Assembly: GCA_963787465.1 (NCBI GenBank)
Contig: CAWBDD010000021.1
Span: 80,598-144,597, forward strand
Source of the DNA: an uncultured Thermoplasmata archaeon
Lineage (GTDB): Archaea; Thermoplasmatota; Thermoplasmata; UBA10834
Direction: 5' to 3'
DNA: 64,000 nucleotides
In this document: one piece after another, positions 1-64,000 of the stretch
How the letters are laid out: the number at the start of each line of letters is the position of its first letter
Numbering within the stretch: position 1 is the stretch's first letter
Notes under the pieces: model-generated
Seen by the model: the letters and a program-made list of their open reading frames with translations, nothing else
Told to the model about the DNA's origin: nothing
Databases searched by the model: none
Position numbers and translations under genes: made by a program

Positions 1-1
1 G

Positions 2-385
2 AGGACGAAGGACCTCGACATCGTCCTGAGGAAGATCTGCGAGGACACCGAGTCCGCGGGATTGTTCTTCGTCAAGAGGCCCGAAAGGAGAGGCGACGAG
101 ATACTGTTCACGAAGGTCCCGTGCGACCCCGACGGGTACAGGCAGGCGATGGATGACACCGAGAGGCGTTTTCGCTATTGTCATTGCGATGTCGTGCGCG
201 AACTGACAAGGCACGAGGACGCAGACATACCAGAGGTCTTCTGTACCTGCGGAGGCGGATGGTATGTCACGCTGTGGGAAGGGGTCCTCGGGGAGCCCGT
301 CGAGGTCGAACTCGTCGAGTCGGTGCTCCAAGGGGCCGACTGCTGCACCTTCAGGATCAAGCTGCCGAAGAGGCCTCGTACCTGA
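2..385 (+). CDS. Partial (5'-truncated by window edge) hypothetical Cys-rich protein. The frame is open back to base 2. The C-terminal region carries CHC ... CTCGGGW ... CC motifs.
   Basis: The open frame continues upstream of the track's TTG at 62 with no stop. Composition is protein-like and there is no competing real ORF. Confidence 0.4.
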   Translation, partial: RTKDLDIVLRKICEDTESAGLFFVKRPERRGDEILFTKVPCDPDGYRQAMDDTERRFRYCHCDVVRELTRHEDADIPEVFCTCGGGWYVTLWEGVLGEPVEVELVESVLQGADCCTFRIKLPKRPRT

Positions 386-409
386 AGGAACTAATGACGC
401 GGTCTTGCA

Positions 410-877
410 TCACCTGGCAATCACGACGGCGCACTCCGCCTTCTTCGAGACCGCCAACGAGACGCTTCCCATGAGCACGCCCTTCGCGCCCGTCAGTCCC
501 CTGCCACCCATGACGATCAGGTCGGGCCTGTGCTGCGAGACGTGCCTGAGTATCTGCGCTGCGGCATGTCCCTTGAGCATGACCGTGTTCGGCGTGGCGC
601 CCAGGGATATGGCCAGCTTCGCGGCCGAGCCGAGCACCATCTGCCCGTGCTCCTCCCTCGTGCGGTCCCCTGCCTCCGCGATCAGCGTCGGGATCTCCTC
701 GACATCCACCACGTGCAGCAATGTCATCTCCGCCCCGAGCGCGACGGACATCTGCGACGCCAGGACGATGGCCCTGTCGCTCTCCTTCGACCCGTCGACC
801 GCGACGAGCATGCGCCCCACTGCATGGCCCTGGCCTCCCTGCACGGTCATCCCTCCTCCAGCTTCGGGCTGAACCAC
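410..877 (-). CDS. Universal stress protein (UspA family)
   Basis: 155 aa. It has a typical Usp fold signature, including the C-terminal ...VMGGRGLTGAKGVLMGSVSLAVSKKAECAVVIAR ATP-binding motif region. Confidence 0.85.
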   Translation of the reverse strand: MVQPEAGGGMTVQGGQGHAVGRMLVAVDGSKESDRAIVLASQMSVALGAEMTLLHVVDVEEIPTLIAEAGDRTREEHGQMVLGSAAKLAISLGATPNTVMLKGHAAAQILRHVSQHRPDLIVMGGRGLTGAKGVLMGSVSLAVSKKAECAVVIAR

Positions 878-1080
878 TTCTGTGCGATGATGGTCGGCAC
901 GATGGCCGTCAACATGACGGTCATCACCAGTATGGAGAATTGGTCCCTGTCAATAAGTCCGCTGCTGAGGCCGTACTGCGCGGAGATGGTCCCGAAGGTG
1001 AGTCCCGTGCTCATGAGCAGGGTGGTCGAGTCTATCAGGGCCTCACCTCCGGTCGGATGCGGTTGGCGGTGGGGTAGAAG
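848..1080 (-). pseudogene. Remnant C-terminal fragment (~60 aa) of a monovalent cation:proton antiporter (CPA/NhaP-Kef type). It ends directly upstream of uspA.
   Basis: The minus-strand frame reads ...STGLTFGTISAQYGLSSGLIDRDQFSILVMTVMLTAIVPTIIAQKWFSPKLEEG*, which matches the last TM helices of NhaP/Kef antiporters. No N-terminal part is present, because real genes occupy the upstream DNA. Confidence 0.35.
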
Positions 1081-1277
1081 CTATCAGCCCGCATCAGGCG
1101 GTTCAAGGTGAGCCTCATCACCTGCGGAGGGGCTGAAGCCGAGGCAGTTCATAAGCATTGCCGAGCGGAGGGGCAGACCGGTGACGGAGAGCGGCTCGCG
1201 CGCGCTCGGAGTATATCAACCCTGCCGTCGCGCGTGCATCTCAGCGCACCCGTCATGGGAAACTTATATATGCCGAG

Positions 1278-2135
1278 ATGACGAACTCCACCGTAGTCAG
1301 GCGCGCGGCGCGCGCGCTCAATAGGGGACACAATGGGGCTAGGGACCTTGACAGGGCATCTCTCCTCTTCCGTTATGATCATGGGGCGGTCGACCTGATC
1401 GCTTACTACAAGGCATCCACGACCGAGTACGTCATCCTCCACCGGAAGGGCGCGACGAGGAGGAAGGGCAAAGGGCTCGGCTTCTTCTACCTCACCCACG
1501 GGAGCGCCATCGTCTCGGTCCCGCTCAGCGCGATCGAGGCGGACTTCGACCTCTCGGAGACGACGCTCGATTTCCAGACAGTGCACATGAAGGGGAAGGC
1601 CGTCTACTGGATAACCGACCCCATTGCGGCCGCATCCAAGTTCGACTTCGGGGTCAACCCGAGGACGAGAGAATACCTGACCGACGAGCCCGAGAGGCTG
1701 AAGCAGATGGTGGTCAACCTCGTGCACGACTCCATCCGAGCTGACATACAGCGCCTCAAGCTCGAGGACTCCCTCCGCAGGAGGGCTCTGCTCTCGAAGG
1801 CCGCGCTCTCGAGGCTGAAGCAGAGGCCGGAACTTGAGGCCATCGGGGTCGAGGTCGCGAGCGTCTTCATAGGATCCGCCAAACCCGACCCGGAGATCGC
1901 CAAGGCCCTCGAGGCAGGGTACCGCGAGACGCTCCTGGCGAGGGCCGACATGGCGAGGACGAACCGGAGGACATCCACCATCGCGCGACCCGGCGCCGGG
2001 ATCGACCATGCCGGCGAGCTCGATGGGATCGAGTGCAACGACATGTGCCCGTTCGCAGCCGTCTGTGAGGACTACAGGAAGCACGTGCACGGAGGCAAGG
2101 CATGGTGCACCCTCTTCCAAGAGTTCAGCAGGTGA
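1278..2135 (+). CDS. SPFH/band-7-like domain protein with a Cys-rich C-terminal tail
   Basis: 285 aa. The pattern IVSVPLSAIEADFDLSETTLDFQTVHMKGKAVYWITDPIAAASKF resembles an SPFH core. The opposing 323-aa ORF is P/R/G-rich junk. Confidence 0.55.
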   Translation: MTNSTVVRRAARALNRGHNGARDLDRASLLFRYDHGAVDLIAYYKASTTEYVILHRKGATRRKGKGLGFFYLTHGSAIVSVPLSAIEADFDLSETTLDFQTVHMKGKAVYWITDPIAAASKFDFGVNPRTREYLTDEPERLKQMVVNLVHDSIRADIQRLKLEDSLRRRALLSKAALSRLKQRPELEAIGVEVASVFIGSAKPDPEIAKALEAGYRETLLARADMARTNRRTSTIARPGAGIDHAGELDGIECNDMCPFAAVCEDYRKHVHGGKAWCTLFQEFSR

Positions 2136-2204
2136 GCCCCGAGCGCATCATGAGAAATGGGAACCGGGAATGGTTTTCGTGAAAGGGTTTGGAATGGACG
2201 TGCC

Positions 2205-2837
2205 TCACTTCATCATTCTCTTGGCGACATCGACGGCGCCGGATGCGTCGCCGCTGTAACCCTCGGCCCCGATCTCCTTCGCGTAGGTGTCCGTGACCGG
2301 AGCGCCTCCGACGAGGGCCTTGACCTTCTTGTCCTTCCTCTTCATGGGCTCGATGACCTCCTTCATGCGCGGCATGGTGGTGGTCATGAGTGCGCTCATC
2401 GCGACGATGTGCGGCTTGTGCTCGTCGGCCTTCTTGACGAACTCCGCGCTCGGCACGTTGACGCCGAGGTCGATGACCTCGAAGCCGTTCGACGCCAGGA
2501 GGGTCGACACGAGGTTCTTGCCGATCTCGTGTATGTCGTCCTGGACCGTCCCGATGACGACCTTGCCGGCGCTCGCCCTGTGCTGTCCCTTCGGGACAGC
2601 TGGCTCGAGGACCGCGAGGGCCGACTTCATGGCCTCTGCGCCCATGACCAGCTCAGGTAGGAAGATCTCGCCCCTGCCGAACCTCTCGCCGACGGTCTTG
2701 ATCCCCTCGGCAAGGCCCTTCTCGATAGCCACGAGCGGGTCGACGCCGTCCTTCAGCGACTGCTTCGCCAGGTCAGCGATGGTCTCCATCTCGTAGTTCA
2801 TCACAGCTTCCTTAAGCCTCGCGACAGCGTCTGCCAT
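2205..2837 (-). CDS. Methyltransferase cognate corrinoid protein (MtaC/MtbC/MttC family, B12-binding)
   Basis: Cobalamin-binding D-x-H-x-x-G motif (QDDIHEIGKN) and a Rossmann B12-binding domain. The likely start is M at 2835-2837; the longer track ORF (to 3164) is an upstream extension in low-complexity sequence. Confidence 0.85.
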   Translation of the reverse strand: MADAVARLKEAVMNYEMETIADLAKQSLKDGVDPLVAIEKGLAEGIKTVGERFGRGEIFLPELVMGAEAMKSALAVLEPAVPKGQHRASAGKVVIGTVQDDIHEIGKNLVSTLLASNGFEVIDLGVNVPSAEFVKKADEHKPHIVAMSALMTTTMPRMKEVIEPMKRKDKKVKALVGGAPVTDTYAKEIGAEGYSGDASGAVDVAKRMMK

Positions 2838-2903
2838 GGTAGCAACTCCGAAGATCCCTGGGCACACGGCCTGAGGCCTGTCCCCGGACCCGGATGGCAT
2901 TCT

Positions 2904-3925
2904 TTGTATTTGACCCGAACGGATGGGGACTGGCAGGGGCGATTCAGGGCGCCCAGGACCAAACCATTCAAGATGGTGGACGACATCACCCTCGTTGACC
3001 TTAGGGGCATCCGCTGCCCAGAAGGAGACAATCGGATGGACATGGACGGTTTCCACGGGCCTGGTCCTGAAAGGGACTGGAGCGAGGAGTTCTACTTCGA
3101 CTTCTACGACAGGGAGAGGGACGTCTGCGGGCACATGCGCATCGCCATGTGGCCTAACCTCCACGAGAAGGAGTTCCAGTTCTTCCTGCTCATGCCCGAC
3201 GGGTCAGTGATCGGCGGCAGGGACACGGCTCCCGTATGACGGACAGAGGCTCGAGGCGAAGGGACTCGCGTTCACGAGGACCATGCCCCAGAGCGTCTGG
3301 CGCATCACCATGAACTCGAACATGCCAAGGATAGGCGGAAGGCTCGAGAAGCGCAGCCATGTCGAGATGGACCTGACATTCACCGGGCTCAACGAGACGA
3401 TCGCCTCAGAGGAACGCCTACCTGGCCGTCCCGGAGCAGGGATCTCCCACGCGCAGCAGTTCGGAGGCGTGGCGGGCAAGCTCTCTACCGGGGTCGAGGA
3501 GTTCGCGATCGACACGTTGGGGCACAGGGACCATTCATGGGGGACGTGCGACCTCGGGCCGCTCGACATCCAGGTTGACGCTCACATGCCAGTTCTCGAA
3601 GGACCACGCCTTCAGCGTCACCAGGTGCTCGACGGAGGGGGGAGACGCCGATTCTGGCTTCGTCCACGCCTCTGGGGCGAACCGGGCCGTGTCCTCGATG
3701 GCGATGAAGACCAACTCAGGGCCGGACGGGAGTCCCAAGTCCATGGAGGTGGCCGTGACGGACGCATCGGGCGAGGTCCACAAGGCCGTCGCGATGGTCC
3801 TGAAGGTCACGAAGACGCAGATGGCCGGGGCGAGGGACCACACCATCCACAAGATGCTCGTCCGGTGCTCGACCGAGGGAAAGGTCGGCTACGGGATGGC
3901 TGAGTTCTGGGCGATGCCTCCGTAG
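2904..3925 (+). pseudogene. Hypothetical protein broken across three successive reading frames (frame 0 -> 1 -> 2). It looks like a frameshifted gene or pseudogene.
   Basis: Three abutting ORFs (2904-3239, ~3235-3570, 3575-3925) each stop where the next frame opens. Composition is protein-like in each segment and junk beyond each shift. Confidence 0.3.
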
Positions 3926-3979
3926 GATGTTTATCCACGTAACGCAGTTATGCCAGGGCATCATCCGAGGTACCTGCCC

Positions 3980-4783
3980 ATGGCGAGCAAGATCATCGTC
4001 AGGGACATGACGGAGGAGGACATGCCCTTCGTCGGGACCTGCACACACATAGGGGAGTCGCAGGAGATAGACTCGTCCTCCCGCAGGAGGCTCACCTGGC
4101 TCAAGTGGGCCGAGGGGAAGGGGGCCAGGGTGAAGGTCGCCCTGGTCGACGGGCGACACGCTGGCTTCCTCCACCTGATGCCCGTCGAGGTATGCCCGTG
4201 CGGACCCATCGGGCTCGGGATCATGTTCATCCCGTGCCTGTACACCGTGAAGGAGTTCACGAGGAGGGGTGTGGGCCGTGCCCTGGTCCAGGCAGCTGTC
4301 CGTGAGGCCGTCCGTCAGGAGGCCGAGGCCGTCGCAACCATAGCGTACCTCCACGACAACTGGTTCATGCCCGCGGGGTTCTTCAGGGCCTGCGGCCTGT
4401 CGATATGCGACCACGGGGGCAACACTGCACTCATGTGGATGCCGCTCGCCTCGGACGCCATCCCGCCCAGGCTCGTGGAGACCTACTACGAGCACCGCCC
4501 CAGACCGGGCAAGGTCGTCGTGGAGCTCTACTGGAACAGGTTCTGCGAGACCAGCGACATCGAGGCGCAGAGGGTCAGGGAGGTGGCCGCGGAATTCGGA
4601 GGGGTCGTGGTCCTGGAGGAGCACTGCTCCGAGGACATGACCACACACTGCGGCCTCGCCATATGCAGGGCCATATTCGTCAACGGCAGGGAGGTCGGCT
4701 GGGGACACGAGGCGCCGAAGGAGGGGCTCAGGAAGGCGATCACGGAGGCACTCCAGGACATGCGCCGAGGGGGCAGGGAGTAG
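3980..4783 (+). CDS. GNAT family N-acetyltransferase with a C-terminal YoaP-like domain
   Basis: The N-terminal sequence MASKIIVRDMTEEDMPFVGTCTH is a GNAT fold start. The C-terminal half resembles the YoaP-like domain. Start chosen at ATG 3980. Confidence 0.65.
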   Translation: MASKIIVRDMTEEDMPFVGTCTHIGESQEIDSSSRRRLTWLKWAEGKGARVKVALVDGRHAGFLHLMPVEVCPCGPIGLGIMFIPCLYTVKEFTRRGVGRALVQAAVREAVRQEAEAVATIAYLHDNWFMPAGFFRACGLSICDHGGNTALMWMPLASDAIPPRLVETYYEHRPRPGKVVVELYWNRFCETSDIEAQRVREVAAEFGGVVVLEEHCSEDMTTHCGLAICRAIFVNGREVGWGHEAPKEGLRKAITEALQDMRRGGRE

Positions 4784-4785
4784 CG

Positions 4786-5568
4786 ATGGGCGAGACGAAG
4801 GGAGTGGACGCACCTGAGGTCCCGCTCAAGGACGTGCCCACGGAGGCACGCAGGATCGTCGACCGGGCCAGAGGAGCCGGCATCCAGCTGAGGCTCATGG
4901 GCGGCATCGCAGTCAGGTTCCACTGCTCTGACATCTCGTTCTGCGAGAGGCCGTACTCGGACATAGACCTCGTCGGTCTCGGATCGCAGTCGGTCGGGAT
5001 GGTGGGCCTCTTCAAACGGATCGGCTACGTCCCTGACCTCGCGTTCAATGGGCTGCACGGGGCGCAGCGTCTGAAGTTCGAGGACCATCACAACAACAGG
5101 CACGCGGAGGTGTTCCTCGACATGTTCAGGATGGACCACACGTTGGACTTCAGAGGGAGGCTGGAGATACATCCGTACACTGTCTCGCTCACCGACCTCC
5201 TGCTGACCAAGCTCCAGGTGACCAAGCTGGACCTCAAGGACTTCCACGACATGTTCTCCCTTTTCAGGGGACACAAGGTCGGCATCGACGACAGGGAGGG
5301 GGTGTTCAACGCGAGGTACATCGCCCACCTCTGCGCGCAGGACTGGGGGCTCCACCACATCGTGCTGAGGAATCTGGAGAGGATACCTGGGTTCTACGAC
5401 GACTTCGCGCTGGACGACGTGGAGCGCGAGTCCATGGATCGGAGGCTATGGGTCCTGAGGCTCATGATCATCGAGGAACCGAAGGGGCCGCTCTGGAAGG
5501 CCAGGGCGAGCCTCGGGGAGAGGCTCCCGTATCACGAGCAGGTGGAACACGTCACGGGGGACGAGTGA
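4786..5568 (+). CDS. Nucleotidyltransferase-domain protein (Pol-beta-like NTase fold)
   Basis: GG-x-AV...SDIDLVG (G[GS]-x9-13-D-x-D NTase motif). Start is ATG at 4786, immediately after the upstream stop. The 5' part of the track ORF is a shadow frame over the GNAT gene. Confidence 0.55.
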   Translation: MGETKGVDAPEVPLKDVPTEARRIVDRARGAGIQLRLMGGIAVRFHCSDISFCERPYSDIDLVGLGSQSVGMVGLFKRIGYVPDLAFNGLHGAQRLKFEDHHNNRHAEVFLDMFRMDHTLDFRGRLEIHPYTVSLTDLLLTKLQVTKLDLKDFHDMFSLFRGHKVGIDDREGVFNARYIAHLCAQDWGLHHIVLRNLERIPGFYDDFALDDVERESMDRRLWVLRLMIIEEPKGPLWKARASLGERLPYHEQVEHVTGDE

Positions 5569-5580
5569 GTCCCCAGGCGC

Positions 5581-8331
5581 TCAGCCCTTCAGGGATTGGA
5601 TGTTCTCCGTCGCTATCCTGAGGGCCGCCTGATCGTCGGAGACCTCCGCGTGCCTCGCGGCTTCCTCGTACTCCTTCACCGCGCCTTTCTCGTCGCCGCG
5701 CTTCTCGAGGATCGTTCCGAGCATGATGTGGACCGCTGCGAGTCCGCCGTGGTCCCCCAGCCCCCTCAAGACCTCGCCGGCGTCCGCGAGGCTCCCGAGG
5801 GCGGAGTCGAAATCGTCCGAGTCCTCCTGGACCATGGCGAGCTCCATCCTCGCCCTCGCCTTCAGCTGGGCGTCGCCGGTCAGGTCCGCCATCCCCGAGA
5901 GGCGGGTTGCCTGCCTCGTGGCCTCCTTGTAGTCGCCTGACCTGCGCAGCAGGTCCACCAGGGTGAGGACCAGGGCGACATCTCCGCCGTCGAACCGAGG
6001 CGCCTTCTGGAAGAGCCCCTTCCTAGGCCTCAGCTCCGGCCTATCCAGGGCGCGCCTGCAGAGATCGACGCCGTCGGCGGCCCTGCCCTGGGCGCCGAGC
6101 GACTCCGCGCACGCCGCCTGGAGCCGCTTGAATTCGTCGACCTCACCGGCCCTCCTGAACGCCTCGGAGGACTCCCAGAGGAGCGTGGTCATCTCGGTGA
6201 GCTTGAACTGGGCGCGGTAGAGCTCCGCCAGGTTCTCCAGGCCCTTGGCCTCGCCCGCATGGTCCCTGACCGCGTGGGCGAGCTTGACGCTCTCCTTCAG
6301 GTGCAGCTCGGCGTCCCTGAGCCGGCCCTCATCCCAGTCGAGCAGGCCGATGTTGTTAAGGCACGCCGCCTGGGAGGACCTGTTCTCCTCCATGGACGAG
6401 AGGGAGAGGGCGGTCGAGTATGCCTCGCGGGCCTTCACGTAGTCGCCCCGCCTCCTGTGGGCGGCCCCCATGTTAAGCCATTCCCTGGCCTGGCCGTCCC
6501 TGTCCCCAGCCTGCCCGTAGAGCTTGAGCGCCTTCTCGTGGGCGACGAACGACTCCGTCCACTGTTCAACCGTCGACTGCAACTTCGCGAGCGCCTCGAG
6601 GACCTCCGCGCGCACGGGAGCATCGACATCGGAGGCTAGCAGCGCGGCGCTCTCCTCGTAGTCCCTGATGGCCTCCCCGTGCTGCCCAAATCCCTCCTCC
6701 AGCTGCCCCCTGATGAACAGGAGGTCTGCGCGGTCCCTCACGGCCAGGGATTCCTTGGGGATCCGGCGTATGAGCGTCAGGGTCTCCTCTGGGAAGTCGC
6801 CCGCGAGGCCTGTCGCATGCGAGGACGCGACGCGCTTCGCATCTGCCCAGTCGGAGGCCTCCACGAGGTGATACAACGTCTCCAGCATCCACTCGACCCC
6901 CGGGTTGCCCTCGCAGTACGAGGCGGCCCTGATGTGATGCGCGACCTTCGCCTCCTTGGTCATGCGGTTCGAGAAGAACTCCCTGAGCAGGTCGTGAGTG
7001 TAGATCCCGTTCTCCTGCTCGGTCACGAGCGCCTTCTGCCTCAGCTGGGCGACGACGGCGTAGTCGACGCCTGGGATGGCCTCGAGCTTCACCGGGTGGC
7101 GGAAGATGGACAGGAGCTCGAGCACGCTGCGCTCCTCGGTGGAGGCGGCGGAGTAGACCTCGCGCTCGATGAATGAGATAGCGTCGCCCTTCGCCGTCAC
7201 GGCCCCGACCCTGGACATCAGCCTCAGCAGTAGCGGGTGGCCGTGGCTCTGCTCGACGGCCGCGGCCACATCGGCCACCTGGACGCTCTCGGCCATCTGC
7301 CGGGCCGAGACGGCGTCCAGCCCCGACAGCTCGATGGTTAGGTTGCCCGGACTGGAGTTCGAGAAGAAGGGTGGGACCACTCTGGACACTAGCACCACCT
7401 TCGCGGACCCAGAGGCCTTCGCGGCGTCCACGAGGATCGATAGCAGGAGGCTGAGAGGTGGGGCCGCCTTGTGGACATCGTCCACGAAGACGGTCGCCTT
7501 TGAATCGGACAGGTCGGTCACGAACGGGGCGAAGAAATCTGCCGTGGTGTGGCCGCGGCCGACGGCATCCTGTGTCGCCCCTCGCCCCATTAGGGAGAGG
7601 AAGCCGCCGAAGGCCGTGAGGAAGGACGACTCGGTGTCCCACTCCCTCAGGGTGTACCAGAACATGGGCCTCCTGCCGACGCTCTCATCGTACAGCTTCG
7701 ACGCGAGGTAGCTCTTGCCTATGCCAGGTATCCCCCAGAGCAGGACGGCGTCCGCTCCTTCCCTCGAGATGGCCAGGGTCACCTCGTTCCGTTCCGCCCC
7801 CCTGCCGAAGAATGCATCGAGCTTGGGCCTCCCGTGGGCCCTCTGGACGAACTCGGCTGGCATCTCGACCGGTTCGGCGGCCCGCCTCATGGACTCGATC
7901 CTGACGACGTCATTCTCGCGCGCGAGCTCGACGAGGTCGAGGAAACCGATGGAGAGGCCGGTGGAGGATACGGTCCTTCTCAGGGCTTCGTCGAGCGGCA
8001 GGTCCTGCGCGCGCCCACCCTCCTCGACGACGATCCGCCTCTTGCCAAGGTCGGCCTTGATGGACCCAACGGCGCGCCTCCCCTTCTCCGTCAGGAAGTA
8101 CGCCCTCCGCCTCTTCGGCGCCCCGCGCACGTGGGCCAGCCTGTCTGAGACGAGGCCGTCCGCCTGGAGCGACGAGAGGGCCCTCGAGGCGTTGTGCACC
8201 TGAGTACCCAGCCTCTTCGCTATCCCTTCCTGGCAGACGTCCATAGGGACCTCGACGTCATCCCTGCACCGCTCGTTCTCCAGGAGGTGGAGCAGGATCC
8301 GCTCGTTCTGGGACGCGACGATGCGTGCCAT
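5581..8331 (-). CDS. STAND-class NTPase with an N-terminal winged-helix DNA-binding domain and a C-terminal TPR-repeat array (AfsR/SARP-like or Avs-like architecture)
   Basis: 916 aa. An N-terminal wHTH is followed by a P-loop GIPGIGKS (Walker A) NB-ARC-like ATPase. The C-terminal ~400 aa is rich in TPR-type repeats. Confidence 0.75.
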   Translation of the reverse strand: MARIVASQNERILLHLLENERCRDDVEVPMDVCQEGIAKRLGTQVHNASRALSSLQADGLVSDRLAHVRGAPKRRRAYFLTEKGRRAVGSIKADLGKRRIVVEEGGRAQDLPLDEALRRTVSSTGLSIGFLDLVELARENDVVRIESMRRAAEPVEMPAEFVQRAHGRPKLDAFFGRGAERNEVTLAISREGADAVLLWGIPGIGKSYLASKLYDESVGRRPMFWYTLREWDTESSFLTAFGGFLSLMGRGATQDAVGRGHTTADFFAPFVTDLSDSKATVFVDDVHKAAPPLSLLLSILVDAAKASGSAKVVLVSRVVPPFFSNSSPGNLTIELSGLDAVSARQMAESVQVADVAAAVEQSHGHPLLLRLMSRVGAVTAKGDAISFIEREVYSAASTEERSVLELLSIFRHPVKLEAIPGVDYAVVAQLRQKALVTEQENGIYTHDLLREFFSNRMTKEAKVAHHIRAASYCEGNPGVEWMLETLYHLVEASDWADAKRVASSHATGLAGDFPEETLTLIRRIPKESLAVRDRADLLFIRGQLEEGFGQHGEAIRDYEESAALLASDVDAPVRAEVLEALAKLQSTVEQWTESFVAHEKALKLYGQAGDRDGQAREWLNMGAAHRRRGDYVKAREAYSTALSLSSMEENRSSQAACLNNIGLLDWDEGRLRDAELHLKESVKLAHAVRDHAGEAKGLENLAELYRAQFKLTEMTTLLWESSEAFRRAGEVDEFKRLQAACAESLGAQGRAADGVDLCRRALDRPELRPRKGLFQKAPRFDGGDVALVLTLVDLLRRSGDYKEATRQATRLSGMADLTGDAQLKARARMELAMVQEDSDDFDSALGSLADAGEVLRGLGDHGGLAAVHIMLGTILEKRGDEKGAVKEYEEAARHAEVSDDQAALRIATENIQSLKG

Positions 8332-8480
8332 CCGTGCCTCGAAGGAGCCACATGCTTAATACCCCTTTCGGACAGGAATCCAGACGCTGCAAAACCAGTG
8401 CAAAAGACCGGTCAGGGTTCATATACCCTCACGGGGGGTATCGATGTCAGAGAATCCGAAAGAACGGAGGGAAAAGAAGG

Positions 8481-9935
8481 ATGTTCGCAAACGCAAGGAA
8501 GATCTCTCTCGCGATGGCGTCCGTGCTGGTCATGCTGCTAGGGGTGCTGGCGATACCAGCCCCGGCCTCGGCCGCCACCGTGCTGACTGACGAGATCACC
8601 ACATCCGAGGGCACGACCGACATGCTCGGCGGAGGTAGCTACTTCTTCGTCAAGTTCGGTCCGGACGCGCTCTTCGGGATAGTGTGGGGCGACGATCAGA
8701 CCGAGAACAACGTGTACTTCGTGACTGTCAAGGCGAGATACCTTGGCTTCGCGCAGATCTACGACCGCGCCGGCGAGCTCGTCGAGGGCAACCACTCGGT
8801 CAAGATCTACACGATGTACGCCGTGAAGCTTGACAGCATGCTCGAGTTCAACGACGTGAACGACGACGGGGCCCTTGACTATGCCAGGGCGTACGACAAC
8901 GACACCGCCAGGTTCACGGACTACGTCGCGACGGAGCCGCTGTACAAGAAGGTCGACCTCAAGACATCTTGGAGCGACTCGCCGGTCGAGGCCACTGACG
9001 ACGGAGACGTCAAGACCTGGGAGTTCGGGCTGACGGCCTCCAACCTGAGCTACGAGCTCCTGGACGAGGGCGCTGACCAGACTGTCGGTGACGACAAGCT
9101 CAACAACCTGACGCTGACCTTCCACCTGGAGGCATCGGCGATGCAGGTCGACGCCGAGATGCCACAGTACAGGATCACCGTGACAACGGGCCCGAACGGC
9201 AAGATGTGGTTCTACGACGCCCAGAAGCTGGCCAACCTGCAGGTGAACGGCGAGGTCGCCAAGTATGACATGAAGTGGGACCAGACCATCGAGGGCTGGG
9301 ACTACGACTCGAACAACACCGACCCGATGCTCCTCATGGAGATCGGCACCTTGGCGGGGAACTTCTTCCCGATCGCCTGGATGGAGGCTAGGATGCTCCA
9401 GTACATGAACCAGGTGACCGTGATGAACTGCGCATCGGTGGAGGGCAACCTGACCGTCAACGAGACGACTGGCGACCTCGAGAAGCCGAAGCAGCTCATA
9501 CAGACGAAGCTGACCTTCAGCGCCGGCTGGACCTATGTCGGCAACCTGAGCTGGGTCGACGACGTCACTGTCGACGGAGAGCCGGAGCAGGTGAGGGCGC
9601 AGGTCATGTCCGCCCACAGGATATGGGCTGTCGGCGAGGACGGCAGGCTCTTCGCCGGGTTCGTCGCGCTGACCGGGCTAGTGTTCCCGGGCGGCGACCT
9701 GATAGTGCACGACCCGACATATTCCAGCGAGGCGCTGGTGAACATCGGCGAGGAGACCACGCAGCTGCCTAGCCTGATGCTGCTGCTCGCGGCGGGGATC
9801 ATAGTGATCGTCGTCGTCGCGGTCGCGGCGGCGTCTCTCGGCGGCAAGAAGCCCGGGGTCGGAGCGAAGAACAGCTACGAGAAGACCCAGAGCTCGCAGC
9901 CCGGGGCGTGGACCAAGTACTACCAGAAGAAGTGA
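8481..9935 (+). CDS. Cell-surface protein: signal peptide, large extracellular domain and a C-terminal TM anchor with a basic KYYQKK tail
   Basis: N-terminal MFANARKISLAMASVLVMLLGVLAIPAPASAAT signal. C-terminal hydrophobic helix plus ...TKYYQKK. A TATA-like TTCATATA lies ~60 nt upstream. Confidence 0.65.
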   Translation: MFANARKISLAMASVLVMLLGVLAIPAPASAATVLTDEITTSEGTTDMLGGGSYFFVKFGPDALFGIVWGDDQTENNVYFVTVKARYLGFAQIYDRAGELVEGNHSVKIYTMYAVKLDSMLEFNDVNDDGALDYARAYDNDTARFTDYVATEPLYKKVDLKTSWSDSPVEATDDGDVKTWEFGLTASNLSYELLDEGADQTVGDDKLNNLTLTFHLEASAMQVDAEMPQYRITVTTGPNGKMWFYDAQKLANLQVNGEVAKYDMKWDQTIEGWDYDSNNTDPMLLMEIGTLAGNFFPIAWMEARMLQYMNQVTVMNCASVEGNLTVNETTGDLEKPKQLIQTKLTFSAGWTYVGNLSWVDDVTVDGEPEQVRAQVMSAHRIWAVGEDGRLFAGFVALTGLVFPGGDLIVHDPTYSSEALVNIGEETTQLPSLMLLLAAGIIVIVVVAVAAASLGGKKPGVGAKNSYEKTQSSQPGAWTKYYQKK

Positions 9936-10241
9936 GGATAGACCAACAACAAACCCACAGCTACCTACCCAAACCCCTTACCCCTTTTCTATTCCCTTCT
10001 GATGCTCGACCATGCCATCTCGCGTGCTCATGGCCGAGGCGACCCTGGCACCTGGGCGAACGGTCCTGGCATCTGTCATGCGTCGACGGGCGCCAAGGTC
10101 ACGAACGCGCCCGCCTCAGCGCACTCCCGCCACGATGGCTTCCGCCAGGGAGTGAAGGAAATCAGAATGGTGGTCCGGGTCTACCCGGCCCACCCTGGGT
10201 AAAGGGTTTGGATGCCTGCGATGGTCCCGGTCGGTCCTCGA

Positions 10242-10973
10242 TCAGAACCCGCATGCGAACGGGATGGCCAGCTCGTCCCCGAACGGGATCTCGACCACGG
10301 TCCCATCGATGTCCGGTGTCAAGTACACCATGACCTCGATGTAGAGCGTCATCGAGCAGCCTGTGCCGGCTAGCTCCACCGGGGCGTTCGCATCGACCGC
10401 GATGCCGGTGAATGCGAGCGGTGTGACGCCGTCTTCCGCGAAGCTCTTCTCAACGGTCATCGTCACGCCACTGCGCGCGACATCCGATGTGAGCAGCGTC
10501 GGCGTGCCGTCAGCGAGGTATGTCGTCGCCGTCACGGTCAGCACCGGCGTTATGGGTGTCCAGACCACGAAGTTGGTGAACGACAGGTCGAGGTCGCCGA
10601 TCGCATCGCCTGCAAGCATCACGGAGTCGGTGTCGATGATTGCGACGTTCAGCACGTAGACGAACTTGAAGCAGTCGACATGCGCCCCGCCACCGGTGTC
10701 GATGTCATAGGCACGGGTCATGAGAGTCATTGTCCTGCTGACAGCGATGGACCCGCCCGCGTTATCGATAGTGCTCTGCTCGTGCTCGAACAGCGTCTCA
10801 GATGTCATGTACGGCGCGAACTGCGCCGACGTCACGAACGAGAACGCGGCCGTTCCGAAGAACGCGGCAGCGGAGATTATGGCGAAGGCCATGACTGCCA
10901 CCTTCTTCGTCGCCTTGCGCCGGTTCCCCTCCACGATGCTCTTGCCTAGCTCGCTTTCAAACTTCTTTTCCAT
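10242..10973 (-). CDS. Membrane-anchored hypothetical protein (N-terminal signal-anchor, extracellular domain)
   Basis: Starts MEKKFESELGKSIVEGNRRKATKKVAVMAFAIISAAAFFGTAAF (TM), followed by a Thr/Val-rich probable beta-rich domain. Confidence 0.5.
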   Translation of the reverse strand: MEKKFESELGKSIVEGNRRKATKKVAVMAFAIISAAAFFGTAAFSFVTSAQFAPYMTSETLFEHEQSTIDNAGGSIAVSRTMTLMTRAYDIDTGGGAHVDCFKFVYVLNVAIIDTDSVMLAGDAIGDLDLSFTNFVVWTPITPVLTVTATTYLADGTPTLLTSDVARSGVTMTVEKSFAEDGVTPLAFTGIAVDANAPVELAGTGCSMTLYIEVMVYLTPDIDGTVVEIPFGDELAIPFACGF

Positions 10974-11272
10974 GCTTCCACACCTCTCTTCATGGGCACG
11001 ACCTCGGCGAGCTCGTCTTGCCGCGTGCCCGGTTCGATGCGCGCAACTGCGGAGGCGACGCATATCTCCGGGGGATAGCCCCGGTGTCCCCTTTGTCGCC
11101 TCTTCCACGCGTCGACCGACGAGTGACACTTACCATCTATACCCGTTGTGGTGCAAGTATCAACCAGTGGAACAGATTTCGAATCATCTGCGGGGAAGAA
11201 AGGCTATATAGCATCGAATTGGCAGACGAATTCCGACCATGGCATAGATGAATCGCGTCTGTTAACGGACCA

Positions 11273-12589
11273 TCACCGCTTCTTCTTCGCTGCCAGCTCG
11301 TTCAGCGCGCTCAGCAGGGACAGCGCCTCCTCTGGCGTATTGTAGTGCACGAAGGTGGCACGCACCATAGTCTTCGCGTCGAACAGCGCCGGCACGCGCG
11401 AGAAATAATCCTCGGCGCCGACCGCTATCGCGTATCTGTCCCACAGGATCTTCGCCAGGACGCGGTCGTCGTATCCCTTCAGCTTGAACGAGAAGGTCGG
11501 GTCCCGGTCCTCTGCGCGAGCTGGGTCCTTCGGACCGTAGAGCGTGAGCCCTGGGATGCCGTTCAGGCCAGGTATCCTGCCCTTGCCCTCGAGCATGAGC
11601 CTGGATATCCCCTTCTCGTACTCCTCGACGGATTCGAGCCCCTTCCTGACCCGTTTCATCCTTTGCTCCCCCGCCTTGGGATAGCTCTTCGCAGACGGGT
11701 TCCCGAGCCATGCGAGGTAGTCGACCGCGCCGGTGATGGCAGCGAACATCGCCTGGTCCCTCGTCCCCCACTCCCACTTCTCTGGCCCGTGGTGCGGGGA
11801 CGCGTAGACCTTGAACGGGCAGAGGTCCTCGATGAGGTCAGGGCGCATGTACATGAAGCTGCCATGGCGCGCGAAGAGCTTGTAGCCGGAGAATACGAGC
11901 GCGTCGCACCCGATGTCCCTGGCGTCGAGAGGACCGTGGGCGACATGGTGCACGGCGTCGACGATAAAGTATGCGCCGACCTCCCTGGCCAGCTTCCCGA
12001 TGCGCTTCAGCGCGGTCTTCGAGCCGAGGCAGTTGGACGCCGCGGTGACCGTGACGACGGCCGTGTCCTCGTCGATCCTCTCCTCGAGGTCGGCGAGGTC
12101 CAGCTCTCCCGACTCCCTGTCGAACTCCGCGAACCTCAGCTCCTCTATGACGCCGTTGCTCCCGAGCTCGACCCACGGGCTCACGTTGGTGTAGTGCTCG
12201 TACCCGGTGGTGACGACGTTCTCCTTGCCGGTCAGCTCCTTCCCGATCGCGTAACTGAGGTTGAACAGCAGTGAGGTCGCCGACTCGCCTGAGACGATGG
12301 TCTCCGGCCTCCCGGCGTTGAGGAGGTCCGAGACCGCCTGCCTGCCCTCGAGGATCGTCTGCTCGGCCCCCTTCGACTCTGTGAAGTCGTTGCCGACGTT
12401 GGCACTCCACTGGACGCGGGCCGTGACCTCGCGGTCGAGGCTGCGCACGTTGACGAGGGTGCCGGCGCCGTTATCCAGGAAGGACCTCTTCCTTCCGGTC
12501 GGGTCGGACTCGGCCGTCGGGAACTCGTTGCGCACCTTCTTCAGGAACTTGCGATCGAAAGTCATGCTGCGGTATATGCGGGACGCCAT
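11273..12589 (-). CDS. Class V aminotransferase / cysteine desulfurase-like PLP enzyme
   Basis: 438 aa. The FIVDAVHHVAHGPLD and SGYKLF..HGSFMYMRP region corresponds to the PLP-lysine region of NifS/SufS/CsdA-like enzymes. Confidence 0.7.
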   Translation of the reverse strand: MASRIYRSMTFDRKFLKKVRNEFPTAESDPTGRKRSFLDNGAGTLVNVRSLDREVTARVQWSANVGNDFTESKGAEQTILEGRQAVSDLLNAGRPETIVSGESATSLLFNLSYAIGKELTGKENVVTTGYEHYTNVSPWVELGSNGVIEELRFAEFDRESGELDLADLEERIDEDTAVVTVTAASNCLGSKTALKRIGKLAREVGAYFIVDAVHHVAHGPLDARDIGCDALVFSGYKLFARHGSFMYMRPDLIEDLCPFKVYASPHHGPEKWEWGTRDQAMFAAITGAVDYLAWLGNPSAKSYPKAGEQRMKRVRKGLESVEEYEKGISRLMLEGKGRIPGLNGIPGLTLYGPKDPARAEDRDPTFSFKLKGYDDRVLAKILWDRYAIAVGAEDYFSRVPALFDAKTMVRATFVHYNTPEEALSLLSALNELAAKKKR

Positions 12590-12729
12590 TGATAAGAATT
12601 GAGATTGGAGGGAGGGTCAGGAGAAACATGGAAAGGGATTTGGAAAAGGGGTTTCAGTGGGCAGGAAGGCCCTCGTACTTGCCACAAAGCTGTTTGGGGG
12701 AGACTCTGTGTGCGAGATCCGGAATGGGC

Positions 12730-13050
12730 TCATTCCTGTCCACATGCAGACGAATAGGGAGGGTCCAGCTCAGTCTCATTGTAGAGGAACTCGTGGTCGT
12801 AGAGATAGTCGTAGTCGAGGCACGAGTCGCAGGTGGCGTCATCCGCGACGGTCTCGTCCGCGAGGGTCGCGTCGTCGGTCGTGACATCGTCCGCGCACGG
12901 GCAGTCACAGTTGTCGCCGGTGCCGTCCTTCAGCTGGTCCTGTATCTGGTCACAGTCGCCGTTCATGTTGCCGAGCGCCGATACAGTTGCGACGCCGCCG
13001 ATCATCATGGCCGCGCCGAGTGCCAGCGCAATGTATGCGTTTGCGATCAT
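12730..13050 (-). CDS. Small secreted, highly acidic Cys-rich protein (signal peptide plus ~80 aa mature peptide, 8 Cys)
   Basis: MIANAYIALALGAAMMIGGVATVSALG signal, then a D-rich, Cys-rich peptide. Composition is protein-like, in contrast to the overlapping plus-strand ORF. Confidence 0.45.
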   Translation of the reverse strand: MIANAYIALALGAAMMIGGVATVSALGNMNGDCDQIQDQLKDGTGDNCDCPCADDVTTDDATLADETVADDATCDSCLDYDYLYDHEFLYNETELDPPYSSACGQE

Positions 13051-13256
13051 GGTTTTTCACCGCTCTCTTCTCGAGGCAGGTTCGCCCGCCTCTGATTCGC
13101 AGAGTACAGGGGACTTGATAAGTGCGTTGTGGTACGAGAATCAACCAATAGCACAAGGTTCAATGTATATAGCCAGATGGTCGGAAAACACGCTCGGTCT
13201 TTTGCAGAAAATGATAACGGGGAAATGGTTTGAGATGTGCGATTCAGCGGGTGCGT

Positions 13257-14189
13257 CTATCTCCCGTGCCTGCTCATGACGGTGCCGAGCTGGCCGTTGC
13301 CGTTCCCGCCGCCGTTCATGTTGCCGCCGCCACCGTCGCCACCGCCATCGTGGTCACCGTTGTCGCCGCCGCCGGTCGATCCGCTGTCGGACTTATCGAC
13401 CAGGTCGCCGAGCTGGACCCAGGCGCCGTTGGTTCCCTCGATGAGACCGCCGTTGTCCGCCGGAATCGGGGTGAACCCGATCGGCTCAACGACAACGTCC
13501 TCGCTCAGGATGACGACCTCCTCTTCCTCCACCGGGTACTCGGTCTGCAGGGCGTAGTTGACCGTCCACAGGCCAGGTATGGTCACTTCGACTTTGTAGA
13601 TGCCAGGTATTATCCCCTCGGTGTCCCACAGGAACCCGTAGATCAGGTGCCCGGCCTTGTTTATCTCCCTGGTGACCTCGTCGGCGTCCGAGACGCCGTC
13701 GTCGAAGTCAGAGGTGAAGGTATAGGTGTATTCCGCATCTTCCACGTTGTAGATCTTGACCGTGATGTCCGAGACGGACACCATGTACGTGTCGTAGAGC
13801 ACGTACGGGTCGTACATGATCTCTGCCTGAGTGTACACCTTCGGGACCTCCACACCTGTGGCGTTGAGCATGGTGAGTCCGCTCACGCTCTGGGCGAGGT
13901 CCACCGGCAGGTCGCTCACGGCGATCGTGTCGGCGAAGTCATAGTCCCAGTCCGGGTCGAGGTTGACCACGGCGGTCTCAATCCTGATCAGGTTCCCCAC
14001 CCGCCACTGCGGCCCGAATGCCATGTTGTCCGCGAAGTAGACCGCCACAGGGACCGACCCTTGGCCATCCAACGGACCCATGATCGGAACCGGCACGGCG
14101 GGCTCCTCCTCAGCTGCGGCGAGAGAGGCGAACGATATCGCCAACATCACCGTAGCTACCGCTGTCACATACAGTTTCTTTGATCTCAT
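13257..14189 (-). CDS. Secreted protein with a C-terminal Gly/Asp/Asn-rich tail (paralog of 14406-15149)
   Basis: Signal peptide MRSKKLYVTAVATVMLAISFASLAAAEEEP. Conserved blocks FADNMAFGPQWRVGNLIRIE and INKAGHLIYGFLWDTEG are shared with the neighbouring gene. The tail is GGGDNGDHDGGGDGGGGNMNGGGNGNG. Confidence 0.6.
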   Translation of the reverse strand: MRSKKLYVTAVATVMLAISFASLAAAEEEPAVPVPIMGPLDGQGSVPVAVYFADNMAFGPQWRVGNLIRIETAVVNLDPDWDYDFADTIAVSDLPVDLAQSVSGLTMLNATGVEVPKVYTQAEIMYDPYVLYDTYMVSVSDITVKIYNVEDAEYTYTFTSDFDDGVSDADEVTREINKAGHLIYGFLWDTEGIIPGIYKVEVTIPGLWTVNYALQTEYPVEEEEVVILSEDVVVEPIGFTPIPADNGGLIEGTNGAWVQLGDLVDKSDSGSTGGGDNGDHDGGGDGGGGNMNGGGNGNGQLGTVMSRHGR

Positions 14190-14405
14190 TTGCTTCAGTC
14201 TCCCCCTTGTTGTTAGAACCCCGCAAGGAGTTCGGAGAGGGGCATCGCGAAACAGCCTAATAATCCTGCTTACTGACACGCCCCGTAAGATGCCCATCTG
14301 AGGGGCGTGTTTTCACGGCGTGAACATCGTGCAAGAAAGAGGACGAAAATGGTTTACAAGTGTCTGCCGGACGGATCCGATTGTCCGTCGACGAGACGGC
14401 GGGTC

Positions 14406-15149
14406 TCACTTCCTGCCGTTCCCGCCCCCGCCGCCGTTGCCCCCACCGCCGCCCTTGGCGATCAGCTGGCCGAGGTAGATGTGTGCAGCGTTCGCCGTCT
14501 GGTCGACCCCGCCTGTCCCGGAGACGCCGGTATCCAACGGGAGAGCTTCGTAGCCAGTCATCGTGCCGTCCTCGGCAATCAGGCTTCGGACAGCGAGATC
14601 GACGTCGTACGCGTCTGGGATGTCCACACTGACCTTGTAGACCCCTGCCGGCGCGGCGCTCGTGTCCCACTTGAGCCCGTATATCAGGTGCCCGACCTTG
14701 TTGATCTCCCTCCCGACCGTATCCGCGTCGCCGACCCCGTCGTTGAAGTCGGAGTGGAACACCGTCGAGTACCCGTTCCCGGATATCGTGACGGTGATCT
14801 CGGACACAGACACCATCCAGGTCGTCAGTATCAGGTCGGGATCGGTCACGAGGTCCGCCTGGGTGTAGCCCAGGTTCACGTTCAGCGGGATGTCCGCCGC
14901 CGTGGCGGACCCGTCACCGTCTGTGTCGTAGAGCTCGAGCACCATGATCTCGATCCTCACCAGGTTCCCGACCCTCCACTGCGGCGTGAACGCCATGTTG
15001 TCGGCGAACGCGACCGCGTAATCGATCGTCGGGTCCGGCGGCGTAATCGGTATCGGTATAGCCGGTTCCTCTGCACTCACTAACCATGCCGAAGGCACGA
15101 TTGCCATCAGCAAAGTCAACGCCAAAGCTGATGCCTTTCTTCCTCGCAC
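14406..15149 (-). CDS. Secreted protein with a C-terminal poly-Gly/Asn tail (tandem paralog of 13257-14189)
   Basis: Signal peptide MRGRKASALALTLLMAIVPSAWLVSAEEPA. Shares the FADNMAFTPQWRVGNLVRIE and INKVGHLIYGLKWDTS blocks. The tail is KGGGGGNGGGGGNGRK. Confidence 0.6.
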   Translation of the reverse strand: MRGRKASALALTLLMAIVPSAWLVSAEEPAIPIPITPPDPTIDYAVAFADNMAFTPQWRVGNLVRIEIMVLELYDTDGDGSATAADIPLNVNLGYTQADLVTDPDLILTTWMVSVSEITVTISGNGYSTVFHSDFNDGVGDADTVGREINKVGHLIYGLKWDTSAAPAGVYKVSVDIPDAYDVDLAVRSLIAEDGTMTGYEALPLDTGVSGTGGVDQTANAAHIYLGQLIAKGGGGGNGGGGGNGRK

Positions 15150-15439
15150 TTCTTATGTCCCCCTATCCTCTGTGGCCGGTGAAGGCCCATCCCATCGAAG
15201 CTGTAACGGAGTTATATTGATTACGCGACACAACCGTACATAACGATGTGATAGTGCGTGGTCAGTGCGACACCGCGGGGCGCCAAGGGATCACTCCAGA
15301 AAGCCTTACGTATGACAAATGGTCTACAGGGCGTCGGGATAGGGTGACAACGAGACCGACGGTATTGTCGACAGGGCCGTCCATGTTCTATGGCTGTACC
15401 AAATCCCTTAATAAATCCGACAGGGATGTTGTCTTCGAT

Positions 15440-16669
15440 ATGCGGGGAAACAGGGTTCTGTCCACAGTCGTGTTCCTTTCGCTCGTCCTAGCGGCAATGC
15501 TGGCCCTGCCAGGAAGAGCGGAGGCAGCAACGGCGGACGAGGGGATCACCTACACGGTCGACCCCGGAGTCGTCACCGTACAGACCCCGAACATGACCAT
15601 CCAGATATCAACCACACTCCCTGCGGTCATAGTCTGGAACTCGACCGACATCAGCGAGCCAGGGGACGGCTTCCTGTTCTCGACCATACTCGGGTACAAC
15701 ACCACGCTCCCTGACGGCCTCATCCTCGACCAGGTTCCGTATCACGCGACCTTCGACAGCACCGTCTGGACGCCGGTCGGACCGAGCCTGACGACCGACC
15801 CGGAGCTGGGCGACGTTCTGACCATGGAGATGGTCACCACCGTGGACATCAACAAGAGGCTGTCCTTTTCAGGTGGCAACCCCGAACCTGGAACGCCAGG
15901 CATAGAGGTCATCGAGGACTGGGCCACCATCACCGTCGCATTCATCGTGGCCGAGAGGTCGTACTCCGCCGAGTACGACGTGGCCGACTCACCGGCGTTC
16001 CCGGTGAACGGCTCGACGGAGGTCAAGTTCGACATCGCGATCGACATCCATGAACCCATTGACGCCGACAGCCTGGCACTGGATCTCGGGCTCATGAAGA
16101 TGGATTCGACGGTCTTCGGACCGTCGCTGACGGCAGAGTCCTACCTCTTCCGCGGGTACCAGGACACGACCATCACGACGAGCGACCCATCCGTCAACGA
16201 GACCGACGGTGAGGAGCTCATCATGCACACCTTCGATCCGAGGGACGGCTGCAAGCAGCTCTTCGAGTTCGTAGACATCAACGAGACGAGCTTCTTCGGG
16301 TGGGCCGACCAGGCCCTGATGGAATGGTCGAACACGGACCCTGACCTGGTCGATGTCACCACGTACTACAGGACCGACGGCGAGGCGCTGCGTGTATACG
16401 TCGCCACTCCCCTGGACAACGAGACGGAGCTGATTACCCACGACCCGAGCCTCGGGGCGTACATCTGGTCCAGCGGCGGAGGCTACGTGCCCCTGCCCGG
16501 CGGCGGCTCCATAGTCGGCGCGTCCGTGACCTCTCTGGCCATCGGCCTGCTCATGGGCGTCGCCGTGGCCGGCGCCACCGGCGCGTTCATCGCTGTCAGG
16601 AGTCTGTCCAAAGAGGACCCGGCGGACCTGGTCAGGCTTGAGAAGAACAGGTACTACCGCAAGAAGTGA
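15440..16669 (+). CDS. Cell-surface protein: signal peptide, extracellular domain and a C-terminal TM anchor with an NRYYRKK tail
   Basis: Start MRGNRVLSTVVFLSLVLAAMLALPGRAEAA. The C-terminal TM is ...SLAIGLLMGVAVAGATGAFIAV, followed by ...LEKNRYYRKK*. Same organisation as 8481-9935. Confidence 0.6.
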   Translation: MRGNRVLSTVVFLSLVLAAMLALPGRAEAATADEGITYTVDPGVVTVQTPNMTIQISTTLPAVIVWNSTDISEPGDGFLFSTILGYNTTLPDGLILDQVPYHATFDSTVWTPVGPSLTTDPELGDVLTMEMVTTVDINKRLSFSGGNPEPGTPGIEVIEDWATITVAFIVAERSYSAEYDVADSPAFPVNGSTEVKFDIAIDIHEPIDADSLALDLGLMKMDSTVFGPSLTAESYLFRGYQDTTITTSDPSVNETDGEELIMHTFDPRDGCKQLFEFVDINETSFFGWADQALMEWSNTDPDLVDVTTYYRTDGEALRVYVATPLDNETELITHDPSLGAYIWSSGGGYVPLPGGGSIVGASVTSLAIGLLMGVAVAGATGAFIAVRSLSKEDPADLVRLEKNRYYRKK

Positions 16670-16675
16670 CCCTGG

Positions 16676-17302
16676 TCACAGAGGTCCCTGGGCGTCGTCG
16701 GTGTTCTGATCCCTCTTCGGAGAGGCGGTGCCCATCTCGACGTACCTGGCAACGAACTCATCGACCAGCTTGTCGAGGAAGGTCCTGCGGTAGACTATCA
16801 GCAGGTCCGCGACCTTGTCTGGGTCGATGACCGTCAGGCGCGACTCGCGTCCGACCTTGTCGAGCTTGACGACCCCTTTCGACACGAGTTTCTTGAGGTG
16901 GTACGAGAGGGTGCCGCCGGAGATCGTGAAGTTCTTCAGCACGTCCCCGTGCGTCGCCCCTGGGTTCGACAGAAGGAAGAGTATGACACCCCTGGGGATC
17001 TCCTGCCTCAGCGAGGAGAGTATCCTCTGCTTGTCCTGTCCCATCAGGATGCCTGGATAGTACCTTGAGAAGCTCTCGCGCTTGTCGAGCGAGATGATCG
17101 ACCGGTCCACGAGGTAGTTCAGGTGGTACTCGAGGACCCCGATGGGCAGCGCAGTCCGGCGTTGGATCTCCCTGAAGTGCAGGCCAGGGCTCGCCCTGAT
17201 GCACTCGAATATCCTCTTGCGGTTCTCGAGCTCAAGGGGATCCTGCAATGCGCCTCCCTCCGACGAGGCCGACCATGATCGCGGCCAGCAACACTGCGGC
17301 AT
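16676..17302 (-). CDS. Transcriptional regulator with two winged-helix (ArsR/MarR-like) HTH domains
   Basis: RIFECIRASPGLHFREIQRRTALPIGVLEYHLNYLVDRSII and ILFLLSNPGATHGDVLKNFTISGGTLSYHLKKLVSKGVV are both wHTH-like. The true start may be TTG at 17246-17248. Confidence 0.65.
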   Translation of the reverse strand: MPQCCWPRSWSASSEGGALQDPLELENRKRIFECIRASPGLHFREIQRRTALPIGVLEYHLNYLVDRSIISLDKRESFSRYYPGILMGQDKQRILSSLRQEIPRGVILFLLSNPGATHGDVLKNFTISGGTLSYHLKKLVSKGVVKLDKVGRESRLTVIDPDKVADLLIVYRRTFLDKLVDEFVARYVEMGTASPKRDQNTDDAQGPL

Positions 17303-17522
17303 CCGCTACAACCACGATGATCGCGTCGACCTCGTCGAGCCAGTCCGTCGTGTAGGCCAGCGCCAGTATCGAAATGGTCAGGACGATGTGGGCCGTCAGG
17401 GCCCCCGACATGAGGAGGAGCGGGCGTACGCCGCTCCTGCGGTATGACATCACGGACAGCACGAGCAAGAAGGCTGAGACGCCTAAGAACAGCCCCAAGA
17501 CCGTGTCCAAAATCTCTACCAT
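17232..17522 (-). CDS. Small integral membrane protein (3 TM), co-oriented with and overlapping the wHTH regulator
   Basis: 96 aa, very hydrophobic, with a positively charged loop (YRRSGVRP). Confidence 0.45.
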   Translation of the reverse strand: MVEILDTVLGLFLGVSAFLLVLSVMSYRRSGVRPLLLMSGALTAHIVLTISILALAYTTDWLDEVDAIIVVVADAAVLLAAIMVGLVGGRRIAGSP

Positions 17523-17603
17523 ATCGATGTCTGGAGTCTGTATGCCTTCACGGCCTATAATACGTGCGCTGGCTGAGAATTTGAAGTGACCATGAGGAGG
17601 TGG

Positions 17604-18539
17604 TCAGAGTATGCGCTTCAGCCTCAATGCGGCCCAGAGCACAGCGACGCCGACGGCCGACAGCCCTATCACGAGGAAGAACGCCCTGGAATCCTCTGCG
17701 AAAGGCAGGGGGACGTTCATACCGTAGAGGCTCGCGAGGAGCGTCGGCAGGATGAGGATCAGGCTGATCGTGGTCAGTGTCTTCATGACCAACGACAGGT
17801 TGTTCGATATCTGTGACTCGTAGGCGTTGAGGACGTTGGACATGATCTCCCTGTAGATCGTCGTCATCTCGTACAGCTGGGCCACGTCGTTCTCGAGGTC
17901 CTCGGCCACGTCCAGCTTGTCCTTGGCCATCTTCAGTTGCTTGGACCGCGGGAGCATCGATATGGCGTTCAGGTTGGACAGGAGCGCGGTGTTCAGCAGG
18001 ATGAGGGAGTTGCTGAGGGCGAACGCGGCGTGGGCCACCTCCGCGCTCTTCGCCTTGAGGACGGTCTCCTGGATGGAGCTGATCCTCCTCTCCATGGGCC
18101 GGACCCTGCGCTCGATGTCCCTCGTGACCTTCCTGACGATGCCGAAGAACAGGTCCTCCTTGGTTTCGATGCGGGGCCTCCGCCTCATATCGGACGTGAG
18201 CTCTGGCGGGGTGAAAGTCGCCCCGAGCCTGACGGTGATCACGTTCTTCGGCGTGACGAAGATGCCTATGGGGACCGTCTGCACCTTGTCCCCCTCGGAT
18301 TCCTCGGCGGCCAGGTTCCGCAGCACGAGGAGGTCGTACCCCTCCTCGACCTCGACCCTCGCCCGCTCGTTGGGGTCGAGGCAGTCCGCGACGTCCTGGA
18401 GCGCGAGACCGAAGACGCGGTGGAGGACGTCGACCTCCTCCGGGGACGGCGCGACGAGATCCACCCAGAGGGCCGACCTGACCATGTCAGGGCTGACCTC
18501 TTCGAGGATGCCTTCCTCGGCGCAGTAGAGCCGCATCAT
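17604..18539 (-). CDS. corA: Magnesium/cobalt transporter CorA
   Basis: 311 aa. C-terminal YGMNV (GMN motif) between two TM helices. The cytoplasmic N-terminal domain is acidic. Confidence 0.85.
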   Translation of the reverse strand: MMRLYCAEEGILEEVSPDMVRSALWVDLVAPSPEEVDVLHRVFGLALQDVADCLDPNERARVEVEEGYDLLVLRNLAAEESEGDKVQTVPIGIFVTPKNVITVRLGATFTPPELTSDMRRRPRIETKEDLFFGIVRKVTRDIERRVRPMERRISSIQETVLKAKSAEVAHAAFALSNSLILLNTALLSNLNAISMLPRSKQLKMAKDKLDVAEDLENDVAQLYEMTTIYREIMSNVLNAYESQISNNLSLVMKTLTTISLILILPTLLASLYGMNVPLPFAEDSRAFFLVIGLSAVGVAVLWAALRLKRIL

Positions 18540-18629
18540 CGTTTACCACTCGTCCCGGCTCCCGATGGCCGAAGGCAGGATATATGCCTTCGCGGCGGGG
18601 CGGGACCCACTCCGTCCGCAAGAGAACGG

Positions 18630-19196
18630 TCACGCCAGGGGCTTGCCCCAGCCGTCGATGAAGAAGTTCTCGCCGACGGGTTTCCGCTCGGGCCTGGCGG
18701 CCTCCCACCCCTTCTGCTTCTCCGAGAGGAGGGAATCGTCCGTCCCGGGATAGCCGCATATGACGAGCGTGACCACCACGAACTCGTCAGGTATCCCGAG
18801 GGCCGACCGGACCTTCGCAGGATCGTACCCGGCGATCGGATGCGCGATGATGCCGAGCTCGGTCGCGCGCAGCAACAGCTGCCCCAGGGCGAGTCCGCAG
18901 TCGAAGCGGTAGTAGTCTCGACGGTCGCTCAGCTGGCAGTCATCCGTCTCCCTCGCGGCCACGACGATCACGGTGTCCGCCCTCGTCGCCCAGACGTTGC
19001 CCTTGGCCAGGGCGGCCTTGACGGATTCCAGGGCGGGCCCGCGGCGGCAGAACACCATCCGCCACGGCTGGTTGTTGAAGCACGATGCGGAAAGCCGCGC
19101 CGCTTCGACAAGCGACAGCACCTCCGCATCCTCGATGTGCTTCTCAGAAAGGGACCGCTTCGCCCTGCGCGTCCTGACGGCTTCCGCCACCTCCAA
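18630..19196 (-). CDS. Nitroreductase family protein
   Basis: 188 aa. Nitroreductase fold signatures are present (RRAKRSL...; ...GQLLLRATELGIIAHPIAGYDP). Confidence 0.75.
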   Translation of the reverse strand: MEVAEAVRTRRAKRSLSEKHIEDAEVLSLVEAARLSASCFNNQPWRMVFCRRGPALESVKAALAKGNVWATRADTVIVVAARETDDCQLSDRRDYYRFDCGLALGQLLLRATELGIIAHPIAGYDPAKVRSALGIPDEFVVVTLVICGYPGTDDSLLSEKQKGWEAARPERKPVGENFFIDGWGKPLA

Positions 19197-19258
19197 CCCG
19201 ATTCACCCCGACCGAGAATCGCACGGGGAGGATTTAGACTTGGCCCAATGTCGTCAAC

Positions 19259-20056
19259 TCAGACCCTGTAGACCTTCCACTTGACCTCGTAGCCCGAACC
19301 CGCCTTGAGCTCGTTGACGGACTCGAGCATCCGGTCCGTGGATTCCTTGTTCCCGCAGAACACGACGTCCACCCCCTTGCTCAGGGCGCTCATCGTCGCC
19401 TCCACAGGCGCGTGTATCGTGAAGAGCTCGCCGCTGGCCTTCATCATAAGGGCCGCTCCCACGAGGTCCCCTGCCACAAGCAGTCCCGGGGAGAACGACT
19501 CCAGCTCCTTGGAGACCCTCGGGACGTCGACGCCCTTCGAGCCGCCGTCGTACTCGGACGGGGCCTCGATGAGGAGCAACTTCCCAAGGTCCATCTCGAC
19601 GATGCCCTCGAGGTCGCCGACCAGCACGTCGTCGCCATCGGAGGCCCGCTCCTTGGCCACACCCATGGAGGATTCCTTCCGGCTCGGGTAGGCCATCAGC
19701 ATGCCGTCCTCCATCGTCAGTCCGACCGACTGGCCCGAGTCGATGGCCCCGCCCGCGATTGCGACGCAGGTGTCTATCACGCTGATCCTCTTGAGGGTGG
19801 TGTCGACCTCCTGCTTGAGGGCGGTGAAGTGCTCCTGGAGGAGCTGCATCCCCTTCCTGGTCGGTCGGATCATCCCCTTCTGCTCCCTGACCAGGCCCTC
19901 CTTCCTCATGATGCCTATGTACTGGCTGACCGCCTGTACGGTCACGTCCAGCCTGTCGGCGATCTCCTTGAGACGGACCGACGGCGAGTCGATGACCTCT
20001 ATGAGGATAAGCAGTTCCGTGTTCCTCTTGAGGTCCCTAAGCGGTCGGATTCTCAT
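19259..20056 (-). CDS. Winged-helix transcriptional regulator with a C-terminal putative ligand-binding domain (likely regulates the adjacent ABC importer)
   Basis: The N-terminal sequence LILIEVIDSPSVRLKEIADRLDVTVQAVSQYIGIMRKEGLV is a wHTH. It is divergent from and overlaps the start of the ABC ATPase gene. Confidence 0.6.
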   Translation of the reverse strand: MRIRPLRDLKRNTELLILIEVIDSPSVRLKEIADRLDVTVQAVSQYIGIMRKEGLVREQKGMIRPTRKGMQLLQEHFTALKQEVDTTLKRISVIDTCVAIAGGAIDSGQSVGLTMEDGMLMAYPSRKESSMGVAKERASDGDDVLVGDLEGIVEMDLGKLLLIEAPSEYDGGSKGVDVPRVSKELESFSPGLLVAGDLVGAALMMKASGELFTIHAPVEATMSALSKGVDVVFCGNKESTDRMLESVNELKAGSGYEVKWKVYRV

Positions 20057-21317
20057 CCCTGTCCCCTCGGCGGCTCCCGATCTCTGTCAGCAGCCCTTCG
20101 ACGCCATCCACCTCAATGGCGCCCGAGGTAATCAAACCCTTGATGGCGGAATCGGCCTTCCCACCAGCGAAGTCCACGGTCCTCCCCGCGTCCGGCCGGA
20201 CGATGACCACCGTCTTGCCAGCCTCCAGGGCTTCCCCCGCGGCCTCGAGGTTCCTGAGATTGCCAGGGCCTACCGGGAACGGCGCGATCACGACCGCGAC
20301 GCACTCGGCGATGAGCCTCATGTTCTCACGATGCGCGGCCTCAGTTATGGGCGAGAACGGGGCGTCCACGGCCACCGGTATCCTGAGGTCCTGGGCGCTC
20401 TCCGAGTCAGAGTCCAGGACGTTGAGCACGCCCGCAGACACGCTGTATCCGGCATCTGAAAGAGTCTTCATTACCGGACCGCCGGCGCCGCCGCCGCAGA
20501 CGACGTGCACCCTCGTCCCGTGCTTGTGCAGCAGGGAGGGGACCGACCTCGGCATGACGTACACGACGTTCGTCAGAGGGTCCTTCCTGATTGCGACATC
20601 GACGCCGTAGACCGACAGCACCGTCTCGGCGGTGAGCACATCGGCCGGAGGGCCCACTGCCTCCACGGACCCATGGCTGAGCAGCACGATCCTGTCACAG
20701 TACCGCGCGGCGAGGTTCACGTCGTGGAGGACAGCCACGACCGTCATCCCCTTCTCCCTGTTTATCCTCTTGACTAGGTCCATGACCTCTATCTGCCCGC
20801 TGATGTCCAGATAGATCGTCGGCTCGTCGAGCAGGAGCGCCTGGGGTTCCTGGGCGATTGCGCGCGCGATTATGACCCTCTGCCTCTCCCCTCCGCTCAG
20901 CGCGCCGAAGATCCGTTTCGCGAACTGCGCCGTGTTCGTCATCTCCATCGCGCCCTGGACCTTGGCCAGGTCGTGCTTGGAGTACATCCCGAACCCGCCG
21001 CCGACGTGCGGTATCCTGCCCATCATGACTATGTCGAACGCGGTGAACGGGAAATCCGTCGACGAGGTCTGGGGGACGACGGCGAACAGCCGCGCGACCT
21101 CTTTTGGCGTCCAGGTACCGATCGGTTTCGAGTCCACGAGTATCTCCCCGGACTGGGGTCTCAGGAAGTTGGTGAGGCACCTCAACAGGGTCGTCTTGCC
21201 TGAACCGTTCGGGCCCATGATCCCGATGAACTCGCCCGGCTCGACGTCCAGGGACACCGACCTGAGGACCTTCCGGTCCCTGTACGCGAAGTCGAGGCCT
21301 TTGATCTGGAGTCTCAT
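20037..21317 (-). CDS. ABC transporter ATP-binding protein (FepC/BtuD/FhuC type) with an extra ~170-aa C-terminal domain
   Basis: Walker A GPNGSGKTTLL, signature LSGGERQRV and Walker B LLLDEPT are all present. The C-terminal extension VHVVCGGGAGGPVMKT... is not part of a canonical ABC ATPase. Confidence 0.85.
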   Translation of the reverse strand: MRLQIKGLDFAYRDRKVLRSVSLDVEPGEFIGIMGPNGSGKTTLLRCLTNFLRPQSGEILVDSKPIGTWTPKEVARLFAVVPQTSSTDFPFTAFDIVMMGRIPHVGGGFGMYSKHDLAKVQGAMEMTNTAQFAKRIFGALSGGERQRVIIARAIAQEPQALLLDEPTIYLDISGQIEVMDLVKRINREKGMTVVAVLHDVNLAARYCDRIVLLSHGSVEAVGPPADVLTAETVLSVYGVDVAIRKDPLTNVVYVMPRSVPSLLHKHGTRVHVVCGGGAGGPVMKTLSDAGYSVSAGVLNVLDSDSESAQDLRIPVAVDAPFSPITEAAHRENMRLIAECVAVVIAPFPVGPGNLRNLEAAGEALEAGKTVVIVRPDAGRTVDFAGGKADSAIKGLITSGAIEVDGVEGLLTEIGSRRGDRDENPTA

Positions 21318-22348
21318 CAGGTCTCACGCTCCCTGCTGCTCCTCCTCAGGAGATATAGGAAGAACGGGCCGCCGCAGAGGGCGGTGATTATCCCCACGGG
21401 GAGCTCCGTGGGAGCGAACACACTCCGCGCGATCGTGTCCGCCCATATGAGGAATATCGCGCCCGACAGGGCCGCGGCGGGCACCAGGAGCCTGTGGTTA
21501 GACCCGACCACCAGCCTGGTCATGTGCGGGACGATCAGGCCGACGAAACCAATCACTCCGCTGAAGGCGACCGCGGCCGCGGTGACCAGAGCGGCGACCC
21601 CGAGCACCTGCTTCTTCAGCGCCTCGGGGTTCGAGCCCAGGTTGTGCGCGGTCTCCTCGCCGAGCAAGAGAGCGTCGAGGTCCCTTCCGTACCTCACTAT
21701 GACTATGACGCCGATGACGACGGGGAAGAGGAGCACGAGGACCTTGTCCCAGCTGGCGAGCGACAAGCTACCCAGGAGCCAGAAGAGTATCTGATGATAC
21801 TCCTGCCTGGCGAAGTATATCAGGAACGAGACGAGGGCACCGAGGAAAGCGGCGACCGCCACCCCCGAGAGGAGGAGGGAGTCGACGTAGACCTTGCCCT
21901 TGAAGGACCCCAGGGTGTAAACGACGAAGACGGACGCGAGAGCCGTCACGAAGGCGAGCACCGGGGATGCGAACGCCCCGAGCACCACGGTCCACCCGAT
22001 GAGGCCCGCCGCAGCGGCGCCGAGGGCCGCGCCAGAGGAGACCCCGATGACGAACGGGTCGGCCATGGAGTTCCTGAAGACCGCCTGCATCGCGGTGCCC
22101 GCGCACGCGAGCGCCGCGCCCACGAGCGCAGCCATGAGTACGCGCGGGATCCTGACATCCCAGAACACCCACTGATAGGTGGAGTCGCCAAGGAGCGCGC
22201 TGAACGCCTCTGAGAAGGTCAGCTTCACCGGGTCACCCGGGCCGATGGGGCCCAGGCTGCCGATCATGAGGGCCAGAAACGCGGAGACCACGAGGACCGA
22301 GCCTAATACGACGAGCATCAGCGCGCGGTTCTCCCTGAGGGATGTCAT
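21317..22348 (-). CDS. ABC transporter permease, FecCD/BtuC family (iron-siderophore/cobalamin)
   Basis: 343 aa with ~9-10 TM segments. Its stop overlaps the ATPase start. Confidence 0.85.
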   Translation of the reverse strand: MTSLRENRALMLVVLGSVLVVSAFLALMIGSLGPIGPGDPVKLTFSEAFSALLGDSTYQWVFWDVRIPRVLMAALVGAALACAGTAMQAVFRNSMADPFVIGVSSGAALGAAAAGLIGWTVVLGAFASPVLAFVTALASVFVVYTLGSFKGKVYVDSLLLSGVAVAAFLGALVSFLIYFARQEYHQILFWLLGSLSLASWDKVLVLLFPVVIGVIVIVRYGRDLDALLLGEETAHNLGSNPEALKKQVLGVAALVTAAAVAFSGVIGFVGLIVPHMTRLVVGSNHRLLVPAAALSGAIFLIWADTIARSVFAPTELPVGIITALCGGPFFLYLLRRSSRERET

Positions 22349-22387
22349 CCGACCCTTGCCTCCGTATCCTGAGCTCTGATGATTGCC

Positions 22388-23386
22388 TCACGGGTACAGC
22401 TCGGGGTGTATCAGGGCGGCGAGCTGCTCCAGCCCGTCGACGATCCTCGGACCGTACCTGCTCATGAGATTGTCGTCTATGGAGTATATCGCCCCTTCCT
22501 GTACCGCGGTTATCTCGTCCCAGCCCTCCCTGCTCGAGATCTCGGTGGCGTTGGTGGTCGTCATGACGCCCACCGTGTAGATGATCACATCTGGGTCGGC
22601 TGCGATGATGAACTCGGAGGTCAGCTCCGGGTACTCGCTGCTGGCGTTCTGGGCGATGTTCACGGCGCCCGCAAGCCCGATCAGGTTGTCCCCGAAGGAA
22701 CCTGGTCCGTAGGTCCAGAGCGGGTAGTACTCTATGTAGACGTTGGGCGTGGACACACCGCTGGCTAGGGTGACATCCTTGACTGCCTCGACCCTCGCCT
22801 CGAGGGACTCTGCGAGTGCGTCTGCCTCGTGGACATGGCCCGTGATGAGCCCCGCGAGCCTGACGTCCTTGTAGATGTCCTCCACGGTCCGCGCGGCGAA
22901 GATGAAGTAGGGTATGCTCTGGTTGGCGATGAGGTCCAGCTGCTGCCTCGGGACCAGGTCGCTGCAGACGACGAGGTCCGGTTCGAGGCCCACGATTGCC
23001 TCGATGTTGAGAGTGAACGATCCCACGCTCGGGAGGTCGAGCGCCTCTGCGGGGTAGTCGCTGTAGTCGTCCCTTCCGATGACATGGTCGCCCGCTCCGA
23101 CCGCGAATATGAGCTCAGTCGGCGTCGGCGCGACCGAGACGATCCGCTCAGCCACGCCGTCAAGGACGACAGTCCGGTTGTAGTCGTCCTCGAGGGTCAT
23201 GCTGATGATGTTGCCCCATTCGTCCGTGACCACGATGGCCTTCGCGTCGGCATAGTCGTCCACTGGCGCCACCTCACCATCTGGCGCCACCAGGTAGCCT
23301 GCCACGAACGCGGTCACCGATGAGACCGCCACTGCTATCGCGATGATCACGAACATGTTCGTCCTCTTGCCATTGTCCGACTGCAT
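22388..23386 (-). CDS. ABC transporter substrate-binding protein (FecB/BtuF-like cluster A-2 SBP)
   Basis: N-terminal TM/lipobox-like anchor (MFVIIAIAVAVSSVTAFVAG), then a class III SBP fold. First gene of the importer operon. Confidence 0.75.
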   Translation of the reverse strand: MQSDNGKRTNMFVIIAIAVAVSSVTAFVAGYLVAPDGEVAPVDDYADAKAIVVTDEWGNIISMTLEDDYNRTVVLDGVAERIVSVAPTPTELIFAVGAGDHVIGRDDYSDYPAEALDLPSVGSFTLNIEAIVGLEPDLVVCSDLVPRQQLDLIANQSIPYFIFAARTVEDIYKDVRLAGLITGHVHEADALAESLEARVEAVKDVTLASGVSTPNVYIEYYPLWTYGPGSFGDNLIGLAGAVNIAQNASSEYPELTSEFIIAADPDVIIYTVGVMTTTNATEISSREGWDEITAVQEGAIYSIDDNLMSRYGPRIVDGLEQLAALIHPELYP

Positions 23387-23569
23387 CTGTCTGCCTCCAA
23401 TGTGCGATGCCCGACCGGGCGCGCGCTCGATTGGCGGCGACACGGTCTAAAGCTAACTTGACATAATGAAAGTATATTTTAAAGTTTCGCGAGCAGGCAC
23501 GGCGGCAGGGGGCCTGAACACACGAAGGTGAGAAATGCGGCAGAAAGGGTTTGGGAAGTCGATGTCAGG

Positions 23570-24910
23570 CTACTTCTTCACGACCTCTCTGAAGCTGGCC
23601 TCGAGGATGTCCATGGCCTGCTCGAGGGTCTCCTTCGGCATGAGCATGGACGGGTGCAGCCTTATGACGTTGTCGTAGGTGCCGCACGTGAGGAGGACCA
23701 GCCCCCTCTTCAGGGCAGCGACCTTGATCGCCTTGGTCTCGGCGGCGGCCGGCGTCTTCGCCTTCGGGTCGCTGACGAGCTCGACGGCCATCATCGCGCC
23801 CATGCCCCTCACGTCGCCGACGATCGGGAACGCCTTCTGTATCTCCTTCAGGCGCTTGGTCATGGTCGAATTGATGCCCGCGACGTTGGGAAGTGCCTTC
23901 CCGATGATCTCGAACTGCGCGAGTGCCGCGGCGCACCCTACAGGGTTGCCTCCGAATGTCCCGCCCAGACCGCCGATCTGCGGGGCATCCATGATCTCCG
24001 GCCTTCCCGTTGTGGCAGACACCGGGAACCCTCCGCCTATCCCCTTGCCGCTGACTAGCATGTCGGGCTCGACGCCAGGCCAGTGCTGCACGCACCACAT
24101 CTTGCCGGTCCTGCCGGCACCGGTCTGGATCTCGTCATCGACGTAGACCACGCCGTGCTTCTTGCAGATCTTGGTGATCTTGGCGTAGAACTCCTTCGGG
24201 GGGACGATGAACCCGCCCTCGCCGGCTATGGGCTCGCCGATGAGGCACGCGACCTTCCCCTGGAACTGCGGTGACGACCAGGTCTCGTCGATCTTGTCGG
24301 CGCACGCGATGCCACACGAGGGGTAGGTCATGCTGAGCGGGCACCTGTAGCAGTAGGCGAACTCGACCTTGTAGGTCTCGGGGAGCGGACCGAAGCCCGC
24401 CTTGTACGGCATCTCCTTCGAGGTGAGGGCCATGGCCATCATCGTCCGCCCGTGGAACGAGTGGACGAACGAGAAGGCCGCGGGCCTCTTCGTGGACTGC
24501 CTCGATATCTTCACCGAGTTCTCCACGGCCTCGGCACCTGAATTGTACAGGACGGACTTCGAGAGCCCGCCGTGCGGCGCCACCTTCGCGAGCTTCTCGG
24601 CAAGGCGGACGTAGCCCTCGTAGGGCGTGACCTGGAAGCACGTGTGGATGAACTTCTCGGCCTGTGACTTGACGGCGTCCACGACCTCCTTCGGGCAGTG
24701 GCCGACGTTCGTCACGCCAATCCCGCTGCCCATGTCTATCAGGTCGTTGCCGTCGACGTCCGTGAGGATGGACCCCTCCGCCCTCTCGATGAAGATAGGG
24801 GCGGATATCCCGACGGACTTCGAGATGTACTTCTCCCTCAACCCCATGAGTTCCTTCGACTTCGGTCCGGGGACCTCCGCGGTCCTTATTGAAGCTTTTT
24901 TCGTTGTCAT
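23570..24910 (-). CDS. Class III PLP-dependent aminotransferase (4-aminobutyrate/ornithine aminotransferase-like)
   Basis: 446 aa. The PLP-lysine region is VSGKGIGGGFPVSA and the Gly-rich PLP-binding region is NSGAEAVENSVKI. Confidence 0.8.
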   Translation of the reverse strand: MTTKKASIRTAEVPGPKSKELMGLREKYISKSVGISAPIFIERAEGSILTDVDGNDLIDMGSGIGVTNVGHCPKEVVDAVKSQAEKFIHTCFQVTPYEGYVRLAEKLAKVAPHGGLSKSVLYNSGAEAVENSVKISRQSTKRPAAFSFVHSFHGRTMMAMALTSKEMPYKAGFGPLPETYKVEFAYCYRCPLSMTYPSCGIACADKIDETWSSPQFQGKVACLIGEPIAGEGGFIVPPKEFYAKITKICKKHGVVYVDDEIQTGAGRTGKMWCVQHWPGVEPDMLVSGKGIGGGFPVSATTGRPEIMDAPQIGGLGGTFGGNPVGCAAALAQFEIIGKALPNVAGINSTMTKRLKEIQKAFPIVGDVRGMGAMMAVELVSDPKAKTPAAAETKAIKVAALKRGLVLLTCGTYDNVIRLHPSMLMPKETLEQAMDILEASFREVVKK

Positions 24911-24987
24911 GGACGCACCTCGAATCTTGTGCGATGTCTAACGGGTTAATTCGTGCATGGTTGAAAACGTAGATATTACTTTAGGAT

Positions 24988-26203
24988 TTACTTTTTAAGA
25001 CCGTCGGGGGCGGCCTGCGGCCCCGCCCTCTCGGCCTTCCTCGCGTTCCAGCTCTCCCATACGCGCAACGACAGGAAGAGTGCAGGGACGACGAACGGGG
25101 CGAGTGTGCTCTTGACCGACACGGCCAGGAAGGCCAGCGATACCAGCAGGACCCGGTCGTTGATGCTCTTCAACCTCAGCCCTAGCAGCAGGGTGACGCC
25201 TATCGCGGCGATGCTTATCGCGGAGTAGTACGGGCTGTCTGGCATCAGCTCGCTCAGCAGCGTCCCCCCCATGGGCCGGTCCTCCCTGGTCTCGCCGCTC
25301 GAGTAGATGAACACGGTCGAATCCAGCACGTCGGAGACGCCGAACGGTGCCAGAAGAAGCAGTGCCAGAGCACCACACGCCATCGCCGCCCCGATGGTCC
25401 TCATGACTGCCCTCACGTCCCTCGCCCTGACCCGGTCCTGGAGATCGAACAGCAGCACGACAGCGAGAGGGATCGCGGCGAATATCTTCGTGAGGGTGGC
25501 GAGCCCGAGGATCACGACCGACAGCTCCTTAGGCATCACCCGTGACCTGTCACGGACGTGGAGCGCGCATACCATCAGCAGGAGGGTCAATGCGGAGTTG
25601 TCGAACGAGAGGAACAGGATCACCATGCCCGCCACGGGGGCGAACACGGTCCACTCCGAGCGGAACCTGAGGTTGAGGACGTACATCGCCCCCGCCGCGA
25701 GGACGACGTTGACGAGGACGAACCACAAGGGGGAGCCAAGGTCTCCCAGGACGCCGTAGCACGACGAATAGAAGAGGAGGTCGAGCGGGAGGTAGTTGTA
25801 CGGGCCGAACGCCCACACCACGTCACCTTCGAGCGACTCGCCTATGAGGACGAAGTGGCCCATCTCCGCGAACCGTGGCACGACCGCCTGTGAGTACGGG
25901 TTGGTGCCGTTCAGGAAGCTGTCCGCGGCCGCCTCGACGGCGTCGTCGACGTCGTGGCTCCTCTCGATGTAGTCGTACCCGTTGACATAGACCGCGGCCA
26001 CCAGCAGGAAGCATGCCCACAGCAGGGCGATGAGCAGCTTCCTGTTGGGCCTCCTCCTGAAGAGTCGGGAGAAGCTGCCGACGTACCTGGCATCGACCAG
26101 CCAGATGAGAGCTATGACTACGATCAGGATGTTGTACAGCCAATCGAACAGGCGTGCGCCCCCCCAGGGCCCTCGACGTCCGGGAAGGCACGTAGGGGTA
26201 CAA
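24988..26203 (-). CDS. Polytopic integral membrane protein (possible glycosyltransferase-like/DUF). The N-terminal segment is only in frame with a start codon if a -1 correction is made at a C7 homopolymer.
   Basis: There are ~9 TM helices downstream of the GTG at 26001. Upstream in the same frame is clearly protein-like TM sequence (GARLFDWLYNILIVVIALIWLVDARYVGSFSRLFRRRPNRKLL) with no canonical start. The only start (TTG 26203 or GTG) is in the adjacent frame, across the ccccccc run at 26156-26162. Confidence 0.5.
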
Positions 26204-26225
26204 AGCGTGTGCGATGCCCGGGACC

Positions 26226-27002
26226 TCAGTAGTATCCTGCGACTTCCTGCGTCTGCTGACCCCGGCTCTTCTTCTCGGTGTCCTTGTGCAGGACCTTCAG
26301 CTGCGCCTCGAGCCTCTCGGCCTCCTTGCAGAGCGGTTCCACGTTCAGGTTCATGTGGAGGACCATCTGATCGATGGCTGCGAGTATCAGCGCCGCCGCG
26401 CGCGCGTCGGCCATGTCCGGCCTGGCCTCGGCGAGCAGGGTGATGACATCGACGCCGCGCCTCTTGCCCTCGTTCAGCAGGACCCCGGCTGTCCCGGAGA
26501 TCACGCCTTCTACGAACGGCTCGGCGTCAGCCTGCTTGAGCAGCTCCTGAGCGGAGTCGGTGCTGCCGATGCCGTAGACCGCGATCTCGGAGGCCTCGTC
26601 CGGCTCGTCCCCGTCCTCGCCGTGCTCCACGACCAGCCCGCCCGCGGAGATCACGAGCTTGCACTTCTGGGCCTGCGCGAAGTCGATTATCGCCGTCCCG
26701 AGAGGTCTCAGGAGGTTCGCCTGAGGCTGGAGCTCGGTGGAGAACACGACGATCTGCTGGTCGCCCTCCCTCAGGAACGGGCGCGCGTACACGCGCGCGG
26801 GTCCCAGAGGTTCACCGTCTCGGATCAGCGAGATGGTGGGGAACAGGTCGGAGTCCATGGCGGCGATGTACTCCATCTTCAGAAGAGCGATCAGGTAGTT
26901 GGCGACGATGGAGCTGACGAGCCCCACACTCGGGAAACCATCGATTATGACTGCGTTCCTGAGGTCCATGCGCCTGAGCTCGAATATCTCTATGTCGCCC
27001 AT
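26226..27002 (-). CDS. Proteasome assembly chaperone family protein (PAC2/PbaA-B-like)
   Basis: 258 aa. N-terminal LRNAVIIDGFPSVGLVSSIVANYLI matches the PAC2-family pattern, and the C-terminal tail is acidic. Confidence 0.65.
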   Translation of the reverse strand: MGDIEIFELRRMDLRNAVIIDGFPSVGLVSSIVANYLIALLKMEYIAAMDSDLFPTISLIRDGEPLGPARVYARPFLREGDQQIVVFSTELQPQANLLRPLGTAIIDFAQAQKCKLVISAGGLVVEHGEDGDEPDEASEIAVYGIGSTDSAQELLKQADAEPFVEGVISGTAGVLLNEGKRRGVDVITLLAEARPDMADARAAALILAAIDQMVLHMNLNVEPLCKEAERLEAQLKVLHKDTEKKSRGQQTQEVAGYY

Positions 27003-27096
27003 GCGAAAACTGGGAGAGCTATACGGGGTGTTTATACTTAGCCCTCAGGGCACCGGGCCCGGACAGCGGAGCCGCGGACCGGGTCTAGCATATGTT

Positions 27097-27102
27097 TTAT
27101 AC
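27097..27102 (+). promoter_or_regulatory. Archaeal TATA box (TTTATA) ~30 nt upstream of tRNA-Arg
   Basis: TTTATA is at the canonical -26 to -30 spacing from the tRNA 5' end. Confidence 0.45.
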
Positions 27103-27131
27103 AGACGGGCATTATGCCTATTGTGCCAGGT

Positions 27132-27251
27132 GGGCCGGTGGCTTAGACCGGATATAGCACTGGCCTTCTAAGGGCCCGAAGGGCCCGAAGGTAGCCAGTG
27201 GTCTCGGGTTCGAAAGGTGCCCGTGTGCGCCCGGAACTCCCGACCGGCCCG
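27132..27251 (+). tRNA. tRNA-Arg(TCT) with two predicted introns: a canonical 37/38 intron of ~22 nt and a second ~23-nt insertion between the T-loop and the 3' T-stem
   Basis: Acceptor GGGCCGG/CCGGCCC+G. D-arm GCTT..G18G19..AAGC. Anticodon stem CTGGC/GCCAG with loop CTTCTAA (anticodon TCT). T-arm TCGGG-TTCGAAA...CCCGA. Confidence 0.55.
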
Positions 27252-27319
27252 CTAGGCCCATCAAAAGGCATATTAAAAGGAAGCGATATGGGCCAAAGCG
27301 GCTCAAGGGAGTCTGACTC

Positions 27320-27427
27320 ATGAAGCGAAGCTCAAGGGCCTGGAAGAAGAAGGGCAAGCAGCGCTGGAAATGGCGCAAGAAGAAGATGCGCAGAAGAAAG
27401 AGGGCCCAGAAGCTACGAAAGAAGTAG
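27320..27427 (+). CDS. rpl41e: Ribosomal protein L41e
   Basis: 35-aa ORF MKRSSRAWKKKGKQRWKWRKKKMRRRKRAQKLRKK. It is extremely basic, typical of L41e, and is missed by the >=60 aa ORF track. An A/T-rich TATA-like CATATTAAAA lies ~45 nt upstream. Confidence 0.7.
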   Translation: MKRSSRAWKKKGKQRWKWRKKKMRRRKRAQKLRKK

Positions 27428-27451
27428 GCTCCCCATAATCAAACCACTTGT

Positions 27452-27626
27452 GGGGGTATGGGGTAACCTGGTATCCTTACGGGCTCCAGTTATGGGAATG
27501 ATTAGCGTTGGGTTAGCTGACCAGTGATGAGTAACTGGAGCGATGACCCATAGTCCGTAGAACGGGCGGAGTCGCTCTCCGCCTGGTGGAAACCCGTTGA
27601 TGGGGGTTCAAATCCCTCTGCCCCCA
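27452..27626 (+). tRNA. tRNA-Trp(CCA) with a 102-nt canonical (37/38) intron
   Basis: Acceptor GGGGGTA/TGCCCCC+A. D-arm GGGT-AACCTGGT-ATCC. Anticodon stem ACGGG/CCCGT with loop CTCCAG|intron|A. T-arm GGGGG-TTCAAAT-CCCTC. Confidence 0.7.
27490..27591 (+). ncRNA. Box C/D sRNA-like element embedded in the tRNA-Trp intron. Its guide is complementary to the tRNA's own anticodon loop, predicting Cm34 formation.
   Basis: A C-like AATGATTA box, a D' CTGA box and a perfect C' GTGATGA box are present. The guide GTAACTGGAGC is the reverse complement of GCTCCAGTTAC, spanning C34-C35-A36. The nucleotide 5 nt upstream of the terminal (A/C)TGA box pairs with C34. Confidence 0.5.
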
Positions 27627-27745
27627 CTCCTAGGCATAGCCATTGCGGCCCTCTGCCCGGAGAACCCAAATCTGAGCTACATGTGGTGCTGGCTCAGTTT
27701 ACACAGGGACACATTGAATCTCTGTAGCGACCAATTGTCAGGATT

Positions 27746-28174
27746 TCATTGCGAGCGCCGTGGCCTCCCGACCTTCTCGTTGCGTACGAGCATGACCGAA
27801 GGCGAGACTCGCGGTATCGCGGACAGCACGCCGAGGGCGCATGCCGCGACTGCGAGATAGAACCCCAATCCCAACGACAGATGATTGATGGAATCGGGCC
27901 CTGAGTAAATGCCCAGACTCCCCCACGAGATATCGATGAACAATGTCAGTCCTACGGTCAGTGGCACGACTGCCAGAAAGGTGAACAGGACCGCGAACGA
28001 GCCGATGACAAGCATCCAGACCATCGTTGAATACTCGAGACCTGAATTGAAGAAGCTGTCCAGCAGGCCGATCTCTCTCACATACGTGAACTCGCCGGTG
28101 AAGTCCCAAGCCGACGCTCGCGAATAGATCAGCCATGGAAGGTACAGAGAAGCCAGGCCAACCGCACAAGCCAT
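27746..28174 (-). CDS. Integral membrane protein (4 TM). The N-terminal region is paralogous to the N-terminus of 29228-30442.
   Basis: MACAVGLASLYLPWLIYSRASAWDFTGEF... compared with ...GLASLLLPWQWTAEGFSSTDWSV... A hydrophobic protein-like frame. Confidence 0.5.
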   Translation of the reverse strand: MACAVGLASLYLPWLIYSRASAWDFTGEFTYVREIGLLDSFFNSGLEYSTMVWMLVIGSFAVLFTFLAVVPLTVGLTLFIDISWGSLGIYSGPDSINHLSLGLGFYLAVAACALGVLSAIPRVSPSVMLVRNEKVGRPRRSQ

Positions 28175-28462
28175 CGTCGATAGAGGGGATATCCTGACCA
28201 ACAGGTCACGTACTCCGTGCGGAGGGATCCCGAACCTCAATCGCAGACCGTGGTTCACCTTGACCACCCAGTTCTCACTGGTTGGTGCGATGAATCCACG
28301 CGCTATATATCCCCGTCGTCGGCCCTACTTCCCCTCCGCCTTCTCCCTCTGCATCGGCCCCGGCCGCATCATCTCGATCTTGTTCGGCGGGTTCTCCGGA
28401 AGACAATCCCTGGAAAGTGCTATAGGGAGGCACAATAGTCAGGTGATTGAGGGGGGAACGGC

Positions 28463-29065
28463 TTGGGAATCCCGGACATCACTGTCCACGGGCAGGAAGG
28501 AGCAGCGGGCGGCGACGCGCCGTCCGAGAACACGACCGGAACGGAAGGGCGGAACCGCACTCAATCGCTGGCGACATATGCGGCGGTCATCGCCCTCGGA
28601 CTGCTTCTGGCGGGCATCGCGCTGCATGTCATCTACACCCAGATGTACATCGACTTCTTCCGAGATGACCACGATTCCGGGGGAATCGAATCGGCGTTCC
28701 AGGTCGCCAAGGCGTCCATGTACGCGGAGATGTTCGGGGACTTGGCCGCAATCCTGGCGTTGGTGCTGCTGGCCCATGGGGAGCTCGGATGGCTGAGGAG
28801 CGGCGTCGGGCTCGTGGTCCCCAGCAAGGTCAACCCCGTTACAGTCGTTAGGCTGCTCCTTCTGGCGCTCGTGCTCTCCATCGTCTCGGCCGCCTTGTCT
28901 GTGACCGTGTATGAGTCGGACATTGACTGGGGGATCGAGACCAGCATGTGGTTCTCCGCCTTGATTGCCGTGCTGAGAAGCAGCATTTGGGTGGTGGGGA
29001 CCATCGTCCTCCTGATAGTGACGAACGGGCTGCGCAGGGGAGGAACCATCCTTCGTCGGACTTGA
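28463..29065 (+). CDS. Integral membrane protein (4-5 TM), hypothetical
   Basis: 200 aa with TM helices of good hydropathy. The antisense ORF is junk. Confidence 0.5.
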   Translation: MGIPDITVHGQEGAAGGDAPSENTTGTEGRNRTQSLATYAAVIALGLLLAGIALHVIYTQMYIDFFRDDHDSGGIESAFQVAKASMYAEMFGDLAAILALVLLAHGELGWLRSGVGLVVPSKVNPVTVVRLLLLALVLSIVSAALSVTVYESDIDWGIETSMWFSALIAVLRSSIWVVGTIVLLIVTNGLRRGGTILRRT

Positions 29066-29227
29066 CGGACTGAACGACGGAATGACTCGGGGCGACTGGG
29101 GAGACATGTCCATTCCCGAGAATCCATCGATGACGGGTGCGAAAGGGCGATATAGCGCAGGCGAGGTCGTTTGGTCGGGTGTTCGGGCTTGGACGGAGAC
29201 GTTCCGACGGGGCGCACGGATCGGAGA

Positions 29228-30442
29228 ATGGATAGTCCCTCGGAACGCACGCCGGCAGGTGAGTCGCAGACAATCTCCGTGAATCTCCTCTGCATCTTGG
29301 GGGCCGTCGTCGGCCTGGCGTCACTTCTCCTTCCGTGGCAGTGGACTGCAGAGGGGTTCTCAAGCACGGATTGGAGCGTCGCGGACCTGCTGAGAGACGG
29401 GGCCCATGGGCACCCAGGTATCATCTACCCCGCTCTCATAGTCTATGTCACTGGGACCATCATGGCACTGTTCGCCCCGCCAGGAGGATTCGTTCAGATC
29501 GTGGGGCTAACCATGTTCTGCTCCGAGGAGATCAAGAGAGAGGAGAATTACACCTTCATGGAAACAGGGCTATCCGTCGGCTTCTTCGTGGCGACGATAT
29601 CGACTGCGATCGTCATGGCAGCACTGATATCGCCGACGGGGCCGGGCCATGGGGCCGGAACCAAATGGTGGTCCTCACGCGCCTTCACTTTCGCGCGCAC
29701 ACGCGTAGCGAACAACCGCGTCCTGCGACTCTCCTGGGCAACACCGTGCGACATCTTCACGGTCATGAGGTTGCCGAGCAGAAAGGTCACCGTCGGGCTC
29801 GTCGCGGCATCCGTGGTCGCATTGATCGCGTTCTCGACAACCCTGCTCCATGGGGACGATGGACCAGTGAGCAAAGTCGGCGAAGGAGTCCTTCTGTCCT
29901 TCGGCGAGCTGAGGGGCGGTGGGAACTGGGACAATTCGATGATCAGAGTGAGCGACGGGGTGATCCAGGTCCAATGGAATCTCACATCCGACGTCTGGGA
30001 GGAGAGAACATGGACGGCGGTCTCATTCGAGCCCATGGACCTTGGAGGGATCGACCTCCGTCTGACCGTGGTCGACTGGGGGGGCGATGGCTACCGGACC
30101 CTCGGAGACCAGGTCGTGCTGGCACCCATCAACGGAACCGCATTCGAGAATGATGTCCCGTACGCAATAAGCATCTCGTGCCCCAGGGAAATCACCGCCA
30201 CCGACATACCCTCCGTCATGACGGTCGTCACATTCGTCCTGCAATCAGACGGAAGTGTTGATTCCACCGGGGAAACCACCATCTCCGGGGGATGGCTGAC
30301 CTATCATGAGGATCTACCCTGGATCCCCTCGATCGTCGCGGTCTCTATCGCGGTCACTCTCTCACTGACGTTCCATTACGTGCTCATCCGAGCAGTCGTC
30401 AGGCACGAGAGAAGAGCACATTACTTGGACGACCCCTACTAA
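29228..30442 (+). CDS. Membrane protein: N-terminal 4-TM domain, a central extracellular beta-rich domain and a C-terminal TM anchor
   Basis: Start MDSPSERTPAGE... TM helices at the N-terminus. Mid-protein TM is KVTVGLVAASVVALIAFS. C-terminal TM is WIPSIVAVSIAVTLSLTFHYVLI. Confidence 0.55.
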   Translation: MDSPSERTPAGESQTISVNLLCILGAVVGLASLLLPWQWTAEGFSSTDWSVADLLRDGAHGHPGIIYPALIVYVTGTIMALFAPPGGFVQIVGLTMFCSEEIKREENYTFMETGLSVGFFVATISTAIVMAALISPTGPGHGAGTKWWSSRAFTFARTRVANNRVLRLSWATPCDIFTVMRLPSRKVTVGLVAASVVALIAFSTTLLHGDDGPVSKVGEGVLLSFGELRGGGNWDNSMIRVSDGVIQVQWNLTSDVWEERTWTAVSFEPMDLGGIDLRLTVVDWGGDGYRTLGDQVVLAPINGTAFENDVPYAISISCPREITATDIPSVMTVVTFVLQSDGSVDSTGETTISGGWLTYHEDLPWIPSIVAVSIAVTLSLTFHYVLIRAVVRHERRAHYLDDPY

Positions 30443-30511
30443 GGGAGGGTCGAATCGATCAGACCGCCCGGCATCCGTCCGCATGCACGTCTTGGTCCCG
30501 GCTCGTGGGCT

Positions 30512-31183
30512 TCATCTGACGACCGTGTATCTCAACCACACGTAGCCAGACCGCAGCTTCTCGACATGCTTGATCTTCAGGTTGACCACTCCAGAGGCCG
30601 ACGACAGGTCGGGCGCAGTGAACACAGAGCTCGGGCTCGTCCCACCGACGAGGGCCGGGTGCACCAGAACACTGACCTCGTCGACCAGCCCCGCTCTCAG
30701 TAGCACGCCGTTGAGTGTTCCTCCGCTGTCTAGCCGTATGTTTCTCACGGCGTACTTCGAACTCAGCTCCTCCAGCGCCCTTCGCATGTCGATCCGGTCC
30801 TTCCCGGCCATGACCGTGTCGATCGAGTCCTTCTCCAGCCGCCTCAGGTACGGCCCTGGGGTCTTCTCCGAGCAGAGGACGACGACATCGCGCCAGTATG
30901 GCTGGTCCAGCCATGGCTTCCAGTCCCTGACCCTGCCGCGGCTGTCCGGGACGACCAGAAGCGGGCGTCTGTCCCGCGGGTCCTTGCTCCTGCGCTCGTC
31001 GGGTTCGTCGCCGGACGGTGCGGGCATGTGGTCCGCAGCGGCCATGATGGTCCCGCTCCCGGACAGGATGGCGTTGACCTTCCATCTCGAGGCGAGCTCG
31101 TAGTACAGCTCGATGTCGGCGGGCACGAAATCCAGCCGGCCGTCCACGCTCATCACGTTGTGCATCACCACCCGGGGCAGCAT
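30512..31183 (-). CDS. RibD C-terminal domain / dihydrofolate-reductase-family reductase (archaeal 2,5-diamino-6-ribosylamino-pyrimidinone 5'-phosphate reductase-like)
   Basis: Starts MLPRVVMHNVMSVDGRLD, a typical start for this family. The longer track ORF adds an R/P-rich shadow extension. Confidence 0.6.
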   Translation of the reverse strand: MLPRVVMHNVMSVDGRLDFVPADIELYYELASRWKVNAILSGSGTIMAAADHMPAPSGDEPDERRSKDPRDRRPLLVVPDSRGRVRDWKPWLDQPYWRDVVVLCSEKTPGPYLRRLEKDSIDTVMAGKDRIDMRRALEELSSKYAVRNIRLDSGGTLNGVLLRAGLVDEVSVLVHPALVGGTSPSSVFTAPDLSSASGVVNLKIKHVEKLRSGYVWLRYTVVR

Positions 31184-31307
31184 GCGGCGGTGGAGAGTGA
31201 ACCGAGAGATAAACCTGTCTGAGTGCCAAGGCGATGGAGCGAGAAGGCAGGCCGCTGGCGATGCCAGCGGCCGTGGAGTTTGAGAAGTGGTTTGGCAGGA
31301 CCAGCGA

Positions 31308-32702
31308 CTATGTCTTCTGGTCCTTGGCGTCCTTCGCATCCTTGGAGCTCTTCGAGGGCTTCATGTCCCTCAGCCCCTCGACGACGCCTCCGAACTCGGA
31401 GAACCCGAGGTCGTTCGGCCTCGCGAGACGGTTCAGGATCGAGGTCATCGCGCCCTGGTTGCTGACGCCTATCGCTGCGAGCATCTTGCCGAGGTCGAAC
31501 CCCACCTCGTCCTCGTTGCCGCCAGCGAAGACCTTGAGATCCGCGGTCGCGAGCGCCTTCGCGCCTTCGACGCCGATCGCACGGTTCATCTCGATCATCT
31601 TCTCGGCCGTCAGAGCCCTGATCGCTGAGTCGTCGAACATCTTGAGGGCCTCCTGCAGCTTCAGCTTGCCCTCGGCCTCTGCCAGGAGTGCCTCCCTGAC
31701 GGACGCGGCGTCACCCTTGGCCTTCTCGGTGAGCATCAGGTTGTCGCCCTGTCCCTCGAGGAGCTTCCTCTGCTTCCTGATCTCCTCGACGGCTCTCTCC
31801 TGCTCGGCGACGACCAGGTTCTTCTCCCTCTGGATCTCGGCCATCCTGACCTGCTCGACGCGCGTGACCTCCAGCTGCTGGATCCTGGCGAGCCTCTCCT
31901 GCTCGGCGACCATCTTGTCCTTGAGCTGGTTACGCTTGGCCACCTCTTCCATCCTCTGGATCTCCCTCATCGATGCGATCTCGTCGGTCTCTGCCTCCTT
32001 GAGCCTGGCAGCCTTGATCTGCTCCGCGTTCTTCTGCCTGGCCTCGCTGTGGATCTGAGTCTCGATGATGGACGAGATGTCCTTGATGACATGCGGCGGG
32101 GCCGTCTCGCCGTACTCGGCCGTCGTCGGGTCCTTGAAGTCTATGAGCTCCAGGTCCTTGAGGTCGATACCCCAGTGCTTGATCGCGTCCTTGAGCGGCT
32201 CGTCGATCAGCCTTATGATCATCGTCCTGTCGTTGATGATCTCCTTCACGGTCGACTTCGTGCACACATCCCTCGTCGTCGCCTGGACGATCTTGCCTAT
32301 CTGCGTCGAGAGGTCGTTCAGATCGCCAGCGAACCTCTTGGCCGCCTCGACGGGGTCCTTGATCGCGACGTATGCTATGATGTCGCAGAGGAACCTCGCC
32401 CGGTCCTTGTCGAACGACAGGAAGTTGGGCACGTCGATCGCGAGTATCCTGAGGGGTATCCTGTGCACGGTCATGCCCATGCCCATTATGAAGAACCAAC
32501 TCGGGATGCGGAAGTACGCCGATTTCCCAGTCTGGCTGTATTCAGGATGGGGTGAGTACACCCTCATCTTCCCCTTCTGAATCACGACGTCCGCGAAGTC
32601 TGCGGGGACGATCGTGTACAGGCCCGCGAGTATGATCATGAACAGCAGTATCGCCACGCCGATCATGAGCAGTATCAACGTCAGAATTTCCATGCGTTTC
32701 AC
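31308..32702 (-). CDS. Flotillin-like SPFH/band-7 family protein
   Basis: 464 aa. N-terminal TM, an SPFH domain, then a long EA/EQ-rich coiled coil (AEQERLARIQQLE...) typical of flotillin/YqiK. Confidence 0.8.
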   Translation of the reverse strand: MKRMEILTLILLMIGVAILLFMIILAGLYTIVPADFADVVIQKGKMRVYSPHPEYSQTGKSAYFRIPSWFFIMGMGMTVHRIPLRILAIDVPNFLSFDKDRARFLCDIIAYVAIKDPVEAAKRFAGDLNDLSTQIGKIVQATTRDVCTKSTVKEIINDRTMIIRLIDEPLKDAIKHWGIDLKDLELIDFKDPTTAEYGETAPPHVIKDISSIIETQIHSEARQKNAEQIKAARLKEAETDEIASMREIQRMEEVAKRNQLKDKMVAEQERLARIQQLEVTRVEQVRMAEIQREKNLVVAEQERAVEEIRKQRKLLEGQGDNLMLTEKAKGDAASVREALLAEAEGKLKLQEALKMFDDSAIRALTAEKMIEMNRAIGVEGAKALATADLKVFAGGNEDEVGFDLGKMLAAIGVSNQGAMTSILNRLARPNDLGFSEFGGVVEGLRDMKPSKSSKDAKDAKDQKT

Positions 32703-32947
32703 GCCTCCTTGTTCTCGGACGGACCGACGCGTGCGCTCAGCACTATCGTCCCGTCATAGATCTTGTTCGTCAGCATCGGCTGAAGGAGCTTGGTGACGAC
32801 ACCGTCCTTCTCGATGTAGATGTCCCTTCCGTTGTCTATGTCCTTGTATGCCTGCTCCATGTCTTCCAGCGTGGCGAAGACTATCTGGTCGAACTGACCC
32901 TTCGTCCCGATCCGGAAGCTTTCCACTCGGTATGACTTCTGCGCCAT
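32699..32947 (-). CDS. Small hypothetical protein co-transcribed upstream of the flotillin gene (stop/start overlap)
   Basis: 82 aa from MAQKSYRVESFRIGTKGQFDQIVFATLEDMEQAY... Its ATGA-type overlap with the flotillin start suggests operon coupling. Confidence 0.45.
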   Translation of the reverse strand: MAQKSYRVESFRIGTKGQFDQIVFATLEDMEQAYKDIDNGRDIYIEKDGVVTKLLQPMLTNKIYDGTIVLSARVGPSENKEA

Positions 32948-33118
32948 GGGGACCCCGCCTCCCTCCAGGGAGCGGGATGGGGATTGCCCTTCATGAACGT
33001 ATCTGGGGGATTCCGGGCAGGCGAGGAGACATGGTCCATCATCGTGCGCTGTCCGCCCCACCAGCCATAGCAGGGCTTGGGCGAAAAGGTTATTCAGGAA
33101 CGCGGTTTACCTGCACCC

Positions 33119-33769
33119 ATGCACAAGGTCGTCACCATCGACATGGAGAGGGACCTGCTCGCAGAGAACCGGCGCATCGCCAACGAGAACCGGGCGCTCC
33201 TGGAGAAGAACGATATCGTGGCGTTCGACTTCCTCGGCGGGATCGGCTCCGGCAAGACCTTGATCATCGAGAAGCTGGTCGACGCGCTGAAGGCGAAGGG
33301 GAAACGCTGCGCTGCGATAGCCGGGGACGTCTCCGGTGACGACGACTATCAGAGGTTCGTCAAGCACGGGATCCCCGCGTCCAACGTGAACACCGGCAAG
33401 GAATGCCACCTGGACGCCCACCTCGTGGACCACGCGCTCGAGGACCTCCCGCTGGCGGAACTCGATTACATATTCGTTGAGAACGTCGGGAACCTGGTGT
33501 GCCCGGTCGATTTCCCTGTCGGCTCGCACAAGAGGGTCGTCGTCATAAGCGTGACAGAGGGCGACGACATGGTCCGGAAGCACCCGCCGATCTTCGCTTT
33601 CAGCGATGTCATCATCATAAACAAGGTCGACCTGGCAGAGGCCATGGAAGTCGACCCGAAGATACTCGAGCGTGACGCCAGGCGGATCAACCCAGGCGCG
33701 AAGGTCATATTCATGGACACGCGCCGGGGAAAGGGGATGACCGAGCTCATGGATGCGCTCGGCATCTAG
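33119..33769 (+). CDS. hypB: Hydrogenase nickel-incorporation GTPase HypB
   Basis: P-loop GGIGSGKTLIIEKL and a CH...C metal-binding region. A BRE/TATA-like AAAAGGTTATTCA sits ~25 nt upstream of ATG 33119. Confidence 0.85.
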   Translation: MHKVVTIDMERDLLAENRRIANENRALLEKNDIVAFDFLGGIGSGKTLIIEKLVDALKAKGKRCAAIAGDVSGDDDYQRFVKHGIPASNVNTGKECHLDAHLVDHALEDLPLAELDYIFVENVGNLVCPVDFPVGSHKRVVVISVTEGDDMVRKHPPIFAFSDVIIINKVDLAEAMEVDPKILERDARRINPGAKVIFMDTRRGKGMTELMDALGI

Positions 33770-33778
33770 GGGCTGAAG

Positions 33779-35986
33779 ATGAAGGTCACGGTCTACGGCA
33801 TCGTCCAGGGCGTCGGCTTCAGGCCGACGGTCTACCGTGTCGCGAAGGCCATGGGGCTGAAGGGGTTCGTGCTGAACAACGGTTCGAACGTCGAGATACA
33901 CGTCGACCGCGACGTGGAGGAGTTCCTCAGACGGCTCAAAGCGGCCCTCCCCGCGCTGGCGAGGATAGACAGGGCCGACATCGAGGAGATGCGGGAGGAG
34001 CTGCAGGACTTCACGATCCACCACAGCGAGCAGGGCGCGAGGGTCTCGCTGATCCCCACGGACACCGCGATTTGCGACAGGTGCGCCTCCGACTTCCAGA
34101 GCTCGGGGGGAAAGAGGCATCTCTTCCCATTCACGAACTGCACCGAATGCGGGGCCAGGTTCACAGTGATAGCCGACCTGCCCTTCGACAGGGCCCGGAC
34201 GAGCATGACCGACTTCCCGATGTGCCCTTCGTGCACGGAGGAGTACGCCTCGCCGGAGGACAGGAGGTTCCACGCGCAGACCATCTCGTGCCCCGAGTGC
34301 GGCCCAACGTACACACTATACGATAGTGGACGTAGGGAGGTCGCCGGTGACCCGTTCAAGATCTTCGCGGACAAGATCGACGGAGGAGCCGTCGGCCTTC
34401 TGAAGGGCTGGGGGGGCATGCACATCGTCTGCGGCTTCGCCGGCGCGCCGAGGCTGAGGAAGGTCTACCGGAGGGGGGACAAGCCCTATGCCGTCATGAT
34501 GCGGGACCTCGCGACCGCCAAGAGGTATGCCCGCGTCACGTCCGAGGAGGAGAGGCTCCTGACTTCGCCTCAGAGGCCAATCGTCCTCCTCCACAAGGAG
34601 GAGACGGCGGCGAGGACCCTCGAGGAGGTCTCGCCGGGCCTCGGGAACATCGGGGTCATGCTCCCGTACTCCGGGGCGCATCTGCTACTGTTCGAGCACC
34701 TGAGGGCGGACGGGATCGTCATGACGTCCGCGAACCCTCCAGGCGAGCCCATGGTCACCGTGAACGACCACGCCTTCGATCTCGGCCTCGACTTCTACCT
34801 CATGCACGACAGGAGGATCATCCACCGCTGCGACGACAGTGTGGTCAAGGTCAACTCGGGGATGACCAACTTCACCAGGAAGTCCAGGGGGTTCGTGCCC
34901 ATGCCGGTCGAGGCGAACCACGGACACACGGTCATCGGCGTCGGGGCCCAGTGGGACGTCACGGGGTCCGTCTCGAGGACCGGCGAGATATTCCTGACGC
35001 AGTACGTGGGGGACAGCCAGCAGTACCCGACGCTCCAGTACCTCGACGACGCGATACACCACCTCGGAGGCCTGTTGGGGACGAAGAAGGTCGACGCCAT
35101 AGGCCTCGACAAGCACCCGAGGTACTCGACCAGGATAGTAGCGAAGAGGCTTGCGAAGGAGCACGGGTGCGAGCTGATCGAGACACAGCACTATCATGCG
35201 CACGCGGCGGCGCTCAAGATCGACAGGAAGGTCGACGGGCCGCTCGTCACACTCGCGTGGGACGGGACCGGGTACGGCGACGACGGGACCTCGTGGGGCG
35301 GCGAGACGCTCCTCGCCGATTTCGACAGCTACAGGAGGCTCGGGACCCTCGAGGGGATCCCGCTCCTGGGTGGGGACCGTGCGATCATCGACCCCGGAAG
35401 GGTCGTCACCGCGATCCAACTGCAGCTCGGACTCGAGCCGACGCTCGTCGCGGGGGACCAGGCGGACATCTTCTCCAAGATGATGGGGAAGAGCGTCAAG
35501 GCCTCCAGCATGGGCAGGGTGCTGGACGCCGTCTCATGTATCCTCGGCATCTGCTGCAAGCGGACCTACGAGGGTGAGCCGGCGATCAAGCTCGAGAGAT
35601 GGCTCGAGGTCGGTGAACCCGTTGTCCCGTTCGAGGTCGAGTTCTCCTCTCAAGGAGGTGTCGAAGCCGCCAGGACGCTCCCCATGTTCGAGAGACTGCT
35701 CTCCGCAGACATCTCGACGGACAGGAAGAAGGCCGACGCCGCCGCATCCTTCGTCAAGGCCCTTGTCATGGCGCTCGCGGGCCGCGCCTGCGAGCACGCG
35801 CGCGAGGAAGGGCTGAGGCACGTCGGGCTCACGGGCGGTGTCTCATACAGCGGGCCCGTCGCGGCGTGGACCAATGAGGCCGTCGAGGCGCACGGCCTGG
35901 AGTTCGTCGGGCACGAGAGGATATGCAACGGGGACGGGGGCATCTCCACCGGCCAGAACGCCATAGCTGGCGCGAGGCTCGGGTAA
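33779..35986 (+). CDS. hypF: Carbamoyltransferase HypF
   Basis: 735 aa. N-terminal acylphosphatase domain, two CxxC...CxxC zinc fingers, a YrdC domain and a Kae1-like domain. Confidence 0.9.
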   Translation: MKVTVYGIVQGVGFRPTVYRVAKAMGLKGFVLNNGSNVEIHVDRDVEEFLRRLKAALPALARIDRADIEEMREELQDFTIHHSEQGARVSLIPTDTAICDRCASDFQSSGGKRHLFPFTNCTECGARFTVIADLPFDRARTSMTDFPMCPSCTEEYASPEDRRFHAQTISCPECGPTYTLYDSGRREVAGDPFKIFADKIDGGAVGLLKGWGGMHIVCGFAGAPRLRKVYRRGDKPYAVMMRDLATAKRYARVTSEEERLLTSPQRPIVLLHKEETAARTLEEVSPGLGNIGVMLPYSGAHLLLFEHLRADGIVMTSANPPGEPMVTVNDHAFDLGLDFYLMHDRRIIHRCDDSVVKVNSGMTNFTRKSRGFVPMPVEANHGHTVIGVGAQWDVTGSVSRTGEIFLTQYVGDSQQYPTLQYLDDAIHHLGGLLGTKKVDAIGLDKHPRYSTRIVAKRLAKEHGCELIETQHYHAHAAALKIDRKVDGPLVTLAWDGTGYGDDGTSWGGETLLADFDSYRRLGTLEGIPLLGGDRAIIDPGRVVTAIQLQLGLEPTLVAGDQADIFSKMMGKSVKASSMGRVLDAVSCILGICCKRTYEGEPAIKLERWLEVGEPVVPFEVEFSSQGGVEAARTLPMFERLLSADISTDRKKADAAASFVKALVMALAGRACEHAREEGLRHVGLTGGVSYSGPVAAWTNEAVEAHGLEFVGHERICNGDGGISTGQNAIAGARLG

Positions 35987-36020
35987 ACGTTTATCAACGG
36001 CCCCCGCATTCTCACGCCAG

Positions 36021-36248
36021 ATGTGCCTAGCCGTCCCAGGTGAGGTCAAATCCGTCGATGGCGTGGTCGCCAAGGTCGATTTCGGCGGCGTCACGCGCAC
36101 TGCGAACCTGTCGCTCGTGGACGCGAAGATCGGTGACTACGTCATAGTCCACGCCGGCTACGCGATACAGGTGCTCGACAGGGAGGAAGCGGAGAAGACC
36201 CTCGAGGTCTTCAGGGAGCTCCTGGGCCAGGAGGACGCAGGGACGTAG
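36021..36248 (+). CDS. hypC: Hydrogenase maturation factor HypC
   Basis: 75 aa, beginning MCLAVP (the conserved N-terminal Cys2 motif). Confidence 0.85.
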   Translation: MCLAVPGEVKSVDGVVAKVDFGGVTRTANLSLVDAKIGDYVIVHAGYAIQVLDREEAEKTLEVFRELLGQEDAGT

Positions 36249-36254
36249 GTACCG

Positions 36255-36629
36255 ATGCACGAGTTCTCGGTCATGAGCCAGTTGGTGCAGGGCGTCCTCG
36301 AGGAGGCTAAGGGGCACAGCGCGTCCAGGGTCGAGGAGGTCGTCCTGGACCTCGGCGACTTCACGATGCTGGGCGTCGAGCAGCTCACTTTCGCGTTCGA
36401 CGTCCTCACGAAGGGGACCATCATGGAGGGCGCCGTCCTCACAGTCCACCGCATACCGGGAAGGGTGAGATGCGGCTGCGGGGTCGACAGGGAGATGGCG
36501 CCCGATGCGGATTCCCCTCACAGGGTCGTGCCCGTCCTCGAATGCCCCGGCTGCGGAAAGCTGGCCGAGTTGGTAGAGGGCAGGGAGTGCGTGGTCAGGA
36601 ACATCAGGATGGTGGTCCCTGATGCTTAG
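36255..36629 (+). CDS. hypA: Hydrogenase nickel insertion protein HypA
   Basis: Starts MHEFSV, with CGCG...CPGCG zinc-ribbon motifs. Confidence 0.85.
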   Translation: MHEFSVMSQLVQGVLEEAKGHSASRVEEVVLDLGDFTMLGVEQLTFAFDVLTKGTIMEGAVLTVHRIPGRVRCGCGVDREMAPDADSPHRVVPVLECPGCGKLAELVEGRECVVRNIRMVVPDA

Positions 36630-37707
36630 GCTAAGGGACAGGGAGATGTCGAGGAAGGTCCTCGACAGGCTGGAGGCGATGAGGCTCGACCTCACCCTCA
36701 TGCACGTCTGCGGCACGCACCAGGACACCCTCATCAGGTTCGGCCTCGACGGCGAGTTCGCGAGAGTCGGGGTCGACATCCGTCAGGGGCCAGGATGCCC
36801 CGTCTGCGTCACGACGCCCAGGGAGATCGAGGAGGTGCTCGCGCTCGCAAGGAGCGGGCTCACCGTCGCCGTCTTCGGGGACGTGATGAAGGTCCCCGGT
36901 GAGACCGGGTCTCTGCACGATGCGAAGGCCGAGGGGGCCGACGTCAGGGTCGTGTTCGGGGTCGACGACGCCGTGGCTCTGGCCAAGAGCACGCAGAAGG
37001 AGACGGTCTTCATGGGCATAGGGTTCGAGACCACCGCCCCGACGACCGCCTCCGCGCTCGTAGCCGGCATGCCGCCCAACCTCTCCGTGCTGAGCTGTCA
37101 CAGGACCGTTCCGCCCGCGCTCAAGGCGATCGCGGGGATGGGCGACATCCGGTTGCACGGGCTGATCCAGCCAGGCCATGTGAGCACGATCATCGGGACG
37201 CGGCCGTACGAGTTCCTGTCGAAGGAACATCACATACCACAGGTGGTTGCCGGCTTCGAGCCGCTGGACCTGCTGATGGGCGTGTACATGATAGCGAGGC
37301 AGGTCAAGGAGGGGAGGGCGGAGGTGGAGAACGAGTACTCGCGCATCGTCCACCCCGAGGGGAACCCTGCGGCGCTGAGGGCGATGGATGAGGCTTTCGA
37401 AGTCACCGACGTCGTCTGGAGGGGTTTCCCGGTGATCGCCGGGAGCGGGCTGGAGGTCGGGCGACGGTTCGAGGACCACGATGCCAGGAAGCGGCACGAG
37501 GCCCTCCTGAGGGACGTCCATTCACGCGAGTTCCACGAGGCCAAGGGATGCAGGTGCGGGGAGATGCTCCGCGGGATCGCGAAGAGCGAGGAGTGCACCC
37601 TCTTCGGGAAGAAGTGCACGCCGTCGACGCCGATCGGTCCGTGCATGGTCTCCCGCGAGGGGAACTGCTACATCTCGTACAGGTATCAGAGCAGGGCCAA
37701 GCGGTGA
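36622..37707 (+). CDS. hypD: Hydrogenase maturation factor HypD
   Basis: CGTHQ, GPGCPVC and C-terminal CxxC motifs are present. Its start overlaps the hypA stop. Confidence 0.85.
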   Translation: MLRLRDREMSRKVLDRLEAMRLDLTLMHVCGTHQDTLIRFGLDGEFARVGVDIRQGPGCPVCVTTPREIEEVLALARSGLTVAVFGDVMKVPGETGSLHDAKAEGADVRVVFGVDDAVALAKSTQKETVFMGIGFETTAPTTASALVAGMPPNLSVLSCHRTVPPALKAIAGMGDIRLHGLIQPGHVSTIIGTRPYEFLSKEHHIPQVVAGFEPLDLLMGVYMIARQVKEGRAEVENEYSRIVHPEGNPAALRAMDEAFEVTDVVWRGFPVIAGSGLEVGRRFEDHDARKRHEALLRDVHSREFHEAKGCRCGEMLRGIAKSEECTLFGKKCTPSTPIGPCMVSREGNCYISYRYQSRAKR

Positions 37708-37927
37708 ACGGTCAGAACGCGGGGTCCATATACCCGGGCGCTTACGTTCGGCATACGGGCCAGGCTGCGGGAACGACGGTGCCGGGCCGACCTTGCCCCG
37801 TCGAGGGAGACGCTGCGGTGCTCGTTTCCGCCCGTCGATTTATCGACGGTTTCGAGAAACGGCGATTATACGAATTTCGATTTTCGAGGACATTATCTGC
37901 AAGATAAACTAAGGTTTCATAAGGAGT

Positions 37928-37940
37928 TGCTTAACGAATG
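37928..37940 (+). promoter_or_regulatory. Conserved motif TGCTTAACGAATG (within GGAGTtGCTTAACGAATG), ~183 nt upstream of the hdrA start. An identical copy lies upstream of the second hdrA operon.
   Basis: Exact 13-mer repeat (16/17 including flanks), at 37928-37940 and 47207-47219. The two copies are nearly the same distance (183 and 181 nt) from the respective start codons. Confidence 0.4.
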
Positions 37941-38122
37941 TCGTTCGCACGGCTGCGCTTTTCGAAATCCTCGCGGCGAAACCTATATTAACGGCGTCTC
38001 AATTATCGGTCAACCGTCGGAATTGATGGACCGAGTGGACGCGCCAGACCAACCACTGGCGACGCCCGGTGGGCACTCGGACCGACGCATCTACGACTTG
38101 CACGAGTACGAGGAGGGGGAAA

Positions 38123-40204
38123 GTGACCTCGTCCGATTCGCAACACGAGAACAAGAGCAAGGATGGTCCCGCGAAGCCGAGGGTCGGGGTGTTCGTCTGC
38201 CATTGCGGCAGCAATATTGCTGGCGTCGTGGACTGCGGCAAGGTCAGGGAGGCCGCGGAGAAGATACCCGGCGTCGTCGTCGCCAAGGAGAACAAGTACA
38301 CCTGCTCCGACCTCGGCCAGGAGGAGATCGTCAAGGCGATCAAGGAGAACGGCGTCGAGCGCGTCGTCGTCGCATCCTGTTCACCGAGGCTCCACGAACC
38401 CACCTTCAGGGCATGCATCCAGAGGGCGGGCCTGAACCCATACCTCCTGCAGATGGTCAACATACGCGAGCAGTGCTCGTGGGTGCACGCGCACGAGAAG
38501 GAGAAGGCCACCGAGAAGGCGAGCGCCCTCGTGCGCATGGGCGCCTCGAAGGCGGCCATACTGGAGCCACTCGAGGCGCGCGAGGTCCCGGTCGAGCCGT
38601 CGACGCTCGTGATCGGCGGAGGGGTCTCTGGCATACAGGCCGCGCTGGACCTCGCGAACATGGGGTTCAAGGTCCATCTCGTCGAGTCGAAGCCGAGCAT
38701 AGGCGGCGTCATGGCCCAGCTCGACAAGACCTTCCCGACGGGCGACTGCGCCATCTGCATACTCGCACCGAAGATGGTGGAGCTGTCGCGTCATCCGAAC
38801 GTCACGCTCCTCTCCTACTCCGAGGTCGAGGAGGTCAAGGGCTACATCGGCAACTTCGATGTGAAGATCAGACGCAAGGCCAGATACGTGGACGAGGCGA
38901 AATGCGTCGGCTGCGGCGTATGCGCCGAGGCCTGCCCCGTCAAGGTCGAGAACGAGTTCGACGAGGGGTTCGGCCAGAGGAGAGCGATATACGTCCCGTT
39001 CCCGCAGGCCGTGCCGCTGAAGTACACCATCGACAAGGTCCACTGCCTACACTTCAAGACCGGCAAGTGCCAGCTCTGCGTGAAGGCGTGCATGAACAAC
39101 GCCATAGACCACAAGATGACCGACGAGGTGATTACCCTGAAGGTGGGGACGATCATCGTCGCGACCGGGTTCGAGACCTACGTCCCGAAGAAGAACGGGG
39201 TCTACAAGTACTGGGAGTACGAGAACGTCATAACCGCTCTCGAGCTCGAGAGGCTCCTCAACGCGTCCGGACCGACCGGAGGCCATCTCACCAGACCATC
39301 CGACGGGCTCGTCCCGAAGCGCGTGGCGTTCATCCAGTGCGTCGGATCCAGGAACAAGAAGATAGGGAACAACTACTGCTCGCGCGTCTGCTGCATGTAC
39401 GCGATGAAGAACGCGCAGATCATCAAGGAGCACTATCCAGATACCGACATCGCCGTCTATTACAACGACATCCGCGCCTTCGGGAAGGGCTTCGAGGAGC
39501 TCTACCACAGGGTCAGGGAGGACTACGGCGTCGAGTTCATCCGCGGGAGGCCGGCCAAGCTGACCCGGAACAAGGACACTAAGGGGGTCATGATCAGGGC
39601 CGAGGAGACCCTGCTCAACAAGATCACTGAGAGGGAGTTCGACCTCGTGGTCCTCTCGACCGGGCTGGTCCCATCCGAGGGGACGAAGAGGATCGCCAAG
39701 ACTCTCAGCCTCACCGTGAGCCCGGACGGCTTCCTCGCCGAAGCGCATCCGAAGCTGAGGCCCGTGGACACGGCCATGGACGGCATCTACCTCGCGGGTT
39801 GCTGCCAGTCGCCCAAGGACATACCCGACTCCGTAGCGCAGGCGAAGGCCGCCGCGTCGTCGGCCGCCCAGCCCATGGCGACCAAGAAGGTCCGCATCGA
39901 GCCGCTCACGGTCACGATAGACGAGGAGGTCTGCGTCGGCTGCGGGCTGTGCGTCGAGCTCTGCCCGTACGGCGCGCCCGAGCTCGCCCAGGGGGAGAAG
40001 GGCGGCATGAAGGCACATATCATAGAGGCGCTCTGCCACGGCTGCGGCACTTGTGCCGCATCGTGCCCGCAGAAGGCCATCACCGCGAAACAGTTCACAG
40101 ATGAGCAGATCTCGGCCGAGATAGCCTCCGCGCTGGCCTCCGATGACGAGGGGCACGCGCCCAAGGGGCATCACGGGAAGAGGGACGCCGAGGCGGGGGT
40201 GTGA
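38123..40204 (+). CDS. hdrA: Heterodisulfide reductase subunit A (canonical ~690-aa form)
   Basis: N-terminal VGVFVCHCGSNIAG Cys-cluster domain. FAD GG motif VIGGGVSGIQAALDLA. Inserted and C-terminal 4Fe-4S ferredoxin CxxCxxCxxxCP motifs. GTG start at 38123 preceded by the RBS GAGGAGGGGG. Confidence 0.9.
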   Translation: MTSSDSQHENKSKDGPAKPRVGVFVCHCGSNIAGVVDCGKVREAAEKIPGVVVAKENKYTCSDLGQEEIVKAIKENGVERVVVASCSPRLHEPTFRACIQRAGLNPYLLQMVNIREQCSWVHAHEKEKATEKASALVRMGASKAAILEPLEAREVPVEPSTLVIGGGVSGIQAALDLANMGFKVHLVESKPSIGGVMAQLDKTFPTGDCAICILAPKMVELSRHPNVTLLSYSEVEEVKGYIGNFDVKIRRKARYVDEAKCVGCGVCAEACPVKVENEFDEGFGQRRAIYVPFPQAVPLKYTIDKVHCLHFKTGKCQLCVKACMNNAIDHKMTDEVITLKVGTIIVATGFETYVPKKNGVYKYWEYENVITALELERLLNASGPTGGHLTRPSDGLVPKRVAFIQCVGSRNKKIGNNYCSRVCCMYAMKNAQIIKEHYPDTDIAVYYNDIRAFGKGFEELYHRVREDYGVEFIRGRPAKLTRNKDTKGVMIRAEETLLNKITEREFDLVVLSTGLVPSEGTKRIAKTLSLTVSPDGFLAEAHPKLRPVDTAMDGIYLAGCCQSPKDIPDSVAQAKAAASSAAQPMATKKVRIEPLTVTIDEEVCVGCGLCVELCPYGAPELAQGEKGGMKAHIIEALCHGCGTCAASCPQKAITAKQFTDEQISAEIASALASDDEGHAPKGHHGKRDAEAGV

Positions 40205-40785
40205 GCATGGGCGAGGCGGAGAAGACCTTCATAGGCGGGCTCCACGAGAAGCTCACGGAGGACAAGGTCATAGACGAGTCGCAGCTCGACCGAGACTTCG
40301 CGAAGGAGATCACGAAGTACGGCGGGAAGGACGTCATGACATGCCTCCAGTGCGGCAACTGCACCGGTGTGTGTCCCATCTCGCTCAAGATCGATTACAA
40401 GACCAGGATCATAATGAAGTACTGCCAGTTCGGGCTCAAGAAGTACACCCTGGGGACGCAATGGGTCTGCGCCACCTGCTACAGATGCTACGAGCACTGC
40501 CCCGCTGACATCAACCCCGCAGAGGTCATGATCGCCCTGAGGCACATCGCGGTCCGCGAGGGGGCCATCCCGCCGTTCGTCAAGGTCGCGGCGACCAACC
40601 TCGTCATGTACGGCCAGAGCGTCAAGCCCGACGCCGAGATCGAGAAGATACGCAAGGAGCTGGGCCTTGAGGACGTCCACTCCAAGGACCAGGAGTACAG
40701 GGTCGTCCTGAGGGAGATCAGGACGATCGTGCAGGCGACCAAGTACGACAAGCTCATAGGGATCGACGCGGAGGTGAAGCAGTGA
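40201..40785 (+). CDS. hdrC: Heterodisulfide reductase subunit C
   Basis: Two 4Fe-4S motifs: CLQCGNCTGVCP and CATCYRCYEHCP. Its start overlaps the hdrA stop. Confidence 0.85.
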   Translation: MSMGEAEKTFIGGLHEKLTEDKVIDESQLDRDFAKEITKYGGKDVMTCLQCGNCTGVCPISLKIDYKTRIIMKYCQFGLKKYTLGTQWVCATCYRCYEHCPADINPAEVMIALRHIAVREGAIPPFVKVAATNLVMYGQSVKPDAEIEKIRKELGLEDVHSKDQEYRVVLREIRTIVQATKYDKLIGIDAEVKQ

Positions 40786-41699
40786 GCGCATACGCCTACT
40801 TCTTCGGATGCGTCATCCCCAACAGATATCCAGGCATCGAGTTCGCCGTCAGATGGGTCTGCGGCAAGAACGGGTTCGACCTCGACGTCAAGGACATCAA
40901 GGAGTTCTCCTGCTGCCCCGTCCCTGGCATATTCTACTCCACCGACAAGGACACGTGGCTCGCGCTGGCGACGCGCAACCTCACCCTGGCGCAGGACGAG
41001 AGGAGGGAGATCATGACGGTCTGCAACGGCTGCCTGACCTCGCTCCTCAAGGCCACCGAGTACCTCCAGGACCCGAAGACCATGGGCAAGGTCAACAGGA
41101 CCCTGTCCCAGGTGGGGAGGAAGTACACGGGGATACCGAGGAAGGGCGAGGGGACCCGGCGGGTCTTCGAGCCGGTCAAGGTGCGCCACTACGTCGATGT
41201 CATGAGCAAGGACGTCGGGATGGACGCGGTTGCGGCCAAGGTCACCCATCCCCTGAAGAACATCAGGGTCGCGGTGCACTACGGCTGCCACTACCTGAGG
41301 CCGACCGAGCACCAGACCTTCGACGACCCTAACGACCCGAAGCTGATCGACAGGATGGTCGAGGCATGCGGGGCCACGAGCGTCGAATACGAGGACAGGC
41401 TCGACTGCTGCGGCGCGGGCGGCGGCGTCAGGTCGCACGTGGTCGAGCTGGCCAACTCGCTCACGCAGGACAAGTGCGCGAACATCAGCGCGGCCGGCGC
41501 GGACTGCATAGTCACCGGTTGCCCGTTCTGCCTCCTGCAGTTCGACAACGCGCAGAAGGCGTTCTCGAAGGACGGCATACCCGTCATGCACATCTCGCAG
41601 TTCCAGGCGCTCGCGATGGGGATAGACACCATCTCGCTGGGCTTCGACACGCACCATGTCTCCGTACACTCGTTCCTCAGGAAGCTCAGGGGGGCATAG
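40782..41699 (+). CDS. hdrB: Heterodisulfide reductase subunit B
   Basis: Two CCG domains (..SCCPVPG.., ..CCGAGGG..). Overlaps the hdrC stop. Confidence 0.9.
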   Translation: MSAYAYFFGCVIPNRYPGIEFAVRWVCGKNGFDLDVKDIKEFSCCPVPGIFYSTDKDTWLALATRNLTLAQDERREIMTVCNGCLTSLLKATEYLQDPKTMGKVNRTLSQVGRKYTGIPRKGEGTRRVFEPVKVRHYVDVMSKDVGMDAVAAKVTHPLKNIRVAVHYGCHYLRPTEHQTFDDPNDPKLIDRMVEACGATSVEYEDRLDCCGAGGGVRSHVVELANSLTQDKCANISAAGADCIVTGCPFCLLQFDNAQKAFSKDGIPVMHISQFQALAMGIDTISLGFDTHHVSVHSFLRKLRGA

Positions 41700-42159
41700 T
41701 CTGACCGAGGGGACGAAGGGCATCGACCAGGGGGAGGAGCAGGCTCCTTCCTACGAGCCGAGGATAGTGGCCTTCTGCTGCAACTGGTGCTCCTACGCGG
41801 GGGCGGACCTAGCGGGGACGACGAGGCTGCAGTACCCCACCAACGTCAAGATCATCAGGGTCATGTGCTCGGGCAGGGTCGACCCGGCGTTCGTGCTGAA
41901 GGCGTTCGCCCTCGGGGCCGACGGCGTGATAGTCGCTGGCTGCCACCCGGCGGACTGCCACTACATCAACGGGAACGAGAAGGCCGCCCTTAGGGGCGAC
42001 TTCCTCCAGCAGTTCCTCGAGGACACGGGCATCGAACCCCAGAGGTTCCGGGTCGAGTGGATCGCCGGGTCCGAGGGCTCCAAGTTCGCGTCGGTCATCA
42101 GGCAGATGGTCGCCGACCTCGAGAGGCTCGGCCCCATGGCGCAGGAGGGAGGGCAGTGA
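41656..42159 (+). CDS. mvhD: Methyl-viologen-reducing hydrogenase delta subunit MvhD. The start is ambiguous: ATG 41656 overlaps hdrB by 44 nt; the alternative is GTG 41767.
   Basis: [15 protein letters not shown]...IRVMCSGRVDP...[15 protein letters not shown] is diagnostic of MvhD. Confidence 0.75.
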   Translation: MSPYTRSSGSSGGHSLTEGTKGIDQGEEQAPSYEPRIVAFCCNWCSYAGADLAGTTRLQYPTNVKIIRVMCSGRVDPAFVLKAFALGADGVIVAGCHPADCHYINGNEKAALRGDFLQQFLEDTGIEPQRFRVEWIAGSEGSKFASVIRQMVADLERLGPMAQEGGQ

Positions 42160-45100
42160 CTGGGAGGACCGTCGGCGCGGTGCTCGTGGTCGGGGGCGGC
42201 CCGGCGGGCATGCAGGCAGCGCTGGACCTCGCCGACTCCGGGTTCAAGGTCTACCTGCTCGAATCGGGGGCCAGCATAGGCGGCACCATGGCCCAGCTCG
42301 ACAAGACATTCCCGACCAACGACTGCTCCATGTGCATCATATCCCCGAAGCTCGTCGCCACCGGGAAGCACGAGAACATCACCATGATCACCCACGGCGA
42401 GATCAAGAAGGTCGACGGGAAGGCCGGGGACTTCAAGGTCAAGATCACGAGGCACTCGAGGTACATCGAGGAGGCGAAGTGCACTGGATGCGGCGTGTGC
42501 GCCGAGCACTGCCCGGTCGAGGGGACCAACGCCTTCGACAGGGACATGGCGCCGAACAGGGCGATCTACGTGCCGTTCCCGCAGGCCATGCCACTCGTGT
42601 ACACCATAGACAGGGGACTCTGCATCGGCTGCGGTGTCTGCGAGAAGTTCTGCGAGGCGAAGGCCATCAAGTACGACGAGGCCCCTGACAAGGAGGAGAC
42701 CATCGAGGTCGGGGCCATCATCCTGGCGCCTGGCTACGAAATCTTCGAGGCGAAGAAGAAGGTCCAGTACGGCCACGGGACCTTCCCGAACGTCCTGACG
42801 AACATCGAGTTCGAGAGGATGCTCAGCGCCTCGGGGCCCACCGAGGGGCACATCATCAGGCCCTCCGACGGCGACGTGCCGAGGAGGATCGCGTTCGTAC
42901 AGTGCGTCGGCTCGAGGGATGCGCAGACCCCGAACACCTACTGCTCATCGTACTGCTGCATGGCGGCTCTCAAGCAGGCCGTGATAGGGCAGGAGCACGT
43001 GCCCGGGCTCAAGACCACGATATTCTTCATGGACACCAGGGCGTTCGGCAAGGAGTTCGAGGAGTACCTCTCGCGCGCGGAGAACGAGTACGGCGTGCGC
43101 GTGTGCAGGAACAACAGGATACCCAAGGTCGAGGAGGACGCGGAGACCAAGGAGCTCATCCTCAGCTACATCGGCGGCGCCGACATATCCGAGGAGAGGT
43201 TCGACATGGTCATCCTGTCGTGCGGCGCACGGCCGCCGGACAGCGCCGGGCACCTCGCCAAGACCCTGGGCATAAAGCTCAACAAGTTCGGGTTCGCGGA
43301 GACGGACGACCTCACACCGGTCGAGACATCGGTGCCGGGCATCTTCGTCTGCGGCGCCTTCGCCGGTCCCAAGGACATCCCCGACTCGGTCGCACAGGCG
43401 AGCGGGGCGGCGGGGAAGGCCGACGCCCTCCTGGCGGACGAGCGCGGGAAGCTCGTCTCGAAGAAGGAGTACCCCAAGGAGAAGGACGTCGCAGGGAAGG
43501 AGCCCAGGATCGGGGTCTTCGTCTGCCACTGCGGCATCAACATAGGCTCCGTCGTCGACGTGCCCGCTGTCGTGGAGTACGCGAAGACGCTCCCGGGGGT
43601 CGTGTTCGCCGACAGGAACCTGTACACGTGCTCGGGCGACACGCAGACGCGGATCAGGGAGATCATCCAGAAGCACGACCTCAACAGGGTCGTGGTCGCG
43701 AGCTGCACGCCCAGGACACACGAGCCGCTCTTCCAGAACACGGTCAAGGAGGCGGGGCTGAACAAGTACCTCTTCGAGATGGCGAACATCAGGGACCAGT
43801 GCTCATGGGTCCACAGGCTGGAACCGGGGCGCGCCACCGACAAGGCGAAGGACCTCGTGCGGATGGCGGTCGCGAAGGCCTCGACGCTCGAGCCGCTCCC
43901 GCAACCCAAGATACCCGTCACCCCCTCCGCGATGGTCATCGGTGGAGGGCTGGCAGGGATGACCGCGGCGCTGACGATCGCGAACGCTGGCTACGAGGTC
44001 CACCTCGTCGAGAGGGAGAAGGAGCTCGGGGGCCACCTGAGACGGATACACCGCACCCTGGCGGGCGTGGACCCCCAGGACACCTTCAAGGACCTGAAGA
44101 GGCAGATCTCCGAGAACAAGAACATCAAGCTGCACCTCGGGGAGACACCGAAGGAGGTCAAGGGCTACATCGGCAACTTCGAGACCACCCTGAGCGGAGG
44201 GGAGAAGTTCAAGCACGGCGCGGTCGTCGTGGCGACCGGCGCGTCGGAGTACGAGCCCAAGGAGTACCTCTTCGGGAAGAACCCCAAGGTGATGAGGCAG
44301 ACCGACCTCCAGGAGCTCCTGGCCAGCAAGCAGTTCAAGGCCAAGACAGTCGTCATGATCCAATGCGTCGGCTCGAGGAACGAGGAGCACCCCAACTGCT
44401 CCCGCATCTGCTGCTCGACGTCCATGGCCAACGCGCTCTGGATAAAGAGGGAACACCCGGACACCAGCGTGTACGTGCTGTACAGGGACATCAGGACCTT
44501 CGGGTTCGCCGAGGAGAACTACAACGAGGCGGCCAGGCTCGGTGTCATCTTCCTGAGGTACGACCCCGAGGACCCGCCCAGGGTCACCGAGGAGGGCGGG
44601 CAGCTCGTCGTCGAGATCGACGAGACTTTCATCGAGCAGGGGGTCCGCATCAGGCCCGACTACCTCGTCCTCAACGCGGCTGTGCACCCGAACCCCGACA
44701 ACAAGGAACTCGCCCAGCTGCTCAAGGTCCCTCTGAACAAGGAGGGCTTCTTCCTAGAGGCGCACATGAAGCTGCGCCCGGTGGATTTCGCCACCGACGG
44801 GATATTCCTGTGCGGCCTGGCCCACTCGCCCAGGCTCATAGACGAGAGCGTCTCGCAGGCGCTCGCCGCGGCAGCCAGGGTGAACACGGTTCTCTCCAAG
44901 GAGTTCATAGAGGCGGATGGCATGGTCAGCGTCGTCGACCAGGAGAAGTGCGTGGCTTGCGGCAGGTGCGAGGAGGTCTGCCAGTACGGCGCACCCAGGC
45001 TCGAGGAGGTCTCGCCTGGTGTCGTCAAGTCGCGCATAAACGAGGCGCTGTGCAAGGGCTGTGGCTCCTGCGCGGTCACGTGCTGCACACGCGCCATCAG

Positions 45101-45194
45101 CCCGAAGCACTTCAAGAGCGAGCAGATACTCACCATGATCGAGGCGTGCCTGCGCAAGGACCTCGATAAGGTGGACGGGGAGGTCAAGGCATGA
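42156..45194 (+). CDS. hdrA: Tandem HdrA-like protein (1,012 aa): an N-terminal HdrA-like FAD/ferredoxin module fused in front of a complete HdrA
   Basis: Two FAD GG motifs: VVGGGPAGMQAALDLA at the N-terminus and VIGGGLAGMTAALTIA at ~aa 600. An internal RIGVFVCHCGINIG Cys-cluster domain. Ferredoxin motifs in both halves. A GTGA start/stop overlap with mvhD. Confidence 0.8.
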   Translation: MTGRTVGAVLVVGGGPAGMQAALDLADSGFKVYLLESGASIGGTMAQLDKTFPTNDCSMCIISPKLVATGKHENITMITHGEIKKVDGKAGDFKVKITRHSRYIEEAKCTGCGVCAEHCPVEGTNAFDRDMAPNRAIYVPFPQAMPLVYTIDRGLCIGCGVCEKFCEAKAIKYDEAPDKEETIEVGAIILAPGYEIFEAKKKVQYGHGTFPNVLTNIEFERMLSASGPTEGHIIRPSDGDVPRRIAFVQCVGSRDAQTPNTYCSSYCCMAALKQAVIGQEHVPGLKTTIFFMDTRAFGKEFEEYLSRAENEYGVRVCRNNRIPKVEEDAETKELILSYIGGADISEERFDMVILSCGARPPDSAGHLAKTLGIKLNKFGFAETDDLTPVETSVPGIFVCGAFAGPKDIPDSVAQASGAAGKADALLADERGKLVSKKEYPKEKDVAGKEPRIGVFVCHCGINIGSVVDVPAVVEYAKTLPGVVFADRNLYTCSGDTQTRIREIIQKHDLNRVVVASCTPRTHEPLFQNTVKEAGLNKYLFEMANIRDQCSWVHRLEPGRATDKAKDLVRMAVAKASTLEPLPQPKIPVTPSAMVIGGGLAGMTAALTIANAGYEVHLVEREKELGGHLRRIHRTLAGVDPQDTFKDLKRQISENKNIKLHLGETPKEVKGYIGNFETTLSGGEKFKHGAVVVATGASEYEPKEYLFGKNPKVMRQTDLQELLASKQFKAKTVVMIQCVGSRNEEHPNCSRICCSTSMANALWIKREHPDTSVYVLYRDIRTFGFAEENYNEAARLGVIFLRYDPEDPPRVTEEGGQLVVEIDETFIEQGVRIRPDYLVLNAAVHPNPDNKELAQLLKVPLNKEGFFLEAHMKLRPVDFATDGIFLCGLAHSPRLIDESVSQALAAAARVNTVLSKEFIEADGMVSVVDQEKCVACGRCEEVCQYGAPRLEEVSPGVVKSRINEALCKGCGSCAVTCCTRAISPKHFKSEQILTMIEACLRKDLDKVDGEVKA

Positions 45195-46786
45195 CCGAGG
45201 AGAGGTTCGAGCCGAGCATAGTGGCCTTCTGCTGCAACTGGTGCTCCTACGCCGGGGCCGACCTGGCGGGCGTGAGCAGGATGCAGTACCCACCGAACGC
45301 GAGGGTCATCAGGGTCATGTGCTCCGGCAGGGTCGAGCCGTACTTCATACTCAGGGCGCTGGAGCTCGGGGCCGACGGTGTCCTGATCGCAGGGTGCCAC
45401 ATAGGCGACTGCCACTACATCTCCGGGAACGTCGAGGCCGAGAAGCGCATGGCCGCGACCAAGGAGGTCCTCGACAGGCTCGGCATAGGCAAGGACCGGA
45501 TGCGCCTGGAGTGGATCTCCGCGTCCGAGGGCCAGAAGTTCGCCCAGACGATGAAGGAGTTCACGGAGCAGATCAGGAAGCTCGGGCCCAACCCGCTGGC
45601 GGGGAAGCTCCCGGAGAAGAAGCCGTCCGCTGACCTCAAGAAGAAGGTCGACCAGCTCATAGAGGACACCGGGGCGTTCGACTGCGTGGAGTGCGGGAAG
45701 TGCACCACGGTCTGCCCTGTGGCCAAGTACGACCCCGACTTCGCCCCCAGGACCATCGTCCTGAAGTCCATGGAGGGGCAGGTGAGCGAACTGTCCAAGG
45801 GCAAGGACATCTGGACGTGCGTCACCTGCGAGCAGTGCAACTCGATGTGCCCGTACAAGGTGGACTACTCGGGCTTCATACGCGGGCTCAGGACCGAGGC
45901 GGCCGCCTGCGACAACGTGCCCGTGTGCTCCCAGGGCGGGCTCATGCAGGGGGTCATGAGGGTCCAGGCGAACGGGTCCTTCAAGCAGGACAGGCTCACG
46001 TGGCTGACCCCTGACCTGAAAGTGGCGGACAAGGGGGACTACTTCCTGTTCACGGGTTGCGCGACATACTTCGACGCCATATTCAGGGACCGCCAGGAGC
46101 TCAAGCTCGCCGACATACCCCGCGCGGCGGTCAAGATCATGAACAGGGCGGGCATCGTCCCGGTCGTCAGCAACGACGAGGTCTGCTGCGGGCACGACCT
46201 CAACTGGACCGGGGACGAGGACGGCATGATGAAGCTCATGAAGAAGAACGTGGACCTGATCAAGGCGTCGGGGGCGAAGAAGGTGGTCTTCCCGTGCCCG
46301 GAGTGCCTCAGGACCTTCAACATGGACTACCAGGACTTCCTGGGCGACTTCGACTTCGAGCTGGTGCACATATCCCAGCTCGTGGACGACCTCCTGAAGG
46401 AGGGGAAGATCAAGCTCAAGAAGGGCGTCTCCAAGGTCACGTTCCAGGACTCCTGCAGGCTCGGGAGGCACATGGGCATCTACGACGAGCCCAGGGCTGC
46501 CATCAGGGGGACCCAGGCCGAGGTGGTCGAGATGGACAACACCAGGGACAAGGCCCTGTGCTGCGGCGTCAGCGCGTGGGCGACCTGCGACGAGGTCTCG
46601 AAGAAGATGCAGGTCGACAGGCTCAAGGAGGCGAAGCGGACCGGCGCCGAGTGCCTGGTGACCGGGTGCTACAAATGCCTGATACACCTTAACTGTGCGC
46701 AGGTCAACAAGACCCAGGTTCCCAAGGAACAGATAGACATACCGATCAAGGATCTGAGCGTGTTCATCGCGGACGCGCTGGAATGA
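45191..46786 (+). CDS. MvhD-HdrC-HdrB triple-domain fusion protein
   Basis: N-terminal MvhD domain ([15 protein letters not shown]...CHIGDCHY). Two ferredoxin motifs (CVECGKCTTVCP, CVTCEQCNSMCP). C-terminal CCG domains (CCGHDL, LCCGVSAW). ATGA overlap with the upstream gene. Confidence 0.8.
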   Translation: MTEERFEPSIVAFCCNWCSYAGADLAGVSRMQYPPNARVIRVMCSGRVEPYFILRALELGADGVLIAGCHIGDCHYISGNVEAEKRMAATKEVLDRLGIGKDRMRLEWISASEGQKFAQTMKEFTEQIRKLGPNPLAGKLPEKKPSADLKKKVDQLIEDTGAFDCVECGKCTTVCPVAKYDPDFAPRTIVLKSMEGQVSELSKGKDIWTCVTCEQCNSMCPYKVDYSGFIRGLRTEAAACDNVPVCSQGGLMQGVMRVQANGSFKQDRLTWLTPDLKVADKGDYFLFTGCATYFDAIFRDRQELKLADIPRAAVKIMNRAGIVPVVSNDEVCCGHDLNWTGDEDGMMKLMKKNVDLIKASGAKKVVFPCPECLRTFNMDYQDFLGDFDFELVHISQLVDDLLKEGKIKLKKGVSKVTFQDSCRLGRHMGIYDEPRAAIRGTQAEVVEMDNTRDKALCCGVSAWATCDEVSKKMQVDRLKEAKRTGAECLVTGCYKCLIHLNCAQVNKTQVPKEQIDIPIKDLSVFIADALE

Positions 46787-47196
46787 CAACTCGAGAAAGT
46801 GATAGGATGACACCGAACAAGGCCCAACAGCAGCCGCCGAAGGCTGACGAGAGGTTCGTGCTGATAGAGCTGTCCTGCAAGGACAAGAAGTGCTCGCCTT
46901 GCACGTACCCGAACTGCCAGAGGTTCGCGACCGAGCAACCCAAGAAGAAGCCGTACGAGACGCGCTTCTCGAGGATGTTCGAGGTCAAGAAGCCCATGAC
47001 CACGCCCGAGGCACCCAGGGAACGCCTGGTGCTCGTGGAGCTGTCCTGCAAGGACAAGAAGTGCTCGCCTTGCACATACCCGAACTGCCAGAGGTTCGCC
47101 AAGGCGACCACCCAGGAGAGGAAGAAGGCGCCTTTCAAGGTGAAGATCACGGAGATCGAGAAGGGCACGGACGTCTCGAAGCTCCTCGGCAAGTAG
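46783..47196 (+). CDS. Small tandem-repeat Cys-cluster protein (2 x C-x4-C-x2-C-x4-C), last gene of the hdr module
   Basis: 137 aa. The 27-aa block ER(F/L)VL(I/V)ELSCKDKKCSPCTYPNCQRFA occurs twice. The underlying 66-nt DNA repeat (46870-46935 versus 47040-47105) differs by one base. The start overlaps the upstream stop (ATGA). Confidence 0.55.
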   Translation: MTTRESDRMTPNKAQQQPPKADERFVLIELSCKDKKCSPCTYPNCQRFATEQPKKKPYETRFSRMFEVKKPMTTPEAPRERLVLVELSCKDKKCSPCTYPNCQRFAKATTQERKKAPFKVKITEIEKGTDVSKLLGK

Positions 47197-47206
47197 CAGG
47201 CTGGAG

Positions 47207-47219
47207 TGCTTAACGAATG
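47207..47219 (+). promoter_or_regulatory. Second copy of the TGCTTAACGAATG motif, 181 nt upstream of the start of the second hdrA-like operon
   Basis: See the entry at 37928-37940. A CATATG-ACGCA-CATATG inverted repeat also lies at 47346-47362. Confidence 0.4.
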
Positions 47220-47399
47220 AGAGCATGGGCGGCAGGGGAGAGCGACCGGAATCGTCGCGTGACCAACGAAACAGATAAAGCGATGAATTGGTTACCGAAG
47301 GGCGCGCCTAGGCCACCGGGCCGGGCCTGCTTGACATCTGCCGGTCATATGACGCACATATGTGAACAGGGAGTATCTAGTAATCGTGGAGGTCTTTGA

Positions 47400-48698
47400 A
47401 TGGAGAAATCGGTCTTGGTTATAGGAGGGGGTGTCGCGGGCATACAGGCCGCGCTCGACCTCGCTGACAAGGGGATAATCGTTCACCTGGTCGAGAAGAC
47501 CCCGAGCATCGGCGGGAGGATGGCGCAGCTGGACAAGACGTTCCCCACGAACGACTGCTCGATCTGCATCCTCGCGCCTAAGATGGCGGACTGCTTCAGC
47601 CACCCGAACACCAACGTCATCACCTACGCCGAGGTCGTCGGTGTCGAAGGGAAGGTAGGGAGCTTCAAGGTCAAGGTGCTCAAGAAGGCCAGGTACGTCG
47701 ACGAGACGAAGTGCACTGGCTGCGGCGAGTGCCTCGAGAAGTGCCCGAGCAAGGTCGTCAACGACTGGGAGCAGGGGCTGACCAACAGGAAGGCCATCTA
47801 TGTCCCGTTCATGCAGGCGGTCCCGAGGGTCATGACCATCGACAAGGACAACTGCCTCATGCTCACGAAGGGCAAGTGCGGGAACTGCAAGAAGGCCTGC
47901 AAGAGGGAGGCCATCAACTACGAGATGAAGGACCAGATCCTGGAGCTCGAGGTCGGCTCCATCATAGTCGCCACCGGGTTCGATGTCTGGAACCCGACGA
48001 CATCCACCGAGTACGGCTACGGCAGGTACCCCAACGTCTTCACGGCGATGGAGTACGAGCGCATGATCAACGCCGCCGGGCCGACCCACGGGCACATCAA
48101 GAGGAGGTCCGACGGCCAGCGCCCGATGAGGATGGCGTTCATCCAGTGCGTCGGGTCGAGGAACCCGACGACCGGCCACCCGTACTGCTGCGGCGTCTGC
48201 TGCATGCACTCCACGAAGGAGTCGATGCTGGCGCGGGAGCACTACGACGACATCGAGTCGACCATATTCTACAAGGACATGAGGGCCTGCTCGAAGGGCT
48301 TCTGGGAGTACGTGGAGCGCGCGAAGCGCGACTACGGTGTCAGGTACATCAACTCGGACGCCACGGTGCAGGAGAACGCTGACAACCACAACCCGATCGT
48401 GGTCTACGACGTGGGCGGAAGACAGCAGTCGGAGGAATTCGACCTGGTCGTCCTCGCCACGACACTCGTCCCCAAGAAGGAGACCCTGGAGCTGGCGAAG
48501 CTGCTGGGAATCAAGGCCGACGAGTTCGGATTCCTGGAGAGCGCCGACAGGATACTGGCGCCAGGGACCACCATCGTGCCCGGCATATACCTGGCCGGAT
48601 ACTGCGCAGGACCGGCGGACATACCGGAGAGCGTCGCTCAGGGCTCGAGCGCGGCGGCCAAGGCTGCCGAGGCAATCGCCCAGGCCGGAGGAGGATGA
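47400..48698 (+). CDS. Truncated HdrA-like flavoprotein (FAD/thioredoxin-reductase-like core plus inserted ferredoxin; lacks the HdrA N- and C-terminal cluster domains)
   Basis: VIGGGVAGIQAALDLA, CTGCGECLEKCP, and the FIQCVGSRN...CCGVCCMHS region. It corresponds to the N-terminal half of the fused 42156-45194 protein. Confidence 0.75.
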   Translation: MEKSVLVIGGGVAGIQAALDLADKGIIVHLVEKTPSIGGRMAQLDKTFPTNDCSICILAPKMADCFSHPNTNVITYAEVVGVEGKVGSFKVKVLKKARYVDETKCTGCGECLEKCPSKVVNDWEQGLTNRKAIYVPFMQAVPRVMTIDKDNCLMLTKGKCGNCKKACKREAINYEMKDQILELEVGSIIVATGFDVWNPTTSTEYGYGRYPNVFTAMEYERMINAAGPTHGHIKRRSDGQRPMRMAFIQCVGSRNPTTGHPYCCGVCCMHSTKESMLAREHYDDIESTIFYKDMRACSKGFWEYVERAKRDYGVRYINSDATVQENADNHNPIVVYDVGGRQQSEEFDLVVLATTLVPKKETLELAKLLGIKADEFGFLESADRILAPGTTIVPGIYLAGYCAGPADIPESVAQGSSAAAKAAEAIAQAGGG

Positions 48699-48702
48699 TC
48701 CG

Positions 48703-50572
48703 ATGACCACCCATGACAAGGCGGAGAAGCCAAGGATCGGAGTGTTCGTCTGCCACTGCGGCTCGAACATCGGCGGGTTCGTCGATGTGCCGTCCGTCGC
48801 GGAGTATGCCAAGACCCTCCCCGACGTCGCGTTCGCGACCGACAACCTGTACACCTGTGCCGAGGACGGCCTCAGCAGCATCAGGGAGGCCATAAGGAAG
48901 CACAACCTCAACAGGGTCATAGTCGCCAGCTGCACGCCCAGGACCCACGCGCCCCTGTTCCAGGCCACCTGCGAGGGGGCCGGGCTGAACAAGTACCTGT
49001 TCACATTCGTGAACATCAGGGAGCACTGCTCCTGGGTCCACATGAAGGAGAAGGACCTGGCCACGAAGAAGGCCAAGGACCTCATCAGGATGGGGGTCGC
49101 GCGGGCGCGCCTGCTCATCCCCCAGGAGGAGGTCAAGGTCGACGTGGAGCCAGTCGCGCTCGTCATCGGCGGAGGAATAAGCGGCATGACCGCGGCGCTG
49201 TCGATGGCGGAGATGGGCTTCCCGGTGCACCTCGTCGAGAAGGAAGGCGAGCTCGGTGGCTTCGTCAAGATACTCAACAACCTGTACGTGACGGACAAGA
49301 CCGCCGCGGACACGATCAAGCCGCTGGTCGACAAGGTGATGAGCGCACAAGAAGATCAAGGTCTACACCGGCTCGACCGTCAAGAGCGTCGAGGGCTTCA
49401 TCGGCAACTACGAGATAGTCATAGGCAAGAAGGGAGCCGACGACGTCAAGGCCAAGGTCGGCACGATCGTCGTGGCCACCGGGGCGCTCGAGTTCATCCC
49501 CGAGGGGCTGTACGGGTACAACCAGTACCCCAACGTCGTGACGCTGACGGAGTTCGAGATGCTCTGCAGGAAGAAGACCCTGCCGAAGCTGAAGAACGTG
49601 GCGTTCATCCAGTGCGTCGGGTCCAGGGGACAGGTCAAGTCGTACTGCTCCAGGATCTGCTGCAATGTCTCGATCAAGAACGCGGTCAACATCGTCGACA
49701 ACTACGACAACATGCTCGGGGCGGCCGAGAAGCTCGGCACGGTGATCGAGAAGGTCCCGGTCGAGAAGAAGGCCACAGACGAGATACTGGAGCGCAGGCG
49801 CAGGAGGCGCGGGCGCGACGCTGGGACCGACGAGGGCGGGGCCGAGGAGGTCAAGCTCGGACCGTCGGAGAAGATCGAGGTCACCGTCTTCAACAGGGAC
49901 GTGATGGCGTACGGCGTCGAGCACGAGCTGCAGTTCAACAAGGCGAGGGAGAAGCGCGTCAAGTTCGTGAGATACACGACAGACCACCTCCCGAAGGTCT
50001 TCATGGAGGGCAACCAGCTGATGCTGACCTACTTCCACGAGACCCTGAAGCTCGAGAGGACGATGCCGGTCGACATGGTCATACTGGCGACGCCGCTAGT
50101 GGCGCAGCCGGACGCGGACCAGCTGTCGAAGCTGCTCAAGGTGCCGCTCGGCCAGGAGGGGTTCTTCCTCGAGGCGCACGTCAAGCTCAGGCCAGTGGAC
50201 TTCGCGACGGACGGCATATACTGCGCCGGCACCTGCCGCGGACCCGCGGACATAACCGAGTGCGCGTACCAGGGGAGCGCGGCGGCCTCGAGGGCCGCCA
50301 TCCCGATGGCGAAGGGGTACGTGCAGGCCGAGGCGATCACCAGCGTGGTCGACGAGACCAAGTGCACCGGGTGCGGGACCTGCATGCAGGTCTGTCCGTA
50401 CGGCGCGCTCAGGAAGAACGACAAGGGCTACGCCGAGGTCATAGTGGCCGCGTGCAAGGGATGCGGCTGCTGCGGGGCGACCTGCCCCGAGGGCGCGATA
50501 ACGATGACGAACTACACCGATGCACAGCTCCTGGCTGAGGCCAGGGCGGCCCTCGAGGAGGGATTGCAGTGA
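48703..50572 (+). CDS. hdrA: HdrA paralog with an apparent +1 frameshift near 49343-49349. As read, it is in two frames: 48703-~49347 and ~49349-50572.
   Basis: N-terminal RIGVFVCHCGSNIGG and VIGGGISGMTAAL. After ...DKVMSA the frame turns to junk, and the authentic HdrA continuation (KKIKVYTGSTVKSVEGFIGNYEIVIGKKG...) is in the +1 frame. The C-terminal ferredoxin motifs are intact. Confidence 0.6.
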
Positions 50573-51372
50573 GTGACCAGGTCAAGAAGGAGCAGAGCGG
50601 GGAGTTCGAGCCCAAGGTCATCGGGTTCCTCTGCAACTGGTGCTCCTACGCAGGGGCGGACCTCTGCGGGGTCAGCAGGTACCAGTACCCGACCAACATC
50701 CGCGCGGTGAGGGTCATGTGCTCGACCAGGATCAGCCCGCACCTCGTCCTCGACCTTTTCAGGGCTGGGGCGGACGGCATCCTGCTCGGTGGCTGCCACA
50801 TAGGCGACTGCCACTACATATCCGGGAACTACTACACCGAGAAGCGCGTCAGGCTCATGAAGAAGCTGCTCGAGGAGAGCGGCCTGGAGCCGGAGCGCCT
50901 CAGGCTGGAGTGGGTCTCGGCCTCCGAGGGCGAGAAGTTCTCGAAGGTCGTGAGCGAGTTCACGGAGCACGTGAGGAAGCTCGGCCCCAGCAAGGTCAAG
51001 AGCGACCCGGTCCAGAGGGACAAGGTCGCGGCCGCGGACGCCGCAGGCGAGACCTTCAGGCTGAGGGCGCTGGTCGGCAAGGAGCTCAACCTTGTCCAGA
51101 AGGGGAACGTGTACGACAACAAGCTGGACCCGGTCGAGCTGCAGAAGATCATCGACCACGCGACCGAGGAGGAGTTCGAGCGCGCGCTCATACTGGAGCT
51201 GAGCCGCTCGAAGCCCAGGTCGGTCAAGGAGCTCGGACAGATCATGGACGTGCCGACGGACAAGGTCCTGAGGCACATAGTGGCGCTCCGTCAGAAGAAC
51301 ATGATAACGATGGAGCACCCGGACGGGTTCACACCCACATACAAGACCATAGAGATCGGAGGTGAGCACTGA
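50569..51372 (+). CDS. MvhD domain protein fused to a C-terminal winged-helix-like domain
   Basis: N-terminal [14 protein letters not shown]...CHIGDCHY (MvhD). The C-terminal ~90 aa (ALILELSRSKPRSVKELGQIMDVPTDKVLRHIVALRQKNMI) is homologous to the free-standing protein at 54867-55257. GTGA overlap with the upstream stop. Confidence 0.75.
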   Translation: MSDQVKKEQSGEFEPKVIGFLCNWCSYAGADLCGVSRYQYPTNIRAVRVMCSTRISPHLVLDLFRAGADGILLGGCHIGDCHYISGNYYTEKRVRLMKKLLEESGLEPERLRLEWVSASEGEKFSKVVSEFTEHVRKLGPSKVKSDPVQRDKVAAADAAGETFRLRALVGKELNLVQKGNVYDNKLDPVELQKIIDHATEEEFERALILELSRSKPRSVKELGQIMDVPTDKVLRHIVALRQKNMITMEHPDGFTPTYKTIEIGGEH

Positions 51373-54300
51373 TGGCTACCACGGACAAGATCGGGGCAGT
51401 AATGGTCGTCGGTGGCGGCATCTCGGGGATGCAGTCGGCCCTGGACCTAGCGGACCAGGGGTTCAAGGTCTACCTGATCGAGAAGCAGCCGAGCATCGGC
51501 GGCGTCATGGCCCAGCTCGACAAGACCTTCCCGACCAACGATTGCTCCATGTGCATCATGGCCCCGAAGCTGGTCGCCACCGGCAGGCACCACAACATAC
51601 AGCTGATCACGAACGCCGAGATAGCGATAGTGGATGGCCAGGCAGGCAACTTCACCGTCACGGTGAAGCAGCGCGCCTTCAGGGTCGACACGACCAAGTG
51701 CACGGGCTGCGGCAGCTGCGCGCAGAAGTGCCCGATCGAGACCGCCGACGAGTACAACGAGGGCACGAAGGTGCGCAAGGCGATATTCGTGCGCTACCCG
51801 CAGGCGGTCCCGCTGGTGTACAGCATCGACCCTGAGAAGTGCATCGGTTGCGGCATCTGCGCCGAGGAGTGCAAGGCCAAGGCCGTCGCGTACGACCAGA
51901 AGGAGAGGGTCATCGAGATCAACGTCGGATCGATCATCGTCTCGCCCGGCTTCGAGGAGTTCAACGCGAGGCTGAAGAGCGAGTACGGGTACGGCGTCTA
52001 CCAGAACGTCGTGACGAGCATCGAGTTCGAGAGGATGCTCAGCGCGACCGGGCCGTACTTCGGGTCCGTGCTCAGGCCCTCGGACGGCGACATACCGGAG
52101 AAGATAGCCTTCATCCAGTGCGTCGGCTCCAGGGACGAGCATGTCGGCAACGAGTACTGCTCCAGCGTGTGCTGCATGTACTCCATCAAGGAGGCCGTCA
52201 TCGCGAAGGAGCACGGCGGGAACATCAAGCCCACCATCTTCTTCATGGACATGAGGGCCTTCGGCAAGGAGTTCGACGAGTACTACAACCGCGCCCAGAA
52301 GGAGTACGGGATCAGGTTCGTCAGGTCCAGGATCGCATCCGTGGTCGAGGACCCGAAGACCAAGAACCTGATGCTCAAGTACACCGGAGAGGGCGAGCCC
52401 AAGGAGGAGGCGTTCGACCTCGTCGTGCTGGCGGTCGGGCTGAGGCCCGCTGCGGACGCCGAGGCGCTGAGCCGGATCATGAAGTTCAGGCTCAACGACG
52501 ACGGCTTCTGCCAGACGGGGACCTTCGCCCCGGTCGAGACATCGCGTCCGGGCGTCTACGTCAGCGGCGCGTTCTCCGCGCCCAAGGACATACCGATGAC
52601 CGTCGCAGAGGCGAGCGGCGCGGCCGCGAAGGCCGCCTCCGACATCGCCGGCGCCAGGGGCACGCTCGTCACGAAGAAGGAGTACCCCAAGGAACTCGAC
52701 GTCACGGGCCAGGAGCCCAGGATCGGGGTCTTCGTCTGCCACTGCGGCATCAACATAGGCGGGGTCGTGAAGGTCCCGGAGGTCGCGGAGTACGCGAAGA
52801 CGCTGCCGAACGTGGTCTACGCCGAGCAGAACCTGTACACCTGCTCCCAGGACGCGCAGGAGCGCATCAAGGAGAAGGTCAAGGAGCACAAGCTCAACAG
52901 GGTCGTGGTCGCGAGCTGCACGCCCAGGACGCACGAGCCCCTGTTCCAGAACACCATCAGGGAGGCGGGACTGAACCCGTACCTCTTCGAGATGGCGAAC
53001 ATCAGGGACCAGTGCTCGTGGATACACATGCACGAGCCGAAGGCCGCCACGAAGAAGTCCAAGGACCTCGTGCGCATGGCCGTCGCGAAGTCGAGGCTCC
53101 TGGAGCCGCTCGAGAACCTCGAGATCAACGTCAACCAGGCCGCCATGGTCATTGGCGGCGGGCTGAGCGGGATGACCGCGGCCCTGGAGCTCGCGAAGCA
53201 GGGCTTCCAGGTCCACCTGGTCGAGAAGGAGAAGCAGCTCGGGGGCAACCTCGGAAAGCTGCACTACCTGCCGACGGGCGACGACCCGAAGGCGCACCTC
53301 GACGCGATGGTGAAGGAGGTCATGTCCAACCCGCGGATCAAGACGCACCTCGGGACGACCGTGAAGACCATCGAGGGGTACGTCGGGAACTTCAAGACCG
53401 ACCTCGTGAACGGCCAGAAGGTCGAGCACGGCGCCGTCATCGTGGCCATCGGCGGCCAGGAGTACAAGCCGGAGGGCGAGTACCTCTACGGGAAGAACAA
53501 GGGCGTCATGACCCTCCTCGAGTACAAGGACAAGTTGTCGAAGGGCGAGGTCAAGGGCGGGACGACCGTGTTCATCCAGTGCGTCGGGTCCAGGGAGGAC
53601 AAGCACCCGAACTGCTCCCGCGTCTGCTGCACCGGCACGATGACCGCGGCGATCAAGACCAAGGAGAAGGACCCAGCGTCCACGATATACGTGCTCTACC
53701 GCGACATCAGGACCTACGGCTTCAGGGAGAAGTTCTACAAGGAGGCCAGCCGGAAGGGCGTGACCTTCATCAGGTTCGAGGACGGCACCAAGCCGAAGGT
53801 GGAGGAGAAGGGCGGGAAGCTCGAGGTGACCGTGAAGGACGAGGACACCGGCAAGGATGTCATCCTCAGGCCGGACCACCTGGTCCTCGCTTCGGGGACG
53901 AGGCCGTCCCACGATATCGAGACGCTCGCGCCGATGCTGAAGGTGCCCGTCACGCAAGGAGGGATTCTTCCTCGAGGCGCACATGAAGCTCCGGCCGGTC
54001 GAGTTCGCCACCGAGGGCGTGTACCTGGCGGGCCTCGCGCACGGACCCAAGTTCGTGGACGAGAGCATCGGGCAGGCGCTCGCGGCGGTGTCGCGCGCCA
54101 TGACCGTCCTGTCGAAGACCACCCTCGAGGCGGAGGGCATAGTCGCGAGCATAGAGGAGACCCTCTGTGACGGCTGCGGCATATGCGTCCCGACCTGCGA
54201 GTACAAGGCCCTCGATGTCCTCCCGGACAAGAAGGACCCGAAGAAGAAGATCGTCGAGGTCAACGTCGGCCTGTGCAAGGGCTGCGGCGCCTGCGTGGGC

Positions 54301-54410
54301 GCCTGCCCGTCCGGCGCCCTGGACACAGAAGGGCTTCAAGGACGAGCAGATCTACGCGATGATCGATGCCGCGCTCGAGGACGACGCGCAAGAGACAGGA
54401 GGTGAAGTAA
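51372..54410 (+). CDS. hdrA: HdrA paralog (third module). It is complete in its first ~860 aa, but the C-terminal part requires at least two +1 corrections (~53958 and ~54328). It is possibly continuous with the downstream MvhD.
   Basis: VVGGGISGMQSALDLA, RIGVFVCHCGINIGG and a second GG motif MVIGGGLSGMTAAL (a tandem-type HdrA). After ...MLKVPVTQ the track frame becomes P/R/G junk, while EGFFLEAHMKLRPV... continues in +1. After ...ACPSGALDT it shifts again, to KGFKDEQIYAMIDAALEDD.... Confidence 0.6.
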
Positions 54411-54866
54411 TGAGCACTGAGGCGCACGGGCACAAGCAATGGACATGCGACTGGGGACGGGTTCGAGCCGAAGATACTCGTCTTCTGCTGCAACTGGTGC
54501 TCCTACGCCGGGGCCGACCTGGCAGGGGTCAGCAGGCTGCAGATGCCGCCGCACTTCAGGGTGATCAGGGTCATGTGCTCCGCGAGGGTCGACCCCGAGT
54601 TCGTCCTGCGGGCGTTCCAGAAGGGCGCGGACGGCGTGCTCGTCGCTGGGCTGCCACCCGGCGGACTGCCACTACATCGGAGGGAACTACAGGACCCGCA
54701 GGAGGATCGCCCTGCTGAGGATGCTGCTGCAGCAGTTCGGGTTCGACCCGGGCAGGCTGAAGCTGGAGTGGGTCTCGGCCGGGGAGGGCGAGAAGTTCCA
54801 GAAGACCATCACCGAGTTCACGAACACTATCATGGAGCTCGGACCGTCTCCGATGAGAGGTGGTGA
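54410..54866 (+). CDS. mvhD: MvhD (third module), interrupted by two apparent +1 frameshifts at G-runs (~54453 and ~54648)
   Basis: [15 protein letters not shown] | [65 protein letters not shown] | [31 protein letters not shown]...MRGGE*, reconstructed by removing one G at each site. Confidence 0.55.
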
Positions 54867-55257
54867 ATGAGGATGCCGGCGAACGAGGCCAGGATCAGGG
54901 CGGCGCTCAGGACCGTGGAAGGGGAGCGCGTCAGGTGGCTCCTGGGCAAGAAGGGGCCACTGACCACGATCGGGCAACGTGTTCGGCGAGACCATCACCG
55001 ACGCGAGGTACAGCTTCATACTGCAGAAGGCGGCAGGGGTCGAGCTGGACCGGAACCTCCTTCTCATCGAGATGGAGCGGGGACCGAGGACCGTGCACGA
55101 GCTGCACGACGCCACGAGGCTCCCGAAACCCGAGATCGTGAAGCACATCATCGCCCTGAAGAAGTGGAGGCTGGTCGAGCAGGTGGGCATGAAGGACCGG
55201 TCGCCGCAGTACATGGCCGTAGCGCGCAAGGCATCGGATGAGAGAGAGGTGAGCTGA
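54867..55257 (+). CDS. Free-standing winged-helix-like protein homologous to the C-terminal domain of the MvhD fusion at 50569-51372. It contains an apparent +1 frameshift at ~54972-54976.
   Basis: MRMPANEARIRAALRTVEGERVRWLLGKKGPLTTIG | NVFGETITDARYSFILQKAAGVELDRNLLLIEMERGPRTVHELHDATRLPKPEIVKHIIALKKWRLVEQVG... It starts directly after the mvhD stop. Confidence 0.45.
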
Positions 55258-55259
55258 AC

Positions 55260-56276
55260 ATGGCTGACAAGATCAAGATCGCACAGTACTGGGGAGCAGG
55301 ATGCGGCGGGTGCGACGTCGCGCTCCTGGACATCGACGCCAAGATACTGGACATCCACGCGATAGCGGAGGTCGTCTTCTGGCCGATCGGCTTCGACGGG
55401 AAGCTCCACGAGATCGAGGCGATGCCCGACAAGAGCATCACCGTATCGTTCTACAACGGCGCGATAAGGAACTCCGAGAACGAGCACGTCGCGAAGGTGC
55501 TGAGGCAGAAGTCCGTCATAATGATCGGGTTCGGCTCGTGCGCCTGCTTCGGCGGCACGCCCGGCCTGGCCAACGTGACGAACAGGAAGGAGGTCTTCCA
55601 GACCGTCTACAAGGACACGCAGTCGACGGACAACCCGAACTTCGTGACGCCCCAGACCCACACCAAGACCAAGGACGGCGAGCTGGAGCTGCCGGAGTTC
55701 TACGACACGGTCAAGATGCTCGACGAGGTCGTCGACGTCGACTACTTCATGCCCGGCTGCCCGCCGACGGTCAACCTGATCGCGCTGGCGGTCGACGCCG
55801 TCGTGAAGCACGTCAAGGAGGGCGCGCCGCTGCCCCCGAAGGGCACGATCATAGCCTCCGACAAGACCCTGTGCGACGAATGCAAGAGGGAGAGGGTCGA
55901 GAAGAACAGGAGGATCGAGAGGATCTACCAGGCCTACGAGATCACGCCCGACCCGAAGAAGTGCCTCCTGGACCAGGGGATCATATGCATAGGGCCAGCG
56001 ACGCGCGCCGGATGCGGCGCGATGTGCCCGAACGCGCAGATGCCCTGCAGGGGCTGCATGGGCCCGACGAGGGCCGTCACGGACCAGGGCGCGAGCATGC
56101 TCTCCGCGGTCTCGTCGCTGCTGAACATCACGGATTCGGAGTCAAAGCTAAGTGAGGAGCAGATAATGGAGCTCATGATGCAGGTCAAGGACCCGCTCGG
56201 GACCTTCTACGCTTTCACGCTGCCGAAGTCCCCGATCAAGCGCGTCGTGACCGAGAGAGGCAAGAGGAAGGTGTGA
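55260..56276 (+). CDS. mvhG: [NiFe] hydrogenase small subunit MvhG (F420-non-reducing hydrogenase)
   Basis: N-terminal WGAGCGGC cluster motif, plus medial and distal Fe-S cluster Cys patterns (GSCACFGG, CxxC...CRGC). Confidence 0.85.
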   Translation: MADKIKIAQYWGAGCGGCDVALLDIDAKILDIHAIAEVVFWPIGFDGKLHEIEAMPDKSITVSFYNGAIRNSENEHVAKVLRQKSVIMIGFGSCACFGGTPGLANVTNRKEVFQTVYKDTQSTDNPNFVTPQTHTKTKDGELELPEFYDTVKMLDEVVDVDYFMPGCPPTVNLIALAVDAVVKHVKEGAPLPPKGTIIASDKTLCDECKRERVEKNRRIERIYQAYEITPDPKKCLLDQGIICIGPATRAGCGAMCPNAQMPCRGCMGPTRAVTDQGASMLSAVSSLLNITDSESKLSEEQIMELMMQVKDPLGTFYAFTLPKSPIKRVVTERGKRKV

Positions 56277-57796
56277 TCACCGTGGCTGGACCTATCATCA
56301 ACGACACCACTGTCAAGACAAAGGAGAGGAAGATCACCATCGACCCGATCACGAGGCTCGAGGGCCACGGCAAGATCGAGATATTCCTGGACGAGGCCGG
56401 CGATGTCGCCGACGCGTACCTCCAGGTGCCCGAGCTCAGGGGCTTCGAGAGGTTCTGCATAGGCAGGCACGTGCAGGAGCTGCCGGTCCTGACCAACAGG
56501 CTCTGCGGCGTCTGCCCGGCGGCGCACCACCTGGCGTCGACGAAGGCCCTGGACGCGGTCTTCAACGCCGAGCCACCGCCCACGGCGAAGAAGCTGAGGG
56601 AGCTCTTCTACATGGGCCAGTACACGCACAGCCACATCGCGCACTTCTACGCCCTCGCGGCGCCGGACTTCGTGCTCGGGCCGTCCGCCCCGGCCAACAA
56701 GAGGAACGTCCTCGGCGTGGTAGACGCCGTCGGCGTGCCGATCGGGGCCGAGGTCATAAAGCACAGGTCTTACGGTCAGAAGGTGCAGGAGATCGTGGGC
56801 GGCAGGGCGACACACCCCGTGTTCGGCCTCCCCGGAGGCGTGAGCAAGCAGATCAGCGAGGAGGAGCGCGCCCAGATGGAGGAGATGGCCAAGAGCTGCG
56901 TCGAATTCGGAAAGTTCACGGTCAAGCTCTTCCACGACGTCGTCCTCGCGAACAAGGACTACCTGGGACTCATACTCAACCAGGACGCGTACTACCTGGA
57001 GACCTACTACATGGGCATGGTCGACAAGAACAACAAGAGCAACTTCTACGACGGCGATATCCGCGTGGTCGACCAGACAGGTAAGGAGTTCGTGAGATTC
57101 AAGCCGAGCCAGTACCTCGACGTCATCTCAGAGCACGTCGAGCCCTGGACATACATGAAGATGCCCTTCCTGAAGAAGGTCGGCTGGAAGGGGTTCGTCA
57201 CCGGACCGTCGAGCGGCATATACAGGGTCGGGCCCCTGGCCAGGATCAACGTCTGCACCGGGTACACGACACCGCTGGCGCAGGCCGAGTACGAGGCCTT
57301 CAGGAAGACCATGAAGGACCTGGGAGTGACAGGGCCGGTGCACCACACCCTGGCGTTCCACTGGGCGAGGGTCATCGAACTGCAGCACGCGGCGGAGCGC
57401 ATGCTCGAGCTCGCGAGCGACAAGACCATCACGAGCGCCGACATCAGGGGCAAGTTCAACCCGCCCACGGAGGGCGTCGGCATCGTCGAGGCCCCGAGGG
57501 GCACGCTCATCCACCACTACGCCTCGGACAAGGACGGCATCTGCACCAAGATCAACATGGTCGTCGCCACGACCAACAACTACGCGGCCATCAACACCAG
57601 CGTGAAGCAGGCGGCGAAGGCGCTGATCAAGGGCGGCATGGTGTCCCAGGGCCTCCTGAACAAGGTCGAGATGGCCTTCAGGTGCTACGACCCGTGCAAC
57701 TCCTGTGGCACGCACGCGCTGAACGGCGGGCCCGCGCTCGAGGTCACCGTCAAGAGGAAGGACGGCACCGTCGTCGAGAGGCAGAGAAACTTCTGA
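56273..57796 (+). CDS. mvhA: [NiFe] hydrogenase large subunit MvhA
   Basis: N-terminal RLCGVCP and C-terminal DPCNSCGTH Ni-Fe ligand motifs. GTG start overlapping the mvhG stop. Confidence 0.9.
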   Translation: MITVAGPIINDTTVKTKERKITIDPITRLEGHGKIEIFLDEAGDVADAYLQVPELRGFERFCIGRHVQELPVLTNRLCGVCPAAHHLASTKALDAVFNAEPPPTAKKLRELFYMGQYTHSHIAHFYALAAPDFVLGPSAPANKRNVLGVVDAVGVPIGAEVIKHRSYGQKVQEIVGGRATHPVFGLPGGVSKQISEEERAQMEEMAKSCVEFGKFTVKLFHDVVLANKDYLGLILNQDAYYLETYYMGMVDKNNKSNFYDGDIRVVDQTGKEFVRFKPSQYLDVISEHVEPWTYMKMPFLKKVGWKGFVTGPSSGIYRVGPLARINVCTGYTTPLAQAEYEAFRKTMKDLGVTGPVHHTLAFHWARVIELQHAAERMLELASDKTITSADIRGKFNPPTEGVGIVEAPRGTLIHHYASDKDGICTKINMVVATTNNYAAINTSVKQAAKALIKGGMVSQGLLNKVEMAFRCYDPCNSCGTHALNGGPALEVTVKRKDGTVVERQRNF

Positions 57797-57859
57797 ATGG
57801 AGCTTACGTGAGGGAGACCCCCTCACGGAATCACACTTTTCCCAGCCCAGGCAAGACCC

Positions 57860-58348
57860 ATGACACAACCGCTTCAGGCATGCACGCGCGCGCTCGTTCT
57901 GGGCGTCGGCAACCCCATACTCTCGGACGACGGGGTCGGCATACACGTCGCCAGGGAGCTCGGCGCCAGGGGCCTGCCAGGCGTCACGGTGGAGGAGCTG
58001 CCCGCGGGTGGGCTGGAACTCCTCGACCTGGTCCTCGACCACGACGTCGTCGTGATAGTCGACGCGATACAGACATCCGGGGGCAAGCCGGGCCAGATAC
58101 ACGAGCTCGAGGAGAGGGATTTCGAGAGGGCGGTCCACGGGTCGTCCCCGCACGGGGTGAACATCGCCACGGCACTTGCGCTCGGCAGGAAACTCGTCCC
58201 CGAGAGGATGCCTCACACTGTCAGGTATGTCGCGATAGAGGCGGCGGACCTGGTCAACGTCTGTGAGAAGCTCACGCCCCCGGTCCAGGAGGCGCTGCCG
58301 AAGGCGGTGGCGCTCGTCGAGAGGATCCTGGGGCTCAGCAGATCCTAG
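57860..58348 (+). CDS. Hydrogenase maturation endopeptidase (HycI/HyaD/FrhD family)
   Basis: LVLGVGNPILSDDGVGIHVAREL motif and ...HGSSPHG..., 162 aa. Confidence 0.8.
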   Translation: MTQPLQACTRALVLGVGNPILSDDGVGIHVARELGARGLPGVTVEELPAGGLELLDLVLDHDVVVIVDAIQTSGGKPGQIHELEERDFERAVHGSSPHGVNIATALALGRKLVPERMPHTVRYVAIEAADLVNVCEKLTPPVQEALPKAVALVERILGLSRS

Positions 58349-59390
58349 GCACCGGGTCCCCGATCGGGGGCTCCACCACCCTCTTCCCGCCGGTGTGCGT
58401 CTCCATCATTACCCCGTTGATCTCCTTGGACGCCTCGCCGACTATCGCGGCCCTGGCCCCCTCAGGGGTGGACCTCAGGGCCTTGAGGACCGACTCCGCC
58501 TGGTCCGGCACGACCGCGAGGACCGCCTTGCCCTCGTTGCCGATCTCCAGGGGGTCGATGCCCAGCATCTCGCACGCGGAGATGACCGCGTCGTCCATCG
58601 GGAGCCGCTCCTCGGCGATCCTGATCCCGACGCCCGACTTCTCGGCCCATTCGTTCAGCAGGTTGGCCACGCCCCCCCTCGTCGGGTCCTTCATGGCGGT
58701 GACCCCGCCCGCCTGCAACGCCTTTGCCAGCATCTTGTTGAGCGGGGCGGCATCGCTCCTGACGGTCGTCTCGAACCCGTAGCCCTCCCTGAAGGACAGG
58801 AGCGCGACGCCGTGGTTGCCTATCGGACCTGAGACGATGATCACGTCGCCCTCGGCGACGGCGGAGTCGTTCGGCCAGTTGAAAGCGAACTTCCTGGAGG
58901 CGCGGACCATCTGGAGGTTGTGGTCGAGGTGCGGGGACCTGCGCCCGATCCCGCTCGTGTTGATGAAAAGGCCGTCCACCGCGCCCTTCTCCACGACCTT
59001 CGTGTCACCGGTGACTATGTTCACGCCAGCCCCCTTGGCGGTGGTGGAGATGCTCTTCATGATCCGGTGGAGGTCCTCAGTGGCGAACCCCTCCTGGATG
59101 ATCATCGCGCAGGAGAGAGCCCGCGGCTCTGCCCCCATCATGGAGACGTCGTTGACGGTGCCTGCGACGCTCAGGACGCCGATGTCGCCTCCTGGGAAGA
59201 ACAGCGGCTTGACGGTGTACGAATCGGTGGTGAAAGCGATCCCATCGACTATGGCGGCATCGTCGAGGGCACCGAGAGGTATCTCACCGAACTGGTGGTC
59301 CAGCTCGTTGAGGACGAACTCGCGTATGAACTCCTGCATGCGCTCGCCCCCGGCCCCCTGCGCCAAAGTCACCTTGGCCATTCTCGACAC
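58335..59390 (-). CDS. hypE: Hydrogenase maturation factor HypE
   Basis: PurM-like AIR-synthase-related fold. The C-terminus ends ...PVPRIC, the HypE PRIC signature with the terminal Cys. Confidence 0.85.
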   Translation of the reverse strand: MSRMAKVTLAQGAGGERMQEFIREFVLNELDHQFGEIPLGALDDAAIVDGIAFTTDSYTVKPLFFPGGDIGVLSVAGTVNDVSMMGAEPRALSCAMIIQEGFATEDLHRIMKSISTTAKGAGVNIVTGDTKVVEKGAVDGLFINTSGIGRRSPHLDHNLQMVRASRKFAFNWPNDSAVAEGDVIIVSGPIGNHGVALLSFREGYGFETTVRSDAAPLNKMLAKALQAGGVTAMKDPTRGGVANLLNEWAEKSGVGIRIAEERLPMDDAVISACEMLGIDPLEIGNEGKAVLAVVPDQAESVLKALRSTPEGARAAIVGEASKEINGVMMETHTGGKRVVEPPIGDPVPRIC

Positions 59391-59494
59391 CAGCTGGCCT
59401 TCGAAATGGCTACAGCTAATAATACCTTTGTCCCGTCACGCGGGGTGGCGCTTCCGAGGGATATCTTGATTACGACGCATGGGGCTCGGAGTGC

Positions 59495-60101
59495 GATGCT
59501 CTCGGCGGTCGTCCTATCGGGCGGATCGGGAACGCGAATGGGGGCGGAGAAGGGACTCCTAAGGCTGGGAGGGAGGCCGCTCGTATCGATTGTGGTCGGT
59601 ACGATGTGGTCGTTGGCAGATGAGGTCGTGGTGGCGGTCGCGCCCGGCATGTCGTCTGAGTACAGAGCGACACTGGGGAGTCGACCGTCGATTATCGAGG
59701 ACCGGGCTTCCGGGATAGGCCCCCTGGAAGGGCTCGCTGCCTCTTTCGCTGTTGCGAAGGGGGATATCGTCGTCACGAGCCCCTGCGACACACCGTTCCT
59801 CAGTAGGGAACTCATCCAGCTCATCGCGGGCAGCATAGGCGACGCGGACATGGCCGTGCCGAGGGTCGGTGGACTTCTCGAACCCCTGCACGCAGCCTAC
59901 AGGAGGGAGAGATGCCTCCGCGCGTTCGAGGAGACCATGGCGAGAGGCGAGCGCAAGATAGTCACGGCGTTCTCCGGGCTCGACGCAGTCATGGTCGACG
60001 AGGAGTTGCTAAGGACCGTCGACCCTGAGTTACGGAGCTTCTGGAACCTGAACACGAGGAACGACCTTGCACGTGCAGAGAGGATGGCCGAACCGGGGTG
60101 A
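59495..60101 (+). CDS. mobA: Molybdenum cofactor guanylyltransferase MobA
   Basis: LSGGSGTRMGAEKGLL (MobA LAGGxSxRMG motif), ~200 aa. Confidence 0.7.
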
Positions 60102-60111
60102 CCTGCGCGCG

Positions 60112-60753
60112 TCATCCACCTTCGAGCTTCTTCCTCATATCCTTGAGATTCTCCGTGGCGCCTCCAATGTTCATCTCTTCGATGAAGTGATCGGGCGACG
60201 TCGTCCTCAGGTAGTAAGTGCCCGCGGCGGCGACGGCGAGACCGGCGAACGAATCGAAGAAGAGGTCCAGCATGGTGTCGTCAAGCGAGTATTGCAGGTG
60301 CGTGCCCGTGAGCGCATCCATGGCATACTCGATCACCTCCCAGAACACGCCTATTGCCATGGTGAACATCACGATGAAGACGGCGAGGAATGCTGGTGGG
60401 AGACGGATGCTGACAACGTACTTGTCGATGGAGACGACGACCACGAACCCGAGGGCTGCCATGAGCGACGATGTCATCGCGTGGGTCAGATGGTCCCACC
60501 CTGCGACATCATCGTAGAAGCCAGAGTATCCACCGACCACGTGCAGGAATAGAGCGAGGACAAGCCAGAAGTTCAGTCCGGCAGGCAGCACCATCCTGAG
60601 ATCGCGCCTCAGTATGCTCGGGACCCCGCTTATGAAAAGGGAGAACAGAGCAGCTAGCAGCCATGTCATGTTGCCGGTGAGAGGCCCCGCGATGGCGACA
60701 CCCAGCATGCCCAGCTGCATAGCTCGCGAGATGATCTTCAGCCTCTTCTTCAT
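60112..60753 (-). CDS. Integral membrane protein (5-6 TM), tandem paralog of 60750-61415
   Basis: Shared blocks FWEVIEYAMDALTG (here) versus FWKVFEYVGGLVTG (neighbour). Confidence 0.55.
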   Translation of the reverse strand: MKKRLKIISRAMQLGMLGVAIAGPLTGNMTWLLAALFSLFISGVPSILRRDLRMVLPAGLNFWLVLALFLHVVGGYSGFYDDVAGWDHLTHAMTSSLMAALGFVVVVSIDKYVVSIRLPPAFLAVFIVMFTMAIGVFWEVIEYAMDALTGTHLQYSLDDTMLDLFFDSFAGLAVAAAGTYYLRTTSPDHFIEEMNIGGATENLKDMRKKLEGG

Positions 60754-61415
60754 TCTATCACCTTTCGCGGACGCGTGAAACCGAGGGCTCGTTTGCGAGA
60801 ATCAGACAGCGCCTTCATGTACTGGCCGTACACGACCCCCATCAGCGCACCGCCTACAAATGTCCACACGAAGAAGATCATGACATCGGCGTTGTCCCCG
60901 ATCGTCGGGTCCCCGGTCACTAGACCCCCGACATACTCGAACACCTTCCAGAAACCGGCCGCGGCGACCGTGAACATGAAGACGAAGAACAAGGCGAACG
61001 ACCTGTTCATCCTGACGTCCGTGTACAATTGGAGCTCGACGGTGAGAAGGAAACCGACGGTCGCGAACGCCAGGGAGAATGCGATCGCGGTCAGGTCGTC
61101 CCACCACATCGGGGCACCCTCCGCAGGGTCCCATGCAGAGGAGATGTGCAGGAACACGGGGATGACCAGGATCAGCGCCATCTCCCAGGGGAGCGCCTTG
61201 AACGGGTCCCTCGTCATGATGACCGGCAGGATCAGCAGGCAAAGGGCAGAGACGCCGAAAGCCGCCCACATGATGTCCAGCCTGACAACGAGATAGACCG
61301 TCGAGAAGAACAGTGCAAGGCTCGATATCCAGGACAGCTCGGCCTCGAGGACCCTTCGTGGACTTCGGACCGTTGGCCCGTCGCCCGAGGGCGACGGACC
61401 GGCATCACCCTGCAT
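60750..61415 (-). CDS. Integral membrane protein, tandem paralog of 60112-60753
   Basis: Same topology and conserved blocks as the neighbour. Its stop overlaps the neighbour's start. Confidence 0.55.
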   Translation of the reverse strand: MQGDAGPSPSGDGPTVRSPRRVLEAELSWISSLALFFSTVYLVVRLDIMWAAFGVSALCLLILPVIMTRDPFKALPWEMALILVIPVFLHISSAWDPAEGAPMWWDDLTAIAFSLAFATVGFLLTVELQLYTDVRMNRSFALFFVFMFTVAAAGFWKVFEYVGGLVTGDPTIGDNADVMIFFVWTFVGGALMGVVYGQYMKALSDSRKRALGFTRPRKVIE

Positions 61416-61462
61416 ATCCGGGCTTCGAAGGACTTGGACACTATTAATCGCTGACGGAGGGG

Positions 61463-63319
61463 TCAGGCGATCCGGAAGGAGTTCTCAGGCACAGTAATCT
61501 CGAAACGGGCGCCGCTTCCAGGCGTGCCGGTCTCCCTGATCGTCATCCCTGTGATCCCCAGGACCTCCCTCACGAAGTAGAGGCCGTAGCCGGTGTTCCG
61601 GCCGTATCCCCTTTCGAACACCCGCTCCTTCTCCTCCGGCGGTATCCCGGCGCCGTCGTCCTGGACTACCACGACGACCGACCCGTTGTCCCTCCTGAAC
61701 GAGAATTCCAGGCGCGTGACCTGGGAGTTGTGCCTTATGGAGTTATCGACGAGGCTGGAGAACGCTCGGCCCATCATCGGGTCCGCGAGGACGGACAGCC
61801 CGTGCACTCTCACATCGACCTTCATGCCGTCGAGGACATGTGTGTTGAGGCCCGCATGGATGGCCTGGCCGACATCGATCCACTCCGCACGGGACACACC
61901 CATGTCCCTGTAGTCGCTGGTGAGTTCGAGGAGCGTGCGCATCTTATCAACGGATTCCTTCGCGAGGGAGATGTGGTCCCTCACCAAGCCCTCGGTCGAT
62001 GTATCGGCGGCCATTTCAAGGCCCGCTGACATCACGGACAGCTGGTTCAGGAGGTCGTGCCTCGTTATGCTCCCGAGGAGCACCAACCTCCTGTTCGCCT
62101 GCAGCAAGGCCTGCTCGGTGAGCCTGCGCTTCGTGATGTCCCGCGCGATCCCCTCGATGGCCACAATCTCCCCGTTGTCGTCCTTGATCGGGTGGATGAT
62201 CTGCTCCGTCCAGACCGTGCTGCCGTCCTTCCTGACCCACCTCACCTCGAACGGCGCCCCGAACCTCGATGGGTCGGACCTCACGGCGCTCAGGGTCTCG
62301 CGGTCCTCTGGATGGATCAGCTTGAAGCCCAGGGACGGATCCTGGTAGTGCTCCTCCGGGGTGTATCCCACCATGGCGGTGCTCGTGGGGCTCACATACT
62401 CGAACTTGAAATCCGGCTTCAGACTCATCCGGTACAGGATGTCACCGCATTCCTCCGCTAGCACGCGGAAATGCGGCCCTCCGGCCCTGCCGGGAGTACC
62501 GACCGGAGCGAACCTGGAGATATCCACGAACGATGCGACCATGATGTCGGCATCCGGGACCTTCCTGATCGAGGCGGAGACCCGCCTCTTGTTGCCCCGT
62601 TTGTCGGCAATCATCATCTCGTGGATGTGCGGGCCCGACAGACCCTCGTCCGTCTTGGACGTGTGTGCGCCGACAATCCTCTCGCGGTCCTCGGAGGCGA
62701 TGAAGTCGAAGCCACTCATCCTCCCCTCGACCTCGCTCCGGGAGTACCCTGTCATCCTCTCGAACTCGGCGTTGACATGGGCTATGGTCCCGTCCGCTCC
62801 GAAGACCGCCATCGCGGTGCCCGTGTTCTCGAAGAGGGTCCTGTAGATCATGTCGCTCTGCTTGAGCCGTCTCTCGGCATCTGCCTTCTCGACCAGCAGC
62901 CTGACGGTCCTCGCGACCTCCGTGAAGTGCGCCTTCGGGTCGCGGCTCTTATACACGTAGAAATCAGCACCTTCCCGGAGAGCGAGCGAGGCGACATCCT
63001 CCCTCCCGGGGTCCGTCACGAGGATGAAAGGCACCGTGTTCCCCTGCACCCGCATGGTCTTCAGAAGACCGATGGAGTCAACCACTGGCGGTGAGTAGTC
63101 GGCTATGATGGCATCGAACTTCTGGGCATGGAGCGCGGCGGCCGCGCCCTCGGTCGTCCCTGCGCTCTCGACGGATATGCCTTCGTTGGCAAGAAGCGTC
63201 CTCGCTACTTCGAGATATGCCGAGTCGCTGTCCAAGTGAAGGACCTGGATGCCTATGGTTCCACCTGGGTGATGCCCCGATGGGACAGGGCACGGGCCTC
63301 TATTTATTCGTAGCCCCAC
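61463..63319 (-). CDS. Hybrid sensor histidine kinase: N-terminal receiver domain, two PAS domains, HisKA and HATPase_c
   Basis: Receiver IQVLHLDSD...AIIADYSPP...FILVT. PAS domains YRTLFENTGTAMAVFGADGTIAHVN and FRVLAEECGDILYR. H-box ITRHDLLNQLS. ATPase DDGAGIPPEE...GYGLYFVREV. The proposed start, GTG 63317-63319, is the first start that does not overlap tRNA-Ser. Confidence 0.8.
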   Translation of the reverse strand: MGLRINRGPCPVPSGHHPGGTIGIQVLHLDSDSAYLEVARTLLANEGISVESAGTTEGAAAALHAQKFDAIIADYSPPVVDSIGLLKTMRVQGNTVPFILVTDPGREDVASLALREGADFYVYKSRDPKAHFTEVARTVRLLVEKADAERRLKQSDMIYRTLFENTGTAMAVFGADGTIAHVNAEFERMTGYSRSEVEGRMSGFDFIASEDRERIVGAHTSKTDEGLSGPHIHEMMIADKRGNKRRVSASIRKVPDADIMVASFVDISRFAPVGTPGRAGGPHFRVLAEECGDILYRMSLKPDFKFEYVSPTSTAMVGYTPEEHYQDPSLGFKLIHPEDRETLSAVRSDPSRFGAPFEVRWVRKDGSTVWTEQIIHPIKDDNGEIVAIEGIARDITKRRLTEQALLQANRRLVLLGSITRHDLLNQLSVMSAGLEMAADTSTEGLVRDHISLAKESVDKMRTLLELTSDYRDMGVSRAEWIDVGQAIHAGLNTHVLDGMKVDVRVHGLSVLADPMMGRAFSSLVDNSIRHNSQVTRLEFSFRRDNGSVVVVVQDDGAGIPPEEKERVFERGYGRNTGYGLYFVREVLGITGMTIRETGTPGSGARFEITVPENSFRIA

Positions 63320-63342
63320 CGCGGGTGATGTGTGAGAACGAG

Positions 63343-63448
63343 CGCTGAGGGGGAGATTTGAACTCCCGAGGCGCAAAGCGCCACGAGCTTGCTAGCATGG
63401 CAACCTGAGTTTCCAGGCTCGCGCCTTACCGGGCTGGGCCACCTCAGC
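63343..63448 (-). tRNA. tRNA-Ser(GGA), class II, with a ~21-nt canonical intron
   Basis: Acceptor GCTGAGG/CCTCAGC+G. Anticodon stem CGAGC/GCTCG with loop CTGGAA|intron|A. Long variable arm GGCGC-TTT-GCGCC. T-arm GGGAG-TTCAAAT-CTCCC. A TTTAAATA TATA box lies 25 nt upstream (63471-63480 on minus). Confidence 0.65.
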
Positions 63449-63513
63449 TCGGCTACCACCAAAAGACTGTCCGTATTTAAACGTGTCCGCTGTCGATCCC
63501 TGATGCCAGGGGG

Positions 63514-64000
63514 TCATGAACCGTCTTCGCCGTGTCCGGTCCCATATCCAGCCGCGAGGAGGCTCATCTCGGCCAGCACATCCGACCTCGTGTCCTTGAG
63601 GAGCGGCCTGAACCTGCGGGCGACCTCGATCTCCGTCAGATCGATCTCGTGGTGGACCACGTCCTCGTCCAGGTCCTTCGCCTTGACGATGATGTCCCCC
63701 TTCGGCCCGTACACGGCGCTGCCCCCGCTGAAGACCAGGGACCCATGGACCCCGACCAGGTTGCAGAAGGCGAGGAACGCCCCGTTCTCGACAGCGCGGG
63801 CAGGCATGACCTTGTCGAAGTTCGGCCTGGAGGTCGTCGGAGAGGCCGAGAGGTCGACCAGGACCTGGGCCCCCATGAGGGCCTCCAGCTTGGCCAGTTC
63901 GGGGAAGAACAGGTCATAGCAGACCATCAAGCCGTACCTCGCGTGGAGCCCCTGGGCGACGACCGCCTTCCTCCCAGGGGCGAAGAAGACGCGCTCCTCG
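63514..64000 (-). CDS. Carbon-nitrogen hydrolase (nitrilase superfamily), 3' portion. The gene continues beyond the window end.
   Basis: ...LMVCYDLFFPE... (the catalytic Cys region of the nitrilase superfamily). The frame is open to base 64000. Confidence 0.7.
   Translation of the reverse strand, partial: EERVFFAPGRKAVVAQGLHARYGLMVCYDLFFPELAKLEALMGAQVLVDLSASPTTSRPNFDKVMPARAVENGAFLAFCNLVGVHGSLVFSGGSAVYGPKGDIIVKAKDLDEDVVHHEIDLTEIEVARRFRPLLKDTRSDVLAEMSLLAAGYGTGHGEDGS

Follow-up and report, generated by a model that had tools for sequence, protein, structure and literature searches.

A two-block cluster of HdrA, MvhD and [NiFe] hydrogenase genes with probable winged-helix adaptors in an uncultured Thermoplasmata archaeon

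Main finding

A gene cluster of about 20 kb from an uncultured Thermoplasmata archaeon (UBA10834), a relative of Methanomassiliicoccales, is best read, with a probability of roughly 0.7, as a genuine, vertically conserved two-block supercluster: a hydrogenase-linked toolkit for flavin-based electron bifurcation that includes winged helix-turn-helix (wHTH) adaptors and in which the frame breaks are assembly errors. The window, i.e., the whole stretch of DNA analyzed, comprises 64,000 nt (GCA_963787465.1, contig CAWBDD010000021.1, positions 80,598-144,597 of the forward strand). Gene identities were assigned by Pfam and NCBIfam profile searches and by paralog mapping within the window. These searches bear out the HdrA, HdrB, HdrC and MvhD domains named in a preliminary description of this DNA: the cluster encodes HdrA, HdrC, HdrB, four MvhD domains, MvhG/MvhA and a HycI protease, with the HdrA, HdrB, HdrC and Vhu scores all falling under the NCBIfam equivalog cut-offs.

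Organization of the cluster

The genes of the cluster, like hypF and hypD before it, lie on the plus strand. Overlaps of 1 or 4 nt occur at ten of the 15 junctions between A1 and mvhA (GTGA at five, ATGA at three, TGATG and TAATG at one each). The preliminary description thus saw frequent overlaps correctly, but the near-universal coupling that it extended over more than 15 kb does not hold: a 203-nt gap (47197-47399) leaves one coupled block of 9.1 kb and another of 10.4 kb, and therefore there is no unbroken coupled run of that length. Block 1 (38123-47196) carries an HdrA-HdrC-HdrB-MvhD set, a fused HdrA and an MvhD-HdrCB fusion; block 2 (47400-58348) carries a split HdrA, an MvhD-wHTH fusion, a second fused HdrA, MvhD, a free wHTH protein, MvhG, MvhA and HycI.

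Upstream of block 1, profile matches identify the maturation genes hypF and hypD with small ORFs in between (33779-37707); the same position is filled in the related locus L008. A1 (38123-40204) is a canonical five-domain, type I HdrA that matches 5odc_A over its full length (E 1e-268) and has the N-domain motif VCHCGSNI, the Cys194/197 motif, the inserted and C-terminal ferredoxin domains, and E356/K409. It is followed by the HdrC A2 (40201-40785; TIGR03290, E 1e-35; 4Fe-4S dicluster domains) and by A3 (40782-41699), an HdrB with two CCG domains (PF02754 in two stretches, E 8e-31) that scores 320.6 bits against TIGR03288, under the cut-off of 345. A4 (41656-42159) is a free MvhD (PF02662 FlpD, E 5e-54); alignment to its orthologs begins only at residue about 27, and its real start may lie near 41701. 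A5 (42156-45194), a 1,012-aa fused (type II) HdrA, was assigned by Pfam, paralog mapping and motif alignments. A6 (45191-46786; 531 aa) joins MvhD (FlpD, 2e-57) to an HdrD-like HdrC-HdrB part (Fer4_8, two CCG stretches) whose top NCBIfam match is TfrB/LdhH-like, not HdrB; full-length A6 homologs fill more than 100 clusters. The block ends with A7 (46783-47196), a Cys-rich protein of 137 aa made of two near-identical repeats (46858-46928 and 47029-47099), which matches no Pfam family above threshold and has orthologs in L004 and L013 only.

In block 2, B1 (47400-48698; Pfam, NCBIfam and motif tables) is an HdrA thioredoxin-reductase core of the class termed A6-like, with the inserted ferredoxin domain and Cys197 present and the N-domain and C-terminal ferredoxin domain absent. 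B2 (48703-50572; paralog mapping and motif tables) is an HdrA with the N-domain and C-terminal ferredoxin domain and no Cys197 motif. B3 (50569-51372) is an MvhD (FlpD at residues 17-139, 2e-53) fused to an extension of ~125 aa. Once their frames are corrected (see below), C1 (51372-54410) is a fused (type II) HdrA of 1,011 aa, C2 (54410-54870) an MvhD of 152 aa (FlpD, 2.8e-56 for the corrected protein) and C3 (54867-55257) a free wHTH protein of 129 aa (HTH_5, 1.4e-4). The small subunit of a group 3c-type [NiFe] hydrogenase, mvhG (55260-56276; Oxidored_q6; VhuG, 1e-65), and the large subunit, mvhA (56273-57796; NiFeSe_Hases, 9e-38; VhuA, 8e-127), follow, the latter with the metal-binding motifs RLCGVCPAAH and DPCNSCGTH. 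A hycI-type hydrogenase maturation protease gene (57860-58348; PF01750, 2e-11) is syntenic in relatives.

The region had been divided into three heterodisulfide reductase modules, A, B (B1-B3) and C (C1-C3). The gene content stands, but the partition is partly artificial, with B, C and mvhGA forming one conserved unit; furthermore, B and C contain HdrA and MvhD and lack HdrB and HdrC, and are therefore HdrA/MvhD modules, not heterodisulfide reductase modules.

Each block is preceded by a BRE/TATA-like sequence that is likely its promoter: CGAAACCTATATTAAC (37977-37992), upstream of A1, is kept between hypD and hdrA at the orthologous site in L008, and CGAAACAGATAAAG (47267-47280), in the A7-B1 gap, is kept upstream of B1 in L004 and L013.

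Fused and split HdrA

The four HdrA units, A1, A5, B1+B2 and C1, include two fused proteins (1,011-1,012 aa) and one split pair; pairwise identity among the paralogs is 45-57%. Motif tables and alignments show that, by sequence, A5, C1 and the B1/B2 pair are each a pseudo-heterodimer whose domains are shared out between two halves or partners. Cys197, the inserted ferredoxin domain and the E356/K409 flavin signature are found together on one of them, and the N-terminal cluster domain goes with the C-terminal ferredoxin domain on the other. In A5 the Cys197 set lies in the N-half, and the C-half, which has the N-domain and C-terminal ferredoxin domain, shows Q/A where E356/K409 are expected; loss of E356/K409 is confined to the C-halves of A5 and C1, whose N-halves retain both.

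B1 aligns with residues 41-445 of A5 and B2 with residues 481-1036 (query, the 1,045-aa ORF translation), in agreement with the split/fused relationship proposed earlier at the level of architecture. The further idea that B1+B2 is an unfused A5 fails: by its sequence relationships the pair is a separate deep lineage, with fused forms of its own in some Asgard genomes.

MvhD contexts and the wHTH adaptors

The four MvhD contexts noticed at the outset hold up: one MvhD stands free, one is fused to HdrCB, one is fused to a wHTH and one lies beside a wHTH. The domains are 49-61% identical to one another and equally distant from Methanothermococcus MvhD; the first Cys of a CC pair present in the other three is Leu in B3. 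The B3 type forms a monophyletic clade in a neighbor-joining (NJ) tree. Among 47 MvhD-wHTH genes, an HdrA pair lies immediately upstream in 44 cases and a fused HdrA immediately downstream in 41. This MvhD-wHTH clade is the least-described part of the cluster, the sole precedent found in the literature being BamF, an MvhD homolog that exceeds other MvhDs in length by more than 100 aa and whose wHTH docks BamI (bioRxiv 10.64898/2026.04.10.717634).

The B3 extension consists of two long helices and a winged HTH according to AF2 secondary structure (a moderate model, mean pLDDT 66.5), and matches HTH_20 at 4e-3 and a member of the C3 family, P0011, at 1e-6. Since BamF is the only precedent found, the extension and its free paralog C3 are most likely protein-docking adaptors of the BamF kind. 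Two observations count for the adaptor reading: both genes sit within translationally coupled structural operons, and C3 is homologous to the entire B3 extension, beyond the HTH alone (B3 residues 75-261 align with 54649-55221).

It is less likely, though the idea retains some weight, that the wHTHs bind DNA, with B3 acting as a redox sensor through its MvhD [2Fe-2S] cluster and C3 as an ArsR-type repressor, both controlling the promoters of the cluster. C3 matches HTH_5 (ArsR) and carries an ArsR-regulator annotation, and PF01022 is found in many homologs; moreover, the 12-mer GCTTAACGAATG has exactly two copies in the window, against 0.04 expected, both 48-59 nt upstream of the promoter-like blocks. 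Yet GCTTAACGAATG is absent from the other genomes searched, save the near-identical L001; B3 and C3 lie mid-operon in 4-nt overlaps with structural genes; the HdrA neighbors of MvhD-wHTH genes recur at the above frequencies across phyla; and in BamF, the one MvhD-wHTH protein whose structure has been studied, the wHTH docks a protein.

Frame breaks in block 2

Four genes are broken by seven +1 frameshifts that were overlooked earlier, of which one lies in B2 and six fall within 53.9-55.0 kb. An extra C at 49344 shifts the frame of B2, so that 48703-50572, previously listed as an HdrA gene, is not open throughout. The six shifts in module C lie at about 53957, 54322 and 54386-89 (C1), 54431-40 and 54648-50 (C2), and 54968-75 (C3). 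As sequenced, the ORFs here run from 51372 to 54170, 54167 to 54718 and 54867 to 55241, the latter two without a Pfam match; deleting six bases yields the 1,011-, 152- and 129-aa proteins. Frame correction across the broken genes gives proteins of ortholog length: C1 orthologs in L004 and L013 are unbroken (1,013-1,015 aa), as are 152-aa C2 genes in L082, L083 and L087 and C3 relatives 99% identical to it (P0001, P0002).

The breaks are likely single-base insertion errors of the assembly, because near-identical contigs do not have them, most differences in the corrected frames are synonymous and extra shifts occur in an unrelated gene. Six of the seven insertions are missing from eight independent contigs, L001 and seven from short reads (96.7-98.3% identical), a comparison that covers all sites except 53957, which no near-identical contig spans. 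In C3, 4-7 synonymous codons differ from relatives against no nonsynonymous ones. A DUF7065/DUF7064 gene (2904-3925), unrelated to the cluster, has two further +1 shifts.

That the breaks are real, making B2, C1, C2 and C3 young pseudogenes and leaving only block 1 and MvhGA functional, is improbable. The breaks do stand in the given sequence, six are packed into ~1 kb and the 53957 site has no near-identical comparator; however, every one is a +1 insertion, with no deletions or in-frame stops, and those insertions that near-identical contigs cover are absent from all of them. The same +1 defect in a gene 50 kb away, similar single-base indels in other genes of L001 (contig_70672) and the mostly synonymous differences also speak against decay.

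Conservation and age

The entire gene order is intact in four other MAGs (L004, L006, L007 and L013), with orthologs only 66-88% identical, and the hypF-hypD-A1-A5 stretch recurs in L008. In NJ trees (built without bootstrap support), A5, C1, B1+B2 and the MvhDs each fall among orthologs from elsewhere and not with one another: A5 with other Thermoplasmata; C1, B1+B2, C2 and B3 in clusters that include Methanomassiliicoccales and Bathyarchaeia; B1+B2 and B3 additionally with Asgard orthologs. The HdrA/MvhD core of block 2 recurs in Bathyarchaeia, Asgard, Clostridia, Planctomycetota and Desulfobacterota. These comparisons indicate that modules B and C and mvhGA are a single old unit (HdrA pair, MvhD-wHTH, fused HdrA, MvhD and usually then MvhGA), and that the cluster as a whole is ancient and widely shared rather than recently duplicated.

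The preliminary description had seen a recently duplicated and recombined toolkit, in which modules B and C arose from module A within the lineage. A domain repertoire present three times in 20 kb, with fused and split forms side by side, invites such a view, but it is very improbable: the paralogs are only 45-61% identical, the phylogeny proposed as a check groups each with orthologs from elsewhere, C1 is as near Bathyarchaeia C1-type proteins (59-60%) as A5 (57%), and the full order persists in relatives at the divergence given above. A chimeric joining of separate hdr loci can be dismissed: the assembly is error-prone at the single-base level, but L001 and the short-read contigs of the four MAGs share the same order, answering the gene-order check proposed earlier, and short contigs bridge the C1-C2-C3-mvhG junctions.

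Comparison with known systems

A1-A4 and mvhGA provide every subunit of MvhAGD-HdrABC (Methanothermococcus thermolithotrophicus 5ODC; Methanothermobacter 8RVU, 9SW2). A1 can be aligned with 5odc_A over its whole length, keeping the cluster motifs, Cys197 and E356/K409, and the MvhD domains share 53-60% identity with 5odc_D. In contrast to methanogens, 13 kb and three other HdrA units separate hdrACB-mvhD from the downstream mvhGA, equivalog scores are sub-cut-off and the 64-kb window has no mcr gene.

The fused and split HdrAs are of already published kinds. As in type II/tandem HdrA of methane-metabolizing archaea (PMC12054007; PMC9012536), there are two thioredoxin-reductase domains, with the N-domain and C-terminal ferredoxin domain on the half opposite Cys197 and the inserted ferredoxin domain; a split form also exists there, matched by A6-like B1 and the complementary domain set of B2. 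Here, however, the Cys197 half comes first, whereas the N-domain half leads in ANME HdrA3/4 (PMC9012536); the C-halves of A5 and C1 are without E356/K409; the host is a Thermoplasmata archaeon with no mcr seen in its available sequence; and MvhAG takes the place of FdhB or a molybdopterin protein as the partner.

The pseudo-heterodimer logic also matches BamE, the fused HdrA dimer of class II benzoyl-CoA reductase, in which one FAD bifurcates and the other does not (bioRxiv 10.64898/2026.04.10.717634). B3 resembles BamF, by description rather than by alignment, as an MvhD-type adaptor with a wHTH extension, and has Leu in place of the first Cys of the CC pair, a position that may be the one filled by selenocysteine in BamF; unlike the reductase, the cluster has no BamB/C (tungsten enzyme) or BamGHI genes. 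Moorella MetFV-HdrABC-MvhD likewise combines a fused HdrA of complementary halves with MvhD (PMC9012536), but the enzyme here is a [NiFe] hydrogenase, not methylene-THF reductase. A Desulfobacterota locus (L044) has fused HdrA, MvhD-wHTH, fused HdrA and MvhD beside MetF.

Proposed electron flow

Synteny is the sole basis for the predicted composition of the Hdr/Mvh complexes. MvhAG would oxidize H2 and pass electrons via the MvhD [2Fe-2S] cluster to the input half of an HdrA unit, where the flavin in the other half would bifurcate them: one branch would reach ferredoxin via the inserted ferredoxin domain and the second a high-potential acceptor, namely a disulfide that HdrB (A3) or the HdrCB portion of A6 would reduce. 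In block 2, the B3 extension and C3 would hold together the two HdrA units, or an input module. One hydrogenase is encoded against four HdrA units, and therefore block 1 and the B1/B2 pair may use electron donors other than MvhAG; in Desulfobacterota, the HdrA/MvhD-wHTH unit adjoins MetF or an Fdh/NuoG-like gene.

Gene Content of the Cluster

The window has a GC content of about 63% and a strong GC3 signal, and a run of plus-strand genes occupies 33.8-58.3 kb. Pfam, NCBIfam and PDB sequence searches identify hypF and hypD in this run, along with an hdr/mvh cluster whose parts belong to known families. The gene list and coordinates of the preliminary description, which proposed three Hdr modules feeding mvhGA, are essentially right; its observation is real but incomplete, and its interpretation is partly wrong.

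[quoted passage not shown] A1 falls below the NCBIfam equivalog cut-offs (946 bits vs 1100 for the HdrA2 model, 685 vs 1400 for the HdrA model); on these scores it is an HdrA homolog, not the curated CoB-CoM heterodisulfide reductase equivalog. HdrC (40201-40785) and the HdrB A3 (40782-41699) follow; A3 has two CCG domains (PF02754 in two stretches) and scores 320.6 bits with TIGR03288 (HdrB), slightly below the 345 cut-off. CCG domains are the sites of non-cubane [4Fe-4S] clusters. Next come the MvhD A4 (41656-42159), a fused HdrA of 1,012 aa (A5, 42156-45194), an MvhD-HdrC-HdrB fusion (A6, 45191-46786) and a Cys-rich protein of 137 aa with nothing above the Pfam threshold (A7, 46783-47196). 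A7 consists of two ~57-aa repeats, each with a C-x6-C-x2-C-x5-C motif, SCKDKKCSPCTYPNC; the corresponding DNA repeats (46858-46928 and 47029-47099) are ~94% identical, and of the homologous loci, L004 and L013 have the gene and L006 and L007 do not.

Block 2 begins with an HdrA core of 432 aa (B1, 47400-48698) and a further HdrA (B2, 48703-50572), continues with B3 (50569-51372), an MvhD of 267 aa with a ~125-aa C-terminal extension, and a second fused HdrA (C1, from 51372), and then has an MvhD (C2) and a small free winged HTH (wHTH) protein (C3). It ends with mvhG (55260-56276; VhuG 1e-65), mvhA (56273-57796; VhuA 8e-127) and a HycI-type protease gene (57860-58348). Both Vhu matches lie under equivalog cut-offs. 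MvhA has the N- and C-terminal Ni-Fe ligand motifs RLCGVCPAAH and DPCNSCGTH, and the pair has the marks of a group 3c [NiFe] hydrogenase, an assignment made from CxxC motifs, the small subunit and the adjoining MvhD and endopeptidase.

The four MvhD contexts named earlier, free (A4), HdrCB-fused (A6), wHTH-fused (B3) and wHTH-adjacent (C2), are all present: PF02662 scores 179-193 bits (cut-off 22.3) in A4, the N-termini of A6 and B3, and C2, and every copy carries the CNWC...GCHxxDCHY Cys motifs. A6-type fusions are common (>100 full-length clusters at 55-97% identity), annotated just as "hydrogenase iron-sulfur subunit" or "HdrD". The C-terminal part of A6 has two CCG stretches and Fer4_8, with TfrB (6e-34) and LdhH (1e-31) as best NCBIfam matches and HdrB at 1.5e-6; by these scores it is nearer TfrB/LdhH-type CCG proteins than HdrB, and HdrD-like in a broad sense.

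Elsewhere in the window, 2205-2850 (-) encodes a corrinoid-binding protein with B12-binding and B12-binding_2 domains, a type that serves methyltransferase systems, and 20.0-23.4 kb an ABC transporter of the FecCD/periplasmic-binding type.

Frame Breaks as Probable Assembly Errors

The length of the B2 interval (48703-50572) is not divisible by three, and tblastn with intact paralogs shows the reading moving from frame 1 into frame 2 at around 49340; module C passes through frames 3, 1, 2, 3 and 1, after which C3 goes from frame 3 to 1. The preliminary description had missed these breaks, which comprise seven +1 shifts in B2, C1, C2 and C3. As sequenced, ORFs 54167-54718 and 54867-55241 have no Pfam match. 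One extra base lies at 49344; the other six of the seven, between 53957 and 54975, fall within about 1 kb. Removing all seven gives 622 aa for B2, 1,011 for C1, 152 for C2 (FlpD 2.8e-56) and 129 for C3, and the C1-C3 lengths then agree with the intact orthologs of L004 and L013 (1,013-1,015, 154 and 121-130 aa).

Near-identical sequences lack the extra bases. ENA contig L001 (97.9% identical over 9.9 kb) has no extra C at 49344, though it bears single-base indels of its own in genes intact in the window. Seven short JGI/Logan/ENA contigs (L082-L088, 96.7-98.3% identical) lack the extra bases at 54322, 54386, 54431, 54648 and 54968 wherever they overlap, and have C2 and C3 intact. Codon differences from these contigs in the corrected frame are 4-7 synonymous and 0 nonsynonymous in C3, and 5-14 synonymous vs 2-3 nonsynonymous in C2; the intact mvhG shows the same mostly synonymous pattern. 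A DUF7065/DUF7064 gene at 2904-3925 (+) is likewise broken into three ORFs by two +1 shifts (frames 3 to 1 to 2), which extends the defect beyond the hdr cluster. From the near-identical contigs, the synonymous differences and this last gene, we conclude that the frame breaks are most plausibly insertion errors of the long-contig assembly; position 53957 alone has no near-identical comparator. Selenocysteine or programmed frameshifting is rejected, there being no in-frame TGA at the breaks, seven +1 shifts in four genes, and near-identical relatives all in frame. As a practical caution, the gene truncations seen here most likely reflect assembly errors, and automatic annotation of the contig misses or mis-calls four genes; one such product is probably P0103, a C3 fragment of 92 aa called on a 334-kb contig that is the likely source of the window.

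The C3-mvhG spacer is one A longer at 55257 than in five of the seven short-read relatives. Since L083 and L088 match the window, this A is a natural intergenic polymorphism, not an error.

Complementary Halves of the Fused HdrA Proteins

Motif scans and alignment to 5odc_A show how the features of HdrA are distributed. A1 carries an N-terminal cluster domain (VCHCGxNI), a C-terminal ferredoxin domain, the DKTFPTxDCxxC motif that holds Cys194/Cys197, and an inserted ferredoxin domain. The first two recur in B2 and the C-halves of A5 and C1, the last two in B1 and the N-halves of A5 and C1. A5 and C1 each contain two thioredoxin-reductase/FAD domains, with two GxGxxG and two CVGSR motifs and Pyr_redox_2 in several stretches; VCHCGINI is confined to the C-half and DKTFPTNDCSMC to the N-half. 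The halves are complementary for the N-domain and Cys197, and by its motifs each protein is a pseudo-heterodimer. Such complementarity was read by Chadwick et al. as indicating an obligate heterodimer or self-heterodimer (PMC9012536). A5 and C1 fit the type II class, in which an HdrA of A6-like type is fused with one of A12-like type (PMC12054007); in the window's two proteins the Cys197 half comes first.

The FBEB flavin signature E356/K409, whose residue roles are described in PMC12054007, is retained in A1, B1, B2 and the N-halves of A5 and C1; at these positions the C-half of A5 has Q/A and that of C1 has K/T. Both flavin sites keep the pair in 75% of type II sequences (PMC12054007), whereas in A5 and C1 only the N-half does; with the signature lost from the C-halves, each fused HdrA should hold one bifurcating and one non-bifurcating FAD. 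The predicted pair resembles that of BamE, a subunit of class II benzoyl-CoA reductase which has one bifurcating and one non-bifurcating FAD by cryo-EM (bioRxiv 10.64898/2026.04.10.717634).

B2 residues ~350-400 (window 49750-49900) form a charged low-complexity insertion (…EKKATDEILERRRRRRGRDAGTDEGGAEEV…) not present in the other HdrA units.

Conservation and Age of the Unit

Scanning species-representative genomes with B3 gave 80 loci, onto which all window proteins were mapped. Among these loci, Thermoplasmata MAGs are nearest and Methanomassiliicoccales come next. The full order A3/A4-A5-A6-(A7)-B1-B2-B3-C1-C2-C3-mvhG-mvhA-hycI is intact in four loci (L004, L006, L007 and L013), and the hypF-hypD-A1..A5 portion is also found in L008. 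The core of block 2 comprises an HdrA pair, split or fused, an MvhD-wHTH protein, a fused HdrA and an MvhD. In Bathyarchaeia it is followed by HdrC-HdrB-MvhG-MvhA-HycI, and it occurs alone in Asgard archaea, one Clostridia MAG, Planctomycetota and Desulfobacterota. Among the 80 loci, the HdrA pair lies directly upstream of MvhD-wHTH in 44 of 47 genes and the fused HdrA directly downstream in 41 of 47.

In neighbor-joining trees, A5, C1 and B1+B2 each group with their own orthologs, the deepest HdrA split separating the B-type (fused in some Asgard genomes) from the A5/C1-type. Each MvhD likewise has its own ortholog clade, with MvhD-wHTH proteins forming a single clade across phyla; the MvhD domains of the window are 49-61% identical to one another and so no closer than each is to Methanothermococcus MvhD (53-60%). 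The ortholog clades, the deep MvhD divergence and the conserved order together refute the recent duplication and recombination proposed at first. A chimeric assembly of separate loci is likewise refuted, by the order kept intact in four relatives.

Relatives vary in a modular way. L014 and L029 have separate MvhD and HdrCB proteins in place of A6, and C3 is absent from L003 and L005. An additional MvhD-wHTH and fused-HdrA unit lies between B2 and the usual B3 in L013 (6178-13806), so this pair behaves as a repeatable module. In L006 (5374-8076), L007 and L015 the B1 ortholog is one ~900-aa ORF whose inserted ferredoxin domain is interrupted by ~480 aa resembling the NAD(P)H-flavoproteins GltD/NfnB, the arrangement published as type III HdrA (PMC12054007, PMC9012536); from these orthologs there is a hint that sister lineages can connect the B unit to NAD(P)H.

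Published classifications already cover both fused and split HdrA, and many public MAGs contain the entire arrangement. Earlier genome papers on Thermoplasmata basal to Methanomassiliicoccales report just "multiple hdrABC/mvhADG homologs", with the disulfide unknown. Not yet described is a conserved double-HdrA unit around a monophyletic extended MvhD, plus a free wHTH paralog. One conserved unit of the locus brings together two distinct HdrA pseudo-dimers and an extended MvhD of its own, a probable adaptor; this unit is found widely across uncultured archaea, Asgard and Bathyarchaeia among them, and several bacterial phyla.

Transcriptional Organization

From A1 to mvhA, 10 of the 15 junctions overlap by 1 or 4 nt and two others are gaps of 2 and 4 nt. 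The A7-B1 gap is 203 nt and contains a block, CGAAACAGATAAAG, that L004 and L013 conserve ahead of B1; the block in the hypD-A1 spacer, CGAAACCTATATTAAC, is conserved in L008. We infer that both are putative BRE/TATA promoters, a reading under which the cluster would form two coupled blocks of 9.1 and 10.4 kb. The single translationally coupled run of >15 kb envisaged in the preliminary description is not borne out, as the 203-nt gap with its promoter-like block splits the cluster in two.

The 12-mer GCTTAACGAATG occurs exactly twice in the 64-kb window (37929-37940 and 47208-47219; 0.04 expected), each copy 48-59 nt upstream of the BRE/TATA-like block preceding A1 or B1. The two copies could mark a common regulatory site. 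A check for conservation of such an operator found the 12-mer outside the window only in the near-identical L001, so the operator idea stays a lead.

The Extended MvhD and a Proposed Function

The B3 protein, at 267 aa, far exceeds all solved MvhDs (129-141 aa). Its extension matches no Pfam family of its own, and a search of 1.84 billion proteins returned 145 representative clusters, in which homologs are free (110-130 aa), fused to MvhD (210-270 aa) or, in a few cases, part of longer fusions. A match to a C3-family member at 1e-6 makes C3 a paralog of the entire extension. The AF2 model of B3 (mean pLDDT 66.5) has the MvhD fold, two long helices and an HTH, with a poorly modelled wing. Foldseek against the PDB returned MvhD chains only, with one weak match for the wHTH part (5duk_B, E 0.77); in the PDB sequence search no MvhD exceeded 141 aa, and neither BamE nor BamF was among the matches. 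The Cys motif reads FLCNWC in B3, as in all MvhD-wHTH proteins, vs FCCNWC in the other three window MvhDs and the reference MvhD.

The only published parallel found for B3 is BamF, a benzoyl-CoA reductase subunit and MvhD homolog that exceeds the usual length by >100 aa and docks the input module BamI through its wHTH (bioRxiv 10.64898/2026.04.10.717634). Compared by description only, the two share an MvhD with a >100-aa wHTH-containing extension, encoded beside a fused HdrA. This parallel, the mid-operon position and the near-invariant HdrA flanking favour a protein-docking role for the wHTH of B3 and C3. The domain may instead bind DNA: C3 reaches the threshold of the ArsR-family HTH_5 model (22.1 bits vs 22), many of its homologs carry PF01022, and GCTTAACGAATG stands upstream of both promoter-like blocks, although that 12-mer is not conserved in other genomes. 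The B3 extension scores 17.5 bits with HTH_20 (cut-off 27). Docking remains the favoured role.

HdrA-based electron bifurcation is central to the energy conservation of anaerobes; to our knowledge, the only solved systems are canonical methanogen complexes and, very recently, benzoyl-CoA reductase. The components of the present cluster are evident from sequence, and the wiring is inferred from them. MvhAG would oxidize H2, and from the [2Fe-2S] cluster of an MvhD the electrons would enter an HdrA unit by way of its C-terminal ferredoxin and N-domain clusters. In the partner half, the flavin would then bifurcate them to ferredoxin and a high-potential acceptor, presumably a disulfide reduced on HdrB (A3) or on the HdrCB portion of A6. 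In this lineage block 2 lacks a separate HdrBC, C3 sitting where Bathyarchaeia have HdrC-HdrB; block 2 would thus either borrow block 1 modules or end in another acceptor. We give roughly one chance in four to B3 being a BamF-like inter-module adaptor that couples B1/B2, C1 and MvhAG into one two-stage bifurcation machine, an ancient unit of Thermoplasmata, Bathyarchaeia, Asgard and several bacterial phyla that has been re-plugged onto hydrogenase, MetF or Fdh-like donors. For structural and biochemical study of coupled bifurcation modules outside the model lineages, the locus offers a concrete target.

The Desulfobacterota MvhD-wHTH loci are not bam clusters, their neighbors being MetF, HGD-D and an Fdh/NuoG-like gene. 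There (L044 15057-15992; L040 347-3007), fused HdrA, MvhD-wHTH, fused HdrA and MvhD adjoin MetF or a NuoG/Fdh-like molybdopterin protein, not a hydrogenase, and with such differing neighbors the HdrA/MvhD-wHTH unit looks like a portable bifurcation core attached to various donor enzymes.

Follow-up and report, generated by a model that had tools for sequence, protein, structure and literature searches.

A small protein with two four-cysteine modules, encoded next to MvhD-HdrCB in Thermoplasmata archaea, and its possible role as an accessory Hdr subunit

What does the small gene behind an MvhD-HdrC-HdrB fusion of an uncultured Thermoplasmata archaeon encode, and why do its two halves share an almost identical stretch of DNA? 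The gene, here called X, lies in a window of 64,000 nt (the whole stretch of DNA that was analysed), which also holds hypB, hypF, hypA, hypD, three Hdr modules, mvhG, mvhA, hycI and hypE. X and its closest neighbours are arranged as follows:

42057..45194, plus strand: double HdrA ("HdrAA"), ORF of 1045 aa, identified by Pfam and synteny; the homology of its relatives begins at about residue 32-49.
45191..46786, plus strand: MvhD-HdrC-HdrB fusion, 531 aa, with a FlpD/MvhD domain, a 4Fe-4S dicluster and two CCG domains (Pfam, NCBIfam, synteny).
46807..47196, plus strand: gene X, a small two-module Cys protein of 129 aa, pI 9.58, with 29 Lys+Arg versus 15 Asp+Glu.
47197..47399, plus strand: intergenic spacer that closes the X transcription unit and contains the conserved block AACGAAACAGATAAAGCGATGAATT (47265-47289).

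The initial annotation described a novel small protein encoded by an ORF of 137 aa (46783-47196, plus strand), and this ORF is present as described. Its first in-frame ATG, at 46783, shares bases with the stop codon of the gene before it (ATGA), and translation of X probably does not begin there. The start at ATG 46807 gives a product of 129 aa; the corresponding Met9 of the longer ORF is invariant in the family alignment of 37 sequences, and gene callers have recorded exactly this product on other contigs, while the 137-aa version was never recorded. In the near-identical strain L070 a 1-nt indel at 46789 falls between the two ATG codons. Comparison with the closest relative, L067, gave a dN/dS of 0.019/0.521 (0.04). 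X is a real, strongly constrained gene encoding a basic protein. The protein is also uncharacterised, as had been proposed: no curated Pfam or NCBIfam family matched it at or above cut-off, and every source name among its homologues is "hypothetical".

How firmly is X tied to the hdr genes? HdrAA is the first gene of a conserved trio, HdrAA / MvhD-HdrCB / X. Among the 42 loci that have enough upstream sequence to be counted, the C-terminus of HdrCB lies no more than 400 nt upstream of X in 40, with a median gap of 38 nt, which, as regards position, bears out the earlier proposal that X is a partner of the MvhD-HdrCB fusion. The next HdrA begins within 500 nt downstream of X in 44 of 48 loci, and the complete gene order HdrAA - MvhD-HdrCB - X - spacer - next HdrA was found in 40/42 loci. 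The synteny of X with hdr genes is conserved. Searches with Pfam and NCBIfam detected no FlpD, CCG, Fer4 or Pyr_redox domain in X. Because it has no homology to the known HdrABC-MvhAGD subunits, X is a new component by sequence, tied to them by gene position only.

The spacer behind X was aligned with those of L067, L069 and L001, from which its conservation is apparent. It carries a Shine-Dalgarno-like site, GGAGGT, before the next hdrA (ATG 47400), and its conserved block may serve as a promoter; a promoter/terminator scan found nothing, using a bacterial consensus that is ill-suited to archaea. Separately, the divergent HdrAA tract at 44548-44786 was considered as a product of gene conversion from a paralogous hdrA, and the test gave no support to this origin.

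The protein itself is built from two units, each with one four-Cys motif, and a DNA repeat covers both motifs:

46843..47013, plus strand: repeat unit 1, 57 codons, ADERFVLIELSCKDKKCSPCTYPNCQRFATEQPKKKPYETRFSRMFEVKKPMTTPEA, orthologous among genomes, with the conserved tail KKKP(F/Y)ETRMTKMFE.
47014..47184, plus strand: repeat unit 2, 57 codons, PRERLVLVELSCKDKKCSPCTYPNCQRFAKATTQERKKAPFKVKITEIEKGTDVSKL, orthologous among genomes, with the conserved tail KKAPFKVKVTEIEKG.
46876..46917, plus strand: Cys motif 1, C-x4-C-x2-C-x4-C, CKDKKCSPCTYPNC, defined from family alignments.
47047..47088, plus strand: Cys motif 2, C-x4-C-x2-C-x4-C, CKDKKCSPCTYPNC, matching positions 6-27 of the PF04060 "FeS" profile.
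46867..46928, plus strand: DNA repeat copy 1, 62 nt, differing from copy 2 at one base (ACG versus ACA at 46905).
47038..47099, plus strand: DNA repeat copy 2, 62 nt, at an offset of 171 nt from copy 1.

Both copies of ER(F/L)VL(I/V)ELSCKDKKCSPCTYPNCQRFA noted at first reading are there, each with its C-x4-C-x2-C-x4-C. X holds exactly eight Cys, all inside the two 14-residue motifs, and its linkers are rich in Lys/Arg. In the numbering of the 129-aa protein, C24, P31, C32, T33, Y34, P35 and C37 of motif 1 are invariant and C29 is nearly so, while in motif 2 the invariant residues are C81, C86, P88, C89, Y91, P92, C94, Q95 and R96. Judged from these alignments, the four-Cys motif is an invariant feature of the family, in the form E-L-S-C-x4-C-x-P-C-T-Y-P-x-C-Q-R in each unit.

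The longest stretch with a single mismatch between the copies is 62 nt and extends to 71 nt at 94% identity, whereas over the whole 57-codon units identity is only 65% for DNA and 47% for protein. A near-identical repeat had thus been seen correctly; its length (66 nt) and offset (170 nt) had not, since the second interval was displaced by one base, giving 52 mismatches as it was drawn compared with 5 in 66 nt at the offset of 171 nt. Taken as raw DNA, a 62-nt repeat is far beyond chance. Under the codon usage of the genome, the chance that both copies use the same codon is 0.86 or higher at 13 of the 21 core positions. For an identical 21-residue peptide under this codon usage, 5.6 synonymous differences between the copies are expected and 2 were seen; the resulting P(<=2) = 0.023 is not significant, because it is the lowest value out of 27 related genomes compared. 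The near-identity of the DNA is largely the result of strong purifying selection on the same 21 residues together with extreme codon bias.

The initial annotation had read the repeat as a very recent intragenic duplication. This is refuted by the architecture of the whole family: two modules are present in 119 of the 120 homologues listed (the exception, P0091, is one Cys short in module 1) and in all 45 genomic loci of the repeat analysis, down to 39% identity. The CKDxKCSPCTYPNC modules start 56-59 residues apart in the former (57 in about 100 of them) and 52-70 residues apart in the latter. At variable positions, identity is 0.66 for R1-R1 and 0.62 for R2-R2 comparisons and 0.51-0.53 for R1-R2. 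These identities and the distinct conserved tails identify R1 and R2 as separate orthologous lineages, grouped by position and not by genome, and the duplication in X is old.

Could the repeat nevertheless be a very recent duplication, an expansion made by the assembly, or part of a non-coding or mis-called ORF? The raw near-identical repeat, taken alone, would speak for such an origin, as would two apparent 1-nt insertion frameshifts elsewhere in the window, at 49344 and 53954, by which the sequence quality of the window is imperfect. The two-module layout, however, recurs in more than 100 independent assemblies, the flanks of the units have diverged to 47% protein identity, and a dN/dS of 0.04 is that of a coding gene under constraint. 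Moreover, the independent assembly L070, 99.3% identical, has both copies and differs within the gene at 47013 only, outside both repeat cores, so that an assembly artefact is excluded. We regard this whole group of explanations as already refuted, with virtually no probability left to it.

For ongoing gene conversion, the other origin put forward at first, the evidence is weak. Synonymous difference within a genome and between genomes is nearly the same, 0.242 versus 0.275 in the close clade and 0.50 versus 0.51 in the distant one, and pervasive concerted evolution was rejected on these values. The nearest relatives have 5, 4 and 3 core-codon differences out of 21, and the sole derived state that the two copies share in the present genome is a rare Pro codon, CCT. 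An apparent signal of R1 looking like R2 in the comparison with L067 is partly due to changes in the L067 lineage, as seen with the outgroups L069 and L001. At most one short conversion event may have contributed to the repeat.

It is useful to consider how far the family extends. A single-sequence query returned 211 clusters of homologues and a profile 271, and all of the approximately 270 clusters found come from Thermoplasmata or Methanomassiliicoccales-labelled MAGs; the X family has been seen almost only in MAGs of the Thermoplasmata lineage of archaea. In 17 loci a single-module paralogue of about 50 aa follows pyrD-pyrK, which likewise form a flavin/Fe-S pair for electron transfer, and an 18th locus (L066) begins inside the gene; this paralogue has no hdr linkage. 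One genome (locus L037) has a second copy of X outside any hdr context. Neither the family profile nor a single module matched any PDB sequence, even at E <= 10, and hhalign of the 78-sequence family profile against itself returned the trivial diagonal only. AlphaFold2 produced no stable fold (pLDDT 39.9 with 37 sequences and 48.6 with 78 sequences reaching to about 35% identity), and its confidence was lowest across the Cys modules. A full-text literature search for "CX4CX2CX4C" found no paper, and the literature on Thermoplasmata Hdr/Mvh and on archaeal fusions mentions HdrA duplications and MvhD fusions but not the X protein.

What, then, might the four cysteines of each module do? The family matched by most X members is PF04060 "FeS" (33 of 78 at E <= 0.01, the best at 7.9e-7). 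For X itself the match has E = 5e-4 and 19.9-20.1 bits and stays under the gathering threshold of 23 bits; a minority of homologues, such as P0040, P0080, P0093 and P0097, carry a precomputed match. In hmmscan the match on X spans the C-x2-C-x4-C segment only (profile positions 6-27). Both modules contain CSPCTYPNCQRFA, which is C-x2-C-x4-C with the following aromatic/Ala of the PF04060 domain, and C-x2-C-x-Y-P-x-C-x2-[FY]-A is common to X and the RnfB (RsxB)/CdhE/AcsC domain. The NCBIfam models RsxB/RnfB and PRK07118 match the same region weakly, RsxB aligning with residues 84-105. In RnfB, CdhE and AcsC the CX2CX4CX16CP motif ligates a [4Fe-4S] cluster (PMC4023990). X lacks the fourth Cys of that motif, which lies about 16 residues downstream and precedes a Pro: no Cys comes after the third in either unit of X; instead there is a Cys 4 residues upstream. 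Unlike PF04060 proteins, X is also a tandem-duplicated module in a free-standing basic protein of 129 aa. The similarity to PF04060 is one of motif. As a basic protein X differs from typical ferredoxins; classical Fer4 CX2CX2CX3CP motifs are absent from it, and a weak Fer4_11 match was obtained in 1 of 78 members.

Four invariant Cys within 14 residues would also suit a mononuclear Cys4 site that binds one metal ion per module, either Zn(II) as a structural knuckle or Fe as rubredoxin does; X would in that case act as a structural adaptor or carry single electrons. The retroviral zinc knuckle C-x2-C-x4-H-x4-C is comparably compact, and the small, basic, Lys-rich X resembles many archaeal zinc-finger micro-proteins. 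Weak matches to zinc families point the same way (IBR, which binds zinc, in 29 of 78 members, Zn_Tnp_IS91 in 7 and DUF3268 in 4); because of the IBR matches, the motif match cannot tell iron from zinc. Small size and four Cys able to bind one metal per module are what X shares with rubredoxins and zinc ribbons. Those folds, however, are built on two CxxC knuckles of the CPxCG type (rubredoxin, PF00301), whereas X has the spacing 4-2-4 within 14 residues and a single CxxC (C-S-P-C) per module. No rubredoxin or zinc-ribbon Pfam model matched at E <= 1, and C-x-x-C-x-Y-P-x-C-x-x-[FY]-A fits the RnfB-type Fe-S motif better. Of the metal site first suggested, then, the four Cys per repeat stand and the paired knuckles of rubredoxins and zinc ribbons do not. 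We consider a mononuclear site possible, though rather unlikely.

A different role for the cysteines is that of a thiol/disulfide (or per-/poly-sulfide) protein substrate, reduced at the noncubane-cluster CCG site of MvhD-HdrC-HdrB. The X gene directly follows, and follows only, the gene of the subunit with both CCG domains, and the C-S-P-C of X is thioredoxin-like. That CCG-domain enzymes can have a protein substrate is accepted for DsrC (it serves DsrK and is proposed for Flx-Hdr). Many MAGs of the X lineage are considered non-methanogens, in which CoM-S-S-CoB would be missing. Like X, DsrC is small, contains Cys and has a genetic link to a disulfide-reducing module of the HdrB/CCG type. In DsrC, however, the two Cys sit on a C-terminal arm; those of X, 2 x 4 in number, are internal to its conserved modules, and searches of Pfam, NCBIfam and PDB revealed no similarity of X to DsrC, TusE or thioredoxins. 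Four Cys that are all invariant, along with the adjacent T-Y-P-N and Q-R, are more characteristic of a metal site, and the single-module paralogue stands in its pyrD-pyrK context without a CCG protein. On balance a substrate role seems improbable.

X might also be no redox subunit at all, acting either as a basic zinc-knuckle nucleic-acid binder that regulates the hdr/mvh operons or as an assembly chaperone. Its pI of 9.6 and Lys/Arg-rich linkers, the conserved intergenic block 3' of the gene and the second copy outside hdr context in L037 could be understood in this way, and the lack of a stable AlphaFold fold is compatible with folding on a partner. Yet no DNA-binding domain was detected by Pfam or NCBIfam, and the tight operon coupling to HdrCB in 40/42 loci is typical for subunits of a complex. 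Such a function is very improbable.

The reading that we prefer is that the four invariant cysteines of each unit of about 57 residues most likely hold one metal centre, preferably an iron-sulfur cluster on the RnfB/CdhE-like C-x2-C-x4-C segment, with the fourth ligand relocated to 4 residues upstream in place of 16 downstream. To the HdrAA + MvhD-HdrC-HdrB module X would then contribute a small accessory redox subunit that relays electrons or acts as an adaptor. Its gene is the last in this operon, which is part of an Hdr/Mvh hydrogenase supercluster, and the 62-nt repeat is a by-product of the constraint on 21 identical residues and of the extreme codon bias. Known systems offer two partial parallels. 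The polyferredoxin MvhB of the Methanothermobacter mvhDGAB operon has twelve CX2CX2CX3CP motifs and is a presumed electron relay without a defined catalytic role; X resembles it in being a (putative) accessory protein with metal clusters and in having its gene last in an Mvh/Hdr operon. The loop C-x6-C-x2-C-x5-C of endonuclease III/MutY binds a cubane [4Fe-4S] cluster with four close Cys, including a central C-x2-C, in a basic protein; spacing and fold context differ from those of X and there is no sequence match, so that the comparison goes no further than analogy. Metal binding, the kind of centre, membership in the Hdr complex and a role in electron transfer are inferred. The joint reading, namely a real gene, an ancient duplication, an accessory Hdr subunit with a metal (preferably Fe-S) centre and a repeat as by-product, has in our opinion about an even chance of being correct in all its parts.

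One lesson of this locus is a caution: high-GC genomes can yield near-identical intragenic repeats by constraint and codon bias, without recent duplication. The 14-residue four-Cys motif is undescribed, with no curated model above cut-off, no relative in PDB and no confident AlphaFold fold. Electron-bifurcating complexes of the Hdr/Mvh type occur widely among non-methanogenic archaea, and X is a strictly conserved, lineage-specific extra gene of one of them. If it served as the thiol substrate, it would answer the question of what these Hdr complexes reduce, being a dedicated DsrC-like "protein heterodisulfide" for Thermoplasmata without CoM-S-S-CoB and the long-sought substrate of Hdr in non-methanogens. 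If X binds a cluster, both its minimal module for Fe-S binding and its place as an Hdr subunit would be new.

The X gene, which codes for a Cys protein of two modules, is real. The initial annotation had described an ORF of 137 aa at 46783-47196 (+) with two copies of ER(F/L)VL(I/V)ELSCKDKKCSPCTYPNCQRFA, and this ORF is present. The first invariant column of the alignment corresponds to its Met9, the ATG at 46807. The exact 129-aa product is recorded on other contigs, the 137-aa product is not, and a strain of 99.3% identity has a 1-nt indel at 46789, between both ATGs. Translation probably starts at 46807. In comparison with the closest relative, locus L067 (90.6% nucleotide identity), pN was 0.019 and pS 0.376; the resulting dN/dS of about 0.04 in the X frame rules out that the coding frame is one of the minus-strand ORFs overlapping it.

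A repeat finder detected a single direct repeat, 46858-46928 against 47029-47099 (71 nt, 94% identical, spacing 171 nt), whose longest one-mismatch stretch covers 62 nt (46867-46928 against 47038-47099). The near-identical repeat reported in the initial annotation exists, but "66 nt with one difference" was slightly overstated, with 5 mismatches over the 66 nt at the correct offset, and the second interval was out of register by one base. These small coordinate errors aside, the observation was essentially right. The duplicated unit exceeds the Cys module: two units of 57 codons (R1, 46843-47013, and R2, 47014-47184), each with one C-x4-C-x2-C-x4-C motif, align without gaps, but outside the core their identity has fallen to 65% in DNA and 47% in protein.

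How old is this duplication? A search of 5.8 billion proteins gave 211 related clusters, and a profile made from distant members gave 271; among 1.84 billion cluster representatives, exhaustive scanning with HMMER yielded only 28 clusters at 50% identity. The superfamily is small and narrow. In the 211 and 271 clusters, every named source has "hypothetical protein" as its product, and the named organisms are without exception MAGs of Thermoplasmata, Thermoplasmatota or Methanomassiliicoccales. Two C-x4-C-x-P-C-T-Y-P-x-C motifs were found in 119 of the 120 homologues listed, the sole exception (P0091) having 7 Cys, and in the two-module homologues listed 56-59 residues separate the motif starts, with 57 the value in about 100 of them. 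The same layout occurs in 45 genomic loci, with motif starts 52-70 residues apart, including Methanomassiliicoccales-labelled MAGs at 39-50% identity. The two units differ in their conserved tails: KKKP(F/Y)ETRMTKMFE follows unit 1 and KKAPFKVKVTEIEKG follows unit 2. Where residues vary, identity was higher between orthologous units (R1-R1 0.66, R2-R2 0.62) than between paralogous ones (R1-R2 0.51 between genomes, 0.53 within one genome), which refutes the very recent intragenic duplication that had been proposed; the duplication is ancient. The same X gene, with both copies, is present in L070, an ENA assembly made independently (99.3% identity over 6.2 kb; 38 substitutions, 3 indels); the gene differs from that of the window only at 47013, outside both repeat cores. 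This excludes an assembly artefact, and the probability that the repeat arose by artefact or recent duplication is close to nil.

Why, then, are the two DNA copies so similar? The motif hardly varies within the family, and for this reason the two copies agree in all of the 21 shared residues (ELSCKDKKCSPCTYPNCQRFA). Thirteen of the 21 core codons encode C, D, E, F, K, N, Q or Y, amino acids for which this genome uses its preferred codon in 93-100% of cases, and the probability that two independent draws agree is 0.86-1.0 for them. This leaves only 8 informative codons (L, S, S, P, T, P, R, A). Independent draws from window codon usage predict 5.6 synonymous differences between the window copies, and 2 were seen, ACG/ACA and GCG/GCC (P(≤2) = 0.023). 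The relatives L067 and L068 have 5 such differences in 21 core codons, L069 has 4 and L001 has 3; the window, with its 2 of 21, is the low extreme among 27 genomes. In 26 close-clade genomes the synonymous difference was 0.242 within a genome, 0.275 between R1 and R2 of different genomes and 0.261 between orthologous copies; in the distant clade it was 0.50 within and 0.51 between genomes. Since these values are nearly equal, the synonymous sites of the core are essentially at codon-usage equilibrium, and the slight within-genome excess similarity could equally be explained by genome-specific codon bias. Both window copies use CCT, a rare Pro codon (6% of Pro codons), where relatives have CCG, CCA or mixtures, and this hint is the sole specific sign of gene conversion in the window. 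A short conversion tract, at most 62 nt, is possible and not needed; the suggestion of ongoing conversion was wrong or marginal at best.

X lies in an Hdr/Mvh supercluster, whose gene order is kept in relatives.

Features of the Hdr/Mvh supercluster
33077-37707, hypB, hypF, hypA, hypD
38069-40204, HdrA
40201-40785, HdrC
40782-41699, HdrB
41656-42159, MvhD
42057-45194, double HdrA (HdrAA)
45191-46786, MvhD-HdrC-HdrB fusion (MvhD-HdrCB)
46807-47196 (+), X
47197-47399, spacer, 203 nt
47400-54170, additional HdrA / MvhD / HdrAA module
54979-55257, conserved 92-aa ORF
55260-57796, MvhG, MvhA
57860-59390, HycI, HypE

The HdrCB C-terminus lies less than 400 nt upstream of X in 40 of the 42 loci with at least 1.3 kb of upstream sequence (median gap 38 nt), and the next HdrA starts less than 500 nt downstream in 44 of 48. 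There are two exceptions: in L040 X directly follows HdrAA, and L037 (L037:7977-8510) is an additional copy with two modules in the MAG CSMAG_404, outside any hdr context, with arginine decarboxylase, SNase, RibD_C and SUKH-family genes as neighbours. Gene position supports well the earlier proposal that X would be a partner dedicated to the MvhD-HdrCB fusion.

The spacer after X contains a block at 47265-47289 (AACGAAACAGATAAAGCGATGAATT) conserved in four relatives, an imperfect palindrome at 47331-47366 (TTGACATCTGCCGGTCATATGA / TCATATGACGCACATATGTGAA) and a GGAGGT site before the next hdrA start at 47400; these elements may be the promoter or operator of the second hdr operon. The third HdrA-like unit consists of two adjacent genes, 47400-48698 (432 aa) and 48703-50572 (about 622 aa), not of one double HdrA. 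The split, with a stop after ...AQAGG, is also present in L001, L009, L014 and L016, and the unit is apparently one long gene in L003, L004, L021 and L028. Relative to L001, single-base insertions at 49344 (also seen relative to L070) and 53954 break two hdrA-like genes; when one base is deleted, the reading frames are open again for 622 aa (from 48703) and for 1010 aa (from 51372; 1011-1012 aa in relatives). L070 has extra bases of its own at 46789 and 48314, so the indels look like assembly errors, not biology. Within the double-HdrA gene, 240 nt at 44548-44786 hold 24 of the 38 substitutions between window and L070 and look like a recombination tract; copying from a paralogous hdrA in the window was rejected, the identity being only 70-86%. 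The conserved 92-aa ORF sits between an MvhD-like gene and mvhG, as it does in most related loci; it matches no Pfam family and has only a weak NCBIfam match of ArsR/SmtB-type HTH (E 0.002). Elsewhere in the window are a fluoride riboswitch (RF01734, 1068-1131 (-), 45.5 bits, E 2e-9) and a tRNA match at 63343-63448 (-), whose length of 106 nt suggests an intron-containing archaeal tRNA and which overlaps the annotated start region of a PAS/histidine-kinase ORF (61463-63376) by about 30 nt.

No curated Pfam or NCBIfam family matched X at or above its cut-off. The best Pfam match was PF04060 "FeS", to which the [4Fe-4S] domain of RnfB, CdhE and AcsC belongs (E 5-6e-4, 19.9-20.1 bits against a cut-off of 23), with C86, C89 and C94 (129-aa numbering) on profile positions 6-27; by the membership test the module falls outside this family. 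In a diverse alignment of 78 members, PF04060 was matched by 33, more than any other family (best E 7.9e-7), and the zinc-binding IBR domain was second with 29. In NCBIfam the same site matched weakly to RsxB, at residues 84-105, and to "Fe-S cluster domain" proteins of PRK07118. In RnfB, CdhE and AcsC, CX2CX4CX16CP is the ligand motif of a [4Fe-4S] cluster (PMC4023990). X has C-x2-C-x-Y-P-x-C-x2-[FY]-A in common with them but lacks the downstream Cys-Pro, in place of which an invariant Cys stands 4 residues upstream. On this likeness the module plausibly works like a PF04060 domain, and the metal site proposed earlier is plausible, although the motif does not discriminate between an Fe-S cluster and a Zn or Fe(Cys)4 site. 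The IBR matches speak for a knuckle protein with mononuclear Zn or Fe(Cys)4 sites, which we consider unlikely but worth keeping in mind. X is also basic (pI 9.58; K+R 29 against D+E 15), as a basic zinc-knuckle regulator or chaperone would be, a role we regard as very improbable. PDB sequence searches found no relative of X, and AlphaFold2 with two alignments gave no confident fold (pLDDT 39.9 and 48.6), the Cys motifs having the lowest confidence.

The superfamily also has members with a single module, 48-80 aa long. One conserved form of about 50 aa (e.g., L060:8004-8156, ...YEQIETSCREKYRCTPCTYPNCQRSVRL...) is a free-standing gene with the pattern W-N-x-x-Y-E-x-I-E-T-S-C-x5-C-x-P-C-T-Y-P-N-C-Q-R. 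Its upstream Cys lies 5 residues away, against 4 in X, which would be the kind of tolerance expected for a loop-borne ligand. This paralogue is absent from the window and occurs in the same genomes that carry X (loci L049-L066, e.g., L054:7995-8138 and L057:7962-8111); in 17 loci it follows pyrD-pyrK at a distance of about 160 nt and is itself followed by an HMGL-like synthase gene in convergent orientation, and the 18th, L066, begins within the paralogue gene. PyrK is an FAD/[2Fe-2S] electron-transfer subunit, and therefore both contexts place the module beside flavin/Fe-S electron-transfer proteins. Together they mildly favour a redox carrier over an HdrB-tied substrate; that X serves the CCG site as a protein substrate of the DsrC kind, cycling between dithiol and disulfide, seems improbable.

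We put at even chances that X would be a two-centre accessory subunit, probably Fe-S, that relays electrons for the HdrAA / MvhD-HdrCB module or adapts them to it. X is restricted to one lineage, strictly conserved and uncharacterised. It is a Cys-rich component of an Hdr module, its compact motif of four Cys is undescribed, and it would be a member of the Hdr complex.

What the first reader, a model, noticed from the sequence alone, without database searches (positions are those of the whole stretch)
50569..55257. Fusion/fission of a winged-helix domain with MvhD between paralogous modules
In module B the wHTH domain (ALILELSRSKPRSVKELGQIMDVPTDKVLRHIVALRQKNMI...) is the C-terminal half of an MvhD protein (50569-51372). 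In module C a homologous wHTH ORF (LLLIEMERGPRTVHELHDATRLPKPEIVKHIIALKKWRLVEQVG) begins at the very next codon after the mvhD stop (TGA 54864-54866, ATG 54867). A DNA-binding-like domain tethered to an electron-transfer subunit suggests a redox-sensing regulator built into the Hdr/Mvh complex, or a non-DNA-binding structural use of the fold.
Basis: partly seen in the sequence, partly recalled or inferred. Interest (0 to 1): 0.6.

Follow-up and report, generated by a model that had tools for sequence, protein, structure and literature searches.

The report
Winged-helix docking module on MvhD adaptors
A small winged-helix module that looks like a DNA-binding regulator is a widespread add-on of the MvhD electron-relay subunit in multi-module heterodisulfide-reductase-like complexes, fused to MvhD in one module of this archaeal gene cluster and encoded as a separate gene in the next, and it most likely serves as a protein docking piece, not a gene regulator.

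Summary
Module B (50569-51372) encodes an intact 267-aa MvhD with a C-terminal unit of about 120 aa. Module C encodes the same unit as a separate 129-aa gene (54867-55257).

The true mvhD-C stop is TGA 54868-54870, overlapping ATG 54867 (ATGA). It is not TGA 54864-66. The window carries about eight single-base insertions between 49.3 and 55.0 kb that break these genes. Contigs 97-98% identical have them intact and still split.

The unit has N-terminal helices with RLRWLxGK and GNVYGE motifs, then an ArsR-type winged helix without Cys and without the ArsR dimerisation helix.

It forms a large unnamed family: 286 clusters at 50% identity, across at least ten archaeal and bacterial phyla. Of 53 genomic copies, 42 are fused to MvhD, 5 directly follow an MvhD domain, and 43 of 50 are followed by an HdrA-like gene, mostly tandem HdrA. 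It also occurs inside larger redox polypeptides.

The closest precedent is BamF of class II benzoyl-CoA reductase, an extended MvhD adaptor whose winged helix docks BamI next to the fused-HdrA BamE (2026 preprint). I could not test homology to BamF.

Best reading: a structural docking module. The regulator reading is weakly supported. Interest is moderate.

The parts
50569..51372 (+). Module B gene: MvhD fused to the winged-helix unit (267 aa). The GTG start overlaps the stop of the upstream hdrA part (GTGA). The stop overlaps the ATG of the next tandem hdrA by 1 nt.
   Evidence: Intact ORF. FlpD domain at aa 17-139. AF2 pLDDT 87, pTM 0.86.
50569..51003 (+). MvhD ([2Fe-2S] adaptor) domain of the module B protein (aa 1-145).
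   Evidence: Pfam FlpD E 2e-53. 58% identity and TM 0.90 to 5odc_D/5odh_D MvhD.
51007..51129 (+). N-terminal helical part of the unit (aa ~147-187), carrying the family motifs FRLRALVGKE and GNVYDN (consensus RLRWLxGK / GNVYGE).
   Evidence: Family alignment. pLDDT 92-97 in the fused model against ~60 in the separate model.
51130..51354 (+). ArsR-type winged helix-turn-helix of module B (aa ~188-262: H188-214, H219-226, H230-242, hairpin 246-260).
   Evidence: secondary structure. Foldseek hits NolR, CzrA, SmtB, HlyU. Weak Pfam HTH_20 and HTH_5 hits.
51372..54409 (+). Module C tandem (fused-dimer) HdrA-like gene, ~1011 aa in relatives. Here it is broken by three 1-nt insertions (~53960, ~54330, ~54386).
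   Evidence: Intact 1011-1015 aa homologues.
54410..54870 (+). Module C short mvhD (152 aa once two inserted bases at ~54431 and ~54648 are removed). True stop is TGA 54868-54870.
54867..55257 (+). Module C separate winged-helix unit gene (129 aa once the inserted base at ~54968 is removed). The ATG overlaps the mvhD stop (ATGA), a GAGGTG Shine-Dalgarno-like site lies 6 nt upstream, and mvhG starts 3 nt after its stop.
   Evidence: (P0013: 99% identity, 129 aa).
55260..57796 (+). mvhG (55260-56276) and mvhA (56273-57796), the [NiFe] hydrogenase subunits directly downstream of the separate unit.
   Evidence: Pfam Oxidored_q6 and NiFeSe_Hases in syntenic loci.
47400..50572 (+). Module B tandem HdrA, split into two genes (47400-48698 and ~48713-50572, the second with one 1-nt insertion at ~49340), directly upstream of the MvhD-unit fusion.

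Best explanation
The ~115-125-aa unit is an accessory docking module of MvhD-type [2Fe-2S] adaptor subunits in multi-module HdrA / tandem-HdrA electron-bifurcating complexes. It is not a transcription factor.

Its N-terminal helices (RLRWLxGK and GNVYGE motifs) are inferred to pack onto the MvhD domain. Its C-terminal ArsR-type winged helix is inferred to be a surface that clamps the MvhD relay to a neighbouring module: a tandem HdrA, a hydrogenase or an NAD(P)H input module. That would fix the geometry of electron transfer between modules.

In module B the unit is covalently fused to MvhD. In module C of this Thermoplasmata lineage the same unit is a separate, translationally coupled gene between mvhD and mvhG and would bind non-covalently. 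Because the fused form predominates across phyla, the separate gene is probably a fission product.

Shown: homology, fold, fusion and split, conserved synteny, distribution.
Inferred: the packing on MvhD, the docking role and the partner.
For: 1. The unit is a distinct family. A profile search finds 286 clusters (50% identity) at E<=1e-3 and 139 at <=1e-10, matched over profile positions ~5-117 and not only over the wHTH.
2. 74 of the top 150 carry an MvhD domain directly N-terminal.
3. In 48 species-representative genomes from Bathyarchaeia, Hadarchaeota, Thermoplasmata, Methanomassiliicoccales, Odinarchaeota, Archaeoglobi, Chloroflexi, Bacillota, Thermodesulfobacteriota, Syntrophobacterales and WOR-3, 42 of 53 units are fused to MvhD and 5 follow an ORF ending in MvhD. 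43 of 50 are followed at once by an HdrA-like gene, 36 of them a long tandem HdrA.
4. The unit also sits inside larger redox polypeptides: HdrA-MvhD-unit (P0140, 810 aa), MvhD-unit-Fer4-GltD/NfnB-like (P0252, 744 aa) and Fer4-MvhD-unit.
5. The fused window protein is predicted as one compact body (pTM 0.86), with the unit's N-part at pLDDT 92-97.
6. The most conserved columns are R.RW..GK, GNVYGE, E(F/Y).R and G.(T/S)P.Y in the wing, not the exposed start of the recognition helix.
7. There is no Cys in either window unit and no helix after the wing.
8. The genes are translationally coupled in mid-operon (ATGA, GTGA, Shine-Dalgarno-like sites).
9. The same order, tandem hdrA - mvhD - unit - mvhG - mvhA, is seen in six further Thermoplasmata contig sets. 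Three short near-identical contigs show the mvhD - unit core, with a short downstream ORF in two of them.
10. Precedent: in the cryo-EM structure of class II benzoyl-CoA reductase, BamF is an MvhD homologue more than 100 aa longer than MvhD. Its winged helix contacts BamI and links the input module to BamE, a fused HdrA dimer (bioRxiv 10.64898/2026.04.10.717634). The window's large HdrA is likewise a permuted tandem HdrA with two QCVGSR and two GGGxAG motifs.
11. General precedent: DsrD, a small winged-helix protein in the dsr operon, activates DsrAB and does not act through DNA binding (PMC8794893).
Against: - No direct evidence of any protein-protein contact. The tools give no complex prediction and no coordinates.
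- The higher pLDDT of the N-part in the fused model could reflect the more diverse alignment used.
- Homology of the unit to the BamF extension could not be tested, because no BamF sequence was available and its PDB entries are not in the local copy. [quoted passage not shown]
- The separate module C protein and its clade are distinctly basic (window pI 10.05, net +7; clade median +5), which would also suit nucleic-acid binding.
- The wHTH core is truly homologous to DNA-binding ArsR-type domains.
- The separate unit is absent from some otherwise similar mvh clusters (L039 and the Bathyarchaeia loci), so it is not essential for MvhD-MvhGA docking.
Confidence: 0.62

Rival explanations
1. The separate module C protein, and possibly the whole family, is a true ArsR-like transcription factor that autoregulates the hdr/mvh cluster. 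Its position next to mvhD merely reflects co-regulation.
For: - Pfam HTH_5 at the gathering threshold for the repaired module C protein (22.1 against 22.0 bits).
- Profile and fold similarity to ArsR, SmtB, HlyU and PH1932.
- A basic protein, pI ~10.
- Public pipelines name relatives 'ArsR family regulator'.
- An exact 13-mer, TGCTTAACGAATG, occurs in both main intergenic regions upstream of hdr modules (0.42 expected).
Against: - The gene lies in mid-operon with an ATGA overlap, not at an operon edge.
- The N-terminal half shares the MvhD-associated motifs of the fused forms.
- Most family members are covalent parts of redox subunits, some of them internal.
- The ArsR alpha5 dimerisation helix, metal or thiol sites and any Cys are all absent.
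- NCBIfam HTH_metalloreg scores 17-18 bits against a cutoff of 55.
- The 13-mer is absent from all 58 related loci fetched by that call and is only 9/13 conserved in the closest relative.
Confidence: 0.17
2. Dual function. The winged helix is a subunit of the complex that is released, or exposes its DNA-binding face, depending on the redox state of the MvhD [2Fe-2S] cluster or on assembly state. Enzyme status would then feed back on transcription, in the manner of BirA or PutA.
For: - A true DNA-binding-type fold tethered to an Fe-S domain.
- The free, basic paralogue in module C.
- Conserved coupling of the two genes.
Against: - No sensing residues in the unit.
- Fused units are on average slightly acidic (median net -1), and fused and separate forms do not differ in charge across the family.
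- The unit is internal in some polypeptides.
- No conserved operator was found.
Confidence: 0.1
3. The apparent fission in module C is an artefact of frameshift errors in this assembly. The real gene would be a fused mvhD-unit as in module B.
For: The window has many single-base insertions exactly in this region.
Against: - Three near-identical contigs without these insertions still have two genes with a 4-nt overlap.
- More than 145 clusters of separate 119-130-aa proteins exist.
- Six further contig sets show separate genes, in different frames in L004 and L006 where I checked the coordinates.
Confidence: 0.02

Closest known systems
BamF, the MvhD-homologous adaptor of class II benzoyl-CoA reductase (BamBCDEFGHI) of Geobacter metallireducens (cryo-EM, bioRxiv 10.64898/2026.04.10.717634)
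   Same: - An MvhD-type [2Fe-2S] adaptor more than 100 aa longer than methanogen MvhD.
- The extension contains a winged helix-turn-helix used as a protein interface.
- It is partnered with a fused (tandem, permuted) HdrA, BamE.
- It couples two electron-transfer or bifurcation modules.
   Different: - Sequence homology of the extensions is untested.
- BamF has Sec19 where the window protein has Cys.
- BamF's partner is the NADH/ferredoxin module BamGHI, whereas here the neighbours are tandem HdrA and the [NiFe] hydrogenase MvhGA.
- The preprint describes two Rossmann-fold domains, whereas the unit's N-part is modelled as helical.
- No split version has been reported for BamF.
Canonical MvhD / VhuD of methanogen Mvh-Hdr, Fdh-Hdr and Elp-Hdr complexes (PDB 5ODC, 7BKB, 8RVU)
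   Same: The N-terminal 140 aa are a bona fide MvhD (58% identity to 5odc_D, TM 0.90). The same Cys motifs are present (CNWC, GCHxGDCHY).
   Different: All solved MvhD chains are 129-141 aa and lack any C-terminal unit.
ArsR/SmtB family of winged-helix metalloregulators (Pfam HTH_5, PF01022)
   Same: A homologous wHTH core (H1-H2-H3-hairpin). Profile E ~1e-6 to PH1932 and HlyU. Top Foldseek matches.
   Different: - No alpha5 dimerisation helix, no metal or thiol sensing sites, no Cys.
- An extra N-terminal region with family-specific motifs.
- Usually fused to a redox subunit.
- Below curated cutoffs, except for a borderline hit for the module C protein.
DsrD, the small winged-helix protein of the dsrABD operon (PMC8794893)
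   Same: A small wHTH protein encoded inside a redox-enzyme operon whose demonstrated role is to activate the enzyme (DsrAB). From my own knowledge, it was long suspected of binding DNA.
   Different: No detectable sequence relationship was tested or claimed. DsrD is ~78 aa, has no N-terminal extension and has no MvhD association.

Membership tests
MvhD / FlpD (PF02662) | FlpD domain above the Pfam gathering score | tested here: met
   179.8 bits against a cutoff of 22.3 for the module B protein, and 189.8 bits for the repaired module C MvhD.
MvhD / FlpD (PF02662) | Fold and sequence match to solved MvhD subunits | tested here: met
   phmmer E 3e-54 to 5odc_D. Foldseek TM 0.90, rmsd 1.7 A.
ArsR/SmtB transcription regulators | HTH_5 (PF01022) or NCBIfam HTH_metalloreg above curated cutoff | tested here: inconclusive
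   Module C: HTH_5 22.1 against 22.0 bits (borderline). Module B: HTH_5 12.0 and HTH_20 16.1, both below cutoff. NCBIfam HTH_metalloreg 17-18 against 55 bits.
ArsR/SmtB transcription regulators | C-terminal alpha5 helix forming the homodimer interface with alpha1 | tested here: not met
   Both AF2 models end right after the beta-hairpin. Residues after it are disordered or absent.
ArsR/SmtB transcription regulators | Metal or thiol sensing site (alpha3N or alpha5 Cys/His motifs) | tested here: not met
   Neither window unit contains a Cys, read directly from the sequences.
ArsR/SmtB transcription regulators | Sequence-specific binding to an inverted-repeat operator | not testable with these tools
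   There is only an unconserved 13-mer direct repeat.
BamF-type extended MvhD adaptor (class II benzoyl-CoA reductase) | MvhD-homologous domain plus a C-terminal extension of more than 100 aa | tested here: met
   267 aa against 129-141 aa for all solved MvhD chains.
BamF-type extended MvhD adaptor (class II benzoyl-CoA reductase) | Winged helix-turn-helix within the extension | tested here: met
   AF2 pLDDT >90 with ArsR-family Foldseek hits.
BamF-type extended MvhD adaptor (class II benzoyl-CoA reductase) | Partner is a fused HdrA dimer (BamE-like) | tested here: met
   The adjacent ~1010-aa HdrA-like protein has two HdrA units, two QCVGSR motifs and two GGGxAG motifs. This adjacency holds in 43 of 50 genomic copies.
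BamF-type extended MvhD adaptor (class II benzoyl-CoA reductase) | Sequence homology of the extension to BamF itself | not testable with these tools
   No BamF sequence could be retrieved. PDB 29QY, 29RC and 29RN are not in the local copies. afdb50 was unavailable.
BamF-type extended MvhD adaptor (class II benzoyl-CoA reductase) | Selenocysteine near the [2Fe-2S] cluster (Sec19) and bamB/GHI neighbours | tested here: not met
   The window has Cys in CNWC. No AOR- or NuoEF-type genes lie in the cluster. Some Desulfobacterota relatives have an in-frame TGA, but at a different Cys.

The most novel reading that the evidence does not exclude
The free, strongly basic module C unit is a moonlighting subunit. 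When not bound to MvhD or the hydrogenase-Hdr complex, because of a redox-dependent or assembly-dependent release, it binds DNA and tunes transcription of the hdr/mvh/hyp supercluster. The winged helix on an electron-bifurcating complex would then be both a docking piece and a status reporter.
Probability: 0.1. Interest if true: 0.75.

Novelty: new variant of a known kind. Interest (0 to 1): 0.55.

Why it matters
Clusters with several HdrA and MvhD paralogues are common in uncultured Thermoplasmata, Bathyarchaeia, Chloroflexi, Bacillota and sulfate reducers, and what they do is, to my knowledge, still largely unknown.

The unit marks a specific, conserved pairing of an extended MvhD adaptor with a tandem HdrA. 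That is the same design principle just seen by cryo-EM in class II benzoyl-CoA reductase. If the analogy holds, 'coupled bifurcation modules' joined by a winged-helix adaptor are a general and widespread architecture with varied inputs: H2 through MvhGA, or NAD(P)H through GltD-, Flox- or NuoF-like modules.

Practically, hundreds of these proteins are annotated as ArsR-type regulators, as generic winged-helix proteins, or as fragments, especially where a probable selenocysteine TGA splits the gene. No Pfam-A or NCBIfam model matched the unit as a whole. A dedicated family model would correct that.

Tried and rejected
- **Readthrough or programmed fusion in module C.** Rejected. The genes are in different frames, and relatives have 2-5-nt spacers or a 4-nt overlap.
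- **Fission as an assembly artefact.** Rejected.
- **Finding BamF sequences or bam clusters.**
  - A profile of Desulfobacterota-type units (A4) returned mostly 150-167-aa fragments downstream of the in-frame TGA (probable Sec).
  - Their contexts are tandem-HdrA plus Flox-like clusters, not bam.
  - Pfam on the neighbours in L044 and L042 gave a histidine kinase with a sigma54 regulator, and a GltD-like protein.
  - A NuoF motif scan hit only L012.
  - Papers on BamF gave no sequence.
  - afdb50 was not available.
- **Genome scan with the broad alignment A2.** It failed for lack of a conserved stretch. The narrower A3 worked, but it samples only members with the exact GNVYGEK motif.
- **Charge as a discriminator between fused and separate units.** No family-wide difference.
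- **The 13-mer as an operator.** Present twice in the window but not conserved in relatives.
- **Rate comparison.** The unit evolves faster than MvhD, about as fast as or slightly faster than MvhG and MvhA, and slower than HycI. This is not decisive.
Full report
**What is in the window**

The region is part of a long plus-strand supercluster:
- hypB, hypF, hypA and hypD at 33-37.7 kb
- canonical hdrA, hdrC and hdrB at 38069-41699
- a short mvhD at 41656-42159
- a ~1010-aa tandem HdrA ending at 45194
- an MvhD-HdrC/B fusion at 45191-46786
- a Cys-rich 137-aa protein at 46783-47196
- a tandem HdrA split into two genes, 47400-48698 and ~48713-50572
- the MvhD-unit fusion at 50569-51372
- a second tandem HdrA at 51372-54409
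- a short mvhD at 54410-54870
- the separate unit at 54867-55257
- mvhG, mvhA and a HycI-type protease

The closest public relatives are Thermoplasmata / Thermoplasmatota MAGs.

**Checking the observation**

The module B ORF is intact. It is a bona fide MvhD (Pfam FlpD E 2e-53; 58% identical to the MvhD of PDB 5ODC) with an additional ~120 aa.

Module C is misread in the finding. A three-frame translation shows repeated +1 frame steps. I aligned the window to three metagenome contigs that are 97-98% identical and carry intact genes (MvhD 152 aa, unit 129 aa). The window has six single-base insertions in 1.2 kb. Comparison with the proteins of locus L006 places two more at ~49340 and ~53960.

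The public record has the same defect. The 92-aa truncated ORF exists as a database protein on a 334-kb contig.

With the insertions removed, mvhD-C ends at TGA 54868-70, overlapping ATG 54867-69 of the unit gene. A GAGGTG Shine-Dalgarno-like site lies 6 nt upstream. TGA 54864-66 is in the wrong frame. Readthrough could not fuse the two proteins.

The two units share 28% identity (E 3e-13). MvhD-C joined to unit-C is colinear with the module B protein, with only a 4-aa gap in the linker.

**The split is real and conserved**

The repaired 129-aa protein matches P0013 at 99% over its full length. It has more than 145 cluster relatives of 119-130 aa.

In six further contig sets the order is tandem hdrA - mvhD (151-158 aa) - unit (119-129 aa) - mvhG - mvhA. 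These are L004/L005, L006/L007, L022, L037, L059 and L060. The short contigs L001-L003 cover only the mvhD - unit core of that order. A long (254-277 aa) MvhD lies upstream of the tandem hdrA in the same loci.

**What the unit is**

AlphaFold on the separate protein gives helices 5-14, 18-26, 45-71, 76-83 and 87-99, and a hairpin at 103-117. The wHTH part has pLDDT above 90 and the N-part about 60.

The fused window protein gives pLDDT 87 and pTM 0.86, with the unit's N-part at 92-97. Foldseek against the PDB matches the N half to MvhD chains and the C half to ArsR-family proteins (SmtB, CzrA, NolR, HlyU, SqrR). No solved chain covers both halves.

A family profile hits PH1932 (E 7e-7) and HlyU (2e-6) over profile positions ~41-112.

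It is therefore an ArsR-type winged helix. It lacks the alpha5 dimerisation helix, has no Cys, and falls below or at the curated cutoffs.

The N-terminal ~55 residues are family-specific, with the motifs RLRWLxGK and GNVYGE. These are the most conserved columns, together with E(F/Y)xR and a G-x-(T/S)-P-x-Y wing motif.

**Distribution and context**

An exhaustive profile search over 1.84 billion representatives found 286 clusters at E<=1e-3 and 139 at <=1e-10. Of the top 150, 74 have an MvhD domain directly N-terminal. Many others are separate proteins of 100-135 aa or fragments.

A scan of one genome per species, limited to members with the exact GNVYGEK motif, returned 48 loci. They come from Bathyarchaeia, Hadarchaeota, Thermoplasmata, Methanomassiliicoccales, Odinarchaeota, Archaeoglobi, Chloroflexi, Bacillota, Thermodesulfobacteriota, Syntrophobacterales and WOR-3.

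I annotated these loci with HMMs built from the window's own proteins. Results for the 53 units:

| Feature | Count |
|---|---|
| Fused to MvhD | 42 of 53 |
| Follows an ORF ending in an MvhD domain (e.g. Chloroflexi tandem HdrA-MvhD fusions) | 5 of 53 |
| Followed at once by an HdrA-like gene | 43 of 50 |
| ...of which a long tandem HdrA | 36 |

The window's large HdrA is a permuted tandem of two HdrA units, with two QCVGSR motifs and two GGGxAG motifs.

The unit also occurs inside bigger polypeptides:
- HdrA-MvhD-unit (P0140)
- MvhD-unit-Fer4-GltD/NfnB-like (P0252)
- Fer4-MvhD-unit
- two units plus a ferredoxin domain (P0154)

In Desulfobacterota the gene has an in-frame TGA at the first Cys of GCHxGxCHY, probably selenocysteine. 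Gene callers therefore report only 150-171-aa or 88-aa 'ArsR' or 'wHTH' fragments. One example is the cultured Desulfovermiculus halophilus, where the cluster also holds Flox-like genes.

**Mechanism**

The pattern is that of a domain belonging to the enzyme. It is a module that always follows MvhD, whether fused or separate, is mostly followed by a tandem HdrA, is sometimes internal to a redox polypeptide, and is translationally coupled.

The only paper in the searchable library that links MvhD with a winged helix as a feature of the protein is the April 2026 preprint on class II benzoyl-CoA reductase. According to it:
- BamF is an MvhD-homologous adaptor more than 100 aa longer than MvhD.
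- BamF carries a winged helix-turn-helix that interfaces with BamI.
- BamF links the BamGHI input module to BamE.
- BamE is a fused HdrA dimer.

The window's MvhD-unit next to a tandem HdrA reproduces these features.

I therefore propose that the unit's N-part packs on MvhD and that its winged helix docks a neighbouring module. In module B the unit is covalent. In module C it is a separate subunit. DsrD is a general precedent for an operon-encoded winged-helix protein that acts on its enzyme.

These steps are inference. No interface was computed or observed, and homology to the BamF extension could not be tested.

**Rivals**

A true regulator role is possible mainly for the separate module C protein. 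That protein is unusually basic (pI 10.05, net +7; clade median +5). The fused module B unit is acidic (pI 5.8), and the family median pI is 6.3, with no difference between fused and separate forms.

An exact 13-mer occurs in both intergenic regions upstream of hdr modules. It is absent from all 58 related loci fetched by that call and only partly conserved in the closest one.

Evolutionary rates are not decisive. Identity to the window protein in four related loci:

| Protein | L004 | L006 | L022 | L037 |
|---|---|---|---|---|
| Unit-C | 74% | 74% | 56% | 56% |
| MvhD-C | 89% | 90% | 84% | 85% |
| MvhG | 87% | 87% | 64% | 73% |
| MvhA | 85% | 90% | 69% | 73% |

HycI, which could be compared only in L004 and L006, is 59% and 56% identical.

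**Novelty and verdict**

The fold and its use on an MvhD homologue have one very recent precedent. What I did not find described in the searchable library:
- the family itself, which no Pfam-A or NCBIfam model matched as a whole
- its breadth across archaea and bacteria
- its near-obligate pairing with tandem HdrA
- the split form in Thermoplasmata

I rate this a new variant of a known kind, of moderate interest.

Noticed in passing
window ~49338-49346, ~53956-53969, ~54323-54339, ~54386, ~54431, ~54648, ~54968, 55257: Eight single-base insertions, all +1 frame steps with no deletions, cluster in 5.7 kb. They break hdrA-B (second part), tandem hdrA-C, mvhD-C and the unit gene. Near-identical contigs are intact, and the public record carries the same defect. 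Likely assembly or polishing errors, but real pseudogenisation is not excluded.
   Followed up: partly
window 41656-42159, 45191-46786, 50569-51372, 54410-54870: Four MvhD paralogues in four architectures within 13 kb: short; fused to an HdrC/HdrB-like module (531 aa); fused to the winged-helix unit; and short with the unit as a separate gene. MvhD behaves as a plug domain fused to different partners.
   Followed up: partly
window 46783-47196: A 137-aa Cys-rich protein with two internal repeats (…LIELSCKDKKCSPCTYPNCQRFA…). It is conserved directly after the MvhD-HdrCB gene(s) in Thermoplasmata and Methanomassiliicoccales loci (L006, L013, L022, L037). In L020 it is present but its upstream gene is off the contig. 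It has no Pfam family above cutoff. It may be a thiol/disulfide carrier or substrate of the HdrB-like CCG domains.
   Followed up: partly
window 37928-37940 and 47207-47219; 47331-47366: The exact 13-mer TGCTTAACGAATG occurs in both main intergenic regions upstream of hdrA modules (0.42 expected by chance). It is not conserved in related loci. A palindrome around GTCATATGAC lies ~40 nt upstream of hdrA-B.
   Followed up: partly
L044 5545-6336, L047 5521-6297, L048 303-1073, L058 9767-10516: Desulfobacterota MvhD-unit genes have an in-frame TGA replacing the first Cys of the G-C-H-x-G-x-C-H-Y motif, probably selenocysteine. Gene callers split them, and RefSeq of Desulfovermiculus halophilus lists only an 88-aa 'winged helix-turn-helix domain-containing protein'.
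   Followed up: partly
window 47400-48698 and ~48713-50572: The tandem HdrA of module B is split into two genes (432 aa and ~620 aa). The same split is conserved in relatives, while modules A and C have the two halves fused (~1010 aa).
   Followed up: partly
proteins P0252, P0140, P0154; loci L042, L012: The unit occurs internally in MvhD-unit-Fer4-GltD/NfnB-like polypeptides, at the end of HdrA-MvhD-unit proteins, and duplicated with a ferredoxin domain. In L042 a GltD-like gene, and in L012 a NuoF-like gene, lie near MvhD-unit. This suggests NAD(P)H input modules as alternative partners.
   Followed up: partly
L046, L049, L051-L055 (Archaeoglobi), ~5400-6300 in each locus: An Archaeoglobi variant: a ~285-aa protein with a ferredoxin-like N-terminus, a degenerate MvhD segment (below the detection threshold in L049 and L051) and the unit, directly upstream of a tandem HdrA and a short MvhD.
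   Followed up: no
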